Made by a program: the position numbers and the translations under genes | Notes under the pieces: model-generated | Databases searched by the model: none | What the model was told of the DNA's origin: nothing | Seen by the model: the letters and a program-made list of their open reading frames with translations, nothing else | Virus record (IMG/VR): IMGVR_UViG_3300044712_000991 | Span: 130,279 to 194,278 of that record | Direction: 5' to 3' (one strand) | From: a virus | DNA: 64,000 nt | In this document: positions 1 to 64,000 of the stretch, piece by piece | How positions within the stretch are numbered: the first letter of the stretch is position 1 | How the letters are laid out: the number at the start of each line of letters is the position of its first letter

Positions 1-1867
1 TCGTATCCAACTCCAACATCGCACCCACATTCGGCTGTGTTCCCGTACGGAGAAGCGTGATGGGGATGTTGGAGGTAATGCCCGTGGTGCTCCTGTCAAG
101 CACGAGCACCGTGGCGGCCTGCACATCGGTCACCGTGTACGCCACGGGGTCATTGCCAACCAGAATCTGGTCGCCAGTGGTTATTCCGTACCCATCATGG
201 AACATCTGTGCGTCCTCGACCGCGATGCTCGTACCCGTACCCTGGGCGGTCGTGCGCGTCATGTACGTACCGGCCGCAATCGTATCCGCACCAGCCTTCG
301 GTCCGAAGTCGTACTGCGTGTGGGAACCCGTAGGATACTGCGTGACACTCACGAACTGATCCCACGGCACTTCCACACTGTGTGTATCGAACCCCGCGTG
401 GGTCTTCCAGTTGTCCACCGTGAAATACGTAGCGAGACCATTGGCGGGATCGCATATACGAGCGCCATCGGCGTTGGCGTACATGTTATAGTCAATGTTG
501 GGATTCGAAGAACTGAACCCCGGACTATTGATGGACACCTCACCGTGATGATGGTTGGCCACAAAGTTATTAATGAACACGAACCCATCATCGGAAGCCC
601 CACCATCACCGTAGTGGACAAGGGCTTGGAACCCATCCCGCGATTCCGTCCCGTTGTACGAACTGTTCCACCCCGTGTAGTCCCTGTTGTTACCGATGAA
701 GGTGTTGTTGTACACCTTGTACTGGCGGTAGTAAGGTGCTATGATGGGTCCGATGGCACCGAGATTGTCGTACACGATGTTGTTGCGAATAATGATACGC
801 GCAGAGTACTCATCCCCACCGCATGTCACGAAGCCCTTACCACCACTTCTGTTCTGTGCGACCATCACCACCCAGTCGCCATTTTCATCCTTCCACTGCG
901 CCCACGTCTGACTACCTGTTTTATACTGCCCATCACGATAGTCGAGCACGATACCACCATCATCCTGCCCAGGATCGCCGTAGCAGACGTTGTCCTCGAT
1001 CACCACATCACCAGCACCCTTGAGATCGATGCAGTTCTCTGCGATGTCCACGAAGATGTTCTGCCGAACAATCGTTCCACAGTTTCGTACCGCAGGATGC
1101 AGGTCGTAGTCTGGCTCAAACTGGATACCGTCCTCATTCCACGTCGGTCCAAGAACGTTCTGTTCGATGAGCGTCCCTTGTATGAGAGTACTAGCCGGAG
1201 AACCAATATCCAAACAACTGCTACCATTGTCATGGATATAGTTGTTCCGAATAATGCAGTTGCGGGGAGCCGCGCCACTTAGCCATATTCCCAACCACAT
1301 CCCGTGTATCTCGTTGTTCTCAAACAACGCACCGTTACCCTCGAACATGATGCCCGTTTGCCGATAGTCCGACATGTAGTTCGTACGCCCGCCACCAGTC
1401 TGGTAAATCTTGCAGTTCTTGATGGTGATGTTCTGCGAATCGTGGTTTCCGATGTGTACGTGGCCGATGCGGTTACTACCATCCTGCGCCTGAAACGCTG
1501 CATCTTGTGACCACGCGTAGGATAGGGATAGTCCATCAATTACGATGTTCGACTTTGCTGGAGCGGTGTATCCATGATTGGACCCATCATTCAAAATAGG
1601 ATACCACCCGATGGCGACCACCGCTGGCTCGCTCAGCCCTCGCCCAGCAATAATGGCCTCCTCGGAGAGGTACCGCTTGTACGTGATAGGCAGGGCGACC
1701 GTACCACTTCTCTCGGGGGAAATGAGGTCTTCGTATGTCCCCCCATGGATGTACACCGTATCCCCCGGCTGAAGGGTGGTGTTTGCTTTGGATATAGTTA
1801 GCCACGGTTGTGCCGCAGTACCTGGGGCACTATCTGATCCAGTGGTGGTAATGTGATACTCTGCCAT
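1..1867 (-). CDS. Right-handed parallel beta-helix (pectate lyase-like) protein, 3'-truncated by the window edge; possible tailspike/depolymerase
   Basis: Hand translation: ATG at 1867 with GGAGG upstream; MAEYHITTTGSDSAPGTAAQPWLTISKA...LQPGDTVYIHGGTY, then repeated I-x-x-N-x-I-x-D-N beta-helix turns; frame open to position 1 (absent from the ORF track because there is no stop in the window). Confidence 0.8.
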   Translation of the reverse strand, partial: MAEYHITTTGSDSAPGTAAQPWLTISKANTTLQPGDTVYIHGGTYEDLISPERSGTVALPITYKRYLSEEAIIAGRGLSEPAVVAIGWYPILNDGSNHGYTAPAKSNIVIDGLSLSYAWSQDAAFQAQDGSNRIGHVHIGNHDSQNITIKNCKIYQTGGGRTNYMSDYRQTGIMFEGNGALFENNEIHGMWLGIWLSGAAPRNCIIRNNYIHDNGSSCLDIGSPASTLIQGTLIEQNVLGPTWNEDGIQFEPDYDLHPAVRNCGTIVRQNIFVDIAENCIDLKGAGDVVIEDNVCYGDPGQDDGGIVLDYRDGQYKTGSQTWAQWKDENGDWVVMVAQNRSGGKGFVTCGGDEYSARIIIRNNIVYDNLGAIGPIIAPYYRQYKVYNNTFIGNNRDYTGWNSSYNGTESRDGFQALVHYGDGGASDDGFVFINNFVANHHHGEVSINSPGFSSSNPNIDYNMYANADGARICDPANGLATYFTVDNWKTHAGFDTHSVEVPWDQFVSVTQYPTGSHTQYDFGPKAGADTIAAGTYMTRTTAQGTGTSIAVEDAQMFHDGYGITTGDQILVGNDPVAYTVTDVQAATVLVLDRSTTGITSNIPITLLRTGTQPNVGAMLELDT

Positions 1868-1880
1868 ACGTCCTCCAGTA

Positions 1881-1900
1881 TTCTATAGCCAAAACATAGG
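1881..1900 (-). promoter_or_regulatory. Candidate late-promoter motif CCTATGTTTTGG-C-TATAGAA
   Basis: Same 12-mer CCTATRTWTTGG found upstream of the genes at 1867, 2676 and 45477. Confidence 0.45.
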
Positions 1901-2011
1901 GAGAAAACATGTGAATTTGCAGGGGGTAGAGGAGTGTAAAAACAGTACCCGGGTCTCTAGCGAACGCCTAGCGACCCAGGTACGCACTGCGGTTGTACGG
2001 AGGTTGGTGGC

Positions 2012-2326
2012 TTACGCCTGTTCGGTTGGCTCTGCGGTCGCGATACTGAGCGAAACTGCTTGCCCGCCTACGATGTCCACTTCGAGCACACCCGTCAGAG
2101 GCACAATGCCCTCTCCGAGATCGGCGTCCGCCGTGACCACGACCTGCGCATGACCAAGGGGTCCTTTGGCAATGATGGTCGCTGAGAGCCCATCTGCCTC
2201 GGGCACGACTGTCAGAAGCGCATCATCCCCTGCCCATACGGGTGCGCCATCGACGCGTGCGGGATTGCCCTTCTTGTCCACGGGCTGGATGCTTGCAACT
2301 ACCTGCTGTGTGGCGGTGATAACCAT
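2012..2326 (-). CDS. Small Ig-like beta-sandwich protein (possible virion decoration); in-frame upstream start at 2464 possible
   Basis: MVITATQQVVASIQPVDKKGNPARVDGAPVW...; AAAGGA SD; beta-rich pattern. Confidence 0.65.
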   Translation of the reverse strand: MVITATQQVVASIQPVDKKGNPARVDGAPVWAGDDALLTVVPEADGLSATIIAKGPLGHAQVVVTADADLGEGIVPLTGVLEVDIVGGQAVSLSIATAEPTEQA

Positions 2327-2487
2327 GGTGTATCCTTTCAGATGTAGGTTGATGTGTGGGTAAAACACTATGAACTGCAACTGTACTGCCCGACGCTTCG
2401 AGCGCCGTTTGTGAAACGATATTCCCTGAAACCAGTACCACAGTATGAACAAAAATCGTCTCATTTCGTTCCCCTCGATTGTGTGCG

Positions 2488-2676
2488 TTACCCACCTACC
2501 GTAATCCGGTGGAGGTCGAAGTTGAAGAACAACGTCAACAGCCATACCACAATAGCGATGATGGCGACAGCGTTCAAGATTTTCTTGATCTGCACGTCCA
2601 TCGGAATGTAGTTGTTGACTAACCACAAGACAACACCTACAACAACGAGAGTTAATAGTACGGTAATCAATGGCAT
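2488..2676 (-). CDS. Small 2-TM membrane protein (Thivi_2564-like family)
   Basis: MPLITVLLTLVVVGVVLWLVNNYIPMD...IKKILNAVAIIAIVVWLL; GGAGG SD. Confidence 0.75.
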   Translation of the reverse strand: MPLITVLLTLVVVGVVLWLVNNYIPMDVQIKKILNAVAIIAIVVWLLTLFFNFDLHRITVGG

Positions 2677-2690
2677 TCAAGCCTCCTGTG

Positions 2691-2710
2691 TTCTATACCC
2701 AATACATAGG
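2691..2710 (-). promoter_or_regulatory. Candidate late-promoter motif CCTATGTATTGG-G-TATAGAA
   Basis: Second copy of the motif at 1881-1900, just upstream of the SD of the 2676 gene. Confidence 0.45.
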
Positions 2711-2779
2711 TTACAAGAGGTTGTTTTGTTAGACACGAGTAGGATGAAAAAGGATTGAGATGAGGGATGAGAAAAAGAC

Positions 2780-2999
2780 GGACACGGTATCCAAGTTTCT
2801 GACCCTCTGCGGGTACTCGGATGTGCACCTTACGGAGAAAATCTCAGCCGTTATGGGTATCGGTCTCGGGGAGGAGACTGTCCCTCCGCACAGAAGGCGG
2901 TCAGGCCACCCAACGCTAGTACATCTCTATGGTCACTGAGATCAGACTACACACGGGGCACCTCGTGTTCTGCACGTTGGTCGCACCCACACCGTGTCC
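2780..2999 (-). ncRNA. Candidate ~220-nt structured ncRNA of unknown class
   Basis: ORF-free; sigma70 promoter at 3010-3038 points into it; 9-bp closing stem GGACACGGU/ACCGUGUCC followed by GUCUUUUU; several internal helices. Confidence 0.55.
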
Positions 3000-3009
3000 T
3001 AAGGCCTAC

Positions 3010-3038
3010 AATATACAACATTCTTTTGTGAAAGTCAA
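3010..3038 (-). promoter_or_regulatory. sigma70-type promoter TTGACT-N17-TATATT
   Basis: -35 at 3033-3038, -10 at 3010-3015. Confidence 0.8.
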
Positions 3039-3045
3039 GTTCTAG

Positions 3046-3642
3046 CTACTGCCAGAGCACAGGTCTCACGGAAAAGTCCTGGAAGTCCGCGAAGATGTTC
3101 TTCCGCAGGAGAATCCGACCGAACGCCTCGGTCTCCCACACCGCACCGTTCAGAGCGTGGTGCGGCCGGTACTCCGAGGGGAGCCCCAAACGCTCGTAAA
3201 TCATTCCCGAACTCAGTACCCCTGGATAGAACTTCCCGTGTGTATGGAAGTAGTCCGTTTGAGCCACGGAGTGCAGATCGATCGTGTGGTAGGGGAACGG
3301 GAAGTCCTTCATGGACATCCCCACCCGCTTTGTCTCCTCCTTGAGGAACGTCAGGTCGAACTCGGGGTTCTGTCCCGCGAGCACCACGGGCACCCCCAGG
3401 GACTTCACCCACGCGTAGAACTCGGTGAGCAACGTCGGGATGTCCTTCGGGAGCGCCGCGAGTTGCTCCCGAGTGTACCCGTTGACATCCAACGCCGAGT
3501 CCTCGATGTCCACCTCGGGCGAAGGGCGTGCCTCTCCGTAGAAGTACTGCTCAGCGTTGTGCCAGTTGATGGCTCCGATGCTGATGATACCGTTCGTCTG
3601 AGGGCGTACACCTGTGGTCTCCACATCTACGACAATCATCAT
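3046..3642 (-). CDS. DEDDh-family 3'-5' exonuclease (DnaQ-like)
   Basis: Motifs VDVETTG, GQNPEFDLTFL, HHALNGA (last Asp replaced by Gly). Confidence 0.85.
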   Translation of the reverse strand: MMIVVDVETTGVRPQTNGIISIGAINWHNAEQYFYGEARPSPEVDIEDSALDVNGYTREQLAALPKDIPTLLTEFYAWVKSLGVPVVLAGQNPEFDLTFLKEETKRVGMSMKDFPFPYHTIDLHSVAQTDYFHTHGKFYPGVLSSGMIYERLGLPSEYRPHHALNGAVWETEAFGRILLRKNIFADFQDFSVRPVLWQ

Positions 3643-3650
3643 CAGACCTT

Positions 3651-3875
3651 TCAGTTTGGTAGTGCAAACGGCTTGCTTCCAGCGGGTTCAGGATCGGGAG
3701 TGTATTCCTGTTGTATGAACTTCACCCGATGAGCGGAGATGGCGAGCCCGAACGAAATGCCATCACCTACCTGAAAGGGCGTTAGTAGGTACGCAACGGG
3801 TGTTATGGCGTATGTTTCCTTCTGCTCGTATGTTTCGGACGAGTTGTCCATGAATGTGAACTTAATCTTGAACAT
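3651..3875 (-). CDS. Hypothetical protein
   Basis: ORF with GGAGG SD, abuts neighbours. Confidence 0.6.
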   Translation of the reverse strand: MFKIKFTFMDNSSETYEQKETYAITPVAYLLTPFQVGDGISFGLAISAHRVKFIQQEYTPDPEPAGSKPFALPN

Positions 3876-4551
3876 CCCCATCATCCTCCGTTAGTTCTTG
3901 CTCTTCCACATCTCGTACACCTAGCACAGCCTTCTTCTTCGTCTGATACTTGTACGACCAGACTGCCGTGCCATCTCCGTGAGGGACGAACATCCCTATC
4001 CGCCGGAGAGCGGAGATGAGGAGCTTATTCTCCGCCGACAGGTTGTGCGCGGGGAACGCTATGGCTTGTTTGACCTTCCTGGGAAACGCGTGCCCCTCCG
4101 TGTACTCCAAGAGCCCCCACCGTTCGGGGAGTTCATCGGGCTTCAGGAGACCCGTGGGGGCGAGGAAGTACCGCAGGGAGCCCATGCCGAACTCGGGGTG
4201 GCGGCGGAAGTGCTTCTGCGCATCAACGAGGAAGTCCGTACGACTCGCCTTGCACTCGATGAGGATACTCCCCCTAGAGCTCCACCCGATACCATCCGCT
4301 TCCTCCCTCTGGGAGGCCATCTCGGAGATCACAACAGCACACCGACGTTCCAACCATGCCCTACCGATCGTCACGAGCTTAGCGTGTACCGTTCGGTCGC
4401 TCTGTGCGCGTTCCGCTGCGCGAGCAGCTTCTAGCCGTGCGAAAACTTCGCGATCAAGAACGGCATCATCTGTCACGGAGGAGGGCGCTCCACAGACCGT
4501 GGGCACGGGAGGAACGTGCTCGATGTGCTGCTGCTGTTTTCTCCTACTCAT
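3862..4551 (-). CDS. PD-(D/E)XK nuclease-like protein (MmcB-like)
   Basis: EEADGIGW...SILIECKASRTDFLVD...GMGSLRYFLAP...LPERWGLLE; start overlaps upstream stop. Confidence 0.7.
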   Translation of the reverse strand: MSRRKQQQHIEHVPPVPTVCGAPSSVTDDAVLDREVFARLEAARAAERAQSDRTVHAKLVTIGRAWLERRCAVVISEMASQREEADGIGWSSRGSILIECKASRTDFLVDAQKHFRRHPEFGMGSLRYFLAPTGLLKPDELPERWGLLEYTEGHAFPRKVKQAIAFPAHNLSAENKLLISALRRIGMFVPHGDGTAVWSYKYQTKKKAVLGVRDVEEQELTEDDGDVQD

Positions 4552-4780
4552 CGTCAGCGTGTTCCAGGATGAGGATAACGGTCGCCACATTCTGTGTGAC
4601 CATCTGCGTGATACGCCACCCACGACTTATCATGTTCTCCACCTCGACCCACGACATATGTGGTTTGAAGGTGCCCGAAGGATCGTACGCCTTGTTGTAC
4701 TCCGCCATTGTGTGGTAGAAGTCGTCAGGGCCATTCGGACCGATTATGTGTGGAAACACAATCATCTGTCGGTATTGCAT
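4544..4780 (-). CDS. Hypothetical protein
   Basis: MQYRQMIVFPH...; tightly packed in the operon. Confidence 0.55.
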   Translation of the reverse strand: MQYRQMIVFPHIIGPNGPDDFYHTMAEYNKAYDPSGTFKPHMSWVEVENMISRGWRITQMVTQNVATVILILEHADDE

Positions 4781-4784
4781 GCGG

Positions 4785-5090
4785 TCATCCCTTCTTCGGC
4801 TGTGCGGGAGCACCGCTCGCAAGCAGGGCTTCCTGGACGAAACTCACCTTGTCCAACGCCGGGGCGTGACGGTCGTACACAGCGACCATCTTGCGCATAC
4901 CCTTCACGGCCTCTTCGAGTTCAGCGGCGGTCGCCTTGTGCGCATCTCCCACCGCCTGGGTCTCCTTGTCGATCAGTTCGCCGTACTTCCGCCGGATGGT
5001 CGCGACCTTGTCCTGGGCGTCCTTGTACGAGGCTTCGATACGCTTCTCGAACTCATCAATCTGCTGTTCGAGCATCTGCTTCATTGTCAT
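4785..5090 (-). CDS. Coiled-coil hypothetical protein
   Basis: Heptad-like charged helix; start overlaps upstream stop. Confidence 0.65.
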   Translation of the reverse strand: MTMKQMLEQQIDEFEKRIEASYKDAQDKVATIRRKYGELIDKETQAVGDAHKATAAELEEAVKGMRKMVAVYDRHAPALDKVSFVQEALLASGAPAQPKKG

Positions 5091-5419
5091 CAGGGTGTTC
5101 CTTTCTTGATTATGTGTGCGAGTTTACGATTTGCCTTCTGCTCGGCACGGAGGTCGCGCTCGACCTTGTCCGCGAGTTCCGTGTGGAGCTCTTTGAGGAT
5201 CAACTCTGCGTGGCGACGGATACGGTCAGCGGCTACTCCTGCGTACGCATCCTTGAGAACGAGGCGCGGGACGAGCATCGCCTTCGTACACTTGAACATC
5301 GTATGACACTCCTCGCACCAACAGTCTTCCCGGAAGCCCTCGGACTCCGTGGACAGACCGCTCACGCGGTACAGGGGCTCCCCGCATTTGGGGCACAACA
5401 TCTCGCTATTGCTTGCCAT
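5090..5419 (-). CDS. Zinc-ribbon hypothetical protein
   Basis: CPKCG...CEECH; downstream of promoter 5443-5471. Confidence 0.65.
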   Translation of the reverse strand: MASNSEMLCPKCGEPLYRVSGLSTESEGFREDCWCEECHTMFKCTKAMLVPRLVLKDAYAGVAADRIRRHAELILKELHTELADKVERDLRAEQKANRKLAHIIKKGTP

Positions 5420-5442
5420 GGGATGTAGTCCTTTCGTGGTCA

Positions 5443-5471
5443 AAGATACGCAAATCAAAGAAGAAAAGCAA
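5443..5471 (-). promoter_or_regulatory. sigma70-type promoter TTGCTT-N17-TATCTT
   Basis: 17-bp spacing, same architecture as the other early promoters. Confidence 0.55.
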
Positions 5472-5504
5472 ATCGCGCTGAGTAAAATTACTCAACGCAT
5501 TGAG

Positions 5505-5532
5505 TAAAACAAATCGGGGGCTTGCGCCCCCG
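5505..5532 (-). terminator. Intrinsic terminator after the RAMP-like gene
   Basis: CGGGGGC-GCAA-GCCCCCG hairpin followed by ATTTGTTTT. Confidence 0.75.
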
Positions 5533-5544
5533 AAGAAATGATGA

Positions 5545-6144
5545 CTACTTCACGGCTTTCACGGACTCCACCGTGAACCGCCCGTGCTCGGGACGCCAGT
5601 CGCACAGACCGATCTCCCGCCCTGCGACCTCCACGAACTTCTTGATTGAGGCTTCATCCACGAGGTCGGGCATGAAGGTCACGGTGAACGTGAGCCCCCA
5701 CCGTTTGAACTCGGGGCGGGTGCGCATCACGCTCGACTGCCCGATCTTGACAGCCACGCGGGACATGTTCATCCCTTCCGCGTACAGCTTCTTGATGTCC
5801 TTCGGACCATCGTAGTCCAGGAGGTTGTCCTCGTAGATGCCGAGGGCGGACTTCGCGGTCGGTCCCTGTTTTGACCGCTTGGCGGCGTTCACAATCATCG
5901 CCTTCAGGACATACCCCGGGATGATGATTTGGTTCTTGGTGTTGAGGTACAGGCTAGCGAAGAACTCGATCCGCGCCATCTCCTCGTGGTCGTCATCCGT
6001 CTTCTGCTTCTTGCCCGAAACGGACTTGAGCTCCTTGGATGCCTTGGACAGCGGGTCTTTCAGCGCCACGCCGTTGTGCATGATGAGACTGTCCACACCT
6101 TCGATAACGAACTGCAATTTGCGAAGACCATTTTCGGTGGCCAT
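5545..6144 (-). CDS. RAMP/Cas7-like phage protein, putative effector for the adjacent pentamer array (Vipr-like)
   Basis: AGGAG SD; beta1 LQFVIEGVDSLIMHN, IPGYVLKAMIVNAAK (RAMP IPG-x-x-[LI]-K motif), C-terminal Gly loop GREIGLCDWRPEHGRFTV. Confidence 0.7.
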   Translation of the reverse strand: MATENGLRKLQFVIEGVDSLIMHNGVALKDPLSKASKELKSVSGKKQKTDDDHEEMARIEFFASLYLNTKNQIIIPGYVLKAMIVNAAKRSKQGPTAKSALGIYEDNLLDYDGPKDIKKLYAEGMNMSRVAVKIGQSSVMRTRPEFKRWGLTFTVTFMPDLVDEASIKKFVEVAGREIGLCDWRPEHGRFTVESVKAVK

Positions 6145-6275
6145 GATTTGTTTCTCCTGTATGTGCATGTTGAACTTTGTAGGCAGTCCAACGAGGCCTG
6201 TTGATGCTCTACTACTGACATCTACCTCTCCAATTCACACGCTACCTCACCTCAACCGCGCCTTAAGTGTACCAC

Positions 6276-6304
6276 AAGATACAAAATGAATTCTCGATTG
6301 TCAA
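6276..6304 (-). promoter_or_regulatory. sigma70 promoter TTGACA-N17-TATCTT for the RAMP-like gene
   Basis: -35 at 6299-6304, -10 at 6276-6281. Confidence 0.75.
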
Positions 6305-6330
6305 GTGCTATGCAGAAAAATCTTTGATGG

Positions 6331-6732
6331 GTACCTAATGACCGTACCAGACTCTACCTAACCCATCCGTGACCATCCAGACCCTACCCTGCCGAACCCA
6401 TTGTACCTAATGACCACACCAGACCTCTCCACGACAGACCGAGACTTGCCTCGCCTTGCCGTTCCGTACCGCTCCAGAACAGACCAAAAGTACCTAATGA
6501 CCGTACCAATGCCCACCAAACCTTTCCCCTCCCAAACCAAACATGCCTTACCGGAACGACCCTTACCATATTCAAAACGTTTTTACTTAATATCCTTACC
6601 AGACCATTACAAAACTTGCCGATCCACTCCTATCCAGACCAATCCTCACCGTTTGTACCTAATGACCACACCGAATCCTACCGCGCCTTTCCTTGCCGAA
6701 CCCAGACCTAACACATCGCTCCGATCCCAACC
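6331..6732 (-). repeat. Non-coding array of five units, each 12-15 GGH-NN pentamers closed by GGTCA-TTAGGTAC (putative guide-RNA array)
   Basis: Manual phasing: 66/67 pentamers start with G, 52/67 with GG, third base G only once; TTAGGTAC at 6662-6655, 6497-6490, 6410-6403, 6338-6331 and variant TTAAGTAA at 6590-6583. Confidence 0.9.
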
Positions 6733-7017
6733 TTATTTTGAAACGCTCTTTGCCCTCATCGTCGCCCCCTGCGTCCGCACGGGACACACATGGATGTCCG
6801 CTCTCTCAATCGCTCGCAGACCACCCTGCACGCGCTGCACAGGTGTGGGGATCACTTGCGACCTCTGAGGACGATGTACATGCGTGTGTGTACGCGCTTC
6901 TACAGGGCTCACGAGGATCACGCTCTTGCGGTACTTCCGCACCTCCTGGTACGCTTCCCGCGCAGAAAAAGATAGTGCGGGAATCACCTGGTTGGAGCAC
7001 CGCGTCGTGCACCGCAT
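6733..7017 (-). CDS. Hypothetical protein; its stop abuts the array
   Basis: MRCTTRCSNQVIP...SVSK*, follows the 7032 stop; weak SD. Confidence 0.4.
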   Translation of the reverse strand: MRCTTRCSNQVIPALSFSAREAYQEVRKYRKSVILVSPVEARTHTHVHRPQRSQVIPTPVQRVQGGLRAIERADIHVCPVRTQGATMRAKSVSK

Positions 7018-7031
7018 TATCTTGCCTAGTT

Positions 7032-7841
7032 TCACAGGCGATGCTCCGTAGGGAACTGCGCCTTGATCCTGAATAGATGGGGTTGCCACGAGTACGACCC
7101 ATCGGGCTCCACATCGAACGCCACGGCACCGAAGTGCAGAAGGCCTGAACATCTGCGTCCCCCGTATTTCGACCCCGCTGCTTGGAGCGCAGGGAGGGTC
7201 ATCGCCACGGCCATCCTGTCCTTGATGGGGAAGTACGCCGCCCCATGGTAGTGCACGTGCGATCTGCACAGGATGTCCGCCCGAGGAGCTTCACCAGCCA
7301 CGAACTCGAAGAGATTCCACATCAGTTCCTTCATCACGGGCGTGAGCCTCGTGTGGGGCAACGAGGAGTTGCCTACATGGTGTTTGAAGTTGAACTTCAG
7401 CCCGTTCACATCCAGACGAACAACATCCTCCGCCGTGGCATTGAATGCCTTGGTCATCGTGGACTCGAAGTCCTCCGCATCTCCCACATGGTACCCTGTA
7501 CCGTAGGCGAAGAAGTGCTGTTTGGCACGCGCTTGCCGGATGCACACACTCGCAATCTCTGCCTGTTTGAGTCTATCTGTCGTGATCTGCTCGGTTCCAC
7601 CGCTACGCATACCTTGACCATCGATGGCATCCCCGTTGACCACGAGAGCATCGATGGGTTGCAGGTCATCCATAGTGACCACATACTTGTCCCACAGTTC
7701 GCGCCGGATGTTGTACACCTTGCGACCACCGAGGGCTTTTCCAGGATCGAACTGCGGTGGGGTGAGCCCCACGATGTGTCCGCAGTGCATGTCGCCAATG
7801 ACAACGATGCGTTTGGTCTTCCGTTCTGTCGCTACCGCCAT
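7032..7841 (-). CDS. Calcineurin-like metallophosphoesterase
   Basis: GDMHCGH, NGDAIDG, GTGYH, FKHH, RSHVH motifs. Confidence 0.85.
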   Translation of the reverse strand: MAVATERKTKRIVVIGDMHCGHIVGLTPPQFDPGKALGGRKVYNIRRELWDKYVVTMDDLQPIDALVVNGDAIDGQGMRSGGTEQITTDRLKQAEIASVCIRQARAKQHFFAYGTGYHVGDAEDFESTMTKAFNATAEDVVRLDVNGLKFNFKHHVGNSSLPHTRLTPVMKELMWNLFEFVAGEAPRADILCRSHVHYHGAAYFPIKDRMAVAMTLPALQAAGSKYGGRRCSGLLHFGAVAFDVEPDGSYSWQPHLFRIKAQFPTEHRL

Positions 7842-7860
7842 GGGTTTCCTTTCAAGTTGT

Positions 7861-8196
7861 TTACCACAGTCTGACCTGCATCCCCAATCGGGGTATGAAG
7901 TACAGCGGTTTCTCTGTCAGCGCCCGCTCCTGCCACATCTCGATCTCGACCCCCACCCCAATCCTGGGGTGCACCCAGTACTGCACCCACTGCTTGCTGT
8001 CGAACTGCCGAGCCCAGTACCATGTGTAGGACGACCACACGAGGGTCGAGTCCTTCAGGGGTTGATAGTGCGAAAAGCCGAGCACGGGCATCCGCGAGGG
8101 GGTGTCGTAGTACAGTTCGAACACCCCGTACGAGGAACTCTCTTGAGCAACACCTACGACACTGCTGAGGATCAGCAACAGAAGGATGACCTTCAC
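7861..8196 (-). CDS. Signal-peptide, beta-strand-rich exported protein (possible small outer-membrane protein)
   Basis: GTG start with GGAGG; MKVILLLLILSSVVGVAQ signal; alternating aromatic strands; C-terminal Trp. Confidence 0.6.
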   Translation of the reverse strand: MKVILLLLILSSVVGVAQESSSYGVFELYYDTPSRMPVLGFSHYQPLKDSTLVWSSYTWYWARQFDSKQWVQYWVHPRIGVGVEIEMWQERALTEKPLYFIPRLGMQVRLW

Positions 8197-8417
8197 ACAC
8201 CCTCCTTGGACGCATGCACAGCGTAGGGGAACAGGCCGTGTTCCAGGAGGCATACCGCTTCGGACTCATTCATGGTCTTCAGCAGAAGGGTTTCCTGTGC
8301 GTGGGTCACGGGGTTCAGCGACCAGACCTCCCACATCTCTCCCGAGTAGCACAGCCTACGGTGCTCGAAGTCCACCCCTGCGTAGGGGTACATCTGAAGG
8401 AACTCTGCGGTGGTCAT
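8193..8417 (-). CDS. Hypothetical protein
   Basis: First gene after promoter 8443-8471; GGAG SD. Confidence 0.65.
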   Translation of the reverse strand: MTTAEFLQMYPYAGVDFEHRRLCYSGEMWEVWSLNPVTHAQETLLLKTMNESEAVCLLEHGLFPYAVHASKEGV

Positions 8418-8442
8418 GCTGTATCTCCTGTGTGTATGTCAC

Positions 8443-8471
8443 AATATACAACATTCGGGACTGAAAGTCAA
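8443..8471 (-). promoter_or_regulatory. sigma70 promoter TTGACT-N17-TATATT
   Basis: -35 at 8466-8471, -10 at 8443-8448. Confidence 0.8.
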
Positions 8472-8950
8472 GTGGTGGCTACGACCATAGTCGGGGCATC
8501 CACGAGCACCCCATGGGTATACCACGCCCTCCTGTCGCTCTCCTCGACCGCTGGACCATCCTCACGGTGGAGTTCGCCTTGGAAGTACCACACACGGTCA
8601 CCGTTGGGATACACCTGCGCAGGACCATCGGCGCGGTGCCGCACTCCGTTGACATACCACGCCTCGTACCCACACACGGCAGGTTCCTGCTCCTTGTTCG
8701 GTCGCGGAATTGGCCACGTAACGGCCGGTCCATCTTCCCGGTGGCGCTTGCCATGCACGAACCACTCGCACTCGCCGTTCGAGAACTCTCGGGCGGGGCC
8801 ATCGGTACGGTGGAGAAGATCGTCCCCATCGTAGTAGAATGTGCCTTCTTCGGTACGTACGCTGTAGCAGTAGTGCTCCATGGTTGTGGAGTACACCTGT
8901 TCGCCCGGGACAGCGCGATTTTCATTCAGGGGTCGGAGGGGGAAGGTCAT
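8468..8950 (-). CDS. HRxDGPA-repeat (MORN-variant-like) protein
   Basis: Four repeats: LHRTDGPA, RHREDGPA, RHRADGPA, LHREDGPA; ATGA overlap. Confidence 0.75.
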   Translation of the reverse strand: MTFPLRPLNENRAVPGEQVYSTTMEHYCYSVRTEEGTFYYDGDDLLHRTDGPAREFSNGECEWFVHGKRHREDGPAVTWPIPRPNKEQEPAVCGYEAWYVNGVRHRADGPAQVYPNGDRVWYFQGELHREDGPAVEESDRRAWYTHGVLVDAPTMVVATT

Positions 8951-9441
8951 CGTGCACCCTCCATGGCGAGCTTGCGAAGCTCTGCGAGCGAGAGGTCGGC
9001 CATGTTCACAGGAGCGGGGGTCTGCGTGAGAGAACTCCGTGAAGTGAGAGCATCCGCCTCGGGGGTCAGGGAGGAGCACGCAGCGAACGGTACGAGAAAC
9101 TCCCGACCATCACCGAAGTCCACCACATACTTCGTCCTGCGTGCCGAGAGGATAGTCCCACGCCGATGTGCGGGGTTCGGGCTCTTTACCGCGACCTGCG
9201 TGCCACGCTTGGCCATCCCGAACGAGATCATGTCCGTGGACACCTCTTTGGTCTTCACGAGCGACAACGGGAGCGCGAACACGCCCTTCGCCCGATACTC
9301 CTGATCATCGAACGACCCCGAGCCCGAGGAGTACACGAGACCGAACCGCTTGGCGACCTCGGTCAAGGCTTTGTCAACCTCGCTGTGAAGGAACTTCGCT
9401 GTCTGTCTGTCCATTTTCGTGATTGCTGCGTGCTGTGCCAT
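8947..9441 (-). CDS. Hypothetical protein with C-terminal SH3-like barrel
   Basis: AAAGGA SD; RRGTILSARRTKYVVDFGDGREFLVP. Confidence 0.65.
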   Translation of the reverse strand: MAQHAAITKMDRQTAKFLHSEVDKALTEVAKRFGLVYSSGSGSFDDQEYRAKGVFALPLSLVKTKEVSTDMISFGMAKRGTQVAVKSPNPAHRRGTILSARRTKYVVDFGDGREFLVPFAACSSLTPEADALTSRSSLTQTPAPVNMADLSLAELRKLAMEGAR

Positions 9442-9468
9442 ACTCGGTGTCCTTTCTGTTGGTGCTAT

Positions 9469-9497
9469 AATATACATCGGGGATTTGTGAAAGTCAA
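9469..9497 (-). promoter_or_regulatory. sigma70 promoter TTGACT-N17-TATATT
   Basis: -35 at 9492-9497, -10 at 9469-9474. Confidence 0.8.
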
Positions 9498-9538
9498 GAG
9501 AAATCTTAGCCCACAGGCTAAGAAAATGTGCTCAAATC

Positions 9539-9781
9539 TTAGGCTGTGACCTTCTTTTTGTGCTTGATGGCGATGTATCCGCACTTCGGGCGGGAGTAGC
9601 GGATGAGCCCCTTGGCCTTCAGGCGGGCGATGGCGTTGTACGTGGCATGCCGAGACATGAAGGAGTCCCAACCCTCACCCCTGGCGGTGTACGACCGGAT
9701 GATCTCCAGGATGCGCTTCTCGTTCTCGACCATCGCTGCCTGAATCTTCTCGTACGCGCTGAGCTTCTTTGACCGTGCCAT
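9539..9781 (-). CDS. Small basic protein, winged-helix-like
   Basis: TYNAIARLKAKGLIRY wHTH-type ending. Confidence 0.6.
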   Translation of the reverse strand: MARSKKLSAYEKIQAAMVENEKRILEIIRSYTARGEGWDSFMSRHATYNAIARLKAKGLIRYSRPKCGYIAIKHKKKVTA

Positions 9782-9809
9782 CTGCGTTAGCCTTTCAATT
9801 GGTAGTACA

Positions 9810-9838
9810 AATATACTACACGCCGAGTCCAAAGTCAA
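9810..9838 (-). promoter_or_regulatory. sigma70 promoter TTGACT-N17-TATATT
   Basis: -35 at 9833-9838, -10 at 9810-9815. Confidence 0.8.
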
Positions 9839-9871
9839 GAACTATTTTGAGAATCTTCCCCCGGGGGGCAT

Positions 9872-9910
9872 AGAAAAGCCCCGCCCCGTACAGATTGTAC
9901 GGGGCGGGGC
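9872..9910 (-). terminator. Intrinsic terminator
   Basis: Perfect 15-bp stem GCCCCGCCCCGTACA/TGTACGGGGCGGGGC, followed by TTTTCT on the minus strand. Confidence 0.85.
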
Positions 9911-9937
9911 AGTCAATCGATCGTTGTCGCCGGCCAT

Positions 9938-11881
9938 TCACTTGAGTGCCATCATCTTCACCGTCGTGCGACATCGTGATGGCCCCCCTGTGCCCGTGCC
10001 AAGTTCGAGCACTGCGATGTACGTGCCTGTCGTAGGGGCAGTCCATCTGGCGGAGTAGGTTCCCAGAGCATGATGTACACCGTTGATCAGTACAGCCTCT
10101 CTGCCGAGGATGTCCACGACCTTCAGGGTCACGGACGCTCCCTCGGGTACCGCGTACTCGATGGTCGTCTCGGGGTTGAACGGATTGGGGTAGTTCCGCA
10201 GAGCAAACTGTGTGGGCTTCTGCGGGTCCTGTTCCACCGCCGTACCGTTCACGATCTGAAATGTCTTGTCCAACCACCCACCTCCATCGGTGAGTGCCGA
10301 GGGATAGGCTGTACTCTGCGAGTAGCAACCGATGGTCATCGAATACGATCCGTTGTGGGTAATGGTCGGGAAGAAGACCACCGTCCGTGTCTGCCCCGCC
10401 GTGTAGGGCTGTAGAGTGGAGTTCAGTACAATATCGTACGGAAGTTGCTGATCTCGATCCAGATAGATACTCACATACGAGGAGGTCGGGCTCACTGTAC
10501 CAGGGTATGTCCCGTGCGTAACATCCGCCTCAATCCGCAGTTGGGTACCCGCCTGAATGAGGGCGTTCCCTCCTTCGGACAGGAGTTCGCCTGTCTGATT
10601 GTTGTACACCCGCTGCGTGGGCAGGAAGGGCGTGTTGTGGGTGTACGTGAGGTTCGTGGTCAGACCGGCCGCGATGGTCAGCGACCCCTGCCCCCAGTAC
10701 TGCTCACCCCACGGAGTGATACGGGCGTTGTACACCTTGTACGTGTAAGTCCCCGCAGCAAGTCCCTCGAAGATCGCCGTGGACTTTGCGTTCGCCCACT
10801 TGTCCTCCACAAGATCGCCGTTCGGAGCATAGAGTTTCACATGTGCCGATGGTCCAGCGAGCCCCCACGGGTCTTCCGCACGGAGGAGGATTTCAAGTCG
10901 CCCCTCGGTCACCATGGGAGCCACGGGATACCGTGCGACCCCCTTGTTCCAGTTGGCGATGAACACGAACGTCCCGTTCGATTGGATGGCGTAGATGTCG
11001 TACCCCGTGAGCCCCTGATTAAGGAGTTCCCACGATGTGCCCCCATTGGTCGATCTATAGGCTCCACCGACAGCCCCCTGAGGGGTGTTCGCCATGTTCC
11101 CCGCGTAGAGCACCGAACCGTATGCACCGAGGCACTGCACGTACGGGTTGACCACCCCCACGTTTGCCGAGCTCCAGTTCACACGGTTCGTGCATTTGAG
11201 AATCCCCATCGGGCCGAGATCGTTGCTGACGCCCGCGAAGACCGCCGAGCCCGTGGCGAGCATGTCCCACACATACTTCTTGCCGTTGTTTTCCCACAGC
11301 ATCCAGTGCTGTCCATAGTCGCGGGAGATGAAGATGCCCCCGTTGTCTCCTCCGAACGTACCGACGTACATGTCCGTCCCCTGCACAACGAGGGAGAAGG
11401 CGTTGGTGTTCATCAGTCGCCCATTCGAGCCATCGGAGAACAGAGCACCGTTAGAGAACGACCACGTCGCTCCGTTGTTGGTGGACTTCTGCACCCCTCC
11501 CGATCCTGCGACAAACAATGAACCATTGATCTTGGTAATTGCCCTGACCTGTGTATTGAGCATGGATGTCCACGAAGTCCCGTTGTCCGATGAACGCTTC
11601 ACGCCATCAGTGTGCATCGCGTACACCACACCGTCGATGACCTCCAGACCATGACAGAACTCGTTGCCGGGGGTCTTCTGCCACGCGCCACCCTGGTTTG
11701 ATGACCGGAAGACCCCACTGTTGGTCGCCGCGAACACGTAGTCCCCGTTGAAGCCGATGTCGTATGTGTAGGCTGAGGTCAGCCCCGATGTGACGTACTC
11801 CCACTGCTGTGCTCTCCCCAGGGACACTCCGCAGAACAGCAGGAGGATCGAGAGGATGATGCTCAGGTTACGCTTCTTCAT
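9938..11881 (-). CDS. Secreted beta-propeller (Asp-box/BNR) protein with C-terminal T9SS/Por-type sorting domain
   Basis: Signal peptide MKKRNLSIILSILLLFCGVSLG; repeats S-S/T-N/D-N/Q-G-x-x-W; C-terminus FALRNYPNPFNPETTIEYAVP...VKMMALK. Confidence 0.85.
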   Translation of the reverse strand: MKKRNLSIILSILLLFCGVSLGRAQQWEYVTSGLTSAYTYDIGFNGDYVFAATNSGVFRSSNQGGAWQKTPGNEFCHGLEVIDGVVYAMHTDGVKRSSDNGTSWTSMLNTQVRAITKINGSLFVAGSGGVQKSTNNGATWSFSNGALFSDGSNGRLMNTNAFSLVVQGTDMYVGTFGGDNGGIFISRDYGQHWMLWENNGKKYVWDMLATGSAVFAGVSNDLGPMGILKCTNRVNWSSANVGVVNPYVQCLGAYGSVLYAGNMANTPQGAVGGAYRSTNGGTSWELLNQGLTGYDIYAIQSNGTFVFIANWNKGVARYPVAPMVTEGRLEILLRAEDPWGLAGPSAHVKLYAPNGDLVEDKWANAKSTAIFEGLAAGTYTYKVYNARITPWGEQYWGQGSLTIAAGLTTNLTYTHNTPFLPTQRVYNNQTGELLSEGGNALIQAGTQLRIEADVTHGTYPGTVSPTSSYVSIYLDRDQQLPYDIVLNSTLQPYTAGQTRTVVFFPTITHNGSYSMTIGCYSQSTAYPSALTDGGGWLDKTFQIVNGTAVEQDPQKPTQFALRNYPNPFNPETTIEYAVPEGASVTLKVVDILGREAVLINGVHHALGTYSARWTAPTTGTYIAVLELGTGTGGPSRCRTTVKMMALK

Positions 11882-11927
11882 TGATGTATCTCCTTGTGGA
11901 TGATGGTACCCGCTTGAACTTGGTTGC

Positions 11928-11956
11928 AATATACATACAGAAAATCGAAAAGTCAA
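11928..11956 (-). promoter_or_regulatory. sigma70 promoter TTGACT-N17-TATATT
   Basis: -35 at 11951-11956, -10 at 11928-11933. Confidence 0.8.
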
Positions 11957-11963
11957 ATCGTGC

Positions 11964-13313
11964 TCACTGCGGAAAGCCACACCTATCGTGGAATTCCTGG
12001 ACTCGCTCATCGAAGATGATGTCCTCGAACACCAACGGGCGGCTCAGTCGTAGACCGGCCATGGTGGTGCACCTGCTGAGAGCCACATAGACCTGTCCGT
12101 GAGCGAACGCACCCTTACCGAAGTCCACGATCACCCTCTCGAAGGTCTTGCCCTGCGCCTTATGGATGGTCACCGCCCACCCGAGTTTGATGGGCAACTG
12201 GGTGAAACTCCCCACGGAGGTCGCCCTCAGATGTCGGCCATCCATGGTGTACGCGTACTTGTCCCACTTCATGCTCTCCACCTGCACAACAGAGCCCTCG
12301 ATGTCCACCCCAACCCAACTCTGTCCCAACTCCACGACCGTACCGATACTGCCGTTCACGAACGCCCCTCCGGGGTCGTTGCGTACGAGCATCACCTGCG
12401 CACCCACGCGAAGCTTCAGGAACTCATCCGTAGGATGCTGCTTGTTCTCGTAGAACTGCCCACTGATGGTCGCTCTGTACAGGCGCTCGGGCATCGGGAG
12501 TCTGCGCAGTTGCTGGGTGTTGATGGACTCCGCGATGCTGTTTGTGGCGGTGAGCATGATGGGCTCTGCCGCGACCCCTGGAGGAAACTGCGCATCATTC
12601 CAGTCCACTTTGAGACTGCACCGCCGATTCAGCAGATCAATGTCCTCCTGCTCAACCTGCCGATTGCGGATACGGTTCAGAATCTCCAGGAACTCGGGGT
12701 CGTTCTGTTGCCGGAAGGCCGTGGTGAGCATCGCGGCCTGAAACGGGGTGTCCCGCACACAGTTCGCGTCGAAGAAGAACGGGGAGGCATAACGCTCTTC
12801 CAAGAACTTCTGTGCCACCCCCTTCACCACGGGCGGAAGTTGGCAGAGGTCTCCGAAGACAATGAGTTGCACCCCACCGAACTGCTTGTCGGGCTCATCG
12901 CGATGCATGCGCAGACTCTTGTCTATGCAGTCCAGGACATCCGCCCTGACCATACTGATCTCATCGATGATGAGCGTGTCGAGTTCCTCCATCTTCTCCC
13001 GTAGAGAGTAGTGGTACTGCACATCCGCCTCGGGATCGAGCACCTCCTGCACGGGGAATCTGAAGAAGGAGTGGATGGTCGCGCCCCCGACGTTCAGCGC
13101 CGCGACCCCCGTGGGAGCCACGACAGCCGTGACCCGCGTACTCAGCACTTCCTCCAACAAGTGACGGAGAAGCGTGGACTTGCCCGTACCCGCGTTGCCC
13201 GTGACAAACACATTCGGGAAGTCCTCCCTCTCCACGAGCTGGATGACCTCCTGGTACTCGGGGGTGATGATGATGTTCGTGGGTTTCTCCATTTCCATTT
13301 CAACGGTGGACAT
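11964..13313 (-). CDS. Pif1-family SF1B DNA helicase
   Basis: GNAGTGKS, IIDEISMV, GDLCQLPPV, TIHKAQGKT, GQVYVALSR. Confidence 0.92.
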   Translation of the reverse strand: MSTVEMEMEKPTNIIITPEYQEVIQLVEREDFPNVFVTGNAGTGKSTLLRHLLEEVLSTRVTAVVAPTGVAALNVGGATIHSFFRFPVQEVLDPEADVQYHYSLREKMEELDTLIIDEISMVRADVLDCIDKSLRMHRDEPDKQFGGVQLIVFGDLCQLPPVVKGVAQKFLEERYASPFFFDANCVRDTPFQAAMLTTAFRQQNDPEFLEILNRIRNRQVEQEDIDLLNRRCSLKVDWNDAQFPPGVAAEPIMLTATNSIAESINTQQLRRLPMPERLYRATISGQFYENKQHPTDEFLKLRVGAQVMLVRNDPGGAFVNGSIGTVVELGQSWVGVDIEGSVVQVESMKWDKYAYTMDGRHLRATSVGSFTQLPIKLGWAVTIHKAQGKTFERVIVDFGKGAFAHGQVYVALSRCTTMAGLRLSRPLVFEDIIFDERVQEFHDRCGFPQ

Positions 13314-13346
13314 TCGACCTCAGTATGCTATTGAGTAGATGTTTGA

Positions 13347-13562
13347 TTAACATGTGGGTGTACAACTATTGTCGGGGTTGCCTTTTGTCATTAGTTGTTG
13401 TGTGTCGGTGTCAATACCGTATGCCCGCAAAGCCAATACGAACGCCTCCTGACCAAGGTAGTCGAGTTTCTGATACTCCGCGTACACCCGACGCGCCACT
13501 TTGTTCGCCGCGTGCTCACCACTGGAGACGGACTCGTGAATGCTATTACTGTGCGAACCCAT
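13347..13562 (-). CDS. Hypothetical protein
   Basis: Start overlaps upstream stop. Confidence 0.45.
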   Translation of the reverse strand: MGSHSNSIHESVSSGEHAANKVARRVYAEYQKLDYLGQEAFVLALRAYGIDTDTQQLMTKGNPDNSCTPTC

Positions 13563-14011
13563 TAGACCTTCCTTTTCCGTCTCGGTTTGGCAGGGGGAGC
13601 CGCATGGCGTGTCATCCGCACATACAGCACAAGGGGAAGCACTGCCTTGCCCAAGAGTTTTGAAAGGACGTACCCACAGGGGATTTGATAGGCGTGACCC
13701 TTACTGTACACTGTAGTCCATCCACCGAAGGATTCGCGACAGTCGTGCGCGATAGCTACTCGGGTGTACCCCTCTCTACGTCGGGACGAGGCGAAGAACC
13801 GATACAGAAGTCTTTCCCCAGGCTGAAAAACCTCGTGCAACTCGGGAACCCACTCCCCAACGTAGTAGACTCGGAAGGTCTGTTCTATTTGTGAGGGGAT
13901 GTCCTGTGTCACGACCTTCCCAGTGATGGTATCCGTTTTTCCATTGAAGGTCGCCACGAAGTCGAAACTCTCGGGGCGATCGGTGACGGGTGTACGCCTT
14001 CGGGGTGTCAT
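13562..14011 (-). CDS. Hypothetical protein
   Basis: ATGA overlap with the upstream gene. Confidence 0.6.
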   Translation of the reverse strand: MTPRRRTPVTDRPESFDFVATFNGKTDTITGKVVTQDIPSQIEQTFRVYYVGEWVPELHEVFQPGERLLYRFFASSRRREGYTRVAIAHDCRESFGGWTTVYSKGHAYQIPCGYVLSKLLGKAVLPLVLYVRMTRHAAPPAKPRRKRKV

Positions 14012-14496
14012 TCGCGCTCTACCCTCGCGACCGCGCCGAGTTGTTCGAGGCACATCTTGATGGTCGTACTCTCCTGGAGTTGCATGTGCTGTCCCACGAA
14101 GGAGGGCATGGTCTGCACATACAGCGGTATTTCACGGGCTGGTACTTCGAGGATACCCGCGAGGTACATCAGCACCTCCGCCTTTCGATCCGTGGGCACG
14201 GACACGAGCACCACCCGATACTTCTCATCCTCGTGCTTGTCGATCACCCATGTATGGACATCGAAGGTCTCGGTATCCAGGACTTCGAACTTCGAGAACG
14301 GCGTGTTCGGCACGGCGGCATCGATGAACGTCTGCACGTAGTCGAAGTCATCGTGATCAAACTGGAAGCCTCCCATGGCTTCCCCACTGTCCTTCGTGGG
14401 ATCAACGGCGAACACCATGTAGCGCATAACGCGCCGAGGTCCATCGGGGAGAGAAGTTTTGGTCTGCTTTGTTGTGTGCATCGGAGTACCTTCCAT
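14008..14496 (-). CDS. Protein with C-terminal ribosomal L7/L12-CTD-like domain
   Basis: KYRVVLVSVPTDRKAEVLMYLAGILEVPAREIPLYVQTMP...IKMCLEQLGAVARVE follows the L7/L12 CTD pattern. Confidence 0.55.
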   Translation of the reverse strand: MEGTPMHTTKQTKTSLPDGPRRVMRYMVFAVDPTKDSGEAMGGFQFDHDDFDYVQTFIDAAVPNTPFSKFEVLDTETFDVHTWVIDKHEDEKYRVVLVSVPTDRKAEVLMYLAGILEVPAREIPLYVQTMPSFVGQHMQLQESTTIKMCLEQLGAVARVERE

Positions 14497-14828
14497 TAGT
14501 CTGTGAACTCATAAACCTTGAGGATTGTGATTTCCTTACCTGTGTTTGCTTCAAACTCTGAGAGAAAGGGGAGCACCATCGGATACACCTCTGCCCACAT
14601 CGCGGTCGGGATATGCACCTCCTGCCCATTCCAGACCTCACAGAGGGGTTCTTGCGGAGTACTCCACCAGAGGGGGATGCCGAACAGGGTGACCCTCCTG
14701 CGAGGGAGGTTTCGATAGATTAACCGCAACCCATCCCCCTCAAATCGACAGTGCCAGTCATATCTACCGAGGGCACCCGGGTCTGTCAAATAGATTGCGA
14801 GCGCGGATGTACAGTCAAGGATTCTCAT
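14496..14828 (-). CDS. Hypothetical protein
   Basis: Overlapping start/stop packing. Confidence 0.6.
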   Translation of the reverse strand: MRILDCTSALAIYLTDPGALGRYDWHCRFEGDGLRLIYRNLPRRRVTLFGIPLWWSTPQEPLCEVWNGQEVHIPTAMWAEVYPMVLPFLSEFEANTGKEITILKVYEFTD

Positions 14829-15091
14829 GGGTTCTCCCTATCGGATGGTAAGAGTCGCATGGCCTTCTTGAGGAGTTCCTTGTGTGCCGTGGCCTTGCCC
14901 TCCCGCCGGATGAGCCACCCCACGAGGATGATGATCGCTTGGATGAAGGGGAAGCCCACGGCTGCCAACAGACCGAGGTCTGCGTAGGATGCACCCGACA
15001 AGAGTCGTATGCACCACAACGGGATGGAGAACGCAAGACCACCCACCCCGAACACCACCATCTGCCACCCCTCGAATTCACGGTAGGTCAT
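14825..15091 (-). CDS. 2-TM membrane protein
   Basis: Two hydrophobic segments, basic C-tail. Confidence 0.65.
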   Translation of the reverse strand: MTYREFEGWQMVVFGVGGLAFSIPLWCIRLLSGASYADLGLLAAVGFPFIQAIIILVGWLIRREGKATAHKELLKKAMRLLPSDRENP

Positions 15092-15097
15092 AGGACA

Positions 15098-15466
15098 TCA
15101 CCATTTTAGTAGAATGAGGAGCAGGATCATACTCTCAAGCCCTAGTTCCGCCCACCGTATGAACTGACGAAAACGGTTGAATGTGCTCCCCGTGTCTTCC
15201 TTGATGGTGTCCAAGAAGCGAACGACTAGCCAGTGGTATGCCCTGATGCCAAGGAGGAACACACCAAACATACGCATTCCTAGAACAAAAAGCAAACAGC
15301 ACCCCACCACGGGGGGCAAGACCCAGACCCAGAAGTAGTGCATCCAGAAGGATGCCCACTTCCACTGCACTGACAACAGTTTGAACAGCCAACGAGTGAC
15401 GAACAGGTACGCCGTGTGTTGCGCCAGGGCTATCCACACGAGCCCGTAGAGAATGTCCATGGTCAT
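15098..15466 (-). CDS. Multi-TM membrane protein
   Basis: Three to four hydrophobic segments. Confidence 0.65.
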   Translation of the reverse strand: MTMDILYGLVWIALAQHTAYLFVTRWLFKLLSVQWKWASFWMHYFWVWVLPPVVGCCLLFVLGMRMFGVFLLGIRAYHWLVVRFLDTIKEDTGSTFNRFRQFIRWAELGLESMILLLILLKW

Positions 15467-15765
15467 GCTGGCACCCTCCCTTCCGCCTGATCGATAGCGG
15501 CTCGTCCTTGACGCACGAAATGCGGGTCATGCCCGGGCGTAGACGCATAGAGCGCTGTGAGGTTCTTCAGAGCCTCCAGCATGCGGGGGGAGGCCGCAAT
15601 GAGGTGCACATTCGCCCGCGTCTCCCCCACCGAGTCCTCGTGGAAGACCACGCTTGCGATTCGGCTGAAGCCAGGGGGGTTGTGGGTATCGTGCACCGAG
15701 TGCCCCTCACCATCCTGCACCGTTCCCCACTCAATCTGCCGCGGACCACGGGTAGGCTGGTTCAT
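15463..15765 (-). CDS. Phage hypothetical protein (ANxxLIAAAPxxLxAL-motif family)
   Basis: ANVHLIAASPRMLEALK; related motif in 26241-26615. Confidence 0.65.
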   Translation of the reverse strand: MNQPTRGPRQIEWGTVQDGEGHSVHDTHNPPGFSRIASVVFHEDSVGETRANVHLIAASPRMLEALKNLTALYASTPGHDPHFVRQGRAAIDQAEGRVPA

Positions 15766-16454
15766 TGGGTGATCTCCTTATCCTTGGTGACCTCAGGGAG
15801 TTCCGCGACCTTGTGGGTGTCCATCGCGGCCAATCCGCTCTTGATGACCATCGCGGTCGCGAACGCCTCGACTGCCGCCTTCGCCTCGGTCATCGTGTGC
15901 TCCATGTGCCGATCGAACTGGGAGGCTACGAAGGGCATGTTCGACATGATGGCCTGCCTGACCATCTTCATCTTCCCGAGGATTTCCCGCATGGAGGTCA
16001 TCGTGGCCTTTCTGTCCACAATCAGCGCCTGAAGATCGTCGATGACCTCATCGAGTTCCCCGCCGACACGCGCGGCATCCTTCTTGAACTCCTCGCGGAA
16101 CAGGGTGTTCGGGTTGTTGTACGGGGGATCGGGAATGCGCTCCCAATTCAACCTACGGAGAGTGCACGGGGTGCCCGCGCCCTGATTGAGGTGGGTGACC
16201 ATCTGCGCAAACTGCTCGGTGGACATCTCGACCTCGATGAGTTCCTGCTTTGCATGAATCCAGTGCTGATGGAGCCCTCGTTGGCGTTCCGCACGGCAGA
16301 TGCTCAAGGTGATGGTCTCCCCGTGCTTGATAGAGGAGTCGAAGAGCACCCTGGATGTACCCGAAGCTCGACTGATCTGCACTACCGCGTACGAAGGGTG
16401 CTGTTCGATGGTTTCCCCATCGGCAGTCTTGATAGCCTGGTACTTTGCACTCAT
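15762..16454 (-). CDS. Conserved phage hypothetical protein
   Basis: HPSYAVVQISRASG...LFDSSIKH...LIEVEMSTEQFAQMVT...GTPCTLRR; first gene after the promoter. Confidence 0.75.
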   Translation of the reverse strand: MSAKYQAIKTADGETIEQHPSYAVVQISRASGTSRVLFDSSIKHGETITLSICRAERQRGLHQHWIHAKQELIEVEMSTEQFAQMVTHLNQGAGTPCTLRRLNWERIPDPPYNNPNTLFREEFKKDAARVGGELDEVIDDLQALIVDRKATMTSMREILGKMKMVRQAIMSNMPFVASQFDRHMEHTMTEAKAAVEAFATAMVIKSGLAAMDTHKVAELPEVTKDKEITQ

Positions 16455-16480
16455 AGAACAACCTTTCAAGTTGGTACCCC

Positions 16481-16509
16481 AATATACAACACTCACCACC
16501 GAAAGTCAA
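16481..16509 (-). promoter_or_regulatory. sigma70 promoter TTGACT-N17-TATATT
   Basis: -35 at 16504-16509, -10 at 16481-16486. Confidence 0.8.
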
Positions 16510-16512
16510 GTC

Positions 16513-16761
16513 CTATTTGGACTTCTTTCTAGCCCCTACCTTCTTCAGGGGCTCATCGGGCAGGATTTCGAAGCCATCCCATCCCGCGAAGACCTTCCGC
16601 GCCTCATCGTAAGTGATGTGGATGGGCATCAGCTTACCTCGTACGTGCACGATGATGCCCTCCCCGTTGTCGGATACGCAGGAAATGGCGGTGATGCTCA
16701 CAGCGTGTCCCCCGATGTTCTTCCAGTAGATAGCAGTGGGTTTGATTCGTACGTGGTTCAT
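16513..16761 (-). CDS. Hypothetical protein
   Basis: AGGAG SD, operon packing. Confidence 0.6.
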   Translation of the reverse strand: MNHVRIKPTAIYWKNIGGHAVSITAISCVSDNGEGIIVHVRGKLMPIHITYDEARKVFAGWDGFEILPDEPLKKVGARKKSK

Positions 16762-16904
16762 TGCGTTGCTCCTGATGATTGTGAGTACTATGAGTTACTT
16801 TCTTGTCCACCACCACGGATCGTACCTGAATGTCCACCCGCAGACTGTGATCTCAAAGCCCGAGAGGAGGAACAGGATGACCGCTATGCAGATGAGCGTG
16901 CGCA

Positions 16905-17411
16905 TCAGTCCAAGCCCTTCCGTTGCTCGGCCAACCGTGCTTTGCGCCTCTGCCGAACATGCTGGACGAACTGCTCGGCTATCGCCCGACCCACAAACAA
17001 CGCCTCTTCCTCCGAGAAGTGCCCAACATCCATAGACACCCCATCGAAATTGAGGAAGTTGGCCGGTCGCGGGAGATCGATGTGGACTGCTCGTTTGGTC
17101 GTGACCGTCACGGACTTCCTCACGAAGTCCCCCGAAGTGTTCTCCACGACAGGTGGAGGGGCAGTCATCTTCTTCCGCTTGGGCACCGCGTACGCCACAG
17201 TCCGTCCACGATTCCACTCCTGGATAGCCGTATCCGATGAGCGGTAGAAGGTGGTGCGCCGTTGACACTTGGTGCACTGGACCCAATGCTTGGGCACCCC
17301 CATCCTGTACTTCATACGGACTTCAATCACGCCCCCGTTAAAGGGTTTGAAGGGACTCCTGCACGTGGGACAGGGCTCAATAGTGGTGGGGGTAGATTTT
17401 GCCATGGTCAC
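16905..17411 (-). CDS. Lar-like (restriction alleviation) zinc-ribbon protein with C-terminal extension
   Basis: CPTC...WVQCTKC...DTAIQEWNR. Confidence 0.55.
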   Translation of the reverse strand: MTMAKSTPTTIEPCPTCRSPFKPFNGGVIEVRMKYRMGVPKHWVQCTKCQRRTTFYRSSDTAIQEWNRGRTVAYAVPKRKKMTAPPPVVENTSGDFVRKSVTVTTKRAVHIDLPRPANFLNFDGVSMDVGHFSEEEALFVGRAIAEQFVQHVRQRRKARLAEQRKGLD

Positions 17412-17647
17412 TCTTCTTTCATCTTAGGTGGATTCAAATCGAAGCACACGAGATCACTTGTCATGTCCGCCGCAAGACCGACCTTCCGTTGACACCTTGG
17501 GCAGTCTATCCGGAGATACCCCCGCTTGGACTTCTGAAGGCGCTCATCAAACGCCGTGGCCTCAAACTTAGTCTTGCAATGAGGGCACTCGACCCCCGTG
17601 TCGGAGAAGCAGAGGATTGCCCCAGGAATGTGGACACAGTGACTCAA
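17408..17647 (-). CDS. Double zinc-ribbon protein
   Basis: CPHC...CPRC. Confidence 0.6.
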   Translation of the reverse strand: MSHCVHIPGAILCFSDTGVECPHCKTKFEATAFDERLQKSKRGYLRIDCPRCQRKVGLAADMTSDLVCFDLNPPKMKEE

Positions 17648-17901
17648 TGGGGCTCCCCCACCTCATCTGGAAACGGCGCATCCTGAACCTCTCTCATGGC
17701 GGTCACTAAGTCCATCATGAGGCGAGTCTCTGTGTCGTTTGTACTCCCCTGCCGGAACTCAAGCACCATGTGCATCAAGCGATCTCTCTGGGCTTTACAC
17801 GCGCTGGACCACGCATCTTGTTGGATGTGCCGAATGACCGTGGTCTTCCCGATGAGTCGAGTCTGCACTAAAAGCTGGAGCCACTCCGAACAGTAGCGCA
17901 T
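17644..17901 (-). CDS. Hypothetical protein
   Basis: Operon packing with ATGA overlap. Confidence 0.55.
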   Translation of the reverse strand: MRYCSEWLQLLVQTRLIGKTTVIRHIQQDAWSSACKAQRDRLMHMVLEFRQGSTNDTETRLMMDLVTAMREVQDAPFPDEVGEPH

Positions 17902-17903
17902 AG

Positions 17904-18125
17904 TTACCTTCCTCCCATGTACATTCTTGCTCGTATGCGCACCTTCGTGTTGAACAGTCGGATCGCCCTGTCCTCCCCGAACAACTCTACGGATAGCCCG
18001 CAGGTTTCGCAGAAGACCACGGTGTCCCCCGTGCGTTTATCTTGACGGATGTTCGGTAGATTCCCACAGCAAGTTTCACACCGTGCTGTGGGGATAATTG
18101 ATTTCTTCTTCTTGGGTTTCTTCAT
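17904..18125 (-). CDS. Lar-like zinc-ribbon protein
   Basis: CETC...VFCETCG...DRAIRLFN. Confidence 0.5.
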   Translation of the reverse strand: MKKPKKKKSIIPTARCETCCGNLPNIRQDKRTGDTVVFCETCGLSVELFGEDRAIRLFNTKVRIRARMYMGGR

Positions 18126-18355
18126 GGGTGCCTGTCAAACGGATATCTGAATCGAATGAGCCACCCTCCGAGGAGAACGAAGTTCACGAGTCCTGCCTTC
18201 TCACTGAAGGACATCTGCGTCCAGAGCGACCCGCGCACATCCCGGGCATACACCCCGAACCCGAAGACCCTCACCCACAGTCGGTCCCCCTCGGGGGACT
18301 TACGGCCGGTGCGACTACATTGAAATCCTGGAATACGAAATCTCCTAGCGATCAT
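18122..18355 (-). CDS. Hypothetical protein
   Basis: Internal ATG at 18355 overlaps the upstream gene end. Confidence 0.5.
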   Translation of the reverse strand: MIARRFRIPGFQCSRTGRKSPEGDRLWVRVFGFGVYARDVRGSLWTQMSFSEKAGLVNFVLLGGWLIRFRYPFDRHP

Positions 18356-18590
18356 GCACGGGGTCTTTCTTCGGAATACCCCTGTAGGGAGGAAGCGTTT
18401 CTGGTGCATCCACCGCATAGTGCACGGCGATAGACAGTCCACGGAGAACCCTCAGGGCATCCTTCACCCGCATCCAGACTTCCACATAGGGTAGGCAGGG
18501 CTTGCTAAGATACCACCGCCCTCGGATCATGTCCATGGTCTTGTCAGGACGCGTGTGTATCTGCACGAGGTTGTCGATGAGGATGCTCAT
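18345..18590 (-). CDS. Hypothetical protein
   Basis: ATGA overlap at 18587-18590. Confidence 0.55.
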   Translation of the reverse strand: MSILIDNLVQIHTRPDKTMDMIRGRWYLSKPCLPYVEVWMRVKDALRVLRGLSIAVHYAVDAPETLPPYRGIPKKDPVHDR

Positions 18591-19405
18591 GGGCGTTCTC
18601 CAGGCAGACAAAGGTGGATGCGCACGGCAGTCGTTCTGCACGTGTTCTCACTTCCAGGAACGTCGGAGAACCATACGAGGTACCACGCTCCCCCGGGATT
18701 GGGCTGACTCTTCCACATCTTCCCCGCGTAGACCCCCGTGGGAGTCGAACCAGTGTAGTCCATGAGTTGCCCGAAGGTCTCCATGGTCATCCGCGCACAA
18801 TCGCCATCGAAGCGGATACTCTCCACGGAAGGCTGCGTCCACCCCTTGCTCAACGGGTGCACCATGGGCGGGATGCTATACAGTGGCGGTACCTCCCTCT
18901 CCACGGGCTTCTCCTTGGGGGCATTCGATGCAGGTGGCAGGGGAGCAAGTTTGTTCCGCTCGGCCACCGAGAGGTCAATCAGGCGGCGTGCGATATCCAA
19001 CAGCCGATCATCAATCGTCTCGGACTCTCGTAGGGGTACCTCTGCCCCGTACGTCCTGCACTTGAGAACATCCGCCGCGAGGTGTGTGAGTGCGCTGGAC
19101 AGGTCTGTCGGGGAGTGCGATGGTACAATCTCCGGACCACATGTGTAGCCCGTAAGTACTGTAGGCTCACTCTCGGGCTCGTCCTTCGGGGGATAATCCA
19201 CGAATGACACACTATTGAAGCGTAGTCCCGGGTACTCCTGGAGCTCGATCTTAGTGTGCCATGTGTGAACATCCGTTGCCTGAACCGTGTACATCCCACC
19301 CACCACAAGAACGCCACGGGGGTCATCATTGTTTCCGAACTTCACCTGCTCGTCTGTTGCCCCCACGTACTTCACTTGTGCACCCTTTTGAGCTTGAATA
19401 TTCAT
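18587..19405 (-). CDS. Multi-domain phage hypothetical protein
   Basis: GGAG SD; 272 aa ORF. Confidence 0.7.
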   Translation of the reverse strand: MNIQAQKGAQVKYVGATDEQVKFGNNDDPRGVLVVGGMYTVQATDVHTWHTKIELQEYPGLRFNSVSFVDYPPKDEPESEPTVLTGYTCGPEIVPSHSPTDLSSALTHLAADVLKCRTYGAEVPLRESETIDDRLLDIARRLIDLSVAERNKLAPLPPASNAPKEKPVEREVPPLYSIPPMVHPLSKGWTQPSVESIRFDGDCARMTMETFGQLMDYTGSTPTGVYAGKMWKSQPNPGGAWYLVWFSDVPGSENTCRTTAVRIHLCLPGERP

Positions 19406-19418
19406 ATCGTTTCTCCTA

Positions 19419-19853
19419 TTAGTCTGCTGTCCACTGCCAAACGAGATATGTAAGTACTGCCTCAGCGACCAAGATCACAACGAACACCGGCCATCTATCC
19501 CAGTTCCAACCTCCACCGTTACGGTGATACACCTTGTCCACCTCGATGTGAATGGCGATGGGCAGGGGGACATACCTAGTCTGATAGTAGTCGAAATTAT
19601 GAAACTTCCTGTACGTCTCCCAATCATCACGCCTTACGATGTTACCGTACGCTCCCGCGATATCGGGGAACATCCCGAGCACCGCACCCACGTAGCCCAC
19701 GGTACGGGCAGTCTGATTGTCGGCTCCCAGCAACTTCGCGGTTCCCGCGTACAACGTGAAACCGGCCAGTCCGTGACCAACGGTGCTATCCGCCGAGGCC
19801 TGTGCAACCCCACCCATGAGAAGGCACGCCAACACCACAGAGCGCCCTATCAC
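19419..19853 (-). CDS. Membrane protein resembling metal-dependent hydrolases (YdjM-like)
   Basis: GTG overlapping the upstream TGA; GHGLAG...LGMFPDI...FH...IHIEVDKVYH with TM segments. Confidence 0.45.
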   Translation of the reverse strand: MIGRSVVLACLLMGGVAQASADSTVGHGLAGFTLYAGTAKLLGADNQTARTVGYVGAVLGMFPDIAGAYGNIVRRDDWETYRKFHNFDYYQTRYVPLPIAIHIEVDKVYHRNGGGWNWDRWPVFVVILVAEAVLTYLVWQWTAD

Positions 19854-20116
19854 GCTATCACCTTCTGCTCGCGTAAGTCCCGGTTGAGTTCCTCGCAGAC
19901 TGCCCTCGCCCTCCCTAGTGCCTCCTCGGGATTGCGCAGGTAGCCCTTGATACGCCGAACGACCTTCCCCCGCTTCAAGCCCTTCTTGCTCGCTCGCGGT
20001 ATCCACTGAAAGATGCCCAAACTGAAACTCACGGCGTGCGCGTACGCCCCCGGTTGTCCGGGAGCGCATGCGCCATCGAAGTCGTACTCATAGGGTTGTG
20101 GATTAGCCTTGGGCAT
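19850..20116 (-). CDS. Hypothetical basic protein
   Basis: GGAG SD. Confidence 0.6.
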   Translation of the reverse strand: MPKANPQPYEYDFDGACAPGQPGAYAHAVSFSLGIFQWIPRASKKGLKRGKVVRRIKGYLRNPEEALGRARAVCEELNRDLREQKVIA

Positions 20117-20669
20117 CGAGAGTCTCCTGTTCAGTAGTTGGGGGTAGTCTATAGCCGACCTTACGGGCACGGTTGATGAGCATCATCTTCAGGTGTGGGG
20201 AGAGGATGCTCACCTTGTACGTCAGGAAGACCCTTTTGGCGTACCGCAGAAGACCCTCGGCGGAGATCATACCGCACCACTGTTTGCGGAGCGCCTCGTA
20301 CTTCTCCTCCCAATGCCCTGCGTTCTGAGCGTACCTCAGGGCTTCCCTCTCCCACCCCCTGGCACGGGTGTCCGCCGCATCCCGTTCGTTCTGCGCTTGA
20401 TCCACAGAGCGCCCGTATTCCTCGGCCTCCACAGTAGCCGCCTGTGCTGTGGCGGTAGCCACCCTGAGTTTTTCTAGGGTCTCCACATGGGTCTTCCACA
20501 ACTCCTGATACGCCTCATCCGTGATGTACAGCGTGGTGTCCTCGAAGGTCAACGCCCCTTCATACGCGGTGTACACCCACCCATCGTGCTTCATGCGCCG
20601 CAGAACATACAGTCGTCTGGGCATCGGGACATCCGTGGGGATGGGGCGTGTGTTACCTGCTAAGTCCAT
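20103..20669 (-). CDS. Coiled-coil hypothetical protein
   Basis: AAGGAG SD after promoter 20692-20720. Confidence 0.65.
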   Translation of the reverse strand: MDLAGNTRPIPTDVPMPRRLYVLRRMKHDGWVYTAYEGALTFEDTTLYITDEAYQELWKTHVETLEKLRVATATAQAATVEAEEYGRSVDQAQNERDAADTRARGWEREALRYAQNAGHWEEKYEALRKQWCGMISAEGLLRYAKRVFLTYKVSILSPHLKMMLINRARKVGYRLPPTTEQETLDAQG

Positions 20670-20691
20670 TGGCTCTCCTTTTACGTGCTCC

Positions 20692-20720
20692 AATATACAA
20701 CATTGGAAACAGAATGTCAA
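20692..20720 (-). promoter_or_regulatory. sigma70 promoter TTGACA-N17-TATATT
   Basis: -35 at 20715-20720, -10 at 20692-20697. Confidence 0.8.
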
Positions 20721-20920
20721 GTGGGGTGCTCAGATTTTTCCCATGCGTAACCACAGGGAATGAGGTCTCCTCGGGGGTTCCACGGGTTCTCCACCAGACC
20801 ATCACAGCGATAGACCACATGGGAGGATTTCCATGTGACGCACGGTGGGTGAACTTCACGCACTAGGCGCGATCCGCACTCGGGACACACCGATGGACAG
20901 TCTTTTGGTCTTCTACCCAT
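20717..20920 (-). CDS. Zinc-ribbon small protein
   Basis: CPECG...YRC...PCG; GGAGG SD. Confidence 0.55.
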   Translation of the reverse strand: MGRRPKDCPSVCPECGSRLVREVHPPCVTWKSSHVVYRCDGLVENPWNPRGDLIPCGYAWEKSEHPT

Positions 20921-20932
20921 GATGACCTCCTC

Positions 20933-21142
20933 CTACCCTATTTTGTCCTCAAGCAGAACGTACTGCTCCCGCGTGATCTCGCTCCAGAAGAGGAGGCGCA
21001 CAGCCTGCCCCACCACGGGGTGCGCGAGTTCGTCGGCCAGCCACGAAGTGGGGTGTTCATCGATCACAGCCTGTCGGGTGTCATGCCCGTACCTCGAAAT
21101 GTACTCGTAGAGCATGAAGAAGTACTGCTTGTCCTTGCTCAT
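20933..21142 (-). CDS. Hypothetical protein
   Basis: ATGA overlap. Confidence 0.55.
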   Translation of the reverse strand: MSKDKQYFFMLYEYISRYGHDTRQAVIDEHPTSWLADELAHPVVGQAVRLLFWSEITREQYVLLEDKIG

Positions 21143-21360
21143 CGCTGGCTCTCCACATGCGCACTGGGATGGCGCTCCTCGAAGAGGGGGCAGTTCACGC
21201 ACTCGTACCACATGGTGTTCGTGAGACTCGGAGTGCCGCCTACGCCTACGGTGTGGAAGAAGTCCCCCTGGCTGTCAACAAAGGAGTACTTGCACGCCTC
21301 CCGCCTTGCCGCACCACGCACTTTCAGATCGGCGGCGTGGATCATCCAGTTCTTAGCCAT
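21139..21360 (-). CDS. Cys-containing hypothetical protein
   Basis: Operon packing. Confidence 0.55.
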   Translation of the reverse strand: MAKNWMIHAADLKVRGAARREACKYSFVDSQGDFFHTVGVGGTPSLTNTMWYECVNCPLFEERHPSAHVESQR

Positions 21361-21670
21361 GATTGGTCTTTCCTAACGGTGGAAGAAACACACGCTCGTT
21401 CTTGCGCTCCTTCCAGTATGTTGAGAGGCAGAACCCGAGGTCTGACAGGTCATCCCGTGTAAAGATGGATGCCCCGTACATGACAAGACCCCCGATAAAC
21501 ACGATGACCGCCGCCACCCAGGATGCGGGGTTCCACCAGTTCCATGTCCACGACACGAGGTCGCCATCGTGCCAGTAGCGGACAATCATGAGGATGCGCA
21601 TCAGGTGACCTGCGTGGGTCAGATTATACGGATGACTCTTTTTTGTTCTCGTGCTGAGTTTCATTCTCAT
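21353..21670 (-). CDS. Small membrane protein
   Basis: WNWWNPASW followed by a TM segment. Confidence 0.55.
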   Translation of the reverse strand: MRMKLSTRTKKSHPYNLTHAGHLMRILMIVRYWHDGDLVSWTWNWWNPASWVAAVIVFIGGLVMYGASIFTRDDLSDLGFCLSTYWKERKNERVFLPPLGKTNHG

Positions 21671-22080
21671 GTGGTCTCCTGCGAAGGCGGTCGGTCTTGT
21701 TCGGTCGGTCTGTGTGCAACACCCACGACCACCCGTGCCTGTTGCCGAGCAGTAAAATGGGCTTCAGATTTGCTCAGTACTCTCTGCAACTCCTGCTCTT
21801 CCAAAGCATCGGCATCGAAGCCCTTGGACTGACAGTATACGAGCAGCGTGATACACACCCCTCCCACCTCCTGCGGTGGATCACCAGCGGGTCTGCCATA
21901 GACATAGTCCACAATCTTGTGTGCCATATCACGAGTCAGTCCTTCAGCCTGGGCGAGTTCTGTGGCTTCCTCTAGCACTCGGGTGACCCTCTCCACCACA
22001 TTGCCGACAGTCTCTGCGCCAAAACAGCGTACGGCCCAGTCTGTGGCTTGAATCTGGCGTGACCTGCGTACGGAACTCAT
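21667..22080 (-). CDS. MazG-like all-alpha NTP pyrophosphohydrolase
   Basis: ERVTRVLEEATELAQA...DPPQEVGGVCITL (EExxE...E pattern). Confidence 0.6.
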   Translation of the reverse strand: MSSVRRSRQIQATDWAVRCFGAETVGNVVERVTRVLEEATELAQAEGLTRDMAHKIVDYVYGRPAGDPPQEVGGVCITLLVYCQSKGFDADALEEQELQRVLSKSEAHFTARQQARVVVGVAHRPTEQDRPPSQETT

Positions 22081-22334
22081 GCGCCCTGCCCGTTCTTTTG
22101 GGGGTCATCCTTGTCAGGTACGCGCAGGGTCGTGTGGACACGCACGGTGGACTCGATTCGCATTTTTCCACCATCTTCGCCGTGTCTCCCCCACTCCCAA
22201 CTCATATGGATGTCGGGACCGAACTGAAAGTTGTGTCCTGGTGAGTACTGGACGGTCATCCGTGTAAGTTCGTACTTCAGGGCGATCGCCGCGAGTTCTC
22301 GGCAAATCTGTATCTGCTGTTCTGGGATAGTCAT
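22077..22334 (-). CDS. Hypothetical protein
   Basis: ATGA overlaps. Confidence 0.6.
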   Translation of the reverse strand: MTIPEQQIQICRELAAIALKYELTRMTVQYSPGHNFQFGPDIHMSWEWGRHGEDGGKMRIESTVRVHTTLRVPDKDDPQKNGQGA

Positions 22335-22651
22335 TTCCTTTTCTTCCTTTCCTTCTCTTGGGGCTTGGCGTGGAGCGGTGGATAGCCCAAATCCTCGCGC
22401 CGAGCATCGTTGAGCATCTTCAAGTATTCGATGGTCTCCCTATCCGAATTCGATAACTCGGGTAAGTCCTTGCTTGTCAGTGTGATTCTCCGTGGCACAT
22501 CTGTCGCTGGAATATCGCTCTCAGAGTACGGAAAGTACATCAACGTTTTTTCATCTACCCAAAACCCATCCTCCGAGGAACGCTCTGGTCTATTCTGCGT
22601 AAGGTGTACGGCTCCGTTGGGTTGTTTCACCACCCAAAGCTCAAGTCTCAT
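22331..22651 (-). CDS. Hypothetical protein
   Basis: ATGA overlaps. Confidence 0.6.
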   Translation of the reverse strand: MRLELWVVKQPNGAVHLTQNRPERSSEDGFWVDEKTLMYFPYSESDIPATDVPRRITLTSKDLPELSNSDRETIEYLKMLNDARREDLGYPPLHAKPQEKERKKRK

Positions 22652-22968
22652 GCCAGGGCTTTCTTGATGGTGTCCAACACGGCCGCTATACGGGCATTAT
22701 GCGCATCCGCCCCGCAGTTGCACTCGGTGTCCTCGGGGTTCGCGCAGGCATCGGGATGCTTGGGACACGAATACCCCAAATCCTCACGGTAATGAGGTAG
22801 CACACTCTGTTCCAACACCTTGACCGCCTCGGTCAAGAGCGACAGCGGAACGTACTCCACCGCATCATCCTGACCCTCCAGTCGCTGGTCTGCCCACTCC
22901 CCGAAGTGTCCGTGGGGTGTAGTGGACTGCGTGTCCACCCATATTCTTGTCGGCGTGAGTCCCATCAT
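22648..22968 (-). CDS. Hypothetical protein with C-terminal Cys cluster
   Basis: CPKH...CANPEDTECNCG. Confidence 0.6.
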   Translation of the reverse strand: MMGLTPTRIWVDTQSTTPHGHFGEWADQRLEGQDDAVEYVPLSLLTEAVKVLEQSVLPHYREDLGYSCPKHPDACANPEDTECNCGADAHNARIAAVLDTIKKALA

Positions 22969-23291
22969 CTCTTTCCTTTACGCTCGGGCTTGCTCACCGT
23001 ACGTACGCGTACGTGTGGGCGTGCAGACATGGGTGTCGCCCGAGGGTCTTGTCGTTGGAGAATGAACTGCACGGTCACGCTACTCATGCGCACCCCTACC
23101 ACCTGTAACTTGGAGTCCCGCATGGTCTGTCCCTCGTACTGCTTGAGCAACTGCTTGGCGAACCGCCGGAGTGCCCCCTGCATGCCCAACCCCCGCACGG
23201 TGTTGTCCTGGAGTTCGGCGGTCATGCCCATGGTTGCGCCAAATGATACATGATCGGCCTTCTTGCCCTTCATATACACATCGTAACTCAT
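22965..23291 (-). CDS. Hypothetical protein
   Basis: GGAGG SD. Confidence 0.6.
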   Translation of the reverse strand: MSYDVYMKGKKADHVSFGATMGMTAELQDNTVRGLGMQGALRRFAKQLLKQYEGQTMRDSKLQVVGVRMSSVTVQFILQRQDPRATPMSARPHVRVRTVSKPERKGKR

Positions 23292-23292
23292 G

Positions 23293-23478
23293 CTACACCT
23301 CCTCCCGGATACGGTCAGCGATGTCCTTCAGGCGATTGAACTGCGCGGGTGAGCACTCGGAGGGCACGGCGTACCCGTTGAGGGTCTGCATGAACTCCCG
23401 CTCCCAGTCCGTCAGGCGCGTGGGATGCGCATTGATGAGTTCCATGTTCTCCTGTACTATCTTCTCTCGAAAGTTCAT
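23293..23478 (-). CDS. Small hypothetical protein (LTDWEREF motif)
   Basis: AAGGA SD after promoter 23507-23535. Confidence 0.6.
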   Translation of the reverse strand: MNFREKIVQENMELINAHPTRLTDWEREFMQTLNGYAVPSECSPAQFNRLKDIADRIREEV

Positions 23479-23506
23479 GCGCGAATGTCCTTCTGTGGTT
23501 GTGCCC

Positions 23507-23535
23507 AATATACAACATGGAGATCGAAAAGTCAA
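23507..23535 (-). promoter_or_regulatory. sigma70 promoter TTGACT-N17-TATATT
   Basis: -35 at 23530-23535, -10 at 23507-23512. Confidence 0.8.
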
Positions 23536-23816
23536 GTCCTGTCCTTCTTTGGTTTCTCGGTTGCCATTCGACAAGTCATACGTTTCCCCACCGTGCCCTC
23601 CCAGAGCATACACCAAGCGGTTCTGTGCAAATCGCGTACTCCCGGAGCGGGACGAGGTCGATACTGCCGACACTCTCCGCACGGTATCTCCCCCTTCTTA
23701 GCCCTGTGGTACTCTCGTACGCTCATTGTTTCCTCCACCTGCGGAGGAGTCTGCGACACCACGGCCAATGGCGATGGATGGCAAGTCCGCCCATCCACAC
23801 CACAAGAAGTACGCAC
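23532..23816 (-). CDS. Cys-rich hypothetical protein (start uncertain)
   Basis: CGEC...C...C. Confidence 0.45.
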   Translation of the reverse strand: MRTSCGVDGRTCHPSPLAVVSQTPPQVEETMSVREYHRAKKGEIPCGECRQYRPRPAPGVRDLHRTAWCMLWEGTVGKRMTCRMATEKPKKDRT

Positions 23817-23867
23817 GCCCCGTACAGCAGTATGGGGGGCGTGAGTGCATGTACGGGTCCTATCGTG

Positions 23868-24143
23868 TCACCCATTAGTTCCTCCTTCACCACCCTGATC
23901 CTCGGGGGCTTTCAGTTTTGGTATTCCCTGGAACTCGTTGCAGATACCGCTAGCATCCACAGGAAGGTCTGTGGTGGTCGGGGGGCGTCCTGGGTACACC
24001 CATGTGAACTGCACCCTCTGGCAGATGTACTGCCCATCCTCATCACCATACCCGTGCAGGCAGTTCGCACACGCATCCTGATCGCGGTAGCCCTTCGCAG
24101 CCAAAGTGGCCTCCGCCTGTTTACGCGCCTCTTCGTAGTTCAT
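23868..24143 (-). CDS. 4-Cys small protein, tandem paralog 2
   Basis: MNYEEARKQAEA...CANC...YICQRVQFTW...PVDASGICNEF. Confidence 0.7.
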   Translation of the reverse strand: MNYEEARKQAEATLAAKGYRDQDACANCLHGYGDEDGQYICQRVQFTWVYPGRPPTTTDLPVDASGICNEFQGIPKLKAPEDQGGEGGTNG

Positions 24144-24409
24144 GGTGTGCCTCCCGTTGTAGGTGGTAATTCCACGGTGACCTGCCTCTCGAACTTGTTG
24201 CATACGCCGTTCGGGTCTACGGGCATGGTGGTCACTTTTGAGCGTGCTCCAACAACCCATGTCCACTCGAATGTCACACGCTGACACTCGTATGATCCTT
24301 CCCTATCATCCCACACATGGGCGCACACCGCACATGTGTTGACTTCATGGTACCCATCGGCTGCCACGAGCAAGGCTTTCGCCTTCTGCTTCTCTTCTTC
24401 ATAATCCAT
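24140..24409 (-). CDS. 4-Cys small protein, tandem paralog 1
   Basis: MDYEEEKQKAKA...CAVC...YECQRVTFEW...PVDPNGVCNKF. Confidence 0.7.
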   Translation of the reverse strand: MDYEEEKQKAKALLVAADGYHEVNTCAVCAHVWDDREGSYECQRVTFEWTWVVGARSKVTTMPVDPNGVCNKFERQVTVELPPTTGGTP

Positions 24410-25817
24410 TGCGCACCTCCTCCTCCTTGTCGAGTACTTCGCGCATCGTGTGCAGGAAGACCATCGCACACGCGGGAACTATGGCGTTCCCGATGGCTTT
24501 GACTTGGGCTTGCCTTTCAGGTATTCCCTTACCCACGCGGATAAGAAGTTCCCTGTCGGCCACGTCCATCCCAACGGGTAGCCCATCAGCCAGCACTCCC
24601 ATACGGGGTTCAACTGCCCACCAATCGGCGGTCGTGTAGCCCCCGCCTCCTGTGGCGCACTCCCCACCGCATCCCTCAACTTGACACCCCACCGCGTGCC
24701 TTCCCGATTCTCCCTGTACCATCCATGACCATCGTTGGTCGCCCTCACCGCTCCACCTTCGGCATCCGATGCCCTCGGGGTCGGCCACGGAGTCTGATCG
24801 ACCGTCGTGAGCGCTACGGTGTCCGCGAGGTTCAGGCTGTGCGAGTTCTGACCGTTCTTGGTCAGCCTCCTCCCCGTGGGGCTCAGCACCGCATCGGGGT
24901 GCTCCACTTCCTGCGCCGTTGGGGTCGGCCACTGCACCTGCTCCGCCAAGCACCCCGGCACCCAGTGCCTCCCGATGGACTCCCTGTAGGCCTTCCTGCG
25001 CTCGTACCTCCCCGGTCCCCCCGCAATCTCCACCACAGTCGGTGTCAGCCACAGCCTCTCGATCACCAGGGCCATCGTGGTCAGCGACAACCGTGTGGGT
25101 CGCACCACAGGCACAGGAGTGTCCGTGAGGATCAGTTCCTCGGGGGATGGCGTACGCCCCACTCTGAATCTCTCCGAGCGCACCGCCTCCGTCGCCCTCG
25201 GTGTCCCCACCCAGACGTTCACTATCGGTCCCCTGCGAGACCAACGCTTCCCACCAGTCGTCGGGGAGTCCCCGGGTGCCCGTGGGGTTGCACACGATCC
25301 AGATGCGGTCTCGTTTGTGGGGAGCTCCAAGCTGCCACGCGCCGAAACGATGCCATTCCGCATCGTACCCGATTTCGGCCAAGTCAGTGAGGACTCGCTT
25401 GAAGAACTGCCCTTTTTCGGACGTGAGGAGCCCAGGGACATTTTCAAACAGCGCCCAACGGGGTCGTACGTTGCTAAGGGCTCGGACGCACTCACTCCAG
25501 AGATCACGCGTGTCTTCCGAGGCTTTGCGCTTGCCCGCGAGCGAGTGGGGCTGGCAGGGGAAGCCCCCTGTGATGAGGTTGATTCCGTCGAACCGTTCTT
25601 CGGTCCAGTCGATTTTCGTGATGTCGCCAAGGCAGATGCTCCCAGGAAAGTTTCGGTGATAGATAGAACACGAGAACTCTTCGATGTCCGCGTGAGCCAC
25701 GTTACAGTAGCGCTCTCCCCACACAGCACGGGCGGCCACAGAGAAGCCTCCAATGCCCGAGAAGAGGTCGAGGTGTTTGATCCGGTCATCCACAATCGGC
25801 AGAGGTGTGAGCATCAT
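24399..25817 (-). CDS. C5 DNA cytosine methyltransferase, alpha chain (motifs I-VIII and X)
   Basis: DLFSGIGG, GGFPCQ, FENVPG, HKRDRIWIV, VKAIGNAIVP. Confidence 0.9.
   Translation of the reverse strand: MMLTPLPIVDDRIKHLDLFSGIGGFSVAARAVWGERYCNVAHADIEEFSCSIYHRNFPGSICLGDITKIDWTEERFDGINLITGGFPCQPHSLAGKRKASEDTRDLWSECVRALSNVRPRWALFENVPGLLTSEKGQFFKRVLTDLAEIGYDAEWHRFGAWQLGAPHKRDRIWIVCNPTGTRGLPDDWWEALVSQGTDSERLGGDTEGDGGGALGEIQSGAYAIPRGTDPHGHSCACGATHTVVADHDGPGDREAVADTDCGGDCGGTGEVRAQEGLQGVHREALGAGVLGGAGAVADPNGAGSGAPRCGAEPHGEEADQERSELAQPEPRGHRSAHDGRSDSVADPEGIGCRRWSGEGDQRWSWMVQGESGRHAVGCQVEGCGGECATGGGGYTTADWWAVEPRMGVLADGLPVGMDVADRELLIRVGKGIPERQAQVKAIGNAIVPACAMVFLHTMREVLDKEEEVRNGL
24479..25795 (-). CDS. 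Nested alternative-frame ORF: putative MTase beta chain (TRD + motif IX); start uncertain (25363 possible)
   Basis: 438 codons open inside the MTase; WLTPT/WPTPT/WPTPR repeats and GQLNPVWECWLMGYPLGWT. Confidence 0.7.
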   Translation of the reverse strand: MWMTGSNTSTSSRALEASLWPPVLCGESATVTWLTRTSKSSRVLSITETFLGASALATSRKSTGPKNGSTESTSSQGASPASPTRSRASAKPRKTRVISGVSASEPLATYDPVGRCLKMSLGSSRPKKGSSSSESSLTWPKSGTMRNGIVSARGSLELPTNETASGSCATPRAPGDSPTTGGKRWSRRGPIVNVWVGTPRATEAVRSERFRVGRTPSPEELILTDTPVPVVRPTRLSLTTMALVIERLWLTPTVVEIAGGPGRYERRKAYRESIGRHWVPGCLAEQVQWPTPTAQEVEHPDAVLSPTGRRLTKNGQNSHSLNLADTVALTTVDQTPWPTPRASDAEGGAVRATNDGHGWYRENREGTRWGVKLRDAVGSAPQEAGATRPPIGGQLNPVWECWLMGYPLGWTWPTGNFLSAWVREYLKGKPKSKPSGTP

Positions 25818-26023
25818 CCTTTAAGTGCTCCATTGGGCATAGATGCTCTGTTCGAGAATGTAACAAACCACCCGAAGTCGAACCACCTGGGTCTCTTCCA
25901 CACGCCCACCACGCGAAGCAGGAGCCCCGATGTACAGTCGTGTCTGACTGCTATCGCATCGACCTCCACCACATCACCCTTCTTGAGTCGGGGTGAATAC
26001 GTGTCCTTGAGTGTCATTTTCAT
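25814..26023 (-). CDS. Hypothetical protein
   Basis: ATGA overlaps. Confidence 0.55.
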   Translation of the reverse strand: MKMTLKDTYSPRLKKGDVVEVDAIAVRHDCTSGLLLRVVGVWKRPRWFDFGWFVTFSNRASMPNGALKG

Positions 26024-26244
26024 TGTATGTCCCTCGCCTTTCTCTGCTGGGTTGTACGCTTTCTGTACTCTGCAATCCACACCACGGCGGTGACCACCAT
26101 GTAGAACCCCGGGACGATGAACGTCATGATGGTCGCCACTTCTTTCCAGTCGATGACCACCCAGTACAGGCATAGAAATATGAGGAAGATGGAGGTGGCT
26201 ATGGCGAACCCGCCCATTGCCCCCGCCTCGTGTTCGTTTCTCAT
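26020..26244 (-). CDS. 2-TM membrane protein
   Basis: Two hydrophobic segments. Confidence 0.6.
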   Translation of the reverse strand: MRNEHEAGAMGGFAIATSIFLIFLCLYWVVIDWKEVATIMTFIVPGFYMVVTAVVWIAEYRKRTTQQRKARDIQ

Positions 26245-26615
26245 GCGGGGTCTTCTCCCTTTTTGTCTTCTCGTTTGATGTTCAGCAACAGCCGCTCATA
26301 CGGGTCATCCTGCACAGGCGCAGGTACGGGCTCGGTGGGCGTAGATAGCCCCTCCGCCCTCTTAATGGCATCCAGCATAGCGCGGGTCAGTTTGCTAGGC
26401 AGTGGCTCACGAACGGCTAGTTTCAGTAAGGCAAGCATTGCTGGTGCTTCCGCCATCAGCCTCAGGTCGGCTTCCCGCTGCTCCTCATCTCCGTAGCCCG
26501 TGTAGTCCTCCTCACCAACGGCGAGGTCGTACGACATACCGGGGGCTCGCTGACCACGGATGAACATCACGCCGTTGCGCTTACAGAATGTCCAGGGTGT
26601 GGGTGAGTGTTTCAT
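26241..26615 (-). CDS. Phage hypothetical protein (MKHxPxPW / ADxxLMAxAP family)
   Basis: MKHSPTPW...ADLRLMAEAPAMLALLK; AAGGAG SD. Confidence 0.65.
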   Translation of the reverse strand: MKHSPTPWTFCKRNGVMFIRGQRAPGMSYDLAVGEEDYTGYGDEEQREADLRLMAEAPAMLALLKLAVREPLPSKLTRAMLDAIKRAEGLSTPTEPVPAPVQDDPYERLLLNIKREDKKGEDPA

Positions 26616-26638
26616 GCTGTGTTCTCCTTGTGGTGCAC

Positions 26639-26667
26639 AATATACACTATTGAGACTTCAAAGTCAA
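26639..26667 (-). promoter_or_regulatory. sigma70 promoter TTGACT-N17-TATATT
   Basis: -35 at 26662-26667, -10 at 26639-26644. Confidence 0.8.
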
Positions 26668-26671
26668 GTCC

Positions 26672-26932
26672 TCACTTGACTTTTCTCTTCTTGGGTTCCC
26701 CGAGAATGAAGGTCAGTCCGATAGTGTTGAGACTGATACCCACAATGGGCGTATCCACCCCCAGATACTTATACGTCTTGAGAAGTTCCTTGACCAACCT
26801 CTGCAAGGCCGGTCGCAGAGCACAGTTCTTCACCATGGCATCTGTGATGTTGATGTGTGCCCCGCCTATGGTCATTGATCTTGACCGCTCATCCATCGGG
26901 GATTTCTTCGCTCGATAAAAATCAACGCTCAT
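26672..26932 (-). CDS. Hypothetical protein
   Basis: GGAGG SD. Confidence 0.6.
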   Translation of the reverse strand: MSVDFYRAKKSPMDERSRSMTIGGAHINITDAMVKNCALRPALQRLVKELLKTYKYLGVDTPIVGISLNTIGLTFILGEPKKRKVK

Positions 26933-26961
26933 ATACCCTCCTCGGTTAGTTGTTCAAGTTG

Positions 26962-27036
26962 TGGATGCTGAGGGAGTCGAACCCCCGACCCCCGCCTTGT
27001 AAGGGCGGTGCTCTTAACCTACTGAGCTAAGCATCC
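26962..27036 (-). tRNA. tRNA-Val(TAC), CCA not encoded
   Basis: GGATGCT/AGCATCC acceptor, CCGCC-CTTACAA-GGCGG anticodon arm, TTCGA T-loop. Confidence 0.92.
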
Positions 27037-27039
27037 AAT

Positions 27040-27225
27040 AGAAGTACAGTATGTGGCTTCGCCGTTGTGTCGCCAACGGAGCTGGATACGATATCGGAGT
27101 CGTTGCTCAATCGCTCTCCGGTGAGTTTTCCACCACACGGTCAGCGTACGACGGATGCTACTTGTGCTGCGCTGAGAGTCGTACACCTACCTCACACGGT
27201 CCGTCCTTGCGGCTACTGTACCTCT
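27040..27225 (-). ncRNA. Candidate 186-nt structured RNA filling the tRNA-CAT / tRNA-Val spacer
   Basis: 12-bp closing stem AGAGGUACAGUA/UACUGUACUUCU; internal stems GUACGAC/GUCGUAC, CCGUUG/CAACGG, GGUG/CACC, GGAG/CUCC. Confidence 0.6.
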
Positions 27226-27227
27226 TG

Positions 27228-27301
27228 TGGACCCGCCCCGACTCGAACGGGGGACTACCTGATTATGAGTCAGGTGCTCTAACCAACTGAGCTACGGGTC
27301 C
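27228..27301 (-). tRNA. tRNA(CAT), probably Ile2 (lysidine type) rather than Met; CCA not encoded
   Basis: GGACCCG/CGGGTCC acceptor with C4-G69 and C5-G68; CCTGA-CTCATAA-TCAGG. Confidence 0.88.
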
Positions 27302-27312
27302 AGTACCGACTG

Positions 27313-27495
27313 CTACTTAGCGAAGTGCTCTCCCAGGGTCTTGCACGCCCACGCGAGCACGAGACACGCGAGGACACCCAAAACTCCAAAGGAGAGCCCC
27401 CAATCCTCCCGCCGAATGGTCACCACGAGCGCCCAGATGAGACCGATAAAGAAGACCAAGAGGATGCCACCTGCGAGAATGATCTGCCAATCCAT
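27313..27495 (-). CDS. Small 2-TM membrane protein (MDWQ paralog)
   Basis: MDWQIILAGG...; AAGGAG SD. Confidence 0.65.
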   Translation of the reverse strand: MDWQIILAGGILLVFFIGLIWALVVTIRREDWGLSFGVLGVLACLVLAWACKTLGEHFAK

Positions 27496-27532
27496 TACGT
27501 ACGCTCCTTTTCTTGTGTACTACATACTGCAC

Positions 27533-27727
27533 TCAGTGATACAGCCTATCGATGACCACGTGCACCGCCCACATACATACGACAATCACCGCGAACGCAC
27601 CGCAGAAGACAGCAAACGTCTTATCGTACGATCGCAGGGACTTCACAAGCGCCTCCACAAAGACCCACACCGAAGGCACGAGTACGACTGTAAGAATTGT
27701 CACGGCTACCCAAAACTGCCAATCCAT
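27533..27727 (-). CDS. Small 2-TM membrane protein (MDWQ paralog)
   Basis: MDWQFWVAV...; GGAGG SD. Confidence 0.65.
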   Translation of the reverse strand: MDWQFWVAVTILTVVLVPSVWVFVEALVKSLRSYDKTFAVFCGAFAVIVVCMWAVHVVIDRLYH

Positions 27728-27750
27728 AGCGACCTCCCTCTGAATGTTTG

Positions 27751-27832
27751 TGTCGAGAACAGGACTTGAACCTGCATGGGTCTCCCCAGTGGCTCCTAAG
27801 GCCACCGCGTCTGCCAATTCCGCCATCCCGAC
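27751..27832 (-). tRNA. tRNA-Leu(TAG), CCA not encoded
   Basis: GTCGGGA/TCTCGAC acceptor, GGCGGAATTGGCAGACGC D-arm, GTGGC-CTTAGGA-GCCAC, long variable arm. Confidence 0.9.
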
Positions 27833-27873
27833 ATTGTATCTAGGCTGTTAAGTTCCTTGTGTGCTGTAATGAC

Positions 27874-28170
27874 TCACCAGGCGAAACGTGGGTATTTAGA
27901 ATTCATGTGTCTCACTTGCTCACAAGCGATCATCGCATCGTATTCTTGTTTAGGGATAGTCTTCCAGTTCATAATAGTCACACTACGCGAGGGATTCGTC
28001 GTCTCCCGCCACCACTGGAGCGGATGTACATTCACCACAAAATTCGCATACGCAGGCACGCCATCCGCCCCCGAGATGAACGCTGTCACTAGGTAGTAGG
28101 TAGTCTGCGTGACTTCCCGCTGTTCAACAGACTTGGAGATCGGGCGCTTACGTGGCGATACTTTTTTCAT
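27874..28170 (-). CDS. Hypothetical protein
   Basis: AAGGTG SD. Confidence 0.55.
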   Translation of the reverse strand: MKKVSPRKRPISKSVEQREVTQTTYYLVTAFISGADGVPAYANFVVNVHPLQWWRETTNPSRSVTIMNWKTIPKQEYDAMIACEQVRHMNSKYPRFAW

Positions 28171-28174
28171 TGTT

Positions 28175-28357
28175 TCACCTTGTGATGAAATTGGATGTTT
28201 GGATATTGATTAGCGCCCTCCGGCGCTCAACCTTCAGGTACTCCCCGAGCGCGAGCCTCGCGGGTCGGCAACTGTTAATGTGCGCTTGAAAGTTCGCCTC
28301 GGGGCGCACCACCCGCTTCTGACAGTGGGGGCACTTCGCTACCTGGATGGTGGTCAT
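28175..28357 (-). CDS. Small zinc-finger protein
   Basis: CPHC...AHINSC. Confidence 0.55.
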   Translation of the reverse strand: MTTIQVAKCPHCQKRVVRPEANFQAHINSCRPARLALGEYLKVERRRALINIQTSNFITR

Positions 28358-28620
28358 GCGTGCACAATCTCCCCATCGTTAGGAACCGACCCTGTCTGAC
28401 GGTAGAAGTCATACTGCGCTTTCGTTATCTCCTGACAGAACAGTATTGGTGTACTCATGTGACCCGTTGCCCAATCCATGGGATCACTGCTGGTTACAGT
28501 AAACCCCACACTCCACCGGCCATCGCGGGGGCTACGTCCCACAGTAATGTAGTAGTACTTCTCGGCATCCCCTCCCGCCGAGGAGGGTACAGTACGGTTG
28601 GACACTCTCAAGGGGCTCAT
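28354..28620 (-). CDS. Hypothetical protein
   Basis: ATGA overlaps. Confidence 0.55.
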   Translation of the reverse strand: MSPLRVSNRTVPSSAGGDAEKYYYITVGRSPRDGRWSVGFTVTSSDPMDWATGHMSTPILFCQEITKAQYDFYRQTGSVPNDGEIVHA

Positions 28621-29276
28621 GTGGTCTCCTTTTTGAACGCTGTGTTACCGATCTTCAGCAGGGTCACCCGTGGTGCCCACTGCTCGGCCATCGCCCTCGC
28701 GATGCCAGGGAAGGTCTTCGACCTCGCCTTCGCACGTTCTGCGGGCGGGAGTTTCCAGAGGTCGGCGTACCACTTGTCCATCGACTTCCCCGAACCGAAG
28801 ACCACACGCTCCCCTGGCTCGACCACATTTGTGGGCTCCAACAACGGAAGTCCACGGAGCCACAGGCAGGTCTTCTTCGAGTACGGATCACCGAACATGT
28901 ACGGCTGAATCACTTGGTCGGGCTTCCGCCACACCCGGGACATGATGCCCACGGGGTTCTCGATAGCCACTCGGGGGCACTTCGATGGGAGGATGGTCGC
29001 AAAGCGCATAAAGAAGTCCACGCCCTGCTGTTGCCGGCCATCCTTGCGCTTCTGTTCGAACCACGCAGCGCCCGAGACCGCGAGGTGCGTACACGGGGGA
29101 AAGGCGATGATCATATCCCACTGCTGATCGAGCAGGGGGAGGACATCCTGCTCCAAGTGCCACTCGGGGTGCGCCCCCGAGCAGGGGAGAATATCACAGG
29201 AGTACGCTTCATGCCCGAGCGCACGGAGTTCTGTCGTCACCGCCTGAGACTCTTCACACGCAACTAACACCCTCAT
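28617..29276 (-). CDS. Minimal phage C5 DNA methyltransferase (MRVLVACE family)
   Basis: MRVLVACEESQ, AFPPCTHL, VAIENPVG, RSKTFPGIARAMAEQW. Confidence 0.8.
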   Translation of the reverse strand: MRVLVACEESQAVTTELRALGHEAYSCDILPCSGAHPEWHLEQDVLPLLDQQWDMIIAFPPCTHLAVSGAAWFEQKRKDGRQQQGVDFFMRFATILPSKCPRVAIENPVGIMSRVWRKPDQVIQPYMFGDPYSKKTCLWLRGLPLLEPTNVVEPGERVVFGSGKSMDKWYADLWKLPPAERAKARSKTFPGIARAMAEQWAPRVTLLKIGNTAFKKETT

Positions 29277-29299
29277 CTGTCCTCCTAAAAGTTACCCCT

Positions 29300-29328
29300 A
29301 ATATACACACTCCGTTCGTGATTGTCAA
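29300..29328 (-). promoter_or_regulatory. sigma70 promoter TTGACA-N17-TATATT
   Basis: -35 at 29323-29328, -10 at 29300-29305. Confidence 0.8.
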
Positions 29329-29348
29329 CACCCCTTGAAAATAATGTT

Positions 29349-29951
29349 CTACCCCCATTGAGAAGCCATGGCCTTTGCGACACCCTCGAAGGTCTTGCTT
29401 GCTGTTTTCGCATCATGAGCCACGCCTCTACTCCCACCCCGCCCTCTAGCGAAGCCCCCCGTGTTGCTTGGTAAGTACGGTGTGAACTCCTTGACGACCT
29501 TCGTCGGAACAAGGGAGGGCAGTCCTTTGAGCCACAACAGCGTACGTTTTGAATACGGGTGACCAAATTGATACGGCTGTATGACCTGTGTTGGCTCAGG
29601 AAGCCCGATGATCTTCAATGGTGTTGGATTCTCTATGGCCACCCTGGGGCACCCACTACGGTAGAACATCATGAAAAACTCTTTTGCTTCCAACGCTTTT
29701 GCTAGACGCGCCTCATCCACATTCCCTGCCGTGGGGTACATGAACCTCGCGCCCGCCTTGCTCATATACGTGCACGGGGGGTGTGCGATTATCAAGTCCC
29801 ACCCATCATCTAGTACCTTCAGCACGTCGCCCTGTATGTGATTCCCTGGCGTCTCTGTCGGTAGCAGGTCGCAACTCCACGCATCGTGACCACGGGAGGC
29901 AAAGGCATCCCGGACAGCCCCGCTGAACTCACACGCGACGAGGACTCTCAC
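29349..29951 (-). CDS. Minimal phage C5 DNA methyltransferase (MRVLVACE family), paralog
   Basis: MRVLVACEFSG, AHPPCTYM, VAIENPTP, SKTFEGVAKAMASQW. Confidence 0.8.
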   Translation of the reverse strand: MRVLVACEFSGAVRDAFASRGHDAWSCDLLPTETPGNHIQGDVLKVLDDGWDLIIAHPPCTYMSKAGARFMYPTAGNVDEARLAKALEAKEFFMMFYRSGCPRVAIENPTPLKIIGLPEPTQVIQPYQFGHPYSKRTLLWLKGLPSLVPTKVVKEFTPYLPSNTGGFARGRGGSRGVAHDAKTASKTFEGVAKAMASQWG

Positions 29952-30073
29952 CCACCCTCCTCGGGATCAACGATGGGGCGGGTGTGGTACAGCCAGAGCG
30001 CCACGCCAGCACAGAAACTGACGATGCACCCCAAGGAGAACCCACATGCGAACTCAAACCATGGTCCTGGCAT
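29948..30073 (-). CDS. Tiny single-TM protein
   Basis: TAATG overlap; hydrophobic 41 aa. Confidence 0.45.
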   Translation of the reverse strand: MPGPWFEFACGFSLGCIVSFCAGVALWLYHTRPIVDPEEGG

Positions 30074-30729
30074 TAGTCTGCCCTTTCTGTTGGTGGTGTA
30101 CTTGTTTTGGGAAAAAGGTTCTCCATCGCGAGGCACACATCGAGCGCCAACGGATAGGGAATCTTCGCGGAGTCGAACTTGGACATCCCTTGGACTCCCG
30201 TGGTAGACCCACGAGGGGCGCGTACATGGCAGGGGTCTCCGTTGTTGCATGTCGGCTTGAGCACCAAACCCTCGGGGAACCTACCCCACAGGTCGGTGGG
30301 CTTCATCACGTGCTTCCCGTACTGACACTGCGTGACCGTCCGCCGTTCATACTCATCGAGCCACCCCATCTTCCGCAGTTTGGCTCTCGGGTTCTCGATG
30401 ATGAAGTACAGGTTGGGATTGGTCTCCTGGGCGCGTTTGATGATCCACTTCGTGCGCAGGACGAGTTCCTGCCCCAGGATGGCCGTGGCGCTCTTCGGTT
30501 GGTTGTCGTGTGTCCAGTTCTTGGAGATGCTGAGGATGCTGAAGGACTGACATGGGGGTGAGGCGAGAATGATGTCGAACACCCCCCAGTCGTGGGGGTC
30601 GAACGTACGGACATCCCTGTGCTCGGCTGGAAAGCGTTCATCGAGTTCCACGCGCACCACTTCGTGCCCACGGTCTCGAAACGGCTGTGACCACCCTTCT
30701 TTGCCTGAAAACAGATCAAGAACTCTCAC
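30073..30729 (-). CDS. C5 DNA cytosine methyltransferase
   Basis: GTG start with GGAGG; LDLFSG, ASPPCQSFS, IIENPRA, KPTDLW. Confidence 0.82.
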   Translation of the reverse strand: MRVLDLFSGKEGWSQPFRDRGHEVVRVELDERFPAEHRDVRTFDPHDWGVFDIILASPPCQSFSILSISKNWTHDNQPKSATAILGQELVLRTKWIIKRAQETNPNLYFIIENPRAKLRKMGWLDEYERRTVTQCQYGKHVMKPTDLWGRFPEGLVLKPTCNNGDPCHVRAPRGSTTGVQGMSKFDSAKIPYPLALDVCLAMENLFPKTSTPPTERAD

Positions 30730-30754
30730 CCGCCCTCCTTCGTTTTGGTGTACC

Positions 30755-30783
30755 AATATACACAAAGGAAGAGCGAAAGTCAA
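30755..30783 (-). promoter_or_regulatory. sigma70 promoter TTGACT-N17-TATATT
   Basis: -35 at 30778-30783, -10 at 30755-30760. Confidence 0.8.
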
Positions 30784-30786
30784 GTC

Positions 30787-31167
30787 CTAACTGCGGGCGC
30801 GAACGGCACTCAAATTAACTTTGGAAGGATAGGAGGATGGGAGGATATCCGTGGACAACCATGCGACATGCACGAGGTTCTTCACCGTGAACAGTCCCTG
30901 CTGACCATCAAGGAACTCCACAACGAACAGCGAGTCGCTCTTGCGGGGAACAATGTAGTTCTCAGCGTGCTTATACCGCCACCAGTGGTGCATGGCGGTT
31001 CCTGGAGCGTAGAGGTGCTTTACCTGCCCAATGCTGCGCAGGTAGTGCATATTCTGAGATACACGCCCCACACTCGTGGATACCACGAGCACATGCGATC
31101 CCTCAAGGATGGGGAGGTTCGGAATGGAGCCATAGGTCAACCCCTTATGTTTGAATACAATGCTCAT
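30787..31167 (-). CDS. Hypothetical protein
   Basis: First gene after promoter 31173-31201. Confidence 0.6.
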   Translation of the reverse strand: MSIVFKHKGLTYGSIPNLPILEGSHVLVVSTSVGRVSQNMHYLRSIGQVKHLYAPGTAMHHWWRYKHAENYIVPRKSDSLFVVEFLDGQQGLFTVKNLVHVAWLSTDILPSSYPSKVNLSAVRARS

Positions 31168-31172
31168 ACGCC

Positions 31173-31201
31173 AATATACACAAAATTAGTGTGGAATGCA
31201 A
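31173..31201 (-). promoter_or_regulatory. sigma70 promoter TTGCAT-N17-TATATT (start of the early block)
   Basis: -35 at 31196-31201, -10 at 31173-31178. Confidence 0.65.
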
Positions 31202-31202
31202 A

Positions 31203-34200
31203 TCACTGGTCGTAACTTGACAGGACATCCCGCCAAAACTCCAAGCTCGCCGCATCGTTGAGATAGTACTGCTTGTACTTCAGGACATCACTCACGAGCG
31301 CCTCTAGTTCCGCAAGCCCCTTCGCCAGATGGTCTCCGATTATCATCTGTACTTGTGTGTCGGACATCGCATCGTATTCGTCGCTGTAGTTACGAAGGTC
31401 TGCCACCATCGCTTCCACCCACTTCTGGGGGTCGGCCTTTACAAGATATGAGTCGATATCATCCATGTTCGGTAGTTCGAAGAGCGTGCTCGCATCAATG
31501 GCGAACATCAGCCATCCACCCGACCGACCCTCGACGGTCATGCCCTTGAACCACGGCTTATCGCCATAGTCCATCTTGATATCCTCAAGATACTGCTCTG
31601 CCTGGTAGCCCATGAAGCGGTCAATCTGCTCTGCACTGAGTTTCCGCTGGATGCTCTTCGGAATCTTCAACTGATAGACCTTGATGTTCACCGCAATCCC
31701 CGAGCCCCCATGGTTGTACCCTCGGTAGTACCTGTCCACAAACTGCTGAACTTGTTTCAAGGCCTCCACGGGATCAACTGGCATGTGCTCCAAGCCCTCG
31801 GCGTGGGTCTTCAGGCTCGCGAGCACACCGGGGTCTCCCGTGTGGCGCTCCCAGAAGTCCATGCTTTCCACCTCATCGATGTACCCCTGGAAGTACGTCT
31901 GCACCTGATACTCTAGTTCATTCAGTTCGGTCACGGCGAACCTCAAGGCCCCCTCGACCTCCTGGAGGATTTTGTGTTCGGGGGGCACACGTTCTGCCCC
32001 TAGTTCCTGCCGGAGTAGATAGGTGTAGGTGTGCAGGAAGTCATCGAAGGACATCGTGAAGTTATCCTCCGTGGTCTGAAGGGGTACACCCTTGTAGAGT
32101 TCGTTATCATCCACCTCAACCATCAGCCATCCATCGGAGCGCCCAACGAAGGCCGCCCCCTGATACCACGGAGCCTCCCCCATAAACTGATCCAAGTTGT
32201 CTCGCGTAGCAATAGCGAACGACCGTAGCGCGGCCTCTATTGTGTCCCCAGACAACCGTTCACGGACTATCTCGGGGATGTTCATCCGTGGGAGTTTCAC
32301 ATTGAACGCCACGCCCTTGGCTCCACTTTCATCCACACGGTAGTGCTTGAGCATGAACTCTTTCCACGCATCGTACAACTTACGCGCATCTTCGACCTCC
32401 ATGATGTCCAACCCCTCTGCGACCGTACGGAGTCCACCGAACTTCAGCCCCTCCTGTGCCTCGGGGGGCAGGAGAGCCTTCTGCGAACGGGTGTCCGTCG
32501 TGGGGGTGTCAGGTGGCATGGAGATGGCCAGTGGCTCCTCCCGCTCCTCCTCCACCCCCATTGGTGTCTGACGGACATCAGCGTTGACGAGCAAGAACGG
32601 ACCGTACCTCCGACTGACAGACCACGGTCCCGTGGAGTTCAAGTACTGTCCATCCTTCTGTGGGAGGAGCGCCTTCACGGCCTTCGGTCCGTTGCCTGTC
32701 CACGCGCCACGGAAACGAATGAAGCGTGCACCCCGCCTGTCCTGTGCGGAGTGCAGAAGCCTGTCGATGCGGATGAGGCTGTTGTTGGTCTGCCATATCT
32801 GCCCGGGGCGAACTGCTCTGCGGAACTCCTCCCATGTGTACTCCCCCTGATGTACAGGAGTGGCCGCTACGACCGTCTGTGTGAGCCCTCCACGGCGAGC
32901 CTTCGGAGCGTACCCCAAGAGCCTCCAGTGGAAGACCTCCCCTGTGTCACGCCGTGTGAAGACCCCACTCTGCCGTAGGCGGGGGTTGTCCGCACGCTTG
33001 AAGCGTTCGATGTCCCGCTTGAGTTCCGCCAAACGCTGTGGATCGTTCTCCAGGCGGTATCCTGGGCGATGACTGATAGACCACCGTACGCGCACCCCAT
33101 CCACTACGAGTTCCCCCTCATCGGGCAATCCATCAGCCTTGTAGTCCTCTAGGGCATCCGCTGTGGTTGACAACCGGAGGGAGGACATGGACAGCAGTTC
33201 ATCCCTGATGTTCTTCAAGTCTGCATCTGTGGTATGCGCGACCACCGTACTCAGCGCACGGAAAGTCTCATCCGTGGCATCCTCGGGTATCTCACGCATT
33301 ATCAAGTTCGCCAAAGCCTCTGCCTCTACAGGTGTAACCTCGCCCCAAATGGATGTGTGGACATCGAAGAGCACATGTTCGGCCTCCGAGTCCTCATCGT
33401 CAAGATCGCTGCCGTAGAGTGTGACATTCAACGGCGGTTGTCCGCCACGATGCTCGATGAAACACCGGAGTCCTGTCTCGGGGCTGAACTCGTTGTACGC
33501 TACGGGCTCCACGATGTTCTTGCGCATGTGCTCCAAGCCCTCAGCCTCCGCGTGCAGCGCGGCCTCGAAGGTGGGCATGGTGAACGGAGCCTCTGGGTCT
33601 TGTATGAGAGGGAGAACATCCGTGAGCCGTAGCGACTCCACGTAGGCCAAGAACTGTGTGAGGCTCTCCGTGAAATCCTGTGGATCAGCCCCTTGGTGTG
33701 TGCGAACCAACTGCTTAATCCGCAGGAACAACCACCACACCAGCACCGTTCCCTGATGGAACGTCAAGATGTTCGATATGTTTGTAACCACCTCTTCGTC
33801 GTACGTCGTGTGATTGGCATTCACAGATACTGTGATACGCAGAACATCCCCCTCATCTGTTGCATCTCCATCATCCGCCAAACGAAGTTCAATACCGTCC
33901 CGCGAGTAGTGGGCGCTGTGTAGAGCGAGGTCACTGATACCCTGCTCCTCCTGTTCCTCCTGCTCGTTCACCACATCCAAACCCTCAGCGAATGTGAAGA
34001 GCCTGGAGGCCATCACGACCGACCGCATGTCCTTCCTCAGGGTGAGCGGGAAGTCCGTAGCTTGGAGCGTATTGGACTGCGTGGGAGTCTTCAGCGAGTT
34101 GTCTGCCGTACGCCACTGCACGCCCTCCATCACGAGCTTGTTGTTGTCCTGCCCCGTGAACTTGAACGCGGGCAGGAGGTGCATGAACGTTCCGTTCTGT

Positions 34201-34436
34201 GCCTGCCATACCTGTCCCACACGGGCCGCCTGGGTGAAGTCCGACATCGTGTTCGCCATCACAGGAGGACCATCCTCCACATGCTCGTTCGGGCTCTGTT
34301 GTGGGGCTGTGGGAGGCGTGCTAGGAGCGGGCGTGGGTGTGACCGCCGTGGGAGGTGCCATACCAAGATCGGCCTCCACAGTGAAACCAACGGGTGGAAG
34401 GTAGGGGAAGAATATGTGTGTCCACGGAGAGTTCAT
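31203..34436 (-). CDS. 1077-aa modular polyprotein with AEGL linkers
   Basis: Linkers TFAEGL, AEAEGL, TTADAL, TVAEGL, THAEGL; last two modules paralogous (GRSDGWL / GRSGGWL). Confidence 0.85.
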   Translation of the reverse strand: MNSPWTHIFFPYLPPVGFTVEADLGMAPPTAVTPTPAPSTPPTAPQQSPNEHVEDGPPVMANTMSDFTQAARVGQVWQAQNGTFMHLLPAFKFTGQDNNKLVMEGVQWRTADNSLKTPTQSNTLQATDFPLTLRKDMRSVVMASRLFTFAEGLDVVNEQEEQEEQGISDLALHSAHYSRDGIELRLADDGDATDEGDVLRITVSVNANHTTYDEEVVTNISNILTFHQGTVLVWWLFLRIKQLVRTHQGADPQDFTESLTQFLAYVESLRLTDVLPLIQDPEAPFTMPTFEAALHAEAEGLEHMRKNIVEPVAYNEFSPETGLRCFIEHRGGQPPLNVTLYGSDLDDEDSEAEHVLFDVHTSIWGEVTPVEAEALANLIMREIPEDATDETFRALSTVVAHTTDADLKNIRDELLSMSSLRLSTTADALEDYKADGLPDEGELVVDGVRVRWSISHRPGYRLENDPQRLAELKRDIERFKRADNPRLRQSGVFTRRDTGEVFHWRLLGYAPKARRGGLTQTVVAATPVHQGEYTWEEFRRAVRPGQIWQTNNSLIRIDRLLHSAQDRRGARFIRFRGAWTGNGPKAVKALLPQKDGQYLNSTGPWSVSRRYGPFLLVNADVRQTPMGVEEEREEPLAISMPPDTPTTDTRSQKALLPPEAQEGLKFGGLRTVAEGLDIMEVEDARKLYDAWKEFMLKHYRVDESGAKGVAFNVKLPRMNIPEIVRERLSGDTIEAALRSFAIATRDNLDQFMGEAPWYQGAAFVGRSDGWLMVEVDDNELYKGVPLQTTEDNFTMSFDDFLHTYTYLLRQELGAERVPPEHKILQEVEGALRFAVTELNELEYQVQTYFQGYIDEVESMDFWERHTGDPGVLASLKTHAEGLEHMPVDPVEALKQVQQFVDRYYRGYNHGGSGIAVNIKVYQLKIPKSIQRKLSAEQIDRFMGYQAEQYLEDIKMDYGDKPWFKGMTVEGRSGGWLMFAIDASTLFELPNMDDIDSYLVKADPQKWVEAMVADLRNYSDEYDAMSDTQVQMIIGDHLAKGLAELEALVSDVLKYKQYYLNDAASLEFWRDVLSSYDQ

Positions 34437-34442
34437 ACGGAC

Positions 34443-37400
34443 CTATGCCTTTTCTTCTTGCGTACGCTCATGATCGAGCACCAACTGAGGGATGAACGCC
34501 GTGACAAACCGTACATCCGACCACCTGTCTGCCATGGGGCGGGCACTCCCATCGTACCCGCTCTGGGCGAACAGGGTGTCCTTGTCGTACCCGAACTTCC
34601 CGTGCACATGCCCCAGCACGGGGTCGGTATCCAAAATATGAACGAAGCGAGTCACTTTTTTACCTGCAAGCGGTCCCTGTCCCTCCCGCACGAACGACCA
34701 TATCTGCCCGGGGCGTGCGTACTGGAAGAAGGTATTCGGATCGCACTGCTTGTTCTGCAAGTACGCGTGCCAATCGGACTCCACCTGCAACTCGTGCGAC
34801 TGCGATTGCGGCAGCAGAAGCGCTTGCGACTGTGAAGCGGTAGTGGTGTGCGACACTACAGCATCCCACGCTTCGCTCGCTGGACCCTCGTAGATGATCT
34901 GGAAGTTCTCCACGCGTATACGGGGTTGGGTGCTGATAGTCCACTTCTCAATGGCCACATTGTCATTGGGCTTCCGATTGGTCTCAAGGTACTCCCTGAG
35001 CCACTCCCGTGTGGCGGCGGTCAGATACAGGAAGCTCACATTGTTGAACGATACCCTCATCCAACCCTTGAGGAGCAGGAAGATGTACCCACTCTCGGAG
35101 AACCGCCCGAACTCCTCCGTGTAATGCATGTGCGCAATCTCATCAGCTTCCATGTCGTGCGAGTGAGCGACCTCTACTGTTTCGCCCTTGTCAGACACCC
35201 AGGCTGAGGGGTCCATCTCGTACGAGGTGGTCGTGAGGCTTCCTCGACGTGCTTGCTGTCGCTCGTGAAACTCATCGTACAGCGCGTTCGCCTTAGCCAC
35301 CTCGGCCTCGACCTTGCTCTCATCCCACGGCATCATCTCCGATGGTGTAAGAGTCTGGTCTGTAGTTGTGCCTGCCGTGAAGTCGGGGTTGTCCTGAAAG
35401 TGCACCCTATAGAGGACACCCTCGTCGGGCAACCTACAGGTCTCGTTGATTTTTTTGAGTTTTATCTTCTGGGTTCTTCCACGATATACGCGCATGATCT
35501 CCCCAGGCATACCTGCATAGAACTTAGTGTGCCATGGGTATGGCCAGTGCTCCGCCGAGGCGCTCACATTGAGCATCACCTTCTGTCCCAACTGAAACTC
35601 TCCCGACATATCCGAGAGGAGTTCTCCCCGCGCACTCAGATCACTCTCGAACACCACATGCTCGGGACATACCTCATCCCCACCATCGAGGCACATCCAC
35701 CCCTGCCACACAGGTTCATGGCAAATAGCGCACGATGAGGCAGCCGCACCATCATCCCCAGGATCAACGGTCTCTAGGTCAAACTCTATCCACTGCGCCC
35801 CATGCTGATCGGTCCCGCTCTTGCGTGAGATGCCCTGAATGTTATGGAGCACGATCTCATCGGGGAACACATCGGGCTCCTCCTGCATGGTGTCCAGACC
35901 CTCAGCAGTCTTGGGGAACCGTAGATCAAGCGCGGTCTTTCTAGATGTCTGCCACACAGCACTCGATGGATTCTCTCCTTCGAACTCCTGCATGAAAACC
36001 GCGTTGTCTACGAACAAGAACTGCCTGGTGTTTTTCAAATCTTGAAGCATATACCCCAACCGTTGTCCGTAATCATGTAGCACCCGCTCATACTTCTCGG
36101 GTGACAACTTCGAGAGCATTCTCGGTCGCACGGAGTCAAAGAATCTCACAGTCACATCCATCGGGGGTTCCACGTAGGACAACATTTCCTCTAGTGTTCC
36201 CTTACTCACGAACGCGTAGTGCTTCCCCGTAGCGGTGTGTATGATGTCTGTCATCTGGGACAGCATCTCCGAGGTCTTCTGGAACCCGAGGTTCATCGAG
36301 GTCACGACATCCCGCAGTTCCTCCGTGGGGAGCGCCACCCACCCCGAGGTGCCCTCCTGCTCCTGCCGCCAGTTCTGCACCCACACCGCATCGGGTTCGT
36401 CCTTGAAGTACACCCGTTTACCCCGTGCATCCGTCTGAAGGTAGCCCTTGTAGCCCAGGCGTGAGGCGTTCTGGTCGAACTCGGGGGTCTCCGTTGATCC
36501 CGCGCCTCGGAAGGAGTACTGCCCATCATCGTACGTGAAGAACGACAGGTATTCCGAGGAGGTCTTCTGCATGCCCTCGAAGGTCATCCCCGAGTAGATG
36601 TCGGGTCGCAGGTCACGCTCGGTCTTCGGCTGATCAGGTGGTACGACCTGGGGATTCATGGGAGTCCAGTCAGTGAATGAATACTGGTCAGGATCGGGCT
36701 TCTGCCTCGGCTCCGGCCAGTGGGCTGGGGCGTAGAACATCCGCTCATTGTACGGTGCTTGCTCCGCATCCTCATCCTCCATACGCTTGAGGAGGTACGT
36801 CAGAACTTCGTACTCCGAGAGGCTTGCCCTGTCGAAGGAGAACCACCCGTTGGTCATCACGTACGACAGGTACGTCTCGGGCTGAGGTGGATTGAATTCA
36901 TCGTTATTTCCATCCCGCTCCATCTCCTCCATCACATCCTTGTTGGAGAATATTTCATCCCACGTGAAGAACTCCCCACTCCAGTCGTACATCAACGGTG
37001 GCTCATCAAAGTCCTTGTACTCCGGGAGTTCTACCCCCTGATAGGCGTAGACCATGATGCCCTTTGCGAAGCGCTTGCAGTAGTAGACCTCCTCGAAGTC
37101 AGACCCACTACCGTTGTCGGACAGGATTTCCCACTCATGGCTCTGAATGTACGACCTGAAGAACTTCCGCATGTGCTTCGCGAGCTCGGCGTTCTTCGCG
37201 AACTCATGCTCCTTCTCCAACTTCCAGAGCTCGTACGCTTTTTCCTTCTGCTCATGGGCTTCCCGCATCTCCTGCGGGGTCATCCCGAGGTACTGATTCT
37301 GCCTGAGCGCTCCCGGGCGTTTCTCCGAGGACTCCACACCTTCATACTCAGGAGGTGCCTCAAACTCAGGGTGCTCGGACTCCATGGCGAGCATCTTCGC

Positions 37401-37997
37401 CTTCCAGTCCGCATGCGCAGGATCGATTTCATCTAGGAGTTCCCCCAAGTGCTTCAGGGGACCCTCGTGGGGTTCCCCGAGGTAGAGTTCGACCTGTCCC
37501 TCGTAACTGATGCTCATGGAGGTCGGTAAGACCCACGTCTTGCCCCCCACTTCGATGAAGATAGTCCCATTGCGAGACCCCTCGGAGCGGGAGAACCTGT
37601 GATACAGCCGACAGTGGATACCCGCCCAGTTCAGCCACTGCTCAATCTGTTTTGCGGTGGTCACTGAGTTCCATCCGCCCGTACGCAGGACAACCCCATC
37701 GTTGGGAGTGAAGTTCACAATGGGCGTACTGTGGTAGATGACCTGCACACCTATCTCGGGCGTGTAGTCCACCTGTATGTTCTGCGCGGAGAGCCCTGCG
37801 GGGTAACTCGTTTTGCGCTGGATGCGCACCCTGCTCCTGAAGGTATCCCGCTGCTGTGTATCGAGGTTCACCACATCGAAGAACGTACTGAACACCTTCT
37901 GAAAGATGGGGTGTGTCCCCATCATAGGATCGAGCGCTTGGAGACCTTCGGCGTACGCACGAAGACCCGAGGTTGCTATGAACTTCAAATTATCCAC
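34443..37997 (-). CDS. ~1184-aa modular polyprotein; GTG start at 37997 inferred
   Basis: GGGAG SD 7 nt before a GTG that overlaps the upstream stop; linkers AYAEGL, KTSEML, KTAEGL; N-module YHSTPIV...LRTGGWNSVTT. Confidence 0.8.
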   Translation of the reverse strand: MDNLKFIATSGLRAYAEGLQALDPMMGTHPIFQKVFSTFFDVVNLDTQQRDTFRSRVRIQRKTSYPAGLSAQNIQVDYTPEIGVQVIYHSTPIVNFTPNDGVVLRTGGWNSVTTAKQIEQWLNWAGIHCRLYHRFSRSEGSRNGTIFIEVGGKTWVLPTSMSISYEGQVELYLGEPHEGPLKHLGELLDEIDPAHADWKAKMLAMESEHPEFEAPPEYEGVESSEKRPGALRQNQYLGMTPQEMREAHEQKEKAYELWKLEKEHEFAKNAELAKHMRKFFRSYIQSHEWEILSDNGSGSDFEEVYYCKRFAKGIMVYAYQGVELPEYKDFDEPPLMYDWSGEFFTWDEIFSNKDVMEEMERDGNNDEFNPPQPETYLSYVMTNGWFSFDRASLSEYEVLTYLLKRMEDEDAEQAPYNERMFYAPAHWPEPRQKPDPDQYSFTDWTPMNPQVVPPDQPKTERDLRPDIYSGMTFEGMQKTSSEYLSFFTYDDGQYSFRGAGSTETPEFDQNASRLGYKGYLQTDARGKRVYFKDEPDAVWVQNWRQEQEGTSGWVALPTEELRDVVTSMNLGFQKTSEMLSQMTDIIHTATGKHYAFVSKGTLEEMLSYVEPPMDVTVRFFDSVRPRMLSKLSPEKYERVLHDYGQRLGYMLQDLKNTRQFLFVDNAVFMQEFEGENPSSAVWQTSRKTALDLRFPKTAEGLDTMQEEPDVFPDEIVLHNIQGISRKSGTDQHGAQWIEFDLETVDPGDDGAAASSCAICHEPVWQGWMCLDGGDEVCPEHVVFESDLSARGELLSDMSGEFQLGQKVMLNVSASAEHWPYPWHTKFYAGMPGEIMRVYRGRTQKIKLKKINETCRLPDEGVLYRVHFQDNPDFTAGTTTDQTLTPSEMMPWDESKVEAEVAKANALYDEFHERQQARRGSLTTTSYEMDPSAWVSDKGETVEVAHSHDMEADEIAHMHYTEEFGRFSESGYIFLLLKGWMRVSFNNVSFLYLTAATREWLREYLETNRKPNDNVAIEKWTISTQPRIRVENFQIIYEGPASEAWDAVVSHTTTASQSQALLLPQSQSHELQVESDWHAYLQNKQCDPNTFFQYARPGQIWSFVREGQGPLAGKKVTRFVHILDTDPVLGHVHGKFGYDKDTLFAQSGYDGSARPMADRWSDVRFVTAFIPQLVLDHERTQEEKA

Positions 37998-40900
37998 GGA
38001 AACGCTCCCGGATGTCTTCCAGTTTCTGTTTGAGTACAGCAGGGGAGAAGGACTCCAAGGGAATGAGCCCCGTGCTTCCCGTTGTTTTCTCTGTGACCAC
38101 CACGAACGATCCATGGGAGGGCGTACGCTGTATACCGTTGAAGGTCGCCCCCTCGGCCTCCACGATCGCCCTAAGATTCTCCTCCGCTGCCCCCGCGCCG
38201 AGTTCCAGTCCAGCTTGTACAGCAGGAATGTCTAGCGTTAACAGGGTCTCCCCTGTGGGGGCATACATCGCGAACGTTAAGAGTCCCGATGAGGAGTCAA
38301 CTCCAATAAGTTGGTAACGCGAGGCACGCACAACATCCACCGCGTGGGCACCGAACTTATGCATAAATTCTTGGCGTGCATGTGTCTGCACGTACTTCTG
38401 CACGGTCTCGAAGAGGGAGCCCTGTGCGTAGAACTGGAAGAACTGCCCACGGAGCCCACGGTACGCACGCGTACTCGTGGTGTCCATCGTCTCCTGCACG
38501 GCCTTGGGAGTCAGCGGTTCGGTCGTGGTACCCGCCTCAAGCCAGTCCTTGAACTGCTGAATGGTCAGCGCGTGCCCATCGATCGTACCGCCCTGCTGCT
38601 CCAGCCAGTCCTTCTCATAGTTCGAGAGGTACTCCTTGATGGCATCCTCTTCGTTGTGGGTGCCCATGACCACCTTGTGCTCATCGAACCCCCGACCACC
38701 CTTGCGCTTCTGGTTCACGACGTACACGAACTCACTGTCGTGGTGCTCTCCCACGACCACATCGAGCTCATCCTTGTCCTTCCCGCGTACGCCCTTGATG
38801 TACCCATAGTCCGAGTGCATCTCCTGCGACCACTCGTGACCATCCCTGTCCTTCCCACACCGCGTACTCCCCTTGGGGTTCTCGATCACGATATCAAGCC
38901 CATGGAGCCGCACATGACCCTTCTTGTAGTTCCCCGCCTCGATCTGGGCCTCAGAGGGCTCGGTCTCCACATCTTGGTCGGCCACGAGAGAATCCTCGTG
39001 CACATCAGCAAACTTGAGCGATGTCGTCTTTGTCAGCGTCTCATGTACAACAGGTAGCTCTTCTACAGATGATACACCGTGTGGAACTTCTGGATCATAC
39101 CATTTCCCCCCGTAATGTAGCACCGCATGTGGGCAGAAAAACTCACCCTCCATGGAGTACTTCGCATCCGTTTCGTCCAACCACACAATGTCACCCTCTC
39201 CCAACGCATTCTTAGCGGCTTCTGCCCACACTTCGCACCAACCTGTAGCGATATGCCACGGGGTGGGTCGCGTGTGTACGGGCGTACCCCCCATCTGGGG
39301 ATACCACCCCTCCTGTTGCATACGATCTAGAATTCGCTCAGTAACAGCACGCAAGGTCGTCTCCACGCCCTGCCCGTGCACGAGCGACTTGGGGTCTACC
39401 GCACCCGCAGCACGCATCTGACGCCGTTTGAGTCCCTCTATGACCGCATCCGCTACCGCCCGCAGTTCATCTACCGTGAAGCCAACAAGATGATACCCGT
39501 ACTGTGTTTCTTCGTTGAGTGTCATGTCAGTGTTTTCGTAGTACGTGAAGTACGAATCATCCGCACCTCCCACATCCTCCGTTGCACCCTCATCGAGCAA
39601 GTAACGCCCCACGACCTGCCCAATGTAATCCGTGATAGACCCCCCGAAATCCAGGTAGTCCTCCAGATCAAAATTGAACTCCTCTCCCTCTTCGTTCTGC
39701 CAACCAGAGTCCGAGAAGTCTCCCGTTTCGGCGCTCTCCGGGGTGGTCTTGGTGTACGAGATACGAACCTTCTTTCCCTGTGTAGCACGCTCGAAGTCCG
39801 TACCGTTCATGACATCCAGACCTTCAGCGAAGGTGAAGAGCGAGGCTCTCCTACGCGGGAGACCACGCTTGGAGCCAAAGAATGTGTTGCTCCTCAGGAG
39901 GAACGGTCCCCTTGCCGCGCTTACGGTCACCATGGATGACCTCCACGGTATCTCCTGGGGGTTCTGCGCAGTGGCATCACCCCACGCCGCACCCTTGATA
40001 GTCACGGTATCCGTAACGTTATCTATCGAAAAGGGCACACCGTGTACACCGTTCCACGCGATGACCACCTCAGGATCGAAGATGTACAGCAGGTGGTTAC
40101 CGACCTCCCACACCTGGCGGGGGGCGAGTTTGCGCAGGAAGTCCACCCATGTGTAGGTCTGACCCACCTCGGGCTCCACGGTACCCAAGCCTTCGGCGTG
40201 CGTACTGAGCGAGCCCTGCTGTCTGCGCATCCACCGCTTCTTCGTCCGCTCATCCTTGAAGAACGAGTTGCTGATCAGTTTGTACGGGCCACGGTCGAGA
40301 ATAAGCCCCCTGTACCCACCTGGAGGTACAACCAAAACCCGCCCTTCCTCTGGTACGGCCAGCCACACCCCCCGAGCTATCTTCACCCGATCACACACCT
40401 CTGGCATCGTGAGCGCAGTATCTGGAGAAAATGGATGTGTTTCATCATCCATGTCGTACGCATCGATAATTGTCCCATTATATATGCATGCGTACATCGC
40501 ATCGGGGGACTCTACATCCTCCCACACCTGCCCAGGGCGAAGGCTCTTCAAGAACTCCGCCCACTCGTAGGTCTGACCCTCCTGGAGTGCGTTCTCCATG
40601 ACCTCCAAGCCCTCAGCGAAAGTGAAGAGCGAGGTGTTGGTATGGAGTGTCTCGGGTCCCATATCATTATGAATATCCCGTGCATCCCCAGGTAGATCAG
40701 TGAAGAACGTGACCCCCAAATCCTTTTTGAGGTTGTGAAACTCATAGTACTGCAACATGGGATGCCAGAGCACAATAACTGGATCATCGGGCATCATCTG
40801 ATAAAACGCGTCCGTCCCCACATGATAATGCTCTTTGAACTTCGTCATCGACAGCATTTTATCTCGGGGGTACACCCCCTCCACCTCATACTGCTGAATG

Positions 40901-43900
40901 TAATGATAGTCCTCATCGCTTGACTCCCAGGCTGTTCTACCCCACACAGTAGACCCCTTGGGAAAATCAGGCGCGTTCATCACAGACAGACCCTCGCTGA
41001 ACGTAAAGAGCGATGCCTGTCGAGCCTGTAGCTGTGGGTAGTACACCAAGGCCTTTCGTGCCTCACGCATCGTATTGACCATCATCTGCCGGGTATCCTC
41101 AGACTTCCGCGCATACCCCTGGGGGATGGTGACCGACACAGGTACCCCGAGTTTCCCGAAGTGTGCGAAGACCATACTGTCCCTCTTACGCAGGCCTGGA
41201 AGGGTGACCCTCGTGTGCGATAGCCTGTCATCCCCATACAGATCGGTGCCCGCGACGTACATCACGAGATCGGGCGTACCAAACGTCTCTGTTGCCTGCA
41301 CAAGTGCCGCCTGGAGTTTGCTCAGGTACTGCCTATCCGTCGTTTTCGGAGCAAGTTCCACATCCAACGAACTCCTCTCCTTGTACGAGGGATAGTTGTC
41401 AAGTTCGTGCGTGCTGAGGGTGAAGATGTTCGGGTCGTTCGCCGTACAAACGGCGGTGCCCTGTCCCTGATGAACATCGGTATCCACGATCATCACGCGC
41501 TTACCCTGGGCGCTGAGTTTCTTGGCCGCAATCGCAAGGTCGTTCAGAACACAGTAGCCCTCCCCGCGATCAGGGTACGCGTGGTGTCCCATATCGAACA
41601 GTTGTACACTCACACCCGCACGCAGAGCCTCCTCGTTCGCCCTCATCAACCCACCGGCCGACCTGAGGACAGCCCTCTGCCCACCCTCATCCCACTTCGT
41701 AGCCCACCCGTGGCGTGCCTCCATGGATTTCTCAGGGGGTCCGAACACATCCTGCACGTACTCAGGGGTGTGCACAAGGAGAGCATCCGCCTCGGTAGCA
41801 GCTTCTGGTTCTACGTACTGGTAGTGTTCGGGCGAGTCCTGAGTGTGAAGGTCGTTCACCGCCGCCTGATACTGATCCATCTGCCACACGTTCCCCGCGT
41901 GGTTCTTGAACGCATAGTACTCGGGGTGCATCACCACGGGCAGCGCTTGCCCAGGTGCCTCTGGTTGAACATCCGCAAAGCGCAGGGAACTCACAGTGTT
42001 CTGCGGGTGGTGGGTGTGGAACCACTGCACAAACTCCTCGTGCGACATCTCACGCGAGGACAACTTTACGGTCAAGTCCGCAAGGTCGTTCTCATCGATA
42101 CCCATGTAACTATCGAGCACATCATCAGTTAGCCCGTTTGTCCTGAGAAAGTCCATGGAGGCGAGGATGGATGTGCGCTTATTACCATCCGAGAAGGGAT
42201 GGGTGGTGATGATGGAGTGCATGAGAACTGCGGCCTTCTCGATCAGCGTGGGGAACGCTTCGTAGTCCCCGAACCCACTCTGCATCCGCCCGATAGCCGC
42301 CTCAAGCAGACCCCGAGTCTCCGCACGGAGGGCGACCTGTCGTTGCTCCTCCTCCATCACGACCTCGTTGAGTTCGATGATGTCCTCTACCGTGGGGTAG
42401 ACCGTAGAGCGCTGAAGGATGTCCGAGAAGGTCAGTAGACTTACTTCAACTTCGCGAACTTCGTGGCGTGCTTGCGCATGAACGCCTTCGCCCATGCCTT
42501 CTTCTTGGAAGCTGTTGCTACCAGCGGTGTTACCATCATTGGAAGTTGCGTGTGGACCCAGGTGGGAGTCACCCACGTAGTATTCGGTAGTGTCGGTCTC
42601 GTGTTGTCCATGGTCATCCTCATGATTCAATATACCACTAATTTTCGTGAAAGTCAAGCCCCGTTTGACCCACGCAACCTGCCGGAGATTGGTGAACTTC
42701 TGAAGTTCGTGGGCGAGGAGGAGGAACGTGTGTGCCCCCATCTGCGCCTGGACTACGGTGTTTTCCATGGAGCGCCCGTGAATGGCCTCCAACGCAGCGG
42801 GGGTGGACAGGGATGCCCACGCGTTGCTTACCGTCTGCCAATGAAGATCGTTCGCAGGGCGGACATCGGTGACCCTGATGGTCGCCCCAGGGGGCACCCG
42901 AGCATCTAGCACATGCTCACGCACAAAGCGGGCACCCATGCGGTTGAGTTTGTACTTCTCACCAACCTCGGGCGCGGTGTAGTTGTAGGCGAGCATGTCC
43001 GAGGTCTTTGATATCTGCGTGCGTACGAGTGGTCGGAGTTCCTCCTCGGTCAGCAGGTACGGCACTTTTCCAGTAGAGGATGCCCCGACGTACACCAGGA
43101 CGAGCACTGTGCTCTCATCGTTCCGCACGAGCGCATCCCACGCTGCATCCGAACTCTTCTCTTCGAATCCACTCCTGTCCTCTATACCACCATGACCACC
43201 CCGAGCATCCCGGAAGCCCTGCCAAAACGGAGACCTCACGTTGCTTGCTTCCGAGATGTGCACGGTCGAGGCCTTGATGAGCCACCCCCACTTGCTCTTG
43301 AAATACAGAAGCCCCTGTTTAGACAGGGAGTACTCCTCGCCCTCCTTGAACGCCCCGTGCGTGAGTTCCATCAGGAGCTCGGCCTGCACGGTGTTCAAGG
43401 GCATGATGTCCACCGTATCGAACGTCCATTCCTGGAAGAAGTCCGCCACTTTGGGGTCATCCCATTCCACCGTATACAATGGACCCTTGTCGGGTCGGTT
43501 CATCCACAGCTCAAGAATGCGCCCACGAGCCCCTAGCAGATCGCTCTCGGTCAATCCAAGAGGTGCCATCATCTCGGGGTACTTGGTGGCCGCGTAGTGT
43601 GCCCGCGTGGGGGTGAGCCGTACAGGGTCATCCACGGAGTACGTGCTCGGTGCGGCATCCAACGCCTCGGCCTCAAAGCGCAGACTACCCCCCGCGTAAA
43701 AACTACCGAACGACTTCCTCCACTGTTCCTCCGTACCCCACAGATTGGGGTCTGCCACTGTCGCTAGTGGAAGGTGGAGGAAGAAATACGGATCGTTCGC
43801 ATCACAGAACTCCACAACGGTCTCTCCCGCGTTGAAGTCCCAATCTTTGTAGTCATCCTGTAAGCGCTTTTGTGTGCGTATACCGAGGTTCTTCTCTTGC

Positions 43901-45477
43901 AGACGCTGCTTTACCCGCGCACGAACTGCTTTCGCACTACCAACGAAGACCACCACCCATGTGACAATCGCTTCGTGCCGCATGGGGCGCATACGCATCC
44001 CCACCTGTACGGGGGTGCTCATGCTCTCCAGCGCCTCGGCTGTGCGCGTACGCTTACCAAACCGCGCCTCATACGCTTCGGGGGTCAGCCAGTGCTTGGG
44101 GTTCGCGAGTTGGCGGACAGCCACGAAGTAGTCATAGCCAGAACGCCCACCATCGAGTTGGGCTACGAGTTCGTTGTTGGGGAGCGCATGGATAGTCTTG
44201 TACTCTAGAGCCCCGCGAGGCATACGCTCTACTGCCGTACGCTTGCTAACGATCTCCTTGACCACCCACACGGCGGTCGCATTGGGGCTCGCATGCTTGA
44301 ACTCCGAGCCCACTTGGACATCGTTCAGGATGAACTGCAAACCCTCCGCTTGGGTATGGAGGTGTGCCTCGTGCGAGCGTGTGCCCATCATGGGGTGTAT
44401 GTCCGTCACATACAGCCGGAGAGGGAGCATGTCGTTCGTGATCCTCAGGGGGAGATCAATGCTCTCCGTGAGCCACATGTGGAGTTCCTCGGAGGTCAGG
44501 GGATACTTCGCGAAGAACGCATGCTTGAACTCCGTGTAGTTCGCGCTGTACGGGGCGTAGTAGTCCCTCTTTTGGGGCGCTGCGTGCACTACGGTGGGAT
44601 CAACGACATAGATGAAGCCCCGCCCAACGACCTCCCTGCCCATGGGTGCCCACACTTGCCAAGGCTGTGCTATCTGCTCGAACTCCCGGAGAGTGGATAC
44701 TCCCTCCTCGGAGAACAGCCCCTCGGCGGTCTTCTGAAGTTGCCCCGCCTGCGCGTGTGAGGCTATCTTCCCGTTCGCATCAAAGGTGTACCCGTTGGCA
44801 CGGAAGGTCTCCACTATCTGCTCGTACGACCCCTGATAGTCCAGTTCCTTCTGCATCGCGCTCGCGTGCTCACCCTCCAACTCCTGGAACAAGAGAGTCG
44901 CGTGCTCCTCCACATCGTTCAACGCGTACTTCCAATCCGTATCTGGATACCGCTCTTCAAGGTCACCCTCATCCTCCACGTACGTCGTGCCCCCCATGTG
45001 CCCCCGACCGTGGCGGTACTGCACACTGATTGCGCCCTCTAGCATCACCCTCAGCGTGAGTGTCCAGTGGGGGTATCCAACATGCCCTCCGCGCTCCACA
45101 TGCGCCCACAAGGCCTGTGCGAACTTCCCGTAGTCCGCGATGTGGAAGTCCCACGCGCTCCCACCTCCAAACGAGTGTTCGTTGAGCTCCCCCCGGATGC
45201 CCATGGGCTCCAAGCGGTCTTCCTTGAACATGTCCGTTACGCCATCAAAGGCATCATTGTCCTCGATATTGATCCCACTGTAGTTCCCCACAGCGATGCC
45301 CTGCACATCCTCGGGGAGTTCATCAAAGGGGAGGGGTTCGCTGAAGTCATACCCACCATCGGGAGTCTCTTCGTACGAAGGGATAGCAAAGAGACCTTCA
45401 GCGAACTTCTTAATGGATTGAAAAGAAAGGCGCATCGACCGTGCCTCGGCTCGGGTGAGAGTAAGGGTGTATTGCAT
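37990..45477 (-). CDS. ~2495-aa polyvalent polyprotein with Fic/Doc, HDAC, papain-like and inorganic-pyrophosphatase modules
   Basis: HPFSDGNKRTS; GHHA...GYC...DVHQGQGT...GTD; GWC...HAVL...WYD; GNYKKGH...IENPKGS...DYGYI...DKDELDV; about 14 linkers. Confidence 0.88.
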   Translation of the reverse strand: MQYTLTLTRAEARSMRLSFQSIKKFAEGLFAIPSYEETPDGGYDFSEPLPFDELPEDVQGIAVGNYSGINIEDNDAFDGVTDMFKEDRLEPMGIRGELNEHSFGGGSAWDFHIADYGKFAQALWAHVERGGHVGYPHWTLTLRVMLEGAISVQYRHGRGHMGGTTYVEDEGDLEERYPDTDWKYALNDVEEHATLLFQELEGEHASAMQKELDYQGSYEQIVETFRANGYTFDANGKIASHAQAGQLQKTAEGLFSEEGVSTLREFEQIAQPWQVWAPMGREVVGRGFIYVVDPTVVHAAPQKRDYYAPYSANYTEFKHAFFAKYPLTSEELHMWLTESIDLPLRITNDMLPLRLYVTDIHPMMGTRSHEAHLHTQAEGLQFILNDVQVGSEFKHASPNATAVWVVKEIVSKRTAVERMPRGALEYKTIHALPNNELVAQLDGGRSGYDYFVAVRQLANPKHWLTPEAYEARFGKRTRTAEALESMSTPVQVGMRMRPMRHEAIVTWVVVFVGSAKAVRARVKQRLQEKNLGIRTQKRLQDDYKDWDFNAGETVVEFCDANDPYFFLHLPLATVADPNLWGTEEQWRKSFGSFYAGGSLRFEAEALDAAPSTYSVDDPVRLTPTRAHYAATKYPEMMAPLGLTESDLLGARGRILELWMNRPDKGPLYTVEWDDPKVADFFQEWTFDTVDIMPLNTVQAELLMELTHGAFKEGEEYSLSKQGLLYFKSKWGWLIKASTVHISEASNVRSPFWQGFRDARGGHGGIEDRSGFEEKSSDAAWDALVRNDESTVLVLVYVGASSTGKVPYLLTEEELRPLVRTQISKTSDMLAYNYTAPEVGEKYKLNRMGARFVREHVLDARVPPGATIRVTDVRPANDLHWQTVSNAWASLSTPAALEAIHGRSMENTVVQAQMGAHTFLLLAHELQKFTNLRQVAWVKRGLTFTKISGILNHEDDHGQHETDTTEYYVGDSHLGPHATSNDGNTAGSNSFQEEGMGEGVHAQARHEVREVEVSLLTFSDILQRSTVYPTVEDIIELNEVVMEEEQRQVALRAETRGLLEAAIGRMQSGFGDYEAFPTLIEKAAVLMHSIITTHPFSDGNKRTSILASMDFLRTNGLTDDVLDSYMGIDENDLADLTVKLSSREMSHEEFVQWFHTHHPQNTVSSLRFADVQPEAPGQALPVVMHPEYYAFKNHAGNVWQMDQYQAAVNDLHTQDSPEHYQYVEPEAATEADALLVHTPEYVQDVFGPPEKSMEARHGWATKWDEGGQRAVLRSAGGLMRANEEALRAGVSVQLFDMGHHAYPDRGEGYCVLNDLAIAAKKLSAQGKRVMIVDTDVHQGQGTAVCTANDPNIFTLSTHELDNYPSYKERSSLDVELAPKTTDRQYLSKLQAALVQATETFGTPDLVMYVAGTDLYGDDRLSHTRVTLPGLRKRDSMVFAHFGKLGVPVSVTIPQGYARKSEDTRQMMVNTMREARKALVYYPQLQARQASLFTFSEGLSVMNAPDFPKGSTVWGRTAWESSDEDYHYIQQYEVEGVYPRDKMLSMTKFKEHYHVGTDAFYQMMPDDPVIVLWHPMLQYYEFHNLKKDLGVTFFTDLPGDARDIHNDMGPETLHTNTSLFTFAEGLEVMENALQEGQTYEWAEFLKSLRPGQVWEDVESPDAMYACIYNGTIIDAYDMDDETHPFSPDTALTMPEVCDRVKIARGVWLAVPEEGRVLVVPPGGYRGLILDRGPYKLISNSFFKDERTKKRWMRRQQGSLSTHAEGLGTVEPEVGQTYTWVDFLRKLAPRQVWEVGNHLLYIFDPEVVIAWNGVHGVPFSIDNVTDTVTIKGAAWGDATAQNPQEIPWRSSMVTVSAARGPFLLRSNTFFGSKRGLPRRRASLFTFAEGLDVMNGTDFERATQGKKVRISYTKTTPESAETGDFSDSGWQNEEGEEFNFDLEDYLDFGGSITDYIGQVVGRYLLDEGATEDVGGADDSYFTYYENTDMTLNEETQYGYHLVGFTVDELRAVADAVIEGLKRRQMRAAGAVDPKSLVHGQGVETTLRAVTERILDRMQQEGWYPQMGGTPVHTRPTPWHIATGWCEVWAEAAKNALGEGDIVWLDETDAKYSMEGEFFCPHAVLHYGGKWYDPEVPHGVSSVEELPVVHETLTKTTSLKFADVHEDSLVADQDVETEPSEAQIEAGNYKKGHVRLHGLDIVIENPKGSTRCGKDRDGHEWSQEMHSDYGYIKGVRGKDKDELDVVVGEHHDSEFVYVVNQKRKGGRGFDEHKVVMGTHNEEDAIKEYLSNYEKDWLEQQGGTIDGHALTIQQFKDWLEAGTTTEPLTPKAVQETMDTTSTRAYRGLRGQFFQFYAQGSLFETVQKYVQTHARQEFMHKFGAHAVDVVRASRYQLIGVDSSSGLLTFAMYAPTGETLLTLDIPAVQAGLELGAGAAEENLRAIVEAEGATFNGIQRTPSHGSFVVVTEKTTGSTGLIPLESFSPAVLKQKLEDIRERFRG
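42441..42611 (-). CDS. Nested alternative-frame 56-aa basic protein inside the polyprotein
   Basis: GAGGA SD 5 nt upstream; own promoter; last 21 codons are 20/21 G/C-ending versus 8/21 in the host frame. Confidence 0.5.
   Translation of the reverse strand: MDNTRPTLPNTTWVTPTWVHTQLPMMVTPLVATASKKKAWAKAFMRKHATKFAKLK
42629..42657 (-). promoter_or_regulatory. Intragenic sigma70 promoter TTGACT-N17-TATATT
   Basis: Exact match to the early-promoter consensus, inside the 2495-aa CDS. Confidence 0.7.
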
Positions 45478-45482
45478 GTCTA

Positions 45483-45494
45483 CCAAAATATAGG
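45483..45494 (-). promoter_or_regulatory. Candidate late-promoter motif CCTATATTTTGG
   Basis: Third copy of CCTATRTWTTGG, 5 nt before ATG 45477. Confidence 0.4.
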
Positions 45495-45535
45495 GGGATT
45501 CCCACACGTTTTACACTCCCCCTACGGAGTTCTCC

Positions 45536-48500
45536 CTAGTACTCCCGTTGTGGAAGTGGTTGCAGTTGGTCGGGAGACCGCAGATCGCGGAAACTCCTAG
45601 AAAATGCCTCCACACCCACAAATAGGAGCGACCCAAGCCCATCCTCTGAAGGACTGCCATCGAAGTTCACGTACGACAGCACATACACCCAGTCCTGTCC
45701 ATGTTGCGCCAAGTCCTCCTCAGTCACACCATCCTTGGAGAACCTGAGGGGCTCTAGCATCAAACCAATCCGCCACGGTTTAGAGGGTGTCATGTACTTC
45801 GCGTGCATGTCCTCCAACGACCCCGCATCGAACACCCGATACCCGTGATGGGGGAGCACCCCACCTCGGATATAGGGCTCCCCGTGAATGACCATGATGG
45901 CCTCCGACATGTCGTTCAACCCTTCGGCGGTCGCGTGCAGGTCGTAGTCGAACTTAATCGTCCCCCTGAAAATCTCTCCCGACAACTTCTCGGGGGTCAC
46001 CCACTGATATGGATAATGACGCGCCAGGGTAGCCACTACGTAGACCTTCATGTCCGCCCAGTTCTTATGTCCTTCTTCAGGAAATGCTACTCTAAGCGCT
46101 CCTTCCATGTTCACCATGTCCTTTAAGTTCCCAAACGCGATGACGACGTACCTGTCCGCATCCTCATACAAATAGGTCTGACCAATGATGCCCAACGGGT
46201 CTTCCTCGGTCGGATCGCTCTCCATGAACTCCAACCCTTCGGCCACCGCGTGCATACTCGACGTAGCCTCCTGGCTGTCATCGAGGTGCCCCATATCACG
46301 CATATCAAACGATTCGGCATAGTCCACATTGATCATCTTTGCTGCCTCCTCGCGGGTGACGAACTTCTGCCCACCCTTGAGCACATAGCCCTCCGTACCG
46401 AGGTTTCTGAATGAATCAATCTCGTACTCCCGTTGGTCGGGTGCTAGGCGATCGAACTCGGGATTGACATCCCGTACGAACCCCTCTATCGCATCCGCAT
46501 GAGTGTACCCCGTATACAGGTCACCGTTCACGAGGAACGCTGGGGCTTCGAAGAGACCCGAGGCCATGATACGCAACGCTGCTGTGCCCTTCAAAGGATC
46601 ACCGAACTCTCCCCTCCCTCGCATCTCAATGGACTCCGCGTAGTCCACGTTGAGCATCCGCGCTGCTTCTTCGCGGGTGACGAACTGGTCATCGTTTGTG
46701 ATAAACCCATCAATCCCACGCTCCATGACCTCATCAATAACCCGCCACTGTTCCAACTCTGGGAGGCTGTCAAACTCTGGATCGACTCTTCGAAGATATG
46801 CCATTGTCGCATCGGAGTGTGTGGTACCCGTATAGGTCGCCCCCTCTATCTCAAACGCGGGTGCCTTGAAAAGCCCCGAGGCCGCGAGGTGCACATTGAA
46901 CGCGGAGTACCCCATACTTGCGTGCGTACGCCGATACCCCTCTGGCAGGGGGTCTTCCTCCATCAGCCCGAGGTTCCTCAGCGTGCCCACCTCTGCCTGG
47001 TCAGCGGGGAGCCTCATGATCTCCGCTGCCTCTTCGCGGGTCACGTACTGCCCTTGGTTGGTGATGAACCCCTCGCTGTACTCGGGGTGGTTCAGCAGGG
47101 CATCGGGCATCTCGGGGTACCCCTCGGGGAAGTCCAACCCCTCTTCCTCCATGAACGCCCGATACGCTTCGGCGTGCCAGTCACCTGTATAGACCCGCCC
47201 ATCGGGGAGCTTGATGGCCGCCGCGAGGAAGGGATACTTCCGAGTGGAGTGCTCCACGAGCGATCCGAGGACATCCCGATCTAAGAGCTCGGAACCTTGC
47301 CCACGGAAGAACACGAGCTTCCTGTCCTCTAGAATGAAGAGCGTATGGGGATACTGTGCCGCGAGCTCAATAATGGCATCCTTGACACCACCTTTGAAGC
47401 CCGTGCTCGACTCAATACCCATCTCCCCATCCTCGTGGTTGTTCCACACCCGAGCCCACCCCTTGAGGAGCAGGAGCGCGATCTCCTCATAACCCTCTAG
47501 CCCCTCTTCAATCTCAGCCACCTTCTCGTGGTAACGGCTCCACAACAGGCTCGGAGCTACATAAGGATGTCCCTCTGGGGCATCCACAATCTCTCCCTCG
47601 GGGGTGATAAAGAATTGCTCCCCATAACCACGAGCGCCCACGGTGTTCATCATGCCCAACCCCTTCTCAAGCGCAAGGACGGTCGAGAGGAACACCTGAG
47701 GACCACACTTGGCCACGATGTACAACTGCTGATGCTTATCCAGCGTGGGGGACACATAGACCTCGGGGTGTGCCCTGCGCATCTCCTCGAACGTACCTGT
47801 GTCGAGGATGTGGATGAAGTCCTGCAAGGCCTTGGCGTAGTACTTCTCCCCTGGATGGTACTTCAGAACGGGGTCATCCACGAGTTCCGCCGTACGCCAC
47901 AATGGTTGCACAGATGGCTTAGGACCACGAGGATCACCGAAAACAATCTGCCCCCGAGCTAGAAACTCCATCAATGTCGCTTCAGTATCCACGTATGTCT
48001 CTTTATCACCGAAACTGTAGTAAGCCCACACGGGAGTCTCGGGTGTGAATAAGGTGGGCGTGTGGAGTCCCCATACAGGATTATGAAAGGCTATCATCAT
48101 ATCCTTGTACTGACCGACTTCCTCTAGACGGTTCCAATCTAACGAACCACCATCCATAAAGTGCGCACCCTCAACAAAGATGGTGCCGTACTCTTCTAAC
48201 CCCTCGGCTCTCACACGCAGAGAACTCTCCCTGCGCACATCCTTCCCTGGGTGGAGTTCCATCAAGTGCTTCACCCGTGGCCAGAGGTCAGCCAACAACT
48301 CTCCCAAGTGCATCTGGTAGTCAGAGCGTGCGAATGCATCCATGCAGTCCACGACCTCCAAGAGGAACGGCAGAGGATTCTGCGGGGGAACGGATGACCT
48401 ACGAAGCTCTTGCAGGACATCCCTCGTGGTCATCCCCAAATCGGATTCAAACGCCCCGCCATCGAACTCCCGCACCTCGCGCTCCATGTCCTCCAAGGGC

Positions 48501-51500
48501 ATGGTGGTCATCGAGCACTGTACGAATGTAGGCCCATCGTAGTCCGCGTCATCCCTGTCCTCTTGCGGTTCGCACACGATGACCTCCCGTGTGGTGGGGT
48601 TCATCAGCGCCCCCGCTACATACAACGACCTCACGGGATCATCATCCGTATCTTCTTCGAGTGCAGTAAAGCCTATGGCGTACAACGCTCGGGCGAAGTT
48701 ATCCGCATCCTCCCAAGACATGATGTAGTCCTCAGGGAGCCCCTGATGAGCGTTCTCCATGTACCCCAAGCCCTCGGAGGTCGAGCGCAATACTGCCGTA
48801 GCACTCCTTGGTGTCTGGAAGTGTGGCATGTACTGCCCTATCTCCGGCCAGAGCTCTTCAATGACATCCGCGAGATTGTTGTTCTGTTCATACCACTTCT
48901 GCCCATCATTGAGATAGTTGTGAACGAAGCTCAGCCATCCACCCACGAGCTCCATCACCTCATCTCCGCTCCCGCCCACGAAGGTCTCCTGAATCTCCTC
49001 CCGCGTGCGTCCACCGAAGTACGTCCTGAGGATGTACTGCCGTTCCTCATCCGCCTCATCTCCGACCCCTGAGTCCTGAATGTTCTGATCCACATACCCC
49101 GCGAGGGCTCCCATTGACCGCTCGTACGTCGCACCCACGAGACTCAGCGTGGGTTGAAGGGATGCGAAGTCCCAGTTGGTGAGGAAGACCACCCGGCGCT
49201 GACTGAGGTCAACCAATGCCCCACCCTGCAACAACGAGGCCTCGGGGGACTCGCCCTCTAGGGTGCCCGTGAAGCCCACCTTGTACAGGGCACGTGCAAA
49301 CTCCTCTAGGTTCTCCCGTGTGACCCGCGTCTCAGAGTTGAACTCTGGAGGCTCCTGGAAGGCATCCAAGCCCTCACTAGTGGCGAGGAGTCCCGCTGTC
49401 CGCCATGACCCTGAGGCTTCCCGTCCACGTACATCCGACCACGCTGGGACGTACTCATCGGTGAGGCAGCGGTTGTCCACGAAGAGGAAGAACCGCGTGT
49501 CCTTCATGCGCGTATCCTGCTCCCCCGTGGGTCGCTTGTCGTACGCGTGGGACAGCAAGACCCCCTGGACATTCTTGTACTGTACCACCACTTCAGGTGT
49601 CTCCATGACATCAAACCGCACAAAGTCCCCTGGTCCCGAGTAGAGTTTCACATTGAACTTGGGGCGCTCAAGGCTATGCCTGTGCCACACATCGTAGAGC
49701 GTGCCGTGGTCTACCACATCGTACACCCACCCCTCGGGCTCCAAGCGCAGTTGGTCTGGTTGGGCGAGTTCGGTCAGCGCCTCTGCGGTACGTACACTAC
49801 CGATGACCATGAAGGGTCGCACCCGAGACCACAAGGTACTCACAAGCGCTCCGAGTGTAGTGTTGAAAGTCGTATGGGGCGCATTGGGTATCGCCCGAAA
49901 GACCATCATGAGCAACCCCAAAGGATTGGGTCCCAAGAGTTCTGCACGAAGTTCTTCTATCACCTCCGCCGTACGCATATTGAGCTCCTCCTCAAAGAGC
50001 CCACTTTCTCTACGAGCGACTCTGCGAACAAGGGTCAAAATATCTTCCACCGACAGATGCACAAACCTGCACCGCAACTCGGTCGGATTGTACTCATAGT
50101 GCCCCCTGACCTCCGCGAATACGAACTCCATGGTCTGCGGATTCATCAATACCCCCTGCTCAAAGAGAGACACTGCTGGCTCTAGGGAAAGAGTGGCCGT
50201 AAAACCCGCATCGAACAACGCCTGTGCAAACTGCTTAGCATCCTTCCACGTGAGGTGCATTCCTCCCACGGGGGGACCCTGCATGATCTCCAACCCCTCG
50301 GCGGTCGTTCTGAGCGCCCCATCTTCCTCATCGGGAGGTACTATCGTCAGGACTCCACTGGCTAGATCGGCCTCTAGGGTCTTCTGTGTGTCAATGAAGT
50401 ACAGTCCCTCTTGCGGTGATCGGGAGATGTACACCAAGTCAGGAGCCTGTGGTCTGCGCATACCTTGGTCAGACAACGCTAGATTCTCAGGACCGTATCG
50501 TGCCTCCATGACCCACAACGGACCGTAGTCCACGATGGGGAAGAACGAGCCCCCCATGCGGGTCATCGTACCGACCTGGAAGGGGCTCCCCGCCGGAGGT
50601 GCATCCTTATCCATATCATCAAGGAGTTCCGCACGCCGTTGCTCGCGTGGTAGCACCTGCTCAATCCGCCCTAAGTACTGCCCGTGCCGTACGAGCGAGG
50701 CGAGGGGTATCTTCGAGAGCGTGCCCCTCACCGTTGGATCGGAAGCCAGGAGGCTCTCCACGATCACCCCCTGCTCATCCGGTGTCTCTCCCGCCAACGA
50801 CAGGGCATCCGGGAACTCCGTACGGAGGTCTCTGAAACTCCCCGTACCCCGTACGACGTAGAAAACATCCGTATACCTCTCCCACTGGTAGATGTCCCCC
50901 ACGGTGACCATTGGGGTGTTCAGCGCCTCTGCTGTGACCTGTATCTGACTCACAGGAAGAGACTTCTCACGTACATCGGCCAACGTGCTCAACGAATACG
51001 GGAAATGTAGAAGTCCTTGGTATTTGATGAGACACAGTACCTCCCCAGTGTTGAACCATGGATAGTTATCTCCGTGTAGTAGGTTATCGAACACCTTACG
51101 CTCCTGGAAGTCCTCCCAAGTCCCCACATCCTCTACCGAGAACGGGGTCTCCGTGGCTTGATAAGGTGCGTGTAACCACTTCCGTGGCTCCCCGATGATG
51201 ATCCCCTCGTAGTCCGCATCGGGGATGGCCAACAAGCCCTCGGCGGTCGCGTTCATCCCCGGCAGTTCCTCCCATGTGAGGTAGTCCCCTGGCGCTTGCT
51301 CCCACGCCGCCATCCACTCGGGATGGATGTGGAACTCCGAGCGTATACTGTCAGGCATGCGCTCAAGGTGCTCACGCCTCATGCTCCCCATGGGGTACGG
51401 CTGTACTTCGCTCATGAGTTCCCGCAGGGTAAGCAATCGGGGGAACTCCTGCTGATCGGGTGTCCAGCGCATGGTGTACACCGCGTAGAGTTCTCCGTGC

Positions 51501-54500
51501 GGATTGACCTCCAGTTCGTGCGCGGAGGCCTGTGTCCACTCATAGCCACCCACCTGATCACACTCGGAGGCCACGAGTTTCTTGACCAACCTTGGGCTCT
51601 CAATACCATAGATTTTGCTTTTCCACAGGTAGTGCAACATCGACGGTTCCAACCACGCCTCCAACCCCTCGGCCTCCGCATGGAGACCACCCACAGCGCC
51701 CAACGAGTCTAAGTCCGAGGGTGATGGGAGATCAACAGCCTCCTCCATCGTGCTCGCCTGTCCTACGTACTCCAAGTCCTGCCTGAAGTGCTCGGCCATC
51801 ATCCACCGCCCACCGTAGGGCATCACGCGAATCCTCCGCGAAGAGGGCACGACATCGAAGATGACCACCATGGAGTCCTGCCCCTTACCCTGAAGGAGTT
51901 CCTGATTGTAGACATAGTGAATATCCGATGGCCAGCGCTTGGTCACCTCTTCGAAGGGTACCCTCTCCCGGCGGCGACCCATCGTGGTCTCATAGTCGTA
52001 GGTATGACTACGGATATCCCGAGAGTCCGTGGTGTTGTCATTCTGTGCCATTAGCGCACTGAGCGTCGTGACCTCCCGCACCCAGAATCTCCAGTATCCT
52101 GGTCTCCACTTGCCCTTGAAGTGCACCTGGCTCCTACGGTACTCCCGTGGAATCTCCCACACCGAGCCCACTTGGATGTCCCCGCCTAGGTCGCTCAGGG
52201 CTTCGGCCTCCACGGTGCGTCCCGCTAGGGCAGACATGTGGGGTGGACGCATGTAGTGCGTGCGACCGTCCTGCGTATGCACCGCCCGTGCTTGGTCAAA
52301 GAAGTTTAGCCACACAACACTCGTGTTATCCTCGGGGAGGCCATCGGGTCGTGCGATAATCACCAACTGCCCACCCCGCTCGTTGATGGCGTTCACGGCG
52401 GCGTTCGCGTTCTGCGCTCTAAACTGCGTGGCCCACTTGCGTATGATTTCATCGGGTGTACCACTGTCTAGCACGGTGTACCGCATGTCCATCGGACCGA
52501 TGATGATGTCCCCCTTCTCTGGGGGGTAGGTGAGGAAGTCCCGTTCGACATCAATGAAGTTCTCCAAGGCTTCGGCGGTACTTGAGAGCTCATCCTCATG
52601 CCTTAAATACTTCAAAGGGTCTGCCGCAATGACATCAATAAACTCGGGGGCTACTACATGTTGTGCTTTTCCGTTCTCCGATGGCCACTCCTCAAACTTG
52701 AGAACAAAGCCCATCATAGTCTCCACCCATCGTGTCCGCGCAGGCCACGCATAAGGAGACACATCCTCTATGATATATAATGGACTGTCTTTGGAGACCA
52801 TCACACGCCGTGCATCCTCCGTAAATCTCAGACTATCATCCTCCAAACTGAGTTCGCTTGGCTTACACTCCTGTACCGCATACGGACGGAAACTCAAACT
52901 GTGTGGCTTACCTTTCCACAGATAGTCCCAGAAATGGTATTGCATGATATCCAAGCCCTCGGCCTGTGCTGAAAGACCTTTGGTGGGCACCTCCTCACTC
53001 GTTTGAAGTACTTCCTCCACGGGGTAGCACGCTATGTTCAAAGTACTTGATGATGTTGACTTCGTGTACCGTATGGCACACAGAGGGTTTGTGTCTCCAG
53101 CAAGGACTTTCTTCTGAACGTGATCCAAATTCCACGCATGCAGTGGAACCCCTTGCATAAGGCACCAGTCCAGAACTTCTGCGGGGGTACCCACGAACTC
53201 CACCTGGAATGCCATGCTCTTCCTATCAAGTACATCCAAGGTAGTCCAGTGACGTACTTTACCTAGTTCGGGGGTGGTGAAGATGTCCAAACCCTCAGCC
53301 TCGACCACCATGCTCGCCCCATATCGCTCCTCCGCTGGTGTGAAGTATGTGGCGTGCCACTGTTCAAGCCAGTGCTCAAGAGATCGCCGTGTACCGACAA
53401 GCATGTACAATGAATAATCCTCATCCTCAGATATCGCTCGTAGGAGGTACGCTACAGTAGTTGGGGGCTCGTTACTATGAAGAAACGACACACGAGCTCC
53501 TGGTGCACGTGCTCGGAACTGCTGCATCGGTGCTACCTGCTCTATGCGGTACACTAACACCCCCTGCTGGAACTTCAGCTTAAACTGCCCACCTATTTCC
53601 CACTCGGGATTGGTGAAGGTGTCCAACCCTTCAGCCTGTGCGGTGAGTGCTGCGGACACAGGGGGTTGGATGCCTAAGTTCTCCAGGTCATCCTCGGTCA
53701 GCCACGATATCCCCCCAGGACCCTGAATGATGTACACGGGTAGCACCTCGTTCGCTATCGCTCCCTTGGCACCTGGATGTGTAAACTTATCCCCCCACTT
53801 GCGAGCAATCATCGGACCATCCCCCGCATCGAGAACCTTGTACACCACTTGGTCGTCATTGGCATCGGGGAATGTCATACCCACGGGGTACTTAGGGAAT
53901 GTGATGACATCCAAGCCCTCGGCTACCGTTCTCCACGATCCGTAGCGCTGCTCGGCCTCCGTGGGGGTCTCGCGAGTGAGGCGCGTGCGTGGTAGAAAGT
54001 CACCATCCCCATCATCAAACCGTACGTACACCCATCCCATGGAGATGTACCGCAGTTTGCCCGCATCTTGAGACTCCCGCCCCGATCGGACTTCCCCGTG
54101 CTTCCCACTCGCAAGCCCCGAACCCTCGGAGACCACCACTCGCTCACCCACCCGAAGAGGTGGGGTATATCTGCGCTTCTCCACATACGACAGCCCCTCG
54201 GCGGTCGTTCTCAACTCAGATGTCGGTGGTACTTCCGCATAGCCCTGGGCAAACTGATGGAGAGGCTCGTAAGTGAGGTACCCCACCTGACCCTCCACCA
54301 CTCTGTGCAGGAGCACAATCGAGACATTGTTCTTCAACAAATCCGACCAGACCTGTACACCCGCACCTGGGTGCGCGGCCTTGTACTTCCGTAGCACCTC
54401 CCTGTATTCCTGAATAGAGTGCACAACGGCCACCACACGATACACCATCTTGGGGTCGATCCGCATATACACCATACTCCCCACACGCGCTGGACCATCA

Positions 54501-57500
54501 CGCAGTTCATCCAACAGTTCCGCCTGGGTCTGCCTACCCGATGGGGGGTCTACGATGTACGTCAGGCTCTCCATCTCCGAGGCGGAGGTCATGTGCTTTT
54601 GTGGATTACCCCAACTGTCCTGCTCGGCATCCGTGAACACGCACACGAGATCATCGGGCTGTAGGGTGTACTCGGGTCTGCTGTTCTTGGGTATGATGTA
54701 CTTCTTTCTCAGATTCCGCACAAGACCCACCTCGTAGATATGCACGGTCATCGTGAGCTCGGGATCGACGTACCGCCTGTACTGCCCAGGCTCGACGGAC
54801 ACCCCGAGACCCTCAAGGGCTTCCGCCGTGGTACTCAGGATGTTCCGCTGAATGGCATCCTCCTCCACCCAATTGTAGTACTCGGGTATCACCGCACTGT
54901 CAACGAATATGTAGAACTCGCGATTGGGATGCTGGATGTACACATCACGGTCTCCCGCGTGCTCTGCCAGATACCCCTGGTGCCCCCCATAGTCCTGTAA
55001 CACCTGTGAGTGCTGCATGAGGTGTGAACCGTACTGCACCTGTCCCCCCGCGTCCACCATGAAACAAAACTCTGCCCTCGACTGTCCGTACTGTGCATAC
55101 AACTCAGCGAGAGTACCCTGTGCAAGAACTTCATACACATAAGAGTTGTTGGTACGCCAGAGGTACTTGGGGTTGAACGTATCGAGTGCCTCCGCTGTAG
55201 TAGCCCTTCCCTGGGTATCCACAGGGGCGTACTGTGCGTGCAACTGCGCTATCGTCTCGTAGATAAGATAGGGCACACCCGAATTCCGGCGGATGATAAC
55301 CAACGGCTCTGTCATCTTCGCCGCCACTCCATCCACTGTTAGGGTGGCCGCGACGTTCGTGTGCTTAGCAAGGTACGCACGCATGATCTGCTTGAACTGC
55401 TCGGGGGTGTCCGCAATGTCCACAACGGTGTACGTCCACTCATCAGCGGGGAACCTTTTCAAATACAACTCCGTACCTGGCGCGGACAGGAGGTCGTAGT
55501 CTAAGGCCTCCGCCGTGTGCTGTACTCCCTCTTCGGCAGGGGGATCATCATCAATCCCCGGCGTGTGTTGCTCCTCCCGACTGAACTTCTCCAGGAACAA
55601 TGGTAGTGCCGACCACCCGAGGTCTCCGTTGAGCATGCGCAGGATTACCACGGGCTCCCGCTGCTTCTTCATCGCCGTGAAGTACCGTGGGGGAACAGAG
55701 CCCTCCCACCGCTGCGCTATCTCGTAAGGATCACCCACATCGCGTACGCTGATCTCCCTGTACATCCCAGGCTGCACCCACTGCCCCTCGTGGTAAGAGG
55801 GGCGTATGTACCACTTCTCCCCCACATGCACGGGGTAGGTGGTGAGGTCTGTCAAGGCCTCCGCCTGTACGGGGCGAGCTGGGACTTTCTTGAGCATCAC
55901 CATGTTGGGTTCAGTATTGTACGCATAGGTGTCCGCATCCCTGAAGGTCGCCGTGGAGTGTGTGCAGTACAGGATGTAACACCGCACCCCCGCCAAAAGG
56001 GTGTCCCGCACGCCCTCCACCATCCTTGGCTGTGCATCTTCCACCCACGACCGACTCTGTAGAATATCCGTACGAACATCCTCGGGATTGAGAATGTCCA
56101 CCACACGGTAGAACACATCCGTACCATCCACGAAGGTTACGGTGTCCCCGATGTTGACGTCCCGAGGACTTTCAAAGACCTCCAAGGCCTCGGCTGTCGT
56201 ACGCCGCCTACGGACACGCCGGGGTTGTTTGGGTAGCACCTCGTAGCCATCGCGAACGAAGTCCTCACCATCCATCCATGTGACATCCCCATCCTCATCT
56301 TCCACCACGATGACCACCTCTGCCTTCTGCATCACAAACTTTGCGCGGGAGTAGCCCTCATTAACGAACCTCTGCCCCCACAGGTCACCCATCGCTCTCC
56401 CCGCACCACTACCGAGGACATACTGCACGGAGGCCGTGCTATTGCGACGAATGTGGTCACCTTGAACACAGGGGAGGCTCATCACATTCAACGCCTCTGC
56501 CGTACGCGTCCGTGTACGCGTACGGGGCTCCACCACACGCCACTTTCCGTTCGTCATGCTCGCCGCGGGCATCCATCCATATTTACGCTCCTCGTTCTCA
56601 TCGTCCTCATCCAAGAGAATCAGAACTTCCTCATCATCCACCGCTCTCATTCTCTCCGTAGCCCGAGGATATGTGGGAAAGGCGTGTGCCCACTTATCGG
56701 CCATCATCCGCCCTGGACCCTGATCAACAACAAGCGACTGCCATGTGTACGTCCCCGGACCCTCGATGGTCTTTCCAACAAATGACCCAGCGTTCATGAT
56801 GTCCAACCCCTCCGCGACCGCCACGAGCGATCCCACGGCTCTCCGGGGCTTCCCGAGCGCCATGTACGGCCCCACTCTATCCCACAAGTTACACATTAAC
56901 CCCCGGATAGTCAAGTCGTACTCGGAGTACGGGGCGTAGCTATCCATAAAGTCCCTCAAGAGGTCTGCATCGGGCTTGCGTACGCTGAGCTTCCGCACGA
57001 GTTGGCGGGGGGTCATGTCAAACGTGTCCATCGTGTGCTCACCGGCCTCCGCCGCATACTCCTCCAACTGCCGGGGGAAGTCGAGAACATCATACGCGCA
57101 ATCCGTCTGTGCGTTGACATGCACACCGTGATCCCAGTTGGCCACGCGCACGACCTCCTTGGTCGTGGGGTTCATCATCACCCTGAACTGCATGAGAGCC
57201 TCCACGGGGTCGGTGTTGTGGAAATCCCTACCCCCGAGGTTCGTAAAGCCTATCTTGTACAACGCCCGTGCGAAGTCGTGCATGTCATACAGACTGATAT
57301 TCGCAGACTCAGGGGAAGTCTCCTCCACCACATCCAACCCTTCAGCTTCGGTCTTCAACGCGCTCTCGGCAGTCTTGGGGGTCGAGGATGTCAAATGGAA
57401 CGCTCCGTTCATACTGAGCACGATGACTTCATCCCTATCGCTGACCATCAAGACCATCGATCTCCGGCGTGTCTCGGGCTCCTCATGTGAGCGGAAGAGG

Positions 57501-58693
57501 ACATCCCGCGTGTCCCCCTCGGGCACCAAGCCGCTGTCCAGGAGTTCCTCGGGCGTACCCACGGCGAGTACAGTGTACTTCCTATGGTTGTCCCTGCTAC
57601 CTGTCCACCGCGTCTGACCCACATAGATGTCCGACTGCATCTCTGGCAGGGCTTCGGCTGTGATGGTCTTTTTCTCCTTGCGTGCGCGTTCGATGCGTTC
57701 GCCATCCACACGGTAATCGTTGGACAGGAGTGTCATGCTCTCCGAGTAGACTATCACGGAGTGAAAGCCCCGTTCAACAAAGGGTTCCCACTCATCCACT
57801 AGTTGCCCACTCGCGATGGTCACCGAGTGCACTTCATCGGGGGAGACGTTGGATATGTAGCGCCCCTCAAACGACCGCCTGACCTGGAATAGTTCGAACG
57901 CCACGATCTTCGGGTTACGTACATACAGGGTGTACCCACTCGCGGTGAGCCACACTTGGTACTCCTTGAGTTGCTTGAGGAACGACCCAAAGGACTCATG
58001 CTCTTCATACTGAAGACCTTCGGCTTGGGTGCGGAGAGAAGCTTGAGTGGGACGTGGATCGAAGAGTTGGGAACGGATGTCATCGAAGGGCACGAGCACA
58101 TTGACCCCAAAGCGCGTGTCCTGCAATATGGCGAGCACGCTGTTCGTCGTATGCGCACGCAAATCGGTTGCGATCTCTGGATGGTCTGCCCAGTTTGACC
58201 CGAGGAAATAGTCACGATAACCGATGTCTACTACTATCCAGTCAGAATCCTGCCATGTGACAGGGGCTCCGAACTTCAAGGCCTCCGGGGTGTTCATGGC
58301 GAACTCCAACCCCTCAGCTTGCACACTGAGAGAGGCTTCTACTGGAGGTACAAAGTCTTCAAATTGGGAGCGTATAGCATCAATAGGTACGGTTGTGTAC
58401 TCTCCGTTGCCATCCTCATACAGTACAGCGAGCGCACGGTTTGTGGGGTACTGTTGCAGTTCGCCACGAATACCAGTATTGTTCCCCCACCTATCAGTCC
58501 CGAGTAACTCATCGCGATAGCCAATGTCGAAGACTTCCCATATGTTACCATCCCATTCCACAGGAGTAGCATACACCCACTCTTTTGGAAGAAGTTCACC
58601 GTCGTGGGGGGAAGGTGCATCTGGGGTGTTCATGGCGAACTCCAAACCTTCGGAAGTTGTACGCAGGGGGTCTAAAGCGGTCTTGGGAGTCAT
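45536..58693 (-). CDS. 4385-aa giant modular polyprotein with about 32 [A/S]E[G/A/L][L/V] linkers
   Basis: Linkers counted in the translation; many small SH3/KOW-like modules, four FA[R/Q]AL[Y/F]..GF modules, three YTG..H..A...TREEAA modules. Confidence 0.9.
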   Translation of the reverse strand: MTPKTALDPLRTTSEGLEFAMNTPDAPSPHDGELLPKEWVYATPVEWDGNIWEVFDIGYRDELLGTDRWGNNTGIRGELQQYPTNRALAVLYEDGNGEYTTVPIDAIRSQFEDFVPPVEASLSVQAEGLEFAMNTPEALKFGAPVTWQDSDWIVVDIGYRDYFLGSNWADHPEIATDLRAHTTNSVLAILQDTRFGVNVLVPFDDIRSQLFDPRPTQASLRTQAEGLQYEEHESFGSFLKQLKEYQVWLTASGYTLYVRNPKIVAFELFQVRRSFEGRYISNVSPDEVHSVTIASGQLVDEWEPFVERGFHSVIVYSESMTLLSNDYRVDGERIERARKEKKTITAEALPEMQSDIYVGQTRWTGSRDNHRKYTVLAVGTPEELLDSGLVPEGDTRDVLFRSHEEPETRRRSMVLMVSDRDEVIVLSMNGAFHLTSSTPKTAESALKTEAEGLDVVEETSPESANISLYDMHDFARALYKIGFTNLGGRDFHNTDPVEALMQFRVMMNPTTKEVVRVANWDHGVHVNAQTDCAYDVLDFPRQLEEYAAEAGEHTMDTFDMTPRQLVRKLSVRKPDADLLRDFMDSYAPYSEYDLTIRGLMCNLWDRVGPYMALGKPRRAVGSLVAVAEGLDIMNAGSFVGKTIEGPGTYTWQSLVVDQGPGRMMADKWAHAFPTYPRATERMRAVDDEEVLILLDEDDENEERKYGWMPAASMTNGKWRVVEPRTRTRTRTAEALNVMSLPCVQGDHIRRNSTASVQYVLGSGAGRAMGDLWGQRFVNEGYSRAKFVMQKAEVVIVVEDEDGDVTWMDGEDFVRDGYEVLPKQPRRVRRRRTTAEALEVFESPRDVNIGDTVTFVDGTDVFYRVVDILNPEDVRTDILQSRSWVEDAQPRMVEGVRDTLLAGVRCYILYCTHSTATFRDADTYAYNTEPNMVMLKKVPARPVQAEALTDLTTYPVHVGEKWYIRPSYHEGQWVQPGMYREISVRDVGDPYEIAQRWEGSVPPRYFTAMKKQREPVVILRMLNGDLGWSALPLFLEKFSREEQHTPGIDDDPPAEEGVQHTAEALDYDLLSAPGTELYLKRFPADEWTYTVVDIADTPEQFKQIMRAYLAKHTNVAATLTVDGVAAKMTEPLVIIRRNSGVPYLIYETIAQLHAQYAPVDTQGRATTAEALDTFNPKYLWRTNNSYVYEVLAQGTLAELYAQYGQSRAEFCFMVDAGGQVQYGSHLMQHSQVLQDYGGHQGYLAEHAGDRDVYIQHPNREFYIFVDSAVIPEYYNWVEEDAIQRNILSTTAEALEGLGVSVEPGQYRRYVDPELTMTVHIYEVGLVRNLRKKYIIPKNSRPEYTLQPDDLVCVFTDAEQDSWGNPQKHMTSASEMESLTYIVDPPSGRQTQAELLDELRDGPARVGSMVYMRIDPKMVYRVVAVVHSIQEYREVLRKYKAAHPGAGVQVWSDLLKNNVSIVLLHRVVEGQVGYLTYEPLHQFAQGYAEVPPTSELRTTAEGLSYVEKRRYTPPLRVGERVVVSEGSGLASGKHGEVRSGRESQDAGKLRYISMGWVYVRFDDGDGDFLPRTRLTRETPTEAEQRYGSWRTVAEGLDVITFPKYPVGMTFPDANDDQVVYKVLDAGDGPMIARKWGDKFTHPGAKGAIANEVLPVYIIQGPGGISWLTEDDLENLGIQPPVSAALTAQAEGLDTFTNPEWEIGGQFKLKFQQGVLVYRIEQVAPMQQFRARAPGARVSFLHSNEPPTTVAYLLRAISEDEDYSLYMLVGTRRSLEHWLEQWHATYFTPAEERYGASMVVEAEGLDIFTTPELGKVRHWTTLDVLDRKSMAFQVEFVGTPAEVLDWCLMQGVPLHAWNLDHVQKKVLAGDTNPLCAIRYTKSTSSSTLNIACYPVEEVLQTSEEVPTKGLSAQAEGLDIMQYHFWDYLWKGKPHSLSFRPYAVQECKPSELSLEDDSLRFTEDARRVMVSKDSPLYIIEDVSPYAWPARTRWVETMMGFVLKFEEWPSENGKAQHVVAPEFIDVIAADPLKYLRHEDELSSTAEALENFIDVERDFLTYPPEKGDIIIGPMDMRYTVLDSGTPDEIIRKWATQFRAQNANAAVNAINERGGQLVIIARPDGLPEDNTSVVWLNFFDQARAVHTQDGRTHYMRPPHMSALAGRTVEAEALSDLGGDIQVGSVWEIPREYRRSQVHFKGKWRPGYWRFWVREVTTLSALMAQNDNTTDSRDIRSHTYDYETTMGRRRERVPFEEVTKRWPSDIHYVYNQELLQGKGQDSMVVIFDVVPSSRRIRVMPYGGRWMMAEHFRQDLEYVGQASTMEEAVDLPSPSDLDSLGAVGGLHAEAEGLEAWLEPSMLHYLWKSKIYGIESPRLVKKLVASECDQVGGYEWTQASAHELEVNPHGELYAVYTMRWTPDQQEFPRLLTLRELMSEVQPYPMGSMRREHLERMPDSIRSEFHIHPEWMAAWEQAPGDYLTWEELPGMNATAEGLLAIPDADYEGIIIGEPRKWLHAPYQATETPFSVEDVGTWEDFQERKVFDNLLHGDNYPWFNTGEVLCLIKYQGLLHFPYSLSTLADVREKSLPVSQIQVTAEALNTPMVTVGDIYQWERYTDVFYVVRGTGSFRDLRTEFPDALSLAGETPDEQGVIVESLLASDPTVRGTLSKIPLASLVRHGQYLGRIEQVLPREQRRAELLDDMDKDAPPAGSPFQVGTMTRMGGSFFPIVDYGPLWVMEARYGPENLALSDQGMRRPQAPDLVYISRSPQEGLYFIDTQKTLEADLASGVLTIVPPDEEDGALRTTAEGLEIMQGPPVGGMHLTWKDAKQFAQALFDAGFTATLSLEPAVSLFEQGVLMNPQTMEFVFAEVRGHYEYNPTELRCRFVHLSVEDILTLVRRVARRESGLFEEELNMRTAEVIEELRAELLGPNPLGLLMMVFRAIPNAPHTTFNTTLGALVSTLWSRVRPFMVIGSVRTAEALTELAQPDQLRLEPEGWVYDVVDHGTLYDVWHRHSLERPKFNVKLYSGPGDFVRFDVMETPEVVVQYKNVQGVLLSHAYDKRPTGEQDTRMKDTRFFLFVDNRCLTDEYVPAWSDVRGREASGSWRTAGLLATSEGLDAFQEPPEFNSETRVTRENLEEFARALYKVGFTGTLEGESPEASLLQGGALVDLSQRRVVFLTNWDFASLQPTLSLVGATYERSMGALAGYVDQNIQDSGVGDEADEERQYILRTYFGGRTREEIQETFVGGSGDEVMELVGGWLSFVHNYLNDGQKWYEQNNNLADVIEELWPEIGQYMPHFQTPRSATAVLRSTSEGLGYMENAHQGLPEDYIMSWEDADNFARALYAIGFTALEEDTDDDPVRSLYVAGALMNPTTREVIVCEPQEDRDDADYDGPTFVQCSMTTMPLEDMEREVREFDGGAFESDLGMTTRDVLQELRRSSVPPQNPLPFLLEVVDCMDAFARSDYQMHLGELLADLWPRVKHLMELHPGKDVRRESSLRVRAEGLEEYGTIFVEGAHFMDGGSLDWNRLEEVGQYKDMMIAFHNPVWGLHTPTLFTPETPVWAYYSFGDKETYVDTEATLMEFLARGQIVFGDPRGPKPSVQPLWRTAELVDDPVLKYHPGEKYYAKALQDFIHILDTGTFEEMRRAHPEVYVSPTLDKHQQLYIVAKCGPQVFLSTVLALEKGLGMMNTVGARGYGEQFFITPEGEIVDAPEGHPYVAPSLLWSRYHEKVAEIEEGLEGYEEIALLLLKGWARVWNNHEDGEMGIESSTGFKGGVKDAIIELAAQYPHTLFILEDRKLVFFRGQGSELLDRDVLGSLVEHSTRKYPFLAAAIKLPDGRVYTGDWHAEAYRAFMEEEGLDFPEGYPEMPDALLNHPEYSEGFITNQGQYVTREEAAEIMRLPADQAEVGTLRNLGLMEEDPLPEGYRRTHASMGYSAFNVHLAASGLFKAPAFEIEGATYTGTTHSDATMAYLRRVDPEFDSLPELEQWRVIDEVMERGIDGFITNDDQFVTREEAARMLNVDYAESIEMRGRGEFGDPLKGTAALRIMASGLFEAPAFLVNGDLYTGYTHADAIEGFVRDVNPEFDRLAPDQREYEIDSFRNLGTEGYVLKGGQKFVTREEAAKMINVDYAESFDMRDMGHLDDSQEATSSMHAVAEGLEFMESDPTEEDPLGIIGQTYLYEDADRYVVIAFGNLKDMVNMEGALRVAFPEEGHKNWADMKVYVVATLARHYPYQWVTPEKLSGEIFRGTIKFDYDLHATAEGLNDMSEAIMVIHGEPYIRGGVLPHHGYRVFDAGSLEDMHAKYMTPSKPWRIGLMLEPLRFSKDGVTEEDLAQHGQDWVYVLSYVNFDGSPSEDGLGSLLFVGVEAFSRSFRDLRSPDQLQPLPQREY

Positions 58694-58779
58694 ACAGGCG
58701 AATTCCGTTTGTTTTGAGGCATCTTGATTACTGACATACTGCCCTACAGCGCTGTCGAAGTGGCGGGTACGAACGCGAA

Positions 58780-58816
58780 GCAGACCGCTCGTGGATCACG
58801 TCCCCAAGCGGTCTGC
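58780..58816 (-). other. Intergenic hairpin
   Basis: GCAGACCGCT/AGCGGTCTGC 10-bp stem enclosing CGTG-ATC-CACG. Confidence 0.55.
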
Positions 58817-58843
58817 CGTGGTCACAGGGGCTCCCCGGGATGC

Positions 58844-60811
58844 CTACAGAGCACTGAGGGCTTGTATCGTGGTCTCATACTCCCGACCACCGAAGACCGC
58901 GACTACCCTGTCACCCACTATCCGATCGACCGTACCCTGTCCGAGCGTGGGGTCGGTCAACATCTGTCCTACGCTGATGATGGATGCCTTCTTACCCTTC
59001 GCTGGCGTGGGGGCGGCAGGAGCCTCTACGGGCTGTTCAACGGGTCCTGGAGCCTCTCCCGGGGCGGGGTTGGTCGTTGGGGGCTGTGCCTCAGGTGCCT
59101 CGGGAGCGGGTTGGGCTTCCACGGGCTGACCGTTCAGCATGTCCCCCGTGCCCATCCCATTCACAGGATCGGCCTCGACGGAGATGTTGATCTGACCATC
59201 GGGCTTCTTCGTGAACTCCACACCAGCCTGACGCTGTGCACCCCGTTGTCCACGCACTACACGGGGCATCCTCTTGGAACTCAGACCGAGCCCCGAACCT
59301 CTGCCGTACCCCCGCTCTGCGCGTGACATGTCCTTGAGGATAGCATTGGGGCTTACAATGCCCAGTTCCTTCAGGTACTCCAGAAGACCCTGTACATCGT
59401 GGGGATCACTCATGTACCCATCATCAAAGATGGACTGCTCATCCTCCCCGAGTTCGGCACCGGCCTTGATGTCGTACACCGTTTGTCCCGTTGAGGCATC
59501 CCGCACATCCGCAGAGAACGACCCCCGCTCATCGAGATTGATGTAGTACTCCAGGACTTGCGTGTCGCCACCCATCTGCGTATCACCTGGCAACACATCG
59601 GCCTCCTTGTTCAGGAACTGCATGACCGACCGCCAACCCTTCTTGAGCAGACCCTCTCTTTTCGTGGAGGTCGAGGGTGTCCCCATCTCGATCGCCTTTG
59701 ACTTTCTGGCACCCACGCGGACACCCTTGCGTTGGTCGAACGGGGCGACCTCCTGAAGAACTGGCTGGAAACTCTGCGCGAAGTCCGAGAGGGGTGCGAC
59801 TGTGAGTGTCCCCCTCTTCAGGAATGCGACCACGACCTGCTTGGGCTTGAACTCCGCCTGAGCGCCCGTGACCACCTTGTACCCCTTGAGAGCCCCTTGA
59901 GCACTCAGTGCGGGCTGTACGACCTGTGCCTCCTGAATGGCCTCTTGGGTCTTCAACTGCTGCCACAGACCAACCGCTTGGAGTGCCACGCGCTCACCCG
60001 AGGCCTTGCTCTCGAACAGCCCACCCTTGCGCCACGAACTCCGCCGTGGGGTGTACCGCGTGCCACCCGTACCAAGGGAGTGCTCACTGTTGTACTCAGG
60101 ATGGTCAAACCGTCCACCCCACTCTTTCGGGCGTGGTCCCCGTGATTTGTCGGTGGACATGGGTTCTCCATCAAACCTCTGAAACTTCTCACCACACTTG
60201 GGGCACGTGCTCTGCGTAAAGGATGTCATTGGCGTAGACCCAGGAGCGAACTCTCGGGTGTCCCCCTGATACCCGCAGCCTGGGCAGTGCTGATACTCGT
60301 TGGCCTTCTTCTGGAGCGCAGTTCTCCACGCCACTCCCTGACGGAACTCCGCCGACCCTGTTTTGTACTCTGGCTGGGCTCCGAGAGCCTCCTCCTTGTG
60401 GGTCTTCACGGTCTCCGCCCGACCACCGCGCTCGTTCATCAGGGCACTCCCGAGGTCACGCCATGCACTCGGCTTCCCGTTGAGAGCCGAGTTCTGTGCG
60501 GGGTTCGCCTTGCGGTTGAGTGCCTCACCCTTGGTTGCCTGCTCCCTCCACGCGCTCACCTCTTTCTTCGCAGGATCGCCACCCGGCACGGGTTTGTCCC
60601 CCGAGAACTCTGCACGCATGGGCACCCCACCGCTACCCTCGGAGGTGTAGGTCGGCTTGTCCGCCTTTGTCCCCTGCTGCTTCTTGGTCACCGCCTGCCC
60701 AACACCTGCGCCCGCGCTTTCACTCGCCGCACTGTGTTCGACACCCGAGAATGTGAGGAGAGCCTGTTGCCTCCATGTACCTATCTTGAGCTTCCGTGGT
60801 TCGACCGACAT
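58844..60811 (-). CDS. 655-aa low-complexity, probably virion-internal protein with Zn ribbon and Pro-rich tail
   Basis: HCPGCG...CPKCG; recurring W-R motif; C-terminal SH3-like module. Confidence 0.75.
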   Translation of the reverse strand: MSVEPRKLKIGTWRQQALLTFSGVEHSAASESAGAGVGQAVTKKQQGTKADKPTYTSEGSGGVPMRAEFSGDKPVPGGDPAKKEVSAWREQATKGEALNRKANPAQNSALNGKPSAWRDLGSALMNERGGRAETVKTHKEEALGAQPEYKTGSAEFRQGVAWRTALQKKANEYQHCPGCGYQGDTREFAPGSTPMTSFTQSTCPKCGEKFQRFDGEPMSTDKSRGPRPKEWGGRFDHPEYNSEHSLGTGGTRYTPRRSSWRKGGLFESKASGERVALQAVGLWQQLKTQEAIQEAQVVQPALSAQGALKGYKVVTGAQAEFKPKQVVVAFLKRGTLTVAPLSDFAQSFQPVLQEVAPFDQRKGVRVGARKSKAIEMGTPSTSTKREGLLKKGWRSVMQFLNKEADVLPGDTQMGGDTQVLEYYINLDERGSFSADVRDASTGQTVYDIKAGAELGEDEQSIFDDGYMSDPHDVQGLLEYLKELGIVSPNAILKDMSRAERGYGRGSGLGLSSKRMPRVVRGQRGAQRQAGVEFTKKPDGQINISVEADPVNGMGTGDMLNGQPVEAQPAPEAPEAQPPTTNPAPGEAPGPVEQPVEAPAAPTPAKGKKASIISVGQMLTDPTLGQGTVDRIVGDRVVAVFGGREYETTIQALSAL

Positions 60812-60831
60812 GATGTACCTCTCTCGCTTGG

Positions 60832-61938
60832 TTAATGATTGATTTCGTACACATACACTTCTTCTGTGGAACCCCTCGTGATCCGTAGTGCCCTCAAGAC
60901 CTCCTTGGGCAAATCAAGGACCCGCAGGTAGTAGTCACCTAGACGGTGCTCATGCCCATCGTAGAAGGCGAGGAAGTGCCCCCGACCATCTACATTGATG
61001 GCCTGCTCCACGAACCTCCGCTTGTCCCTCACCCACGCACGAATAATGGGGTTCGCATCTTCCGCACGCCCCTTAATGGCCTCCAACGTATCTTCATCGA
61101 CCGAGCGTGGCATGTACGGCAGGAGAAAGCCCGTGTTGAACGCCCAGAGGGAGTCCATGATAGCCACGTACGCCGCTTTGTCTGCCATCTTGTCCGTCGC
61201 GAGCGCCACCTCCCACCCATCGAACTTGACCATCGGGAGCCCAAAATGAGAGTACCCGAGAAGTTCAATCGTTGAGGGTGCATTGGGCGAGCGCTCCCCC
61301 TCATCGATCGTGAGCGCCTCAGCCGTACGCGTGAGTACATGCTCAAAACTAAGTCCGCTACGTGACCTGGGCGAGGTCTTCTCCGGATCGAGCGACAGGT
61401 TGTACGTCGTACGCGACTTAGAGCCCGAGGGTGCATCTGTGGCAGGTCGGCCACCCTTCTGAGGCACATACTTGTACGGCACCTGTGTATCGAATCCAGA
61501 GTGAAAACCCGACATATCGGGTGTCCCGAGAAGTTTGCGCTCCAAATCCCTGGGATTGCCCTCGAACCACATGGTCTCTCCCAACAACTGATACGTCTCG
61601 GGGTTGTGCTCCAGGACCATCAACTCCACGGGGGGTTTATCCTGCAAGGTGTTCAGGTATGCCCGAAGCACATGTAGTGCATCCCTCCCCGGTCCACCCA
61701 TGGCCGTGCCCTCCACCTGAATGGTCTGCCCATTCACATAGAGATACCCGTGGGAGATGAACACATCCTCGGGCGTGGCATCGAACTCCCTGGAGAACTC
61801 CACGGGGGTCATCTTGAACAACTGCTGGAACAGGAGCGCCCTCCGTGCGAAAGGGATGCGCTCCCCCCGAGGAGAGACGAGCATGTCACCCGCACTTACC
61901 GCCCATATGGCCGCCCGTATGGAATCGAATCCGAACAT
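60832..61938 (-). CDS. Two-module protein with TAEAL linker
   Basis: ATG at 61938 right after the upstream stop; C-module ends DGRGHFLAFYDGHE. Confidence 0.75.
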   Translation of the reverse strand: MFGFDSIRAAIWAVSAGDMLVSPRGERIPFARRALLFQQLFKMTPVEFSREFDATPEDVFISHGYLYVNGQTIQVEGTAMGGPGRDALHVLRAYLNTLQDKPPVELMVLEHNPETYQLLGETMWFEGNPRDLERKLLGTPDMSGFHSGFDTQVPYKYVPQKGGRPATDAPSGSKSRTTYNLSLDPEKTSPRSRSGLSFEHVLTRTAEALTIDEGERSPNAPSTIELLGYSHFGLPMVKFDGWEVALATDKMADKAAYVAIMDSLWAFNTGFLLPYMPRSVDEDTLEAIKGRAEDANPIIRAWVRDKRRFVEQAINVDGRGHFLAFYDGHEHRLGDYYLRVLDLPKEVLRALRITRGSTEEVYVYEINH

Positions 61939-61939
61939 C

Positions 61940-62467
61940 CTACTGCGCTCCTTCTTGTTCTTCGTGCACGATGTACGCGTAGATGGTGGTGTCCATATCC
62001 TCCCGCCGTAGTCCGAGCGCATCGAGAATGTCCTGGGACAGTTCCATCCTCGACATCCCGAGGTCTTCCAATGTGTACTCCTCACCATCCCACGTGGAGA
62101 GGTATGTCCCCCGACCATCCACCTGCACGCACGCGGCAATAAACTCATCCTTGTAGGACACCATGCGCCACGCCGCCTGCCAGTCGTGGGCGAGAGCCCA
62201 CTGAATCTCCGTATCACCATAGTGATCGGTCACGAACGGTCGGAGAAACTCCCACTGGAAACTACCGCTCGCCAGCGCATCCCGTACCGCGTCGGGTAGC
62301 GCACGCTTCACAAGTTCCTCGGTACCGAGGGCGTACTCATCTTCCCCCACGCGTATCATGGGGAGCACATCAAAGTACTTCCTGCGCAGGAGAGTCGGCT
62401 GGCGACTCACGTACTCCAGACCCTCACCCACGCTCTGTATGCTACTGAAGGTCAGGCTGTCCATCAC
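61940..62467 (-). CDS. Paralog of the C-module of 60832-61938, with N-terminal SVGEGL linker
   Basis: DGRGTYLSTWDGEE; GGAGG SD region; ATGA overlap. Confidence 0.75.
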   Translation of the reverse strand: MMDSLTFSSIQSVGEGLEYVSRQPTLLRRKYFDVLPMIRVGEDEYALGTEELVKRALPDAVRDALASGSFQWEFLRPFVTDHYGDTEIQWALAHDWQAAWRMVSYKDEFIAACVQVDGRGTYLSTWDGEEYTLEDLGMSRMELSQDILDALGLRREDMDTTIYAYIVHEEQEGAQ

Positions 62468-63210
62468 GCACTCACCTCGGTCAAGCGCTGTAGGAAGGCC
62501 GAGAAGTTGAACCCAGGATGGAGGTCGCTCTTGTCCTGCCTGACCTGCGCGTGGTGCACGATACCCTTGAAGTCCACCACCTTCGGTTGATAGGCAAACA
62601 TGTCGAACTCGGGGACTGCCATGGGGATGTGGAAGTCCTCACACAACTGCCTCACAAGTTGCACCAGGGCCGTGACCTGCTGTTCATCGTACTGATCGAA
62701 GTACGAGTATCCCCGATAGGGTGTACTGAGGGCAATAAATTTCGCAATGTCTGTCATCGGGTATAGTTTGCGTGCGTTCGAGAACCACTTCGAGGGTGGT
62801 CTGTTCTTCGGATCGGCATCGATATCGAACGCGTACAACCACTGGGGATCGAACGGTGCGGTACATCCGTGTATCGTGCGCAAGGTGTTCAACTCCGCAC
62901 CCGAGCGGAGAGCCCCCTCGGATGCCAACTCTATCCCGATGGACTGCATGTTCGCCCTACGGTTGTTCGCCGTGGTGAGTCCCAAGTGAAAGGCCCAGAA
63001 ATGCGGGTCGAACACCTCGTACGTGTCTCCATTGCGGTCGATGAGGAACGCCGTGGCCACCCTGTCCGCCGACTGCTGCCAGTAGTCGAAGGTGCTCTTG
63101 ACACTTCCGCCCACCGTGTGGTGCAGTACAATCTGCGTCTTCGGCACCACATCATGCATGTACTGCTCGGTGGTCAGCCGGAGATGCCTCAGTATGGTCG
63201 GAGCTTCCAT
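62464..63210 (-). CDS. N-acetylmuramoyl-L-alanine amidase (Amidase_2-type endolysin-like)
   Basis: IVLHHTVG, FLIDRNG, WAFHLG, SIGIEL, GIVHHAQV...DKSD. Confidence 0.88.
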   Translation of the reverse strand: MEAPTILRHLRLTTEQYMHDVVPKTQIVLHHTVGGSVKSTFDYWQQSADRVATAFLIDRNGDTYEVFDPHFWAFHLGLTTANNRRANMQSIGIELASEGALRSGAELNTLRTIHGCTAPFDPQWLYAFDIDADPKNRPPSKWFSNARKLYPMTDIAKFIALSTPYRGYSYFDQYDEQQVTALVQLVRQLCEDFHIPMAVPEFDMFAYQPKVVDFKGIVHHAQVRQDKSDLHPGFNFSAFLQRLTEVSA

Positions 63211-63220
63211 AGGGGAGTCC

Positions 63221-64000
63221 TTAGTACTGGTTGTCATCGGAGTCGAATGTGTTGTAGTCCACGAGGAGCTCTTCCCCTGGGAGGACATCCCGCGTAGTAC
63301 GGTAGTCCGATCCATCGGGGGTCTCCACATTCGGAGAGGTCGCTGAGTGATTGATGTACCAGATGATGCTCATGTGGTTGAAGTCCTTGGGGACTACAAT
63401 CGCAGACCGACCTTCGAGAACAACCCCAAAGGTGTGGTACAACCGCTGCTGATCGGGGGGAAGCGCCTTGACCTTATGCAGGGGCACCACGAGGTCTTCC
63501 TCGGGGCGCGTGCGATAGATGGTCGTACCCGCCTTGATGGGGCGGTAGGCAAACAGTCCAACCCCTCCGAGAGGAGAGGGTGCGACGTGCATGAAGTTCT
63601 GGTCGTGGGGCATCCCCTGCTGTTCATCGTGCACACCCGTACCTGGCTGCACAACACGGTCTAGCCGACCACGGGGATCGAACAACGAGGGCGTAGGTGC
63701 GGACGAAGAGGAGGCTGCCCGCTCTATCGCCTGAAGCTTGTCATAGTAGCGACCATCCTCAGTCAGGTGATCCTTCGTTATCTCCTTCGCCACCTGCGGA
63801 TTGGTCGAGTGCTCACGTTCTACGCCCATGCCTTTCTTGAGCGCCGCGGGGTTGAACTTACTGTCGGGTATGTTGTCCGCCAGTCCCCCGGGAAGGATAT
63901 CCGCACCGAGCGTGCTGTCGGCAAGTACAGCCCTCCAACCCCCACCCTGCGCGGTATACTTCTCCGTGCTGTGCGTGTTCGAAGGCGTGCCCACCATGTC
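63221..64000 (-). CDS. DUF5661-like domain fused to a SET domain; probably 5'-truncated by the window edge
   Basis: LKKGMGVEREHSTNPQVAKEITKDHLTEDGRYYDKL; SPLGGVGLFA...YINHS...PNV...GEELLVDY. Confidence 0.8.
   Translation of the reverse strand, partial: DMVGTPSNTHSTEKYTAQGGGWRAVLADSTLGADILPGGLADNIPDSKFNPAALKKGMGVEREHSTNPQVAKEITKDHLTEDGRYYDKLQAIERAASSSSAPTPSLFDPRGRLDRVVQPGTGVHDEQQGMPHDQNFMHVAPSPLGGVGLFAYRPIKAGTTIYRTRPEEDLVVPLHKVKALPPDQQRLYHTFGVVLEGRSAIVVPKDFNHMSIIWYINHSATSPNVETPDGSDYRTTRDVLPGEELLVDYNTFDSDDNQY

What the first reader, a model, noticed from the sequence alone, without database searches (positions are those of the whole stretch)
5545..6144. Stand-alone RAMP/Cas7-like gene beside the pentamer array: candidate RNA-guided effector
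The 199-aa protein has RAMP hallmarks (N-terminal beta1 with G-x-x-x-L-I-M-H, the IPGxxLK motif, and a C-terminal Gly loop G-L-C-D-W-R-P...GRF). No other cas gene is in the window. It has its own promoter and terminator and lies next to the periodic array. Inference: monomers polymerise along the RNA, one per 5-nt unit, gripping the constant GGH and exposing NN. This matches my recollection of recently reported viral VIPR systems, which should be verified.
Basis: partly seen in the sequence, partly recalled or inferred. Interest (0 to 1): 0.9.

Follow-up and report, generated by a model that had tools for sequence, protein, structure and literature searches.

The report
Phage VIPR locus: Vipr plus guides
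The lone Cas7-like gene and the five-letter-repeat array next to it are a genuine example of VIPR, a phage RNA-guided DNA-silencing system first described in 2026 preprints. It is real and correctly read, but it is a new member of a known kind, and what its guides target is still unknown.

Summary

Directly upstream on the same strand, 6735-6331, lie five tracts of 12-15 HNNGG pentamers. Position 4 is G in 66 of 67 units, and positions 2-3 vary. Four tracts end in an 11-nt TCATTAGGTAC tail. This is the only such array in the 194-kb phage genome, which has no CRISPR-like array, Cas1 or Pfam RAMP. In 77 related viral loci, all 172 strong tracts lie within 1.5 kb of vipr, 168 of them on its strand.

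Local departures are A tolerated at the third scaffold base, a short unstructured tail, no HNH accessory, and a recurrently adjacent metallophosphoesterase gene. No target was found. This scan has noted VIPR-like loci many times on other DNA (282 notes).

The parts
5545..6144 (-). vipr gene: 199-aa Vipr protein, a minimal Cas7-like RAMP
6154..6158 (-). Shine-Dalgarno AGGAG, 9 nt before the ATG at 6144
   Evidence: Read from the sequence. It supports the 199-aa start over the ATG at 6168.
6276..6304 (-). Sigma-70-like promoter TTGACA-17-TATCTT between the array and vipr
   Evidence: 10 of 12 consensus matches. This is a consensus match only.
5514..5533 (-). Intrinsic-terminator-like hairpin (8 pairs, 7 G-C) plus T-run, 12 nt after the vipr stop
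5474..5499 (-). Second terminator-like hairpin
6666..6735 (-). vrRNA candidate 1: 14 pentamers, three degenerate in the middle
   Evidence: score 9.6.
6594..6653 (-). vrRNA candidate 2: 12 pentamers
   Evidence: score 9.8.
6571..6593 (-). Atypical end of vrRNA 2: a 23-nt A/T-rich stretch in place of the common tail. With the next three bases (to 6568) it forms a palindromic hairpin
   Evidence: Sequence.
6501..6570 (-). vrRNA candidate 3: 14 pentamers
   Evidence: score 9.3.
6414..6488 (-). vrRNA candidate 4: 15 pentamers
   Evidence: score 12.6.
6342..6401 (-). vrRNA candidate 5: 12 pentamers
   Evidence: score 11.0.
6655..6665 (-). Conserved 11-nt tail TCATTAGGTAC after vrRNA 1. Identical copies lie at 6490-6500, 6403-6413 and 6331-6341
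   Evidence: No predicted structure: the tracts fold more weakly than shuffles. No Rfam match.
6490..6500 (-). Tail copy after vrRNA 3
6403..6413 (-). Tail copy after vrRNA 4
6331..6341 (-). Tail copy after vrRNA 5
7032..7841 (-). Candidate accessory gene: a 269-aa calcineurin-like metallophosphoesterase directly upstream of the array. Its link to VIPR is not proven
   Evidence: Weak Pfam Metallophos match. The AF2 model has pLDDT 93.8 and an MPP fold, with PolD DP1 exonuclease, LpxH and Mre11 as top matches. Homologues flank vipr or its arrays in L003, L012 and L051 and in 5 of 80 further homologue loci.

Best explanation
This is a VIPR (Viral Interference Programmable Repeat) locus of a 194-kb phage.

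Shown here:
- The 199-aa protein is a Vipr, a single-RRM Cas7-like RAMP.
- The upstream same-strand array encodes five candidate guide RNAs (vrRNAs) of about 70-90 nt.
- Each guide is 12-15 pentamers of the form H-N-N-G-G, and four of the five end in an 11-nt tail.

Inferred by homology with the SUSP1 system:
- Vipr protomers polymerise along each vrRNA, one per pentamer.
- Adjacent protomers hold the two guanines and the following base. The candidate residues are H23, R143, D182, W183 and R184.
- The two variable bases are left exposed. They pair with double-stranded DNA that carries the same dinucleotides separated by one skipped base (NNxNNx...).
- The bound filament blocks transcription of a competing mobile element.

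The targets of these five guides are not known. The vipr gene has its own sigma-70-like promoter. The array has no recognisable promoter or terminator of its own, so it is probably transcribed from upstream and then cut at or near the tails (inference).
For: - Homology: PDB 36pp_D SUSP1 Vipr matches at E 6.9e-20 over almost the full length.
- Functional residues: in that alignment SUSP1 H17, K33, R138, D177, W178 and R179 (roles described) correspond to H23, K40, R143, D182, W183 and R184 here. These are invariant or nearly so in the family.
- Array: five tracts score far above shuffles. G is at position 4 in 66 of 67 units and at position 5 in 53 of 67. Position 1 is T 36, A 18, C 12, G 1. 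Positions 2-3 are mixed.
- The array is the only one in the 194-kb genome.
- Co-occurrence: 69 of 77 related viral loci have tracts. All 172 tracts scoring at least 9 lie within 1.5 kb of vipr, and 168 are on its strand.
- Viral context: the record is an IMG/VR virus, CheckV 100% complete, and the neighbours are phage genes.
- No CRISPR array, Cas1 or Pfam RAMP in the genome.
Against: - Nothing is known about expression, processing or binding for this locus.
- No natural target was found in the phage itself, in 79 related VIPR loci, in two related phage genomes, or with exact 9-11-unit seeds in the viral, metagenome and genome collections.
- 14 of 67 units lack a full GG, and 19 of 67 have a purine at position 1, where SUSP1 Vipr excludes purines.
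- The tail is only 11 nt with no predicted structure, unlike the roughly 40-nt pseudoknot tail of SUSP1.
- One of the five guides lacks the tail.
- No promoter was detected for the array.
Confidence: 0.88

Rival explanations
1. The locus is a VIPR variant that destroys its targets rather than only silencing them. In this reading the adjacent 269-aa metallophosphoesterase (7032-7841, -) is a dedicated accessory nuclease recruited by the Vipr-vrRNA filament. It would take the place of the HNH protein that most relatives carry.
For: - 54 of 79 related loci have an HNH ORF (PF01844) directly upstream of vipr. This genome has none.
- Among the HNH-less loci, the metallophosphoesterase family flanks vipr or its arrays on the same strand in the window, L003, L012 and L051.
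- These Viprs are not one clade: the tree needs at least 2 changes of this label.
- In the related phage G001 the vipr module sits elsewhere in the genome, yet the enzyme gene is still next to it.
- 5 of 80 further homologue loci have a divergent Vipr immediately adjacent, and 4 of those have arrays.
- The metal-ligand motifs are invariant in the family. The fold is nearest to the PolD DP1 exonuclease, LpxH and Mre11.
Against: - The family is large, with more than 340 homologues. 75 of 80 sampled loci, plus L081 and L082, have no vipr within 3.5-4 kb, so it is not a dedicated partner.
- The fold does not separate nucleases from other phosphodiesterases.
- No phosphoesterase is mentioned in the text of the VIPR paper that I could read.
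Confidence: 0.3
2. The locus is a decaying or orphaned VIPR remnant. The protein or the guides no longer work, and the degenerate pentamers and odd tails reflect erosion.
For: - 14 of 67 units lack GG.
- vrRNA 1 has three consecutive degenerate units.
- vrRNA 2 has lost the common tail.
- No targets were found.
Against: - The ORF is intact and full length, and every tested RNA-contact residue is conserved.
- Position 4 is G in 66 of 67 units.
- Four tails are identical over 11 nt.
- The promoter, ribosome-binding site and terminators are in place.
- The VIPR authors themselves describe frequent internal degeneracy of vrRNAs.
Confidence: 0.07
3. The array is not a guide-RNA gene. It could be a G-rich DNA or RNA element, for example two-tier G-quadruplexes. 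It could instead be part of the plus-strand ORF 6401-6868. In either case the RAMP-like protein would act on something else.
For: - GG every 5 nt could in principle form G-quadruplexes.
- A 155-aa plus-strand ORF spans the region.
Against: - A 5-nt period cannot be a coding period. The plus-strand ORF has GC3 0.55, against 0.7-0.8 in neighbouring genes.
- The tight, strand-specific linkage of such tracts to vipr in 69 of 77 loci, and the published co-purification of vrRNA with Vipr, explain the array better.
Confidence: 0.03

Closest known systems
Type II VIPR of Escherichia phage SUSP1 (Vipr, vap1 and vrRNAs; bioRxiv 10.64898/2026.04.26.720920, .720927 and 10.64898/2026.10.15.759431; PDB 36pp)
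   Same: - A roughly 200-aa single-RRM RAMP, homologous over its full length (E 6.9e-20, about 31% identity to Felix O1-type phage copies).
- The same residues for the two guanines and the target backbone.
- Guides of 12-15 pentamers with fixed GG plus one base and variable NN, on the vipr strand.
- Phage-borne, with no CRISPR array and no self-targeting.
   Different: - The third scaffold base is H (T 54%, A 27%, C 18%) rather than strictly Y.
- The pyrimidine-pocket residues E71, M72 and C173 are Y78, V79 and I178 here.
- The tail is an 11-nt unstructured motif, not a roughly 40-nt pseudoknot.
- All five guides lie upstream of vipr as a compact array.
- No vap1-like gene follows vipr.
HNH-associated VIPR loci of uncultured viruses (L004-L069 here). 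These probably correspond to one of the nuclease-bearing types (III-V) of the VIPR paper, but the type could not be assigned
   Same: - Vipr 38-49% identical.
- Compact arrays with short separators of 2-8 nt in several loci.
   Different: - Those loci carry a small HNH gene (PF01844) that overlaps the start of vipr. This phage has none anywhere.
- The window's Vipr and L003 form a separate, well-supported pair outside that clade.
IMG/VR contig UViG_3300033233_000004 (L003/G001), a 171.8-kb phage
   Same: - The closest Vipr, 63% identical.
- A related phage: 132 of 498 ORFs are shared.
- The same gene order: metallophosphoesterase, then array, then vipr.
   Different: - Its guides flank vipr on both sides and use many G-T units.
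- They end in roughly 45-nt hairpin tails with covarying stems around a GCTCTAAAGGTG loop.
- The module lies at a different place in the genome.
Csm3/Cmr4 (Cas7) backbone subunits of type III CRISPR effectors
   Different: - Only 12-18% identity, and no Pfam RAMP match.
- A 5-nt rather than 6-nt register.
- No other Cas subunits, no CRISPR repeats and no Cas1.

Membership tests
VIPR system | A Vipr protein homologous to described Viprs | tested here: met
   phmmer against PDB finds 36pp_D 'SUSP1 Vipr protein' at E 6.9e-20, query 11-194 against chain 5-189 of 202. tblastn hits Felix O1-type, Pseudomonas, Gordonia and Mycobacterium phages.
VIPR system | Residues that bind the GG of each repeat and the target backbone (SUSP1 H17, R138, D177, W178, R179, K33) | tested here: met
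   They align to H23, R143, D182, W183, R184 and K40 and are conserved across the family.
VIPR system | Pyrimidine-specific pocket for the third scaffold base (SUSP1 E71, M72, C173) | tested here: not met
   The aligned residues are Y78, V79 and I178. Position 1 of the units is A in 18 of 67 and G in 1. Relatives range from strict C/T to strict A. The authors allow 'a related consensus', so this changes the variant, not the membership.
VIPR system | vrRNA gene(s): at least 4, typically 9-16, tandem YNNGG units next to vipr on the same strand | tested here: met
   Five tracts of 12-15 units at 6735-6342 (-), scoring 9.3-12.6, against 6.2 or less in 19 of 20 shuffles and 8.5 in one.
VIPR system | An invariant 3' tail after the repeat tract | tested here: inconclusive
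   An identical 11-nt TCATTAGGTAC follows 4 of 5 tracts. It is short and has no predicted structure. The published tail is about 40 nt with a pseudoknot in the SUSP1 clade only.
VIPR system | A non-CRISPR context: no CRISPR array and no other cas genes | tested here: met
   No spaced repeats other than the vrRNA tails and one 23-nt tandem repeat. No PF03787 or PF01867 match in the 194-kb record. Other cas families were not searched.
VIPR system | An accessory vap gene | tested here: inconclusive
   No HNH homologue in the genome. No neighbour other than the metallophosphoesterase is shared with related loci. That enzyme is a candidate only.
VIPR system | Guides do not match their own genome under the 1-nt skip rule | tested here: met
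   The best NN match is 17-21 of 24-30 positions, the same as for the 0- and 2-nt skip spacings.
VIPR system | vrRNAs are expressed, bound by Vipr and direct dsDNA binding | not testable with these tools
   This needs small-RNA sequencing, pull-down and binding assays.
CRISPR-Cas class 1 effector (Cas7/Csm3) | A CRISPR repeat-spacer array and partner Cas subunits | tested here: not met
   The protein has the fold but not the system.

The most novel reading that the evidence does not exclude
The locus, together with L003, L012, L051 and several more divergent loci, may represent a VIPR subtype. In it a calcineurin-like metallophosphoesterase would be the recruited effector in place of HNH. It would be paired with a Vipr whose scaffold pocket accepts A as well as pyrimidines, and with compact arrays that have short unstructured tails. 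That would add a new enzymatic output to VIPR and a relaxed repeat code.
Probability: 0.25. Interest if true: 0.5.

Novelty: new member of a known kind. Interest (0 to 1): 0.3.

Why it matters
VIPR is a very recent class, and only a few systems have been tested at the bench. This locus adds a clean, complete example from a large uncultured phage.

It shows within one family how much the parts can vary while the guanine-binding residues stay fixed: the third scaffold base, the tail and the accessory gene. The recurrent metallophosphoesterase neighbour is a testable lead to a new accessory activity.

It does not change the picture of how VIPR works. The biologically interesting question, what this phage silences, remains open.

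Tried and rejected
**Target hunt under the published 1-nt skip rule.** Nothing was found beyond chance.
- Own 194-kb genome: best NN match at most 71%, no better than for the 0- and 2-nt skip spacings.
- 79 related VIPR loci plus two VIPR-free control loci: within the shuffled-guide null.
- 169 guides from relatives scanned against this genome: only short guides reach 0.8, as chance predicts.
- Whole genomes of related phages G001 and G003: within the null.
- Exact 9-11-unit seeds with no match: vr5, vr4, vr1 and vr3 in viral contigs; vr4 in metagenomes; vr4 in genome contigs.
- vr2 in metagenomes gave 4 hits. They lie in unrelated, lower-GC contigs (GC 36-47%), and at most 1 of the 4 next informative bases matched.
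- vr5 in genome contigs gave 3 hits in unrelated taxa, again without extension. About one hit is expected by chance.
- Collection scans accept exact patterns only, so targets with 80-95% NN match would have been missed.
- Reading the guides as degenerate codon strings by hand gave no motif I could recognise. This was not pursued.

**Other checks that gave nothing.**
- Rfam has no match in the array or in seven related loci, hammerhead ribozymes included.
- Tandem Repeats Finder does not see the array.
- Pfam has no model for the protein.
- The 122-aa zinc-ribbon-like gene downstream of vipr (5090-5458) is not shared with any related locus, so I rejected it as a vap.
- The VIPR type (I-VII) could not be assigned. 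The paper's supplementary tables are not held.

Full report
**What is there**

The window is the last 64 kb of a 194,278-bp IMG/VR virus record that CheckV rates complete. The neighbours are phage genes:
- a DnaQ-like exonuclease and a PHROG 631 protein;
- a Dda-like helicase and several DNA methyltransferases.

The ORF at 5545-6144 (-) gives 199 aa. An ATG at 6168 would add eight residues. However, AGGAG sits 9 nt before the ATG at 6144, and homologues start at the equivalent Met-Ala.

A TTGACA-17-TATCTT match lies at 6304-6276 (-). Two terminator-like hairpins follow the stop codon.

**What the protein is**

Pfam has nothing for it. PHROG 4652, of unknown function, matches at E 1.5e-45.

A sequence search of the PDB finds 36pp, named 'SUSP1 Vipr protein', at E 6.9e-20 over residues 11-194. 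The cryo-EM preprint assigns these roles to SUSP1 residues:
- H17 and D177 bind the first guanine.
- R138 and W178 bind the second guanine.
- R179 binds the pyrimidine.
- K33 contacts the target backbone.

In the alignment these correspond to H23, D182, R143, W183, R184 and K40 here. All are invariant or nearly so in 31 homologues and in most of the viral loci tabulated. By contrast, the residues that shape the pyrimidine pocket (E71, M72, C173) are Y78, V79 and I178.

The genome has no Pfam RAMP match, no Cas1 and no CRISPR-like spaced repeats.

**The array**

On the minus strand, five tracts of pentamers lie at these coordinates:

| Guide | Coordinates | Units |
|---|---|---|
| vr1 | 6735-6666 | 14 |
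| vr2 | 6653-6594 | 12 |
| vr3 | 6570-6501 | 14 |
| vr4 | 6488-6414 | 15 |
| vr5 | 6401-6342 | 12 |

They score 9.3-12.6 on a simple NNNGG chain score. Of 20 shuffles of the whole window, 19 scored at most 6.2 and one reached 8.5. They are the only such tracts in the 194-kb genome.

Base composition over the 67 units:
- Position 4 is G in 66 units.
- Position 5 is G in 53 and T in 11.
- Position 1 is T in 36, A in 18, C in 12 and G in 1.
- Positions 2 and 3 are mixed.

Four tracts are followed by an identical TCATTAGGTAC. One base later the next tract begins in a new phase. The second tract ends instead in an A/T-rich palindromic stretch. The last two units before each tail are semi-conserved (TCTGG, then T-N-N-G-G in three of five).

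The tracts fold more weakly than their shuffles, and the tail has no predicted structure. Rfam finds nothing. No promoter-like site precedes the array, and no terminator separates it from vipr. Transcription from upstream with later cutting is my inference.

**Linkage elsewhere**

A scan of IMG/VR with a family alignment returned 79 loci. Vipr ORFs were found in 77 of them. Of these, 69 have pentamer tracts, and 56 have tracts scoring at least 9. All 172 such tracts lie within 1.5 kb of vipr, and 168 are on its strand.

Array styles vary:
- Separators of 2-8 nt occur in L017, L041 and L072.
- Hairpin tails of about 45 nt with covarying stems occur in the closest relative, L003.

The first base of the unit also varies. 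Most loci use C/T. L039, L042 and L060 use only A, and L016, L040 and L048 use mostly A.

**Comparison with the literature**

VIPR was reported in April 2026 (10.64898/2026.04.26.720920), with structures in 10.64898/2026.04.26.720927. Two later preprints followed (10.64898/2026.10.15.759431 and 10.64898/2026.10.21.760802).

The defining features are:
- a minimal RAMP;
- vrRNAs of 9-16 YNNGG units plus a tail;
- one protomer per repeat;
- dsDNA recognition with one skipped base per unit;
- transcriptional silencing of rival elements;
- seven types with different accessory genes.

This locus meets every feature that sequence analysis can test. The exceptions are the strict pyrimidine and the long structured tail. 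The authors themselves report related consensus motifs and several array styles. I therefore file it as a new member of a known kind. I could not assign a type because the supplementary tables are not held.

**Accessory genes**

In 54 of 79 related loci a small HNH gene (Pfam PF01844, above its cut-off) lies directly upstream of vipr. A profile of that family finds nothing in this genome.

The gene directly upstream of the array here (7032-7841, -) is a 269-aa calcineurin-like metallophosphoesterase.
- Its metal-ligand motifs are invariant in 35 homologues.
- Its model (pLDDT 93.8) is closest to the PolD DP1 exonuclease, LpxH and Mre11.

Evidence that links it to VIPR:
- The same family flanks vipr or its arrays in L003, L012 and L051. 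These Viprs do not form one clade.
- The L003 phage shares 132 of 498 ORFs with this one, but carries the module at another genomic position.
- 5 of the 80 best further homologue loci have a divergent Vipr immediately adjacent.

Evidence against a dedicated link:
- The family has more than 340 homologues.
- Most sampled loci lack VIPR.

I rate a functional link at about 0.3.

**Targets**

None were found. The searches are listed under Tried and rejected. The main limit is that public collections could be scanned only for exact patterns.

**Verdict**

The mechanism rests on homology to one well-studied system. Notes from this scan show the same kind of locus recorded many times on other DNA, and this very stretch was also noted from an overlapping window.

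Noticed in passing
window 6207-6266 (-): The predicted vipr leader, downstream of the 6304-6276 promoter, holds a short degenerate run of GG units with spacings of 5, 6, 5, 15 and 5 nt. It also holds TAGTAGAG (6214-6207), the same 8-mer that separates vrRNAs in L072/L073. It could be an eroded sixth guide or a Vipr-binding site for autoregulation. It scores below threshold in my tract scan.
   Followed up: no
window 6568-6593 (-): vrRNA 2 lacks the common tail. It ends in an A/T-rich palindrome (ATATT-AAGT-AAAACGTTTT-G-AATAT).
   Followed up: partly
L003:3600-3930 and 4600-4900 (+): The closest relative (63% Vipr identity) has guides with many G-T units. Its roughly 45-nt tails form hairpins with covarying stems around a conserved GCTCTAAAGGTG loop. 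The tail architecture is thus not conserved even between close Viprs. There is no Rfam match.
   Followed up: partly
L039, L042, L060 (also L016, L040, L048): Related VIPR arrays use A, not a pyrimidine, as the base after GG. A makes up 100% of 54-84 units in the first three loci. Their Viprs carry E-N at the positions equivalent to window residues 78-79.
   Followed up: partly
54 of the 79 related loci L002-L080, for example L004:1898-2317 (+): A small HNH endonuclease gene sits directly upstream of vipr and overlaps its start. It is the commonest accessory in this Vipr family and is absent from this phage.
   Followed up: yes
L140, L141, L143, L144, L147: Divergent Vipr homologues (profile E 1e-8 to 2e-5), with strong pentamer arrays in four of the five loci (all but L141), lie directly beside homologues of the window's metallophosphoesterase.
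   Followed up: partly
window 6740-7031 (-): About 290 nt of G+C-rich non-coding sequence lie between the metallophosphoesterase stop and the first guide. There is no promoter match, no pentamer period and no Rfam hit.
   Followed up: no
   Followed up: no
window 28617-30783 and 24399-25817 (-): Four DNA methyltransferase genes lie within about 6.4 kb (PHROGs 757 and 363).
   Followed up: no

What the first reader, a model, noticed from the sequence alone, without database searches (positions are those of the whole stretch)
6331..6732. Five-unit GGH-NN pentamer array: putative non-contiguous guide RNAs
On the minus strand there are units of 14, 12, 14, 15 and 12 pentamers. Position 1 is G in 66/67, positions 1-2 are GG in 52/67, position 3 is almost never G, and positions 4-5 vary freely. 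Each unit ends in GGTCA-TTAGGTAC (one variant GGATA-TTAAGTAA) plus a 4-nt spacer, which resembles a processing handle. This is not a CRISPR array or a simple satellite: constant scaffold bases are interleaved with variable information. The frequent GGA and GT variants broaden a strict GGY pattern.
Basis: partly seen in the sequence, partly recalled or inferred. Interest (0 to 1): 0.95.

Follow-up and report, generated by a model that had tools for sequence, protein, structure and literature searches.

The report
Phage VIPR guide-RNA array
The five-unit array of five-base repeats is a real guide-RNA array of a VIPR system, a CRISPR-related phage silencing system first described in 2026 preprints, so it is a new example of a known kind.

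Summary
There are 67 in-phase pentamers in five units (14/12/14/15/12) on the minus strand, with G at position 1 in 66/67, GG in 52/67, G at position 3 once, and near-random positions 4-5.

The reading as non-contiguous guide RNAs is supported but not new. The adjacent 199-aa protein matches the solved 'SUSP1 Vipr protein' (PDB 36pp, E 7.5e-20), keeps its GG-binding residues and folds like Cas7/Csm3. Of 80 related viral loci, 77 carry same-strand GGNNN arrays.

This is the published VIPR system (bioRxiv 10.64898/2026.04.26.720920, .720927, 2026.10.15.759431). This scan has already noted VIPR-like arrays 216 times in at least 165 other genomes.

Local peculiarities:
- Only 12 nt separate the repeat tracts, and there is no structured ~40-nt tail.
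- GGA makes up 29% of GG units, against 7.6% in relatives.
- The array lies only upstream of vipr, a minority layout.
- No vap1 homologue was found in the 194-kb phage.

Compact arrays with 4-nt linkers are common among relatives, so the architecture is a variation rather than a new kind. I found no target and no self-target. Expression could not be tested.

The parts
6331..6732 (-). vrRNA array: five guide units, 67 GGHNN pentamers
6655..6732 (-). unit 1: 14 pentamers plus 8-nt tail
6583..6654 (-). unit 2: 4-nt spacer, 12 pentamers, variant tail (4 substitutions in the 13-nt end motif)
6490..6582 (-). unit 3: spacer, two degenerate pentamers and a 1-nt slip, then 14 pentamers and tail
6403..6489 (-). 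unit 4: 4-nt spacer, 15 pentamers, tail
6331..6402 (-). unit 5: 4-nt spacer, 12 pentamers, tail
6276..6304 (-). sigma-70-like promoter (10 of 12 consensus matches, 17-nt spacer) between the array and vipr
6145..6269 (-). predicted vipr leader, with a short degenerate run of about 4-6 GG pentamers (about 6225-6262) and a Shine-Dalgarno site 7 nt before the ATG at 6144
   Evidence: reading of the sequence
5545..6144 (-). vipr gene, 199 aa, RAMP/Cas7-like. The ORF opens at 6168, but the ribosome-binding site and the database cluster P0001 point to a start at 6144.
5474..5533 (-). two terminator-like hairpins directly after vipr
7032..7841 (-). upstream metallophosphoesterase-like gene (269 aa). 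It is a possible source of read-through transcription into the array. Its association with vipr is weak and recurs in only a few loci.

Best explanation
This is a VIPR (Viral Interference Programmable Repeat) locus of a 194-kb rhizosphere phage.

Proposed mechanism:
- The minus strand of 6732-6331 is transcribed into a precursor holding five guide RNAs (vrRNAs) of 12-15 pentamers each.
- The 199-aa Vipr protein encoded just downstream binds one protomer per pentamer. It holds G1, G2 and base 3 in protein pockets and presents bases 4-5.
- The resulting helical filament binds double-stranded DNA in which one strand reads NN-x repeated (one skipped base per two read). It forms a gapped R-loop/triplex and blocks transcription.
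- Each of the five guides therefore names one target of about 36-45 bp, most likely in a rival phage or other mobile element of the same host.

Shown here: the anatomy of the array, the homology and conserved GG-contact residues of the protein, and the strand-specific co-occurrence of gene and array across relatives.

Taken from the published work on SUSP1: RNA expression, protein binding, the skip rule and silencing.

Inferred or unknown: the promoter (probably read-through from the upstream operon), how the units are separated, and the targets. For unit separation I propose host RNase cutting in the exposed A/U-rich 12-nt linker between protein-covered tracts.
For: - Protein homology: phmmer hit to PDB 36pp 'SUSP1 Vipr protein', E 7.5e-20 over residues 19-202. 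BLASTP to SUSP1 agp039, 30% identity, E 4e-27. phrog_4652, E 1.7e-45.
- Conserved contact residues: the SUSP1 residues reported to bind G1/G2 and the target backbone (H17, K33, R138, D177, W178, R179) align to H31, K48, R151, D190, W191, R192. They are nearly invariant in about 55 relatives.
- Fold: the AlphaFold model has pLDDT 95.7 and matches Csm3/Cmr4 Cas7 RAMPs, Foldseek E 3e-7 and probability 1.0.
- Array grammar: it fits the published 9-16 GGY/NN repeats followed by a constant 3' end.
- SUSP1 check: its intergenic regions show the same grammar at the places the paper describes.
- Co-occurrence: 77 of 80 IMG/VR loci with a 37-63% identical Vipr carry same-strand pentamer runs, and 1 of 80 carries one on the opposite strand. 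The median distance to vipr is 206 nt.
- No self-target: the best self matches are 63-71% of NN, below the published 80% cut-off, as the paper also reports.
- The unbound RNA is no more structured than shuffles, z 0.25.
Against: - The published type II guides end in a conserved ~40-nt structured tail (a pseudoknot), which the October preprint treats as needed for complex formation. Here only 13 constant bases and a 4-nt spacer separate the tracts, and a 5-bp mini-hairpin forms in only 3 of 5 units, without significance.
- No promoter was recognised upstream of the array.
- Fifteen of 67 pentamers lack GG, and 15 of the 52 GG units are GGA, which the SUSP1 pocket is said to exclude.
- The tail of unit 2 is mutated.
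- No vap1 homologue was found in the genome.
Confidence: 0.85

Rival explanations
1. The array is a decaying or silent remnant. The vipr gene is intact, but the array has lost its structured tails and its promoter and no longer yields working guides.
For: There is no structured tail and no recognised promoter. The tail of unit 2 is mutated, and 22% of pentamers lack GG. No target was found.
Against: Phase is kept over 67 pentamers, and G1 is kept in 66 of 67. Four of the five unit ends are identical. Relatives with equally short linkers (4 nt) carry many units, so short linkers are a normal layout rather than decay. The closest relative also shows GT variants.
Confidence: 0.08
2. The array works mainly as a decoy or competitor: RNAs that soak up or redirect the Vipr protein of a rival phage, as published for solo vrRNAs, or that regulate the phage's own Vipr level.
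For: The October 2026 preprint shows solo vrRNAs redirecting a rival's Vipr. A short pentamer run lies in vipr's own leader.
Against: The phage has its own intact vipr directly beside the array, in the same orientation. That is the standard arrangement of a complete system.
Confidence: 0.05
3. The array acts as DNA (protein-binding iterons or G-quadruplex-prone DNA) or encodes a repetitive peptide.
For: A 155-aa ORF (6401-6868, plus strand) crosses the array, and the four measurable unit lengths (72, 93, 87 and 72 nt for units 2-5) are all multiples of three.
Against: A 5-nt period cannot be a codon period. The plus-strand ORF has no Pfam or PHROG match. It is expected by composition, because with CC in every pentamer only one trinucleotide window in five can be a stop. 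The strict same-strand coupling to vipr (77 loci against 1 of 80) points to RNA rather than DNA.
Confidence: 0.02

Closest known systems
Type II VIPR system of Escherichia phage SUSP1 (Vipr, vap1, four vrRNAs; bioRxiv 10.64898/2026.04.26.720920 and .720927; PDB 36pp)
   Same: Both have a homologous ~200-aa RAMP protein with the same GG-contact residues. Both have guides of 12-16 GG-pyrimidine-NN pentamers on the same strand next to the gene, a constant 3' end, a phage origin and no self-target.
   Different: Protein identity is only 30%. Here there is no ~40-nt pseudoknot tail, only a 12-nt linker. No vap1 gene was found in the genome. All guides lie upstream in one tight array. Position 3 is relaxed to A/C/T, and position 2 is T in 16% of units. 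The position-3 pocket residues also differ (E71/M72/C173 in SUSP1; Y86/V87/I186 here).
Compact VIPR arrays: the 'staggered arrays' of the first preprint (its fig. S18) and the IMG/VR relatives seen here (for example L055, L058, L071, L073)
   Same: Many guide units are packed head to tail with only a few bases between them, each closed by a short constant motif rather than a long structured tail. The Vipr proteins are 42-46% identical to this one.
   Different: The relatives use a different end motif and a 4-nt linker, and nearly all place the array downstream of vipr. Here the motif is a 13-nt sequence found nowhere else as an array in IMG/VR, and the array is upstream. I could not see the preprint's figure, so I cannot say whether this counts as 'staggered'.
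Cas7-family backbone subunits of class 1 CRISPR effectors (Csm3, Cmr4)
   Same: The fold is the same (Foldseek probability 1.0, TM about 0.5), and so is the logic of one protomer per short stretch of guide, with a thumb that breaks the duplex periodically.
   Different: There are no CRISPR repeats or spacers, and no other cas gene is adjacent. The period is 5 nt rather than 6. Three guide bases are hidden and two are read, and the target is double-stranded DNA with a one-base skip.
Solo vrRNAs of satellites and vipr-less phages (bioRxiv 10.64898/2026.10.15.759431)
   Same: The same pentamer grammar.
   Different: Solo vrRNAs lack a vipr gene and borrow a rival's protein. This locus has its own vipr.

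Membership tests
VIPR system | Vipr protein: small stand-alone RAMP (RRM core, G-loop, thumb) homologous to SUSP1 Vipr | tested here: met
   PDB 36pp, E 7.5e-20. BLASTP 30% identity, E 4e-27. Model pLDDT 95.7 with top structural matches Csm3/Cmr4.
VIPR system | Residues that bind G1 and G2 of each repeat and the target backbone (SUSP1 H17, K33, R138, D177, W178, R179) | tested here: met
   They align to H31, K48, R151, D190, W191 and R192, and are nearly invariant across relatives.
VIPR system | Pocket that restricts repeat position 3 to a pyrimidine (SUSP1 E71, M72, C173, T175) | tested here: not met
   The aligned residues are Y86, V87, I186 and L188. In line with this, 17 of 67 units have A at position 3. 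The preprint accepts related consensus repeats, so this does not exclude membership.
VIPR system | Guides of about 9-16 tandem GGY-NN pentamers, next to vipr and on its strand | tested here: met
   Five units of 12-15 pentamers lie 187 nt upstream of the vipr start codon on the same strand. The same holds in 77 of 80 related loci.
VIPR system | Hypervariable NN positions against a constant scaffold | tested here: met
   15 of 16 dinucleotides are used, entropy 3.73 of 4 bits, against G1 in 66/67.
VIPR system | Invariant 3' tail with conserved secondary structure (about 40 nt, a pseudoknot in the SUSP1 clade) | tested here: not met
   Only a 13-nt constant end and a 4-nt spacer are present. There is no significant fold. 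Other published array layouts also lack this tail.
VIPR system | Accessory vap gene beside vipr | tested here: inconclusive
   No vap1 homologue (six mutually related queries) was found anywhere in the 194-kb genome or in the 80 relatives. vipr is followed by terminators.
VIPR system | Guides expressed, processed and bound by Vipr | not testable with these tools
   Only one DNA run, probably the source sample, holds the region.
VIPR system | Natural DNA targets that obey the one-base-skip rule, and no self-target | tested here: inconclusive
   No self match reaches 80% of NN. I found no exact target in IMG/VR or JGI metagenomes for the guides tried. One weak 19/22 match was seen.
CRISPR-Cas | Array of identical direct repeats of about 24-48 nt separated by unique spacers, with cas operon | tested here: not met
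   The repeat search finds only the 38-nt unit ends at 63-79% identity, and the pentamers. No Rfam family matches. The only RAMP gene stands alone.

The most novel reading that the evidence does not exclude
This locus and its vap1-less relatives may be a tail-less form of VIPR. In this form, guides are cut out of a tight precursor and loaded without the structured 3' tail that SUSP1-type guides need. An altered position-3 pocket would also let the scaffold tolerate A (GGH rather than GGY). If so, the minimal guide requirement is smaller and the code looser than published.
Probability: 0.3. Interest if true: 0.45.

Novelty: new member of a known kind. Interest (0 to 1): 0.27.

Why it matters
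VIPR is a newly described RNA-guided DNA-silencing system and a proposed ancestor of the CRISPR RAMP proteins. This locus adds an example from a large soil phage with a very compact arrangement: one gene with its own promoter and terminators, five guides separated by only 12 bases, and no vap1 homologue found. If these guides work, they show that a long structured tail and a strict pyrimidine at repeat position 3 are not required, which is useful for defining the minimal guide and for engineering. The class, the code and the mechanism are already in print, so the finding extends known work rather than opening a new question.

Tried and rejected
- Target searches with exact one-base-skip patterns gave no hits: guide 4 (14 NN) and guide 1 (13 NN) in IMG/VR, and guide 5 (11 NN) and the 3' 11 NN of guide 4 in JGI metagenome contigs. 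Guides 2 and 3 were not scanned against collections, because typed patterns are rationed.
- Mismatch-tolerant searches in the phage's own genome and in 0.92 Mb of fetched loci found nothing at or above 80% of NN, with one exception. Guide 5 matches L058:1531-1562 at 19/22. None of 400 shuffled guides reaches 19. However, the skipped base falls on codon position 2 and related loci do not share the match, so I treat it as a weak lead.
- Guides of the two nearest relatives do not match this phage.
- The 13-nt unit-end motif gave only single matches in IMG/VR (35 single hits), which look like chance matches.
- Expression: no RNA holder was listed for the region. The second contig that carries the identical protein could not be read.
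- No DNA similarity to any INPHARED phage.
- No Rfam family, including hammerhead ribozymes, in 5000-8000.
- Relatives of a virus record cannot be drawn, so the host genome could not be searched.
- A profile scan with the 32-sequence alignment failed. It worked with 12 sequences.
- The idea that the metallophosphoesterase neighbour is a regular accessory gene was tested and mostly rejected. It sits beside vipr in 5 loci, but in only 1 of the 80 census loci.

Full report
**Observation.** On the minus strand from 6732 to 6331 the sequence parses, counting back from each unit-end motif, into five units of 14, 12, 14, 15 and 12 in-phase pentamers.
- Position 1 is G in 66 of 67. Positions 1-2 are GG in 52. 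Position 3 is T 37, A 17, C 12, G 1.
- Positions 4-5 use 15 of the 16 dinucleotides, with entropy 3.73 of 4 bits.
- The chance of 66/67 G is about 1e-32 at the strand's G content, and 7e-26 even at the array's own G content.
- Four units end in the same 13-nt motif and unit 2 carries four substitutions. A 4-nt spacer follows each of units 1-4. Before unit 3 there are also two degenerate pentamers and a 1-nt slip.

The array is unique in the genome.

**Context.** The window is the last 64 kb of a 194,278-bp IMG/VR virus record rated complete. The only sequencing run that holds it is a rhizosphere metagenome.

Directly after the array come, in order:
- a sigma-70-like promoter (6304-6276);
- a leader of about 125 nt;
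- a gene that ends at 5545;
- two terminator-like hairpins.

A Shine-Dalgarno site 7 nt before the ATG at 6144, together with the database cluster P0001, gives a 199-aa product.

**The protein.**
- It has no Pfam match but belongs to phrog_4652 (E 1.7e-45).
- It matches the solved chain 36pp_D, named 'SUSP1 Vipr protein', at E 7.5e-20.
- It matches SUSP1 gene agp039 at 30% identity, E 4e-27.
- The structure preprint names H17, D177, R138, W178 and R179 as the contacts to G1 and G2, and K33 as a backbone contact. These align to H31, D190, R151, W191, R192 and K48 here, and are almost invariant in the clade.
- The residues said to exclude purines at position 3 (E71, M72, C173) are Y86, V87 and I186 here.
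- An AlphaFold model (pLDDT 95.7) matches Csm3/Cmr4 Cas7 subunits (Foldseek E 3e-7, probability 1.0, TM about 0.5).

**What is known.** They describe Viral Interference Programmable Repeat systems as follows:
- A phage-borne RAMP protein, Vipr, polymerises one protomer per repeat on vrRNAs made of 9-16 GGY/NN pentamers plus a constant 3' tail.
- The NN dinucleotides pair with double-stranded DNA, skipping every third base.
- Binding represses transcription.
- Natural targets are rival satellites and prophages.
- There are seven types, six vap accessory genes and several array layouts, including staggered arrays and ribozyme-interspersed arrays.

SUSP1's own intergenic regions show the same grammar at the places the paper describes.

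**Comparative test.** All eleven homologous loci that I fetched by hand carry a vipr homologue, and nine of them show pentamer arrays beside it; none was recognised in L047 or L048.

In a census of 80 IMG/VR loci with 37-63% identical Vipr (at least 506 relatives exist there):
- 77 have same-strand runs and one has an opposite-strand run. This strand coupling argues for an RNA rather than a DNA element.
- Arrays lie only downstream of vipr in 59 loci, on both sides in 15 and only upstream in 3.

**How this locus differs.**
1. The tail. In SUSP1, the named phages and the closest relative (62% identity, L045), repeat tracts are followed by 22-93 nt of hairpin, pseudoknot or tRNA-like sequence. 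Here tracts are 12 nt apart. The RNA is not structured (z 0.25), and a 5-bp mini-hairpin forms in only three units. However, several relatives (L055, L058, L071, L073) pack units with a short end motif and a 4-nt linker. So compact arrays are normal in this clade, and the preprint also reports contiguous 'staggered' arrays.
2. Position 3. GGA is 29% of GG units here against 7.6% in relatives. The other A-rich loci (L130, L083, L067) share a Cys before the D-W-R loop, but so do some A-poor loci, so the link is weak.
3. Accessory gene. The vap1 family is mutually homologous in SUSP1 and five named phages. No homologue was found in this whole genome or in the 80 relatives.
4. No promoter is recognisable upstream of the array, so read-through from the upstream operon is my inference.

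**Targets.**
- The five guides decode to NNx patterns of 11-14 informative dinucleotides.
- There is no self match at or above 80% of NN, as the preprint also found for its systems.
- Exact scans for guides 4 and 1 in IMG/VR, and for guide 5 and part of guide 4 in JGI metagenomes, found nothing.
- Among 0.92 Mb of fetched loci the best match is guide 5 at 19/22 in L058. It is better than 400 shuffled guides, but out of register with codons and not shared by related loci.
- The targets remain unknown.

**Verdict.** This scan has already noted it 216 times in at least 165 genomes. I file it as a new member of a known kind, with modest points of interest: a short linker without a structured tail, a relaxed third position, and no vap1.

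Noticed in passing
window 7032-7841 (-); L052:1420-2253; L049:3168-3950; L045:2688-3641; L048:1496-2281: A metallophosphoesterase-like gene sits beside vipr or its array in five loci. In L052 the order is the same as here (phosphoesterase, array, vipr), with 49% and 38% protein identity. It is present in only 1 of the 80 census loci, and the family has more than 340 other homologues, so the link is weak.
   Followed up: partly
window about 6225-6262 (-): The predicted 5' leader of vipr holds a short degenerate run of about 4-6 GG pentamers without the unit-end motif. It could be a remnant guide or a site for self-regulation by Vipr. In SUSP1 a full guide sits in the same place.
   Followed up: partly
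L044 (Mycobacterium phage LittleE), L041 (Gordonia phage MakoManhole), L046: Several guide tracts in actinophage and metagenomic loci are followed by T-arm-like GGTTCGA-type sequences, which suggests tRNA-like tails. ARAGORN calls no tRNA there.
   Followed up: partly
L058:1531-1562 (+): Guide 5 matches 19 of 22 informative bases under the one-base-skip rule, inside a small ORF of another VIPR-bearing viral contig. No shuffled guide (0 of 400) does as well, but the skipped base is at codon position 2.
   Followed up: partly
window 6401-6868 (+): A 155-aa ORF crosses the array, and the four measurable unit lengths (72, 93, 87 and 72 nt for units 2-5) are all multiples of three. The open frame is expected from composition, because CC in every pentamer leaves one possible stop window in five, and the ORF has no family match.
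   Followed up: yes
window 6144 versus 6168 (-): The longest ORF starts at 6168. The ribosome-binding site and the database cluster support the ATG at 6144 (199 aa).
   Followed up: yes
80 IMG/VR loci L053-L132: The Vipr subclade at 37-63% identity to this protein has no detectable vap1 homologue, whereas the more distant named-phage loci (30-39% identity) all have one overlapping the vipr stop codon. The subclade may correspond to a different published type.
   Followed up: partly
window 38827-38861 (-): A seven-pentamer GG run lies inside the 2505-aa gene. It is short, coding and has no tail, so it is probably chance.
   Followed up: partly
window 5090-5458 (-): The 122-aa gene after the vipr terminators has weak zinc-ribbon matches only, and no similarity to SUSP1 vap1.
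   Followed up: partly

Follow-up and report, generated by a model that had tools for sequence, protein, structure and literature searches.

A predicted stalk-closed non-coding element upstream of tRNA-Val in the mixed tRNA and small-gene cluster of an uncultured 194-kb phage

Stable RNAs from the tRNA clusters of phages T4 and T5 have been known for decades, and their roles are still unexplained. The T5 record NC_005859 holds eight stable or tRNA-like RNAs (RNAIII, RNAI, RNA1, RNA2H, RNAIV, RNA2, RNA3 and RNAX), described as 'stable RNA with unknown functions', in a cluster that mixes tRNAs with tiny ORFs, e.g. T5.066 ('two transmembrane domains'). The ends of RNAIII (106 nt, 0 nt from tRNA-His) pair over 12 bp. 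RNA2H, 172 nt long and 19 nt upstream of tRNA-Ala, has a 10-bp closing stem, and RNAIV (103 nt) an interrupted terminal helix with an outermost run of 8 bp. The predicted interiors of these RNAs are branched, with z-scores of −2.4 to −3.2 for the whole molecules and −0.6 to −1.4 for the interiors. In T4, RNAC and RNAD lie 1–6 nt from tRNA-Arg and from each other. These small transcripts of the tRNA region, also called species 1 and 2 RNAs, still have unknown roles (PMC3014915; PMC9697503).

Other RNAs are also found next to tRNAs or in comparable settings. Theta ribozymes, which are minimal HDV-like ribozymes, occur beside tRNAs of phages, in many cases tRNA-Met, whose genes encode no CCA (PMC10879173). 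The E. coli 3'ETS-leuZ sponge is a 53-nt, Hfq-dependent sRNA that acts by base pairing (PMC8166272). Y RNA and YrlA genes are found within ~4 kb of a Ro60 gene, on the same strand, and the YrlA motif GNCGAAN0-1G lies in the Ro-binding stem, toward the 5' end (PMC4201824).

The DNA analyzed here (the window, 64,000 nt) makes up the final 64 kb of a 194,278-bp IMG/VR phage record (IMGVR_UViG_3300044712_000991, here G000; 55% G+C). All positions are those of the window unless another record is named. The minus strand carries tRNA-Leu(TAG) at 27750–27832, a tRNA with anticodon CAT at 27227/8–27301, and tRNA-Val(TAC) at 26961/2–27036. The Leu and Val tRNAs were called by both ARAGORN and Rfam. The tRNA(CAT) was called Met by ARAGORN and scored 71.3 bits with the Rfam tRNA model; it is possibly of the Ile2 type. 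No CCA is encoded, and its 3' end reads ...GGGUCCA, followed by CAAGAGG. Between tRNA(CAT) and tRNA-Val lies a non-coding spacer of 190 nt (27037–27226, minus), made up of the element under study and 1–3 flanking nt on each side. Read in the sense of the tRNAs, the spacer starts with AAGAGGUACAGUA and finishes with UACUGUACUUCUAUU.

The surroundings form a mixed gene/tRNA unit. A gene for a two-helix membrane protein of 60 aa (27313–27495, minus) stops 11 nt before tRNA(CAT), and it has a paralogue at 27533–27727 (minus; 40% over 35 aa, E 3e-5). Both proteins begin with MDWQ. Very small genes of this two-helix membrane type are scattered among the tRNAs, as they are in T5. DNA methyltransferase genes are plentiful around the three tRNAs. 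The nearest sigma-70-like promoter match upstream (TTGACA-17-TATATT, 29300–29328, minus) came from a consensus scan in which promoter-like matches were no more numerous than in shuffles. The same kind of scan found no terminator-like site between this match and the element and tRNAs. A transcript carrying the tRNAs and the element likely starts at 29300–29328; because promoter and terminator calls both come from a consensus scan, we infer, rather than observe, that the element is co-transcribed with the tRNAs.

A preliminary description of the spacer, made from its letters alone, reported a 12-bp terminal stem set 3 nt from each tRNA. The stem proved to be real. Its 5' strand, AGAGGUACAGUA (27214–27225, minus, read from 27225 down to 27214), pairs with its 3' strand, UACUGUACUUCU (27040–27051, minus, read from 27051 down to 27040), in 12 consecutive base pairs, one of them G-U, with a mean pair probability of 0.97. 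The offsets needed a small correction: the stem begins 2 nt past the discriminator A of tRNA(CAT) and stops 3 nt short of G1 of tRNA-Val. An equally long stem within 8 nt of both ends occurred at a frequency of 1.7e-4 in 200,000 shuffles. The inverted repeat can be extended to 18-nt arms that are 83% complementary, from the UCCA of tRNA(CAT) onward.

The spacer had a minimum free energy (MFE) of −67.1 kcal/mol in the tRNA sense (z −2.5), and the opposite strand a z of −1.1. The predicted MFE structure was identical to the centroid, a five-way junction. Its strongest internal hairpin (27139–27191, minus) has 13 pairs with a 10-bp core, a 25-nt loop and a mean pair probability of 0.97. Closer to the 3' end is a hairpin with a CCGUUG/CAACGG core (27056–27082, minus; core pair probability 0.98). 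Without the closing stem, the 162-nt interior gave a z of +0.29, that is, it folded like shuffled sequence. Nearly all of the folding signal is in the closing stem. The finer features of the preliminary description did not hold up. The twice-repeated GACCGUGUG is present twice, but 13 of 100 window shuffles matched as often, and the word is mildly enriched genome-wide. The UCAGCG/CGCUGA pairing, put forward as a pseudoknot or switch, is a chance-level 6-nt pairing in competition with a 10-bp stem, and the GCAA-capped hairpin has just 2–3 pairs.

In its layout, the element resembles the T5 stable RNAs. Like them, it is on the tRNA strand, in a cluster of tRNAs and small ORFs, a few nt from a tRNA; its ends pair (12 bp, compared with ~8–12 bp in T5) around a branched interior, and a z of −2.5 for the whole goes together with an unremarkable interior. 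Unlike the T5 RNAs, which were observed as stable molecules, the element is only predicted, and its interior is slightly less stable (z +0.3). Because the interiors of the T5 stable RNAs are also unremarkable, a plain interior is no strong argument against a stable RNA. Like RNAC and RNAD of T4, the element adjoins a tRNA in a phage tRNA cluster; RNAC differs from it by ending in a tRNA-like T-arm and an acceptor-like pairing. Neither sequence comparison nor a covariance model built from the element and its MFE structure (R1) revealed similarity to the T5 stable RNAs or to T4 RNAC/RNAD at their annotated positions. The likeness would thus be one of kind, not of a homologous family. With an architecture that fits the T5 stable RNAs, the new class suggested in the preliminary description is unneeded.

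Relatives of the locus were scarce. Searching 50,697 phage records by blastn returned only generic tRNA matches. IMG/VR had 0 matches to an exact pattern anchored on both tRNAs, and none of the 80 IMG/VR loci around the 472-aa methyltransferase was related beyond that gene. Among JGI contigs, a 20-mer of the big loop had 0 matches, and a 20-mer of the tRNA-Val 5' end hit 4 tRNA arrays, all unrelated. The 1077-aa protein encoded 4 kb upstream of the element led to two distant relatives. One is a complete phage of 171.8 kb (G001), with 35 tRNAs and ~40% G+C in the tRNA region. The other is a syntenic contig of 21.7 kb (L097), in which the gene beside the 1077-aa homologue is followed directly by homologues of window 15.8–16.4 kb; the whole island, with methyltransferases, the three tRNAs and the element, is missing there. 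By nhmmer and covariance model, the element was absent from both G001 and L097, and it is therefore dispensable for the lineage. The 124-aa protein encoded downstream of tRNA-Val led to a Logan contig of 2,455 nt (L118; 95.8% identical over 1.19 kb), the sole relative found with the element and a near-identical one. Model R1, run against the window, the other tRNA cluster of the phage, G001, L097, T4 and T5, matched only the element itself and L118. The conservation of structure in relatives that the preliminary description had asked about thus extends to near-identical L118, where element and predicted fold are kept, but not to the more distant L097 and G001.

The comparison with L097 also outlines the larger region. 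Relative to L097:13222–14556, a 14-kb stretch (window ~16400–30800) is wholly missing in the syntenic contig. It contains several DNA methyltransferases, the three tRNAs, small membrane proteins and the element, and behaves as an accessory island.

These searches also bear on a role at the DNA level, as a miniature inverted-repeat mobile element or recombination site. Its ~160 bp between inverted repeats of 9–12 bp would suit such an element, as would the rearrangement junction at its edge (see below). It is single-copy in the genome, has no target-site duplication, and exact words found no copies in IMG/VR or JGI contigs; moreover, the junction is inside the repeat, not outside. We regard this reading as exceedingly improbable. 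By tblastx, no decayed gene or paralogue of the element was detected in the genome.

In L118, the order is the 3' part of tRNA(CAT), a gene for a 67-aa membrane protein, the element, tRNA-Val and an 86-aa gene. The 67-aa gene (L118:76–279) has its own AAGGAGG-N5-ATG, and its protein is unrelated to the MDWQ membrane paralogues of G000. The element is 97.8% identical and directly precedes tRNA-Val, as in G000, although its 5' neighbor differs. It follows that the element travels with tRNA-Val, and that the exact filling of a tRNA-tRNA spacer, as first described, is true of G000 and peculiar to it: in L118, the 67-aa ORF splits tRNA(CAT) from the element. Homology between G000 and L118 starts at GUACAGUA (window 27221), upstream of which G000 has GAG where L118 has 220 nt. 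The outer AGAG of the closing stem is not in the common block. Most simply, the AAGAGG of G000, with no start codon after it, would be a remnant of the ribosome-binding site of the 67-aa gene; the change could have gone in either direction. A deletion may have produced the outer 4 bp of the G000 stem as a side effect.

The phage was also found in the Logan run SRR26046407, as two contigs of 26.5 kb and 25.3 kb. Judging from gene offsets, one of them appears to begin at the same tRNA(CAT) base as L118, a contig of a different run. This common start suggests a graph branch, e.g. the coexistence of one arrangement that includes the 67-aa gene and one that lacks it.

Between G000 and L118, the element has four differences: A>U at 27083 (junction), C>U and an inserted base in the loop at 27069, and C>U at 27041 (stem). 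Three of the four are in the junction and the hairpin loop. The loop of the 27056–27082 hairpin is GCGACA in G000 and GCGAUAA in L118, with the stem intact despite the substitution and the 1-nt insertion, and the hairpin at 27139–27191 is identical. A protein-coding gene was ruled out by the same 1-nt insertion, which shifts every ORF spanning it. For L118, the same five-way junction was predicted, with a closing helix of 9 bp plus 5 bp made with the new 5' flank, in which the stop codon of the upstream gene takes part. Through C27041U, what is a G-C pair in G000 becomes A-U, formed with this different flank. The re-formed helix is weak support, because a 5-bp A/U-rich extension could arise by chance.

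Divergence was low across the element. It differs from L118 by 3 substitutions in 185 nt (1.6%; 2.2% counting the indel), and tRNA-Val diverges by 2.6% between the two. For the next two genes, pN was 0.023 and pS 0.084 and 0.165. Compared with synonymous divergence (one-sided Fisher tests), the element was less divergent than the nearer gene (p 0.02), the other gene (p 8e-6) and both pooled (p 2e-5). In the adjacent gene, the initial 170 nt are as conserved as the element (local comparison, p 0.54). Because of this equally conserved coding stretch, so little divergence may be due to a recombination block of recent origin instead of selection.

Fold and divergence together bear on whether the stem alone matters. 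It could be just a cis-acting processing or insulating stalk, with the 160-nt interior as a functionless passenger. Such a stalk would bring the 3' end of the upstream RNA beside the 5' end of tRNA-Val and serve as an RNase III-type stem, as a fold insulator or, in L118, as a cap protecting the 3' end of the small mRNA upstream. In agreement with this, the closing stem accounts for all of the excess folding energy, around an interior with a z of +0.29, and L118 re-forms the stem with a different 5' flank, upstream stop codon included. The 117-nt His-to-Ala spacer of G001 offers a parallel, with a 13-bp end-to-end stem around an unremarkable interior (z −0.9). Yet a plain hairpin would suffice for such a task, and a 160-nt passenger should drift, while the interior shows just 3 changes against 8–17% synonymous differences in the neighboring genes. 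For the RNase III version in particular, 12 bp is short for a classical site. We consider a stalk acting in cis somewhat unlikely to be the whole explanation.

The rearrangement in L118 brings in a further alternative, in which the spacer is a functionless relic: leftover intergenic DNA of a fast-changing island, with a stem that arose partly by chance when a deletion joined the AAGAGG remnant to the element. The 220 nt of L118 are indeed replaced by GAG in G000, with the junction inside the stem, and an AAGAGG that no start codon follows is set against the AAGGAGG-N5-ATG of L118. The absence of the island from L097, an interior that is not unusually stable and the equal conservation of the adjacent coding stretch point the same way. 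A relic is harder to reconcile with the inner 9 bp of the stem, which G000 and L118 have in common and which both re-extend, or with changes that avoid paired positions and a divergence under the synonymous level of both neighboring genes. Furthermore, the other tRNAs of G000 follow genes at 11–40 nt without comparable filler. On balance a relic seems unlikely. Both this alternative and that of a stalk acting in cis are serious rivals.

The preliminary description had also named specific kinds of RNA. Rfam 15 contained no family that matched the spacer at E ≤ 10, whether it was searched within 5 kb or as 203 nt alone, so the Infernal/Rfam search proposed there came back empty; HDV, hammerhead, twister, pistol and hatchet ribozymes were all without a match in the spacer at this threshold. 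A self-cleaving ribozyme, theta/HDV-like or of another small type, would trim the 3' end of tRNA(CAT), and the context fits that of theta ribozymes, as the element directly follows a phage tRNA without an encoded CCA. Such a ribozyme would call for a nested double pseudoknot (P1, P2, P3, P1.1 and P4) that cleaves within ~5 nt of the tRNA 3' end. We built a relaxed HDV-like descriptor based on the architecture in PMC10879173, as distinct from that paper's own file. Between −6 and +12 of the tRNA end, it located no cleavage site belonging to a nested P1/P2/P3/P4 fold, and no such fold with a P2 of at least 5 bp at any position, so the proposed HDV-like/theta search also gave no fitting fold near the tRNA 3' end. 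Unlike the minimal theta motifs, the element is 186 nt long, and in L118 it does not adjoin tRNA(CAT). A tRNA-associated ribozyme has thereby become a most improbable candidate.

A second proposed kind was a 6S-sized polymerase decoy, to which we added a Y-RNA-like partner of a Ro60-type protein as another protein-partnered decoy. The size of ~186 nt and the paired ends would fit, and GGCGAAG at 27057–27063 agrees with the YrlA motif GNCGAAN0-1G (PMC4201824). In the element, this word is near the 3' end, and by our estimate about 1 in 10 sequences of such length would contain it by chance. The predicted fold is a multibranched five-way junction with local hairpins and helices at probabilities of 0.7–0.98, not a 6S-like rod with a large central bubble, and Rfam returned no 6S-family match. 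No Ro60 (TROVE, PF05731) gene was detected in the whole phage at E ≤ 1, and no DUF2828 gene in the phage. The ACAGCAA handle is missing from the element, which has ACAGUAG inside the stem instead. Neither lowered ARAGORN thresholds nor Rfam revealed a T-arm or D-arm mimic. A decoy of either type is very unlikely.

Further RNA kinds were searched for with the same outcome. ARAGORN and Rfam gave no cloverleaf or tRNA-like domain in the element, i.e. no tRNA, pseudo-tRNA or tmRNA. At low thresholds, ARAGORN reported a 'tRNA-Ser' with an intron and a permuted 'tmRNA', both of them artefacts spanning the two real tRNAs. For an RNase P RNA core, we looked for CR-I (GAGGAAAGUCC) and CR-V (ACAGAAnnCGGCUUA) forming P4; RF00010 matched neither G000 as a whole (E ≤ 10) nor the spacer. 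Like 3'ETS-leuZ, an RNA from the element could be cut from a polycistronic tRNA precursor and act in trans. Unlike it, the element has no significant complementarity to the tRNAs of the phage or to the rest of its genome: pairing with the eight tRNAs gave z-scores from −1.3 to +1.2, and possible antisense targets in the phage genome were only chance-level 10–14-mers.

For the element itself, our leading reading is a tentative one, a little short of an even call: a predicted non-coding, stalk-closed small-RNA cassette of the tRNA-Val unit, within a mixed tRNA/small-gene operon on an accessory island. The element would be transcribed jointly with the flanking tRNAs and the small membrane-protein genes. 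An RNase P cut at G1 of tRNA-Val would create its 3' end, 3 nt past the stalk. In G000, 3' maturation of tRNA(CAT) would supply its 5' end; in L118, where the 67-aa gene precedes it, an endonuclease would cut at the stalk or close to it. The end-to-end helix (12 bp in G000, 9 + 5 bp in L118) would hide both termini from exonucleases, and the resulting RNA of 186–190 nt could persist like RNAIII, RNA2H and RNAIV of T5 and RNAC and RNAD of T4. Release as a discrete RNA by tRNA processing, as first proposed, thus stays the best reading and has experimental precedents in T5 and T4, but the specific candidates attached to it failed their tests. Counting against such a cassette are the interior z of +0.29, the possible recombination block, the outer 4 bp outside the common block, and the absence from L097 and G001. 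Evidence for an independent function of the element is thin.

A bolder version of the cassette reading appears quite unlikely to us. Here, the element would be cargo in a hyper-variable repertoire of stalk-closed RNAs in phage tRNA operons, acting in trans on a host factor, e.g. as a decoy for an enzyme with tRNA or RNA as its substrate, and would stand for an undescribed counter-host class. Possible further members of the repertoire are an element before tRNA-Tyr in G000 (element B) and the 117-nt His-to-Ala spacer of G001.

Element B is in the 363-nt gap between tRNA-Pro and tRNA-Tyr (L082:8399–8761, minus; genome 127398–127760), just upstream of the window. It is 171 nt long and stalk-closed by a 10 + 4-bp helix, with a z of −4.1 overall and −2.3 for the interior; the case for a structured RNA is stronger here than for the element in the 190-nt spacer. 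The same gap holds a sealed, circularly permuted tRNA-like module, in which a T-arm is followed by a loop-closed acceptor stem and then a D-arm. Element B begins with CACAAGAGG-N3-GUAGCC like the spacer element and is otherwise unalignable with it. The word CACAAGAGG-N3-4-GUAGCC was rejected as a family signature, as the remainder of the two elements does not align. It had 18 matches in IMG/VR, none adjoining tRNAs on those loci, and its third copy in the genome is a ribosome-binding site before an ATG. We read the word as probably a tRNA trailer joined to what is left of a Shine-Dalgarno site. A tmRNA gene of ~460 nt (L082:4357–4816, minus; RF00023, 83 bits, E 2e-31), missed by ARAGORN, is also present in the other tRNA cluster of G000.

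G001 has additional RNAs of note. Its array of 35 tRNAs includes a 246-nt RNase P RNA-like element (L096:4744–4989, minus; G001:C1:126743–126988), which aligns with the full length of RF00010; its 30.5 bits (E 5.5e-9 to 2.6e-6) fall short of the gathering score. A CR-I-like GAGAAACGUCCG and a CR-V-like AGCAGAAGUUGGCGUA are present, and the specificity domain is mostly missing. In a limited literature search, we came across no report of a phage that encodes an RNase P RNA. A tmRNA is likewise present in G001, and its tag is AEAKSSTAFVDEAGILVFADESELVPVMV. With a z of −5.4 to −6.1, the 220-nt Met-to-Trp spacer (L096:13137–13356, minus) shows very strong structure. The 13-bp end-to-end stem closes the 117-nt His-to-Ala spacer (L096:12572–12688, minus). 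Neither spacer had an Rfam match at E ≤ 1.

By analogy with T4 and T5, the element would belong to a known kind of RNA without homology to its members, an orphan of modest interest when taken alone. By itself it raises no fresh question, and its value is that of one more data point for the stalk-closed cassette design in phage tRNA operons. If expressed, it would be an unrelated addition to the T4/T5-type stable RNAs, from an uncultured phage of 194 kb. Such cassettes would then be gained, lost and placed in new contexts between near-identical phages while staying attached to a tRNA.

Follow-up and report, generated by a model that had tools for sequence, protein, structure and literature searches.

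The window, a 64,000-nucleotide stretch from the 194-kb genome of an uncultured phage, contains four giant minus-strand ORFs (A to D) whose proteins consist of about 50 small, mostly unrecognisable modules joined by one short conserved peptide (Table 1). The record is circular, since its ends overlap by 134 bp with one mismatch and it therefore closes, which places the giant ORFs directly downstream of the portal and protease genes. After closure the minus-strand order is portal, exonuclease, protease, SET protein, amidase, G, F, E, D, C, B, A, and the closest relative, L033, has the same gene order as far as E. With portal and head protease directly upstream and synteny in L033, this is a phage late (virion) gene neighbourhood of the kind occupied by polyvalent proteins. 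The SET/DUF5661 ORF (about 425-450 aa) spans the ends of the record, and its N-terminus, at genome 1-713, adjoins the protease gene directly downstream. ORF H, between the protease and the giant ORFs, is 51% identical to its L033 homologue and has no motif copy. The likely start of B is a GTG at 37997 (1184 aa) with a GGGAG Shine-Dalgarno sequence, and F probably starts near aa 95 of its long ORF.

Table 1. Features of the locus. Positions refer to the window except where "genome" is given; for ORF D, motif copies are listed as amino acid of residue 0 : window coordinate of the lowest base of the 12-nt core.
Feature	Position	Strand	Remarks
ORF A, 1077 aa	31203..34436	-	5 strong copies: aa 150, 298, 372, 673, 879
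A variant ALRFAV	31932-31949	-	
A tandem variant GLKFGGLRTVAEGLD	32406-32450	-	
A variant SLRLSTTADALED	33144-33182	-	
ORF B, longest form 1223 aa	34443..38114	-	2 strong copies, aa 55 and 737 of long ORF
B tandem LKF...AEGL leader	37935-37988	-	
ORF C, 2505 aa, polyvalent protein	37990..45507	-	9 strong copies (aa 36, 261, 387, 490, 613, 1504, 1631, 1771, 1894) and 4 variants
C variant GLLTFAMY	38263-38286	-	after InPase
InPase in C	38536-38952	-	Pfam InPase 1.5e-45
C variant TSLKFADV	39001-39024	-	before InPase
Histone-deacetylase-family (HDAC) domain in C	41104-41880	-	Pfam Hist_deacetyl 5.7e-45
C variant SSLRFADV	41968-41991	-	Fic/HDAC junction
Fic/Doc in C	42010-42393	-	Pfam Fic 1.2e-12
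C variant SLLTFSDIL	42415-42441	-	before Fic
ORF D, 4385 aa	45536..58693	-	30 strong copies; 31 segments of 93-210 aa and one 655-aa stretch
D copies 1-6	14:58643; 126:58307; 224:58013; 346:57647; 450:57335; 627:56804	-	
D copies 7-12	732:56489; 834:56183; 944:55853; 1061:55502; 1167:55184; 1290:54815	-	
D copies 13-18	1391:54512; 1498:54191; 1591:53912; 1687:53624; 1799:53288; 1911:52952	-	
D copies 19-24	2040:52565; 2163:52196; 2341:51662; 2484:51233; 2588:50921; 2798:50291	-	
D copies 25-30	2970:49775; 3106:49367; 3306:48767; 3496:48197; 4151:46232; 4256:45917	-	
Modelled module, D residues 3290-3515, with both flanking motifs	48149..48826	-	
ORF E, 655 aa	58844..60811	-	48% identity to L033 homologue
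E leader variant ALLTFSGVE	60737-60763	-	at about residue 22
ORFs G and F	60832..62467	-	
F motif copy GLSFEHVLTRTAEAL	61312-61359	-	
ORF G	61940-62467	-	real start ATG at 62464
G leader SLTFSSIQSVGEGLEY	62411-62458	-	motif at residue 13, Gly replacing Ala
ORF H, N-acetylmuramoyl-L-alanine amidase family	62464..63330	-	Pfam Amidase_2 1.1e-14
SET/DUF5661 protein, C-terminal part	63221..64000	-	Pfam SET 2.3e-9, DUF5661 2.7e-8
Candidate head protease	genome 709-1779	-	T4 gp21/herpes assemblin fold

Searches of Pfam, PHROG and NCBIfam found no families for the modules of A, B and D, multi-module though these proteins are: D gave no domain and B only a weak phrog_19389 match. C matches PHROGs of DarB-like, minor head and virion proteins through its InPase. 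Residues 1-1200 of D have no homologue among 1.84e9 protein representatives.

The four ORFs contain 46 copies of the 13-residue motif, [AGS]-[SG]-L-x-[TAV]-x-[AS]-E-[GA]-L-[DE]-x-[MLF], distributed as D 30, C 9, A 5 and B 2. Searching A-D with the regular expression [AS]E[GA]L yielded 45 seeds, and a PSSM over positions -5 to +7 was scanned against all ORFs of at least 50 aa in the genome at a score cut-off of at least 12. All 51 matches lie on the minus (coding) strand, 46 in A-D and five weaker ones elsewhere (one in F, a weak one in G, three in other ORFs); the 758 plus-strand ORFs gave none, and 20 shuffles of the proteins gave 0-2 each. Scores are bimodal, with only five matches between 5 and 12. 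Because the invariance of E(+1) and L(+3) is partly a product of the seed, the case for constraint rests on near-misses being few and on the motif being absent elsewhere. About ten degenerate variants add to the strong copies, among them IMASGL and LKFG in D and TTADAL, LKFG and LRFA in A, for totals of D ~32, C 13, A 7-8, B 3, F 1 and G 1. Information content is restricted to positions -6 to +7, with no conservation beyond; on either side Pro and Gly are up and order-promoting residues down, and synonymous codons differ at every motif position, as expected of a non-random signal that acts in the protein.

The view that the motif sits at module borders is supported by three kinds of evidence. 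First, variants in C exactly bracket the Fic, HDAC and InPase domains as Pfam delimits them. Second, in 15 pairs of paralogous segments the alignment begins at about residue 1 and runs through to the end of the segment, with the motifs in register; neighbours are among these pairs (D s1/s2, s6/s7 and s26/s27; C s7/s8; A s4/s5), and the last two segments of A (675-880 and 881-1077) align over residues 1 to 188. Most segments have no detectable mutual similarity, and the motif is nevertheless kept. Finally, an AF2 model of a single D module, built on an alignment of four paralogues, has a core (residues 28-194) at pLDDT 70-90 and motif-bearing tails (residues 1-27 and 195-226) that are coil at pLDDT below 50. 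Copies also stand close behind N-termini, 13-36 residues in (D 14, G 13, B 16 counted from the GTG, C 36), and by sequence these short leaders ending in a candidate protease site take the form seen in T4-type cargo. A first-pass annotation of this DNA had proposed a linker shared by minus-strand ORFs, placed between domains and just after N-termini and possibly disordered; the scan, the borders and the model bear this out, and its copy numbers come close once degenerate variants are added.

Relatives have a shorter signal, L-[KR]-[FL]-[SAG], at the homologous module borders and leaders, and use it at similar density (for example seven copies in 1046 aa). After HDAC, ASLFTFSEGL occupies the position of a relative's VSLSSLSFN, and after Fic, SSLRFAD that of TSLKFS and QKLTWAD. 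The leader of E has ALLTFSGV aligned with LLVKLSGI of L033, and the L033 homologue of F has GNMRFSDVL at the position equivalent to GLSFEHVLTRTAEAL, with the TAEAL copy falling within a 10-residue insertion. The small residue of the short form aligns with the Ala of the extended motif. Judged from these alignments, the extended motif is thus a lineage-specific form of a clade-wide linker and leader signal, L-[KRT]-[FL]-[SAG](-[ED]). The two forms are alike in their positions, their anchoring small residue and their upstream [SG]-L. The extended form differs by one additional residue between Leu and Ala, loss of the Lys/Arg-Phe pair and gain of a nearly fixed E-[GA]-L-[DE]-x-[MLF], and its 46 copies are confined to this genome; no such array was found among the relatives or IMG/VR contigs examined. 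Both forms co-occur in C and A, and in A, B, C, F and G they make up tandem pairs spaced by 7-10 residues; relatives have tandem double sites of the short form alone. The short linker is also found in this phage's 1551-aa and 463-aa head proteins, at sites without an acidic +1 residue.

The first-pass annotation had called for the phage protease to be identified, and a candidate is encoded just upstream of the giant ORFs: a serine protease whose model (pLDDT 84) matches T4 gp21 (5jbl_A; VIA-align Z 9.2, rmsd 2.9 over 132 residues), then VZV protease (1vzv_A, Z 8.6) and next the HCMV and KSHV proteases. Among 118 homologues H89 and S189 are invariant and H215 nearly so. The Pfam Peptidase_S77 model does not match it, and the rest of the genome has no S78, ClpP, S49 or U9 Pfam match. 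Neither motif form occurs in the likely major capsid protein (genome 106569-107516) or a scaffold-like 628-aa protein, so these canonical protease substrates do not confirm the specificity.

The short conserved peptide is probably a protease cutting signal, and processing of cargo polyproteins by the head protease, to which we give somewhat better than an even chance, is the best explanation of the locus. A-D, together with E, F, G and the SET/DUF5661 protein, would be late head-associated cargo of the polyvalent kind, each protein a string of independently folding modules joined by the linear signal and preceded by a leader that ends in the same signal. We hypothesize that the leader carries the polyprotein into the prohead, where the gp21/assemblin-fold protease would cut every signal, setting free some 50 proteins (10-25 kDa) together with a small number of enzymes (Fic/Doc, deacetylase, InPase). 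These products may then remain in the capsid, be ejected along with the DNA and act against the host. By analogy with T4, phiKZ and SPN3US, the favoured bond would follow Glu(+1), with a small P1' Gly or Ala; the alternative is a bond next to the Ala or Ser at position 0, the sole residue common to the short form. That Ala/Ser is common to the RFA and KFA variants had been noted before, and the alignment with the relatives' small residue agrees. The expected likeness to known Glu-site rules fails at P3, which is neither the L/I of T4 nor the S/A/G of phiKZ and SPN3US. With Glu taken as P1, 41 of the 45 seed copies carry T, E, Q, F or V at P3, and P3 is hydrophobic only in the L-x-T-F-[AS]-E subtype. 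Further points weigh against head-protease processing: a precursor of about 1 MDa per copy set must fit the capsid, a single protease would need to accept two forms that differ by one residue in Leu-to-Ala spacing, the short-form sites of the 1551-aa and 463-aa head proteins have no acidic residue at +1, and the array is absent from the relatives examined. The earlier term "effectors" is justified only for C, with its Fic/Doc, deacetylase and InPase domains; for the other ~45 modules neither a family nor a fold can be recognised. The earlier interpretation as a whole is partly supported.

A different reading, which we consider unlikely if worth serious attention, leaves the motif uncut as a flexible hinge between modules that doubles as a docking peptide in many copies, such as an amphipathic turn (L-4, A0, L+3, M+6) that binds scaffold, capsid interior or DNA, with the proteins packed or acting intact as beads on a string. 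The hydrophobic spacing at -4/0/+3/+6 would place these residues along one side of a short helix, the constraint on the P' side (E-G-L-[DE]-x-M) exceeds what is needed if a small residue alone sets the cut, and delivery without cutting is described for N4 vRNAP and some plasmid polyvalent proteins (PMC5512222). However, the AF2 model has low-confidence coil at both motifs, the Gly/Ala alternation at +2 is typical of P1', and the different short signal at equivalent positions in relatives, also ending leaders, better suits a removable signal.

The motif could also be the cleavage site of another enzyme, either a protease of the host that acts once the proteins are injected or a peptidase module of A-D that has escaped recognition, and embedded metallopeptidases have been proposed for release of polyvalent proteins by Iyer et al. 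(PMC5512222). The extended form is found only in this genome while the head protease is 66-79% identical to those of relatives without it, the tandem forms could reflect two enzymes, and ~45 modules lack an assigned function; orphan modules of A-D could still conceal a peptidase. Yet Pfam, PHROGs and NCBIfam identify no peptidase family in A-D, where HExxH is absent save for one HEDDH, the relatives' tandem sites, built solely from the short form, show that tandems need not imply two enzymes, and the genome has no further capsid-protease family. We regard this origin as doubtful.

It is very improbable that the motif is a historical, DNA-level by-product, a remnant of tandem duplication or a recombination joint whose peptide has no role. 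Adjacent segments are often paralogues, and codons at the motif are used unevenly: TTG encodes Leu+3 in 29 of 46 copies where 10 would be expected (p = 3e-9), and 30 of 42 Ala0 codons are GCC or GCT, with 16 expected. But 2-5 codons per motif residue leave the joints too few shared bases for homologous recombination, the motif also ends leaders, aligned with a different peptide signal in relatives, and its retention between mostly dissimilar segments indicates purifying selection on the peptide. In-frame internal translation starts, with GAGG as Shine-Dalgarno and Met at +6, are scarcely credible: GAG-GGN is followed by ATG 11 nt later in 16 of 46 copies, but GAG is not enriched over GAA (31:15 observed, 35:11 expected), +2 is Ala (GCN) in 14 copies, +6 is a hydrophobic residue (M/L/F/V/I) and not a start codon, and no stop codons separate the modules.

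Within head-protease processing, the extended part could be a second signal beyond the protease site, with the shared E/G-L-[DE]-x-M end kept or lost after cutting; this is a speculative and improbable addition. Such a signal might hold the modules in the capsid, set the order in which they leave through the tail or be read by a second enzyme dedicated to it. Some 46 orphan modules would then share a tag, the phage would carry a bar-coded, fast-evolving library, and about 50 injected mini-proteins, candidate anti-defence factors, would be delimited from sequence alone. Even as a cutting signal only, the motif would make the borders of ~50 small head-carried proteins directly readable. Almost none of these has a relative among 1.8 billion proteins, and together they would amount to a ready set of candidates for injected proteins that take over the host or counter its defences. 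A conserved protease with a clade-wide short signal and a lineage-specific extended one would be a natural system for co-evolution of prohead-protease specificity and substrates, and such signals could help predict the capsid cargo of uncultured phages.

Three known protease systems invite comparison. The herpesvirus assemblin site rule is (V/L/I)-x-A|S, with a small P1 Ala and an aliphatic P3. The fold is shared with the UL26/UL26.5 assemblin-scaffold system and its R and M sites, and [TAV]-x-[AS] at -2 to 0 resembles herpes P3-P1, but the next residue is Glu and not Ser, and herpesviruses cut a scaffold at two sites rather than a cargo polyprotein. In T4, internal proteins (IPI-III, Alt) stay in the head and are injected, as the small products predicted here would be; IPI* counteracts restriction, the IPIII leader ends in I-A-E, and gp21 follows the rule (L/I)-x-E. 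The present system shares with T4 the gp21-fold protease and short leaders with an Ala-Glu site that resemble its capsid-targeting sequence. T4 cargo is encoded by separate genes with one site each, whereas the present proteins fuse dozens of modules, their P3 varies and a cut after Glu would put Leu at P6, unlike the T4 rule. The head proteases of T4, phiKZ and SPN3US cut after Glu and remove N-terminal propeptides of 20-254 residues, some of them cut several times (PMC10052503). The gp21-like phiKZ gp175 and SPN3US gp245 process many head and ejection proteins with a small P1' (PMC10052503, PMC5694885). Their A/S/G-x-E motif (P3-P1) differs from the present one, which has Ala at P2, and their substrates lose propeptides, whereas dicing into equal modules is predicted here, at ~56 candidate sites in seven proteins against 14 sites in nine proteins of SPN3US.

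The closest parallel lies with the polyvalent proteins of Iyer, Burroughs, Anand, de Souza and Aravind (2017, PMC5512222), giant late-gene phage proteins that adjoin virion genes, as A-D do, and combine unrelated conflict-type enzyme domains in one polypeptide, as C does. C shares their phage-specific InPase and also has Fic/Doc and a deacetylase. Polyvalent proteins, including InPase-bearing ones, were predicted to enter the virion, travel with the DNA into the host and be processed into units; they have 2-15 known domains, release by embedded zincin-like or other peptidase domains was proposed, and the paper mentions no linker motif ('linker' occurs 0 times) (PMC5512222). In A-D, Pfam, PHROGs and NCBIfam identify no MPTase/zincin, OTU or papain-like domain, and ~50 modules mostly without family are joined by an explicit, repeated 13-residue signal and preceded by N-terminal leaders. 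If the proposed processing is correct, the polyvalent protein idea would widen from a few known enzymes with embedded peptidases to long strings of orphan modules punctuated by a repeated head-protease site.

The linker that recurs through the four giant minus-strand ORFs (A, 1077 aa; B, 1184 aa; C, 2505 aa; D, 4385 aa) has the core [AS]-E-[GA]-L, with 45 copies in A-D. Alignment on this core, whose small residue is numbered 0, yields the consensus [AGS]-[SG]-L-x-[TAV]-[TEQFV]-[AS]-E-[GA]-L-[DE]-x-[MLF], with Pro frequent at +9 and +10. A PSSM over positions -5 to +7, run on every genome ORF of at least 50 aa with a score cut-off of ≥12, gave a bimodal score distribution and 51 matches, all on the coding strand: 30 in D, 9 in C, 5 in A, 2 in B, and one each in F and G (smaller ORFs preceding D) and three other ORFs. 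None of the 758 plus-strand ORFs contained a match, and 20 shuffles returned 0–2 matches each. The linker first noticed in the first-pass annotation is therefore confirmed, and in the genome-wide profile that it proposed 46 of the 51 matches fall in A-D; its copy counts are nearly reached once degenerate variants are added, namely SLLTFSDIL, SSLRFADV, TSLKFADV, and GLLTFAMY in C, TTADAL, LKFG, and LRFA in A, IMASGL and LKFG in D, and ALLTFSG in E, another of the smaller ORFs. With starts picked by Shine-Dalgarno sequence, the motif first appears at residue 14 in D, 13 in G, 16 in B, and 36 in C. Beyond the cargo operon there is a single strong copy, SKRVQAEGLG (PSSM score 19.7), located at residue 349 in a 692-aa ORF with no family match; it could be a further substrate or a chance match.

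The extended motif is a short linear motif that marks the borders between modules. Information content is limited to positions -6 to +7, the rest of the interval from -40 to +80 being background, and cutting in silico at the motif produces segments of approximately 93–210 aa, with a few longer. Fifteen segment pairs are detectable paralogues that align from about residue 1 through the segment end, that is, motif to motif, so the inter-motif segment is the duplication unit; most segments are mutually unrelated. Because conservation ends at the motif boundaries and the segments mostly differ, a repeat-domain signature is ruled out. In C, motif copies or variants bracket the Fic/Doc (1039–1166), deacetylase (1210–1468), and InPase (2186–2324) domains. 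Order-promoting residues are depleted just upstream of the motif (0.18–0.28 vs a baseline of 0.33), and Pro and Gly are elevated on both sides. The AlphaFold check suggested by the first-pass annotation, on linkers as disordered borders, was made on one D module with both flanking motifs (residues 3290–3515; four paralogues): the predicted core (28–194) has a pLDDT of 70–90, while both motif-bearing ends fall below 50 and lack secondary structure. As the underlying alignment is shallow, this model is supportive rather than decisive in placing the motifs outside the folded core.

Other readings of the motif were considered. A DNA recombination joint is unlikely, since synonymous sites vary. Codon usage at the motif is nonetheless skewed: TTG encodes Leu(+3) in 29 of 46 copies, where ~10 are expected (p = 3e-9), and GCC or GCT encodes Ala(0) in 30 of 42, where 16 are expected. 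Neighbouring-base context accounts for only part of this skew, and the phage tRNA-Leu (anticodon TAG) reads CTN, not TTG. The common Thr at -2 and -1 prompted the idea of an O-glycosylation sequon for the phage glycan island, but fewer than half of the copies have Thr, in contrast to the fixed A-E-G-L. Internal Shine-Dalgarno or start sites encoded by the motif were rejected.

Protease-based searches recovered 25 IMG/VR loci and 80 metagenome loci, none of which carries the extended motif, and a DNA pattern for A-E-[GA]-L-[DE] matched five large, near-complete relatives 0–3 times each vs ~45 here. The large head-region ORFs of these relatives carry the short signal L-[KR]-[FL]-[SAG] instead (a 1046-aa ORF from relative L016 has 7 copies; G001 has ETTSSLRF[SA]), a signal that this phage also carries in its 1551-aa and 463-aa head proteins. 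In the nearest relatives Asp or Glu usually follows it directly (LKFSE, LKFAE, LKFAD), and tandem double sites 7–10 residues apart occur in this phage and in relatives. Comparison of homologous positions is decisive. After the deacetylase module, ASLFTFSEGL here corresponds to VSLSSLSFN in L017; after Fic, SSLRFAD corresponds to TSLKFS and QKLTWAD; the leader of E reads ALLTFSG here and LLVKLSG in L033; and within F, GLSFEHVLTRTAEAL corresponds to GNMRFSDVL in L033, the TAEAL copy of F lying inside a 10-residue insertion. Since homologous positions hold the short signal in relatives, sequence comparison indicates that the extended motif derives from a leader and linker signal found clade-wide, with the same small residue as anchor. 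One IMG/VR pattern scan for motif arrays was insensitive, its pattern matching this window only once. Another gave, among the matches listed, chance single matches and a tape-measure-like protein in which LAEGLEAM occurs twice. This 925-aa protein, from unrelated contigs (L147:7915-8094, L151, L161), has two LAEGLEAMGTTKVLFGAL copies 53 aa apart within hydrophobic segments; its resemblance to the motif is due to chance.

The phage record comprises 194,278 bp at 55% G+C, with the window as its last 64 kb, a CheckV completeness of 100%, and nearly all genes on the minus strand. IMG/VR labels it 'linear'; its first 134 bases recur at the record end with 1 mismatch, which marks the assembly as circular or terminally redundant and lets gene order be read across the junction.

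Features of the phage record, with head and cargo genes listed in minus-strand order across the record junction
Feature	Position	Strand	Place or remark
Large terminase	genome 15373-17304	-	first in order
1551-aa protein, pentapeptide repeats		-	after large terminase
463-aa protein		-	after 1551-aa protein
Portal	genome 3242-5305	-	after 463-aa protein
Exonuclease-like gene		-	after portal
356-aa protein (protease)	genome 709-1779	-	after exonuclease-like gene
Junction-spanning ORF, ~425-450 aa	N-terminal part genome 1-713, then DUF5661 + SET	-	directly after protease gene
Amidase H, then G, F, E, then giant ORFs D, C, B, A		-	after junction-spanning ORF
Overlap of longest ORF of F with G	window 61940-62220		280 nt, other frame
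Segment of E shared with 628-aa protein	window 60560-60640		E residues ~58-85
Three tRNA genes (Val-TAC, Met-CAT, Leu-TAG)	window 26961-27832	-	five more upstream of window
692-aa ORF	genome 21462-23540		SKRVQAEGLG at residue 349
Capsid block	genome 105869-110098		outside window
Scaffold-like 628-aa protein	genome 108212-110098		in capsid block
Terminal overlap	genome 1-134 and window 63867-64000		134 bp

The closest syntenic relative, L033 (protease 70% and portal 77% identical), shows the gene order conserved from the protease through X, amidase, and F to E, a comparison that reaches E only, as the contig stops inside the E homologue. L033 has no counterpart of G, and the leader there sits on the F homologue itself; homology to L033 begins at F residue 112, and the true start of F is probably near residue 95 (MFGFDS...). 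In more distant relatives (L010–L016) the protease is followed directly by a capsid block of a scaffold-like 628-aa protein, a 157-aa protein, and a 315-aa probable capsid protein. Here that block lies ~85 kb away and the protease is followed by cargo genes, an arrangement that L033 and L007 apparently share. The scaffold-like protein and E share a stretch, V-P-x-x-A-E-F-S-G-D-K ... W, that is kept in relatives and could be a common capsid-interior binding segment; one relative has Lys in place of the Glu, which makes a Glu-specific cut site improbable.

The 356-aa protein matches a head-maturation protease in PHROG over 40 residues only and has no Pfam match. Its 118 homologues (39–79% identity) keep His89 and Ser189 invariant and His215 nearly so. 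A wide VIA-align search with its AF2 model (pLDDT 84) gave T4 gp21 as the best structural match (5jbl, Z 9.2, 132 residues, rmsd 2.9), followed by the VZV (Z 8.6), HCMV (Z 6.3), and KSHV (Z 6.0) proteases, with unrelated folds at Z ≤5.3. VIA-align is clear on the fold; Foldseek on the model was weak, placing herpes proteases at E about 1. The Pfam models S78, ClpP, S49, and Peptidase_S77 matched nothing elsewhere in the genome. Several homologues of 478–757 aa (among them P0065, P0075, P0079, P0116) carry an intein (Hint/LAGLIDADG Pfam) near residue 191, beside the catalytic Ser189. The loci concerned in L065 are 7932-10202 and 2280-6833; the portal gene there, 1518 aa vs 687 aa, apparently has inserts too.

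The best reading is that A-D are putative head-cargo polyproteins whose leaders and linkers would serve as cutting sites for the prohead protease. The first-pass annotation had proposed such cargo polyproteins, a proposal that is partly supported, in that anatomy and context fit it. Cleavage by T4 gp21, phiKZ gp175, and SPN3US gp245 follows a Glu and has a small residue at P1'; these enzymes remove N-terminal propeptides, some of which are cut several times (PMC10052503). By analogy with these known relatives of the protease, Glu(+1)|Gly/Ala(+2) would be the bond, and the alternation of Gly and Ala at +2 is the pattern expected of P1'. However, the motif follows neither the T4 nor the phiKZ site rule at P3, and no acidic residue occupies +1 where the 1551-aa and 463-aa proteins carry short sites. 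An assemblin-like cut next to Ala is the other candidate and would fit the small residue at 0, the sole residue common to all forms, as the earlier remark on Ala/Ser as the constant element had anticipated. Neither motif form was found in the probable capsid protein or the scaffold-like protein, so these offer no independent check on specificity.

Searches of the modules of the giant ORFs with Pfam, PHROG, and NCBIfam found nothing recognisable beyond the domains in C. D residues 1–1200 had no homologues among 1.84 billion cluster representatives, D had no giant-protein homologues, and IMG/VR held no close locus. D 3498–4150 gave no usable match in the ESM Atlas, and a fold search with the modelled D module returned three-helix-bundle noise only (Z ≤5.1). 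Given that over 100 relatives exist for the structural genes of this phage, orphan modules of this kind are unusual; they would fit fast-evolving conflict proteins.

Polyvalent proteins, including phage ones bearing InPase, were defined by Iyer et al., who proposed domain release by embedded peptidases (PMC5512222). Unlike the proteins described there, for which no repeated linker signal was reported, those of this phage carry one, and a full-text literature search on phage polyproteins and prohead proteases turned up no account of such arrays. Three features are particular to this phage: the size of the array, with 46 strong copies and about 50 modules over about 27 kb; the orphan status of these modules; and, as sequence comparison suggests, the occurrence in one genome of two signals, the short one ancestral and the extended one lineage-specific.
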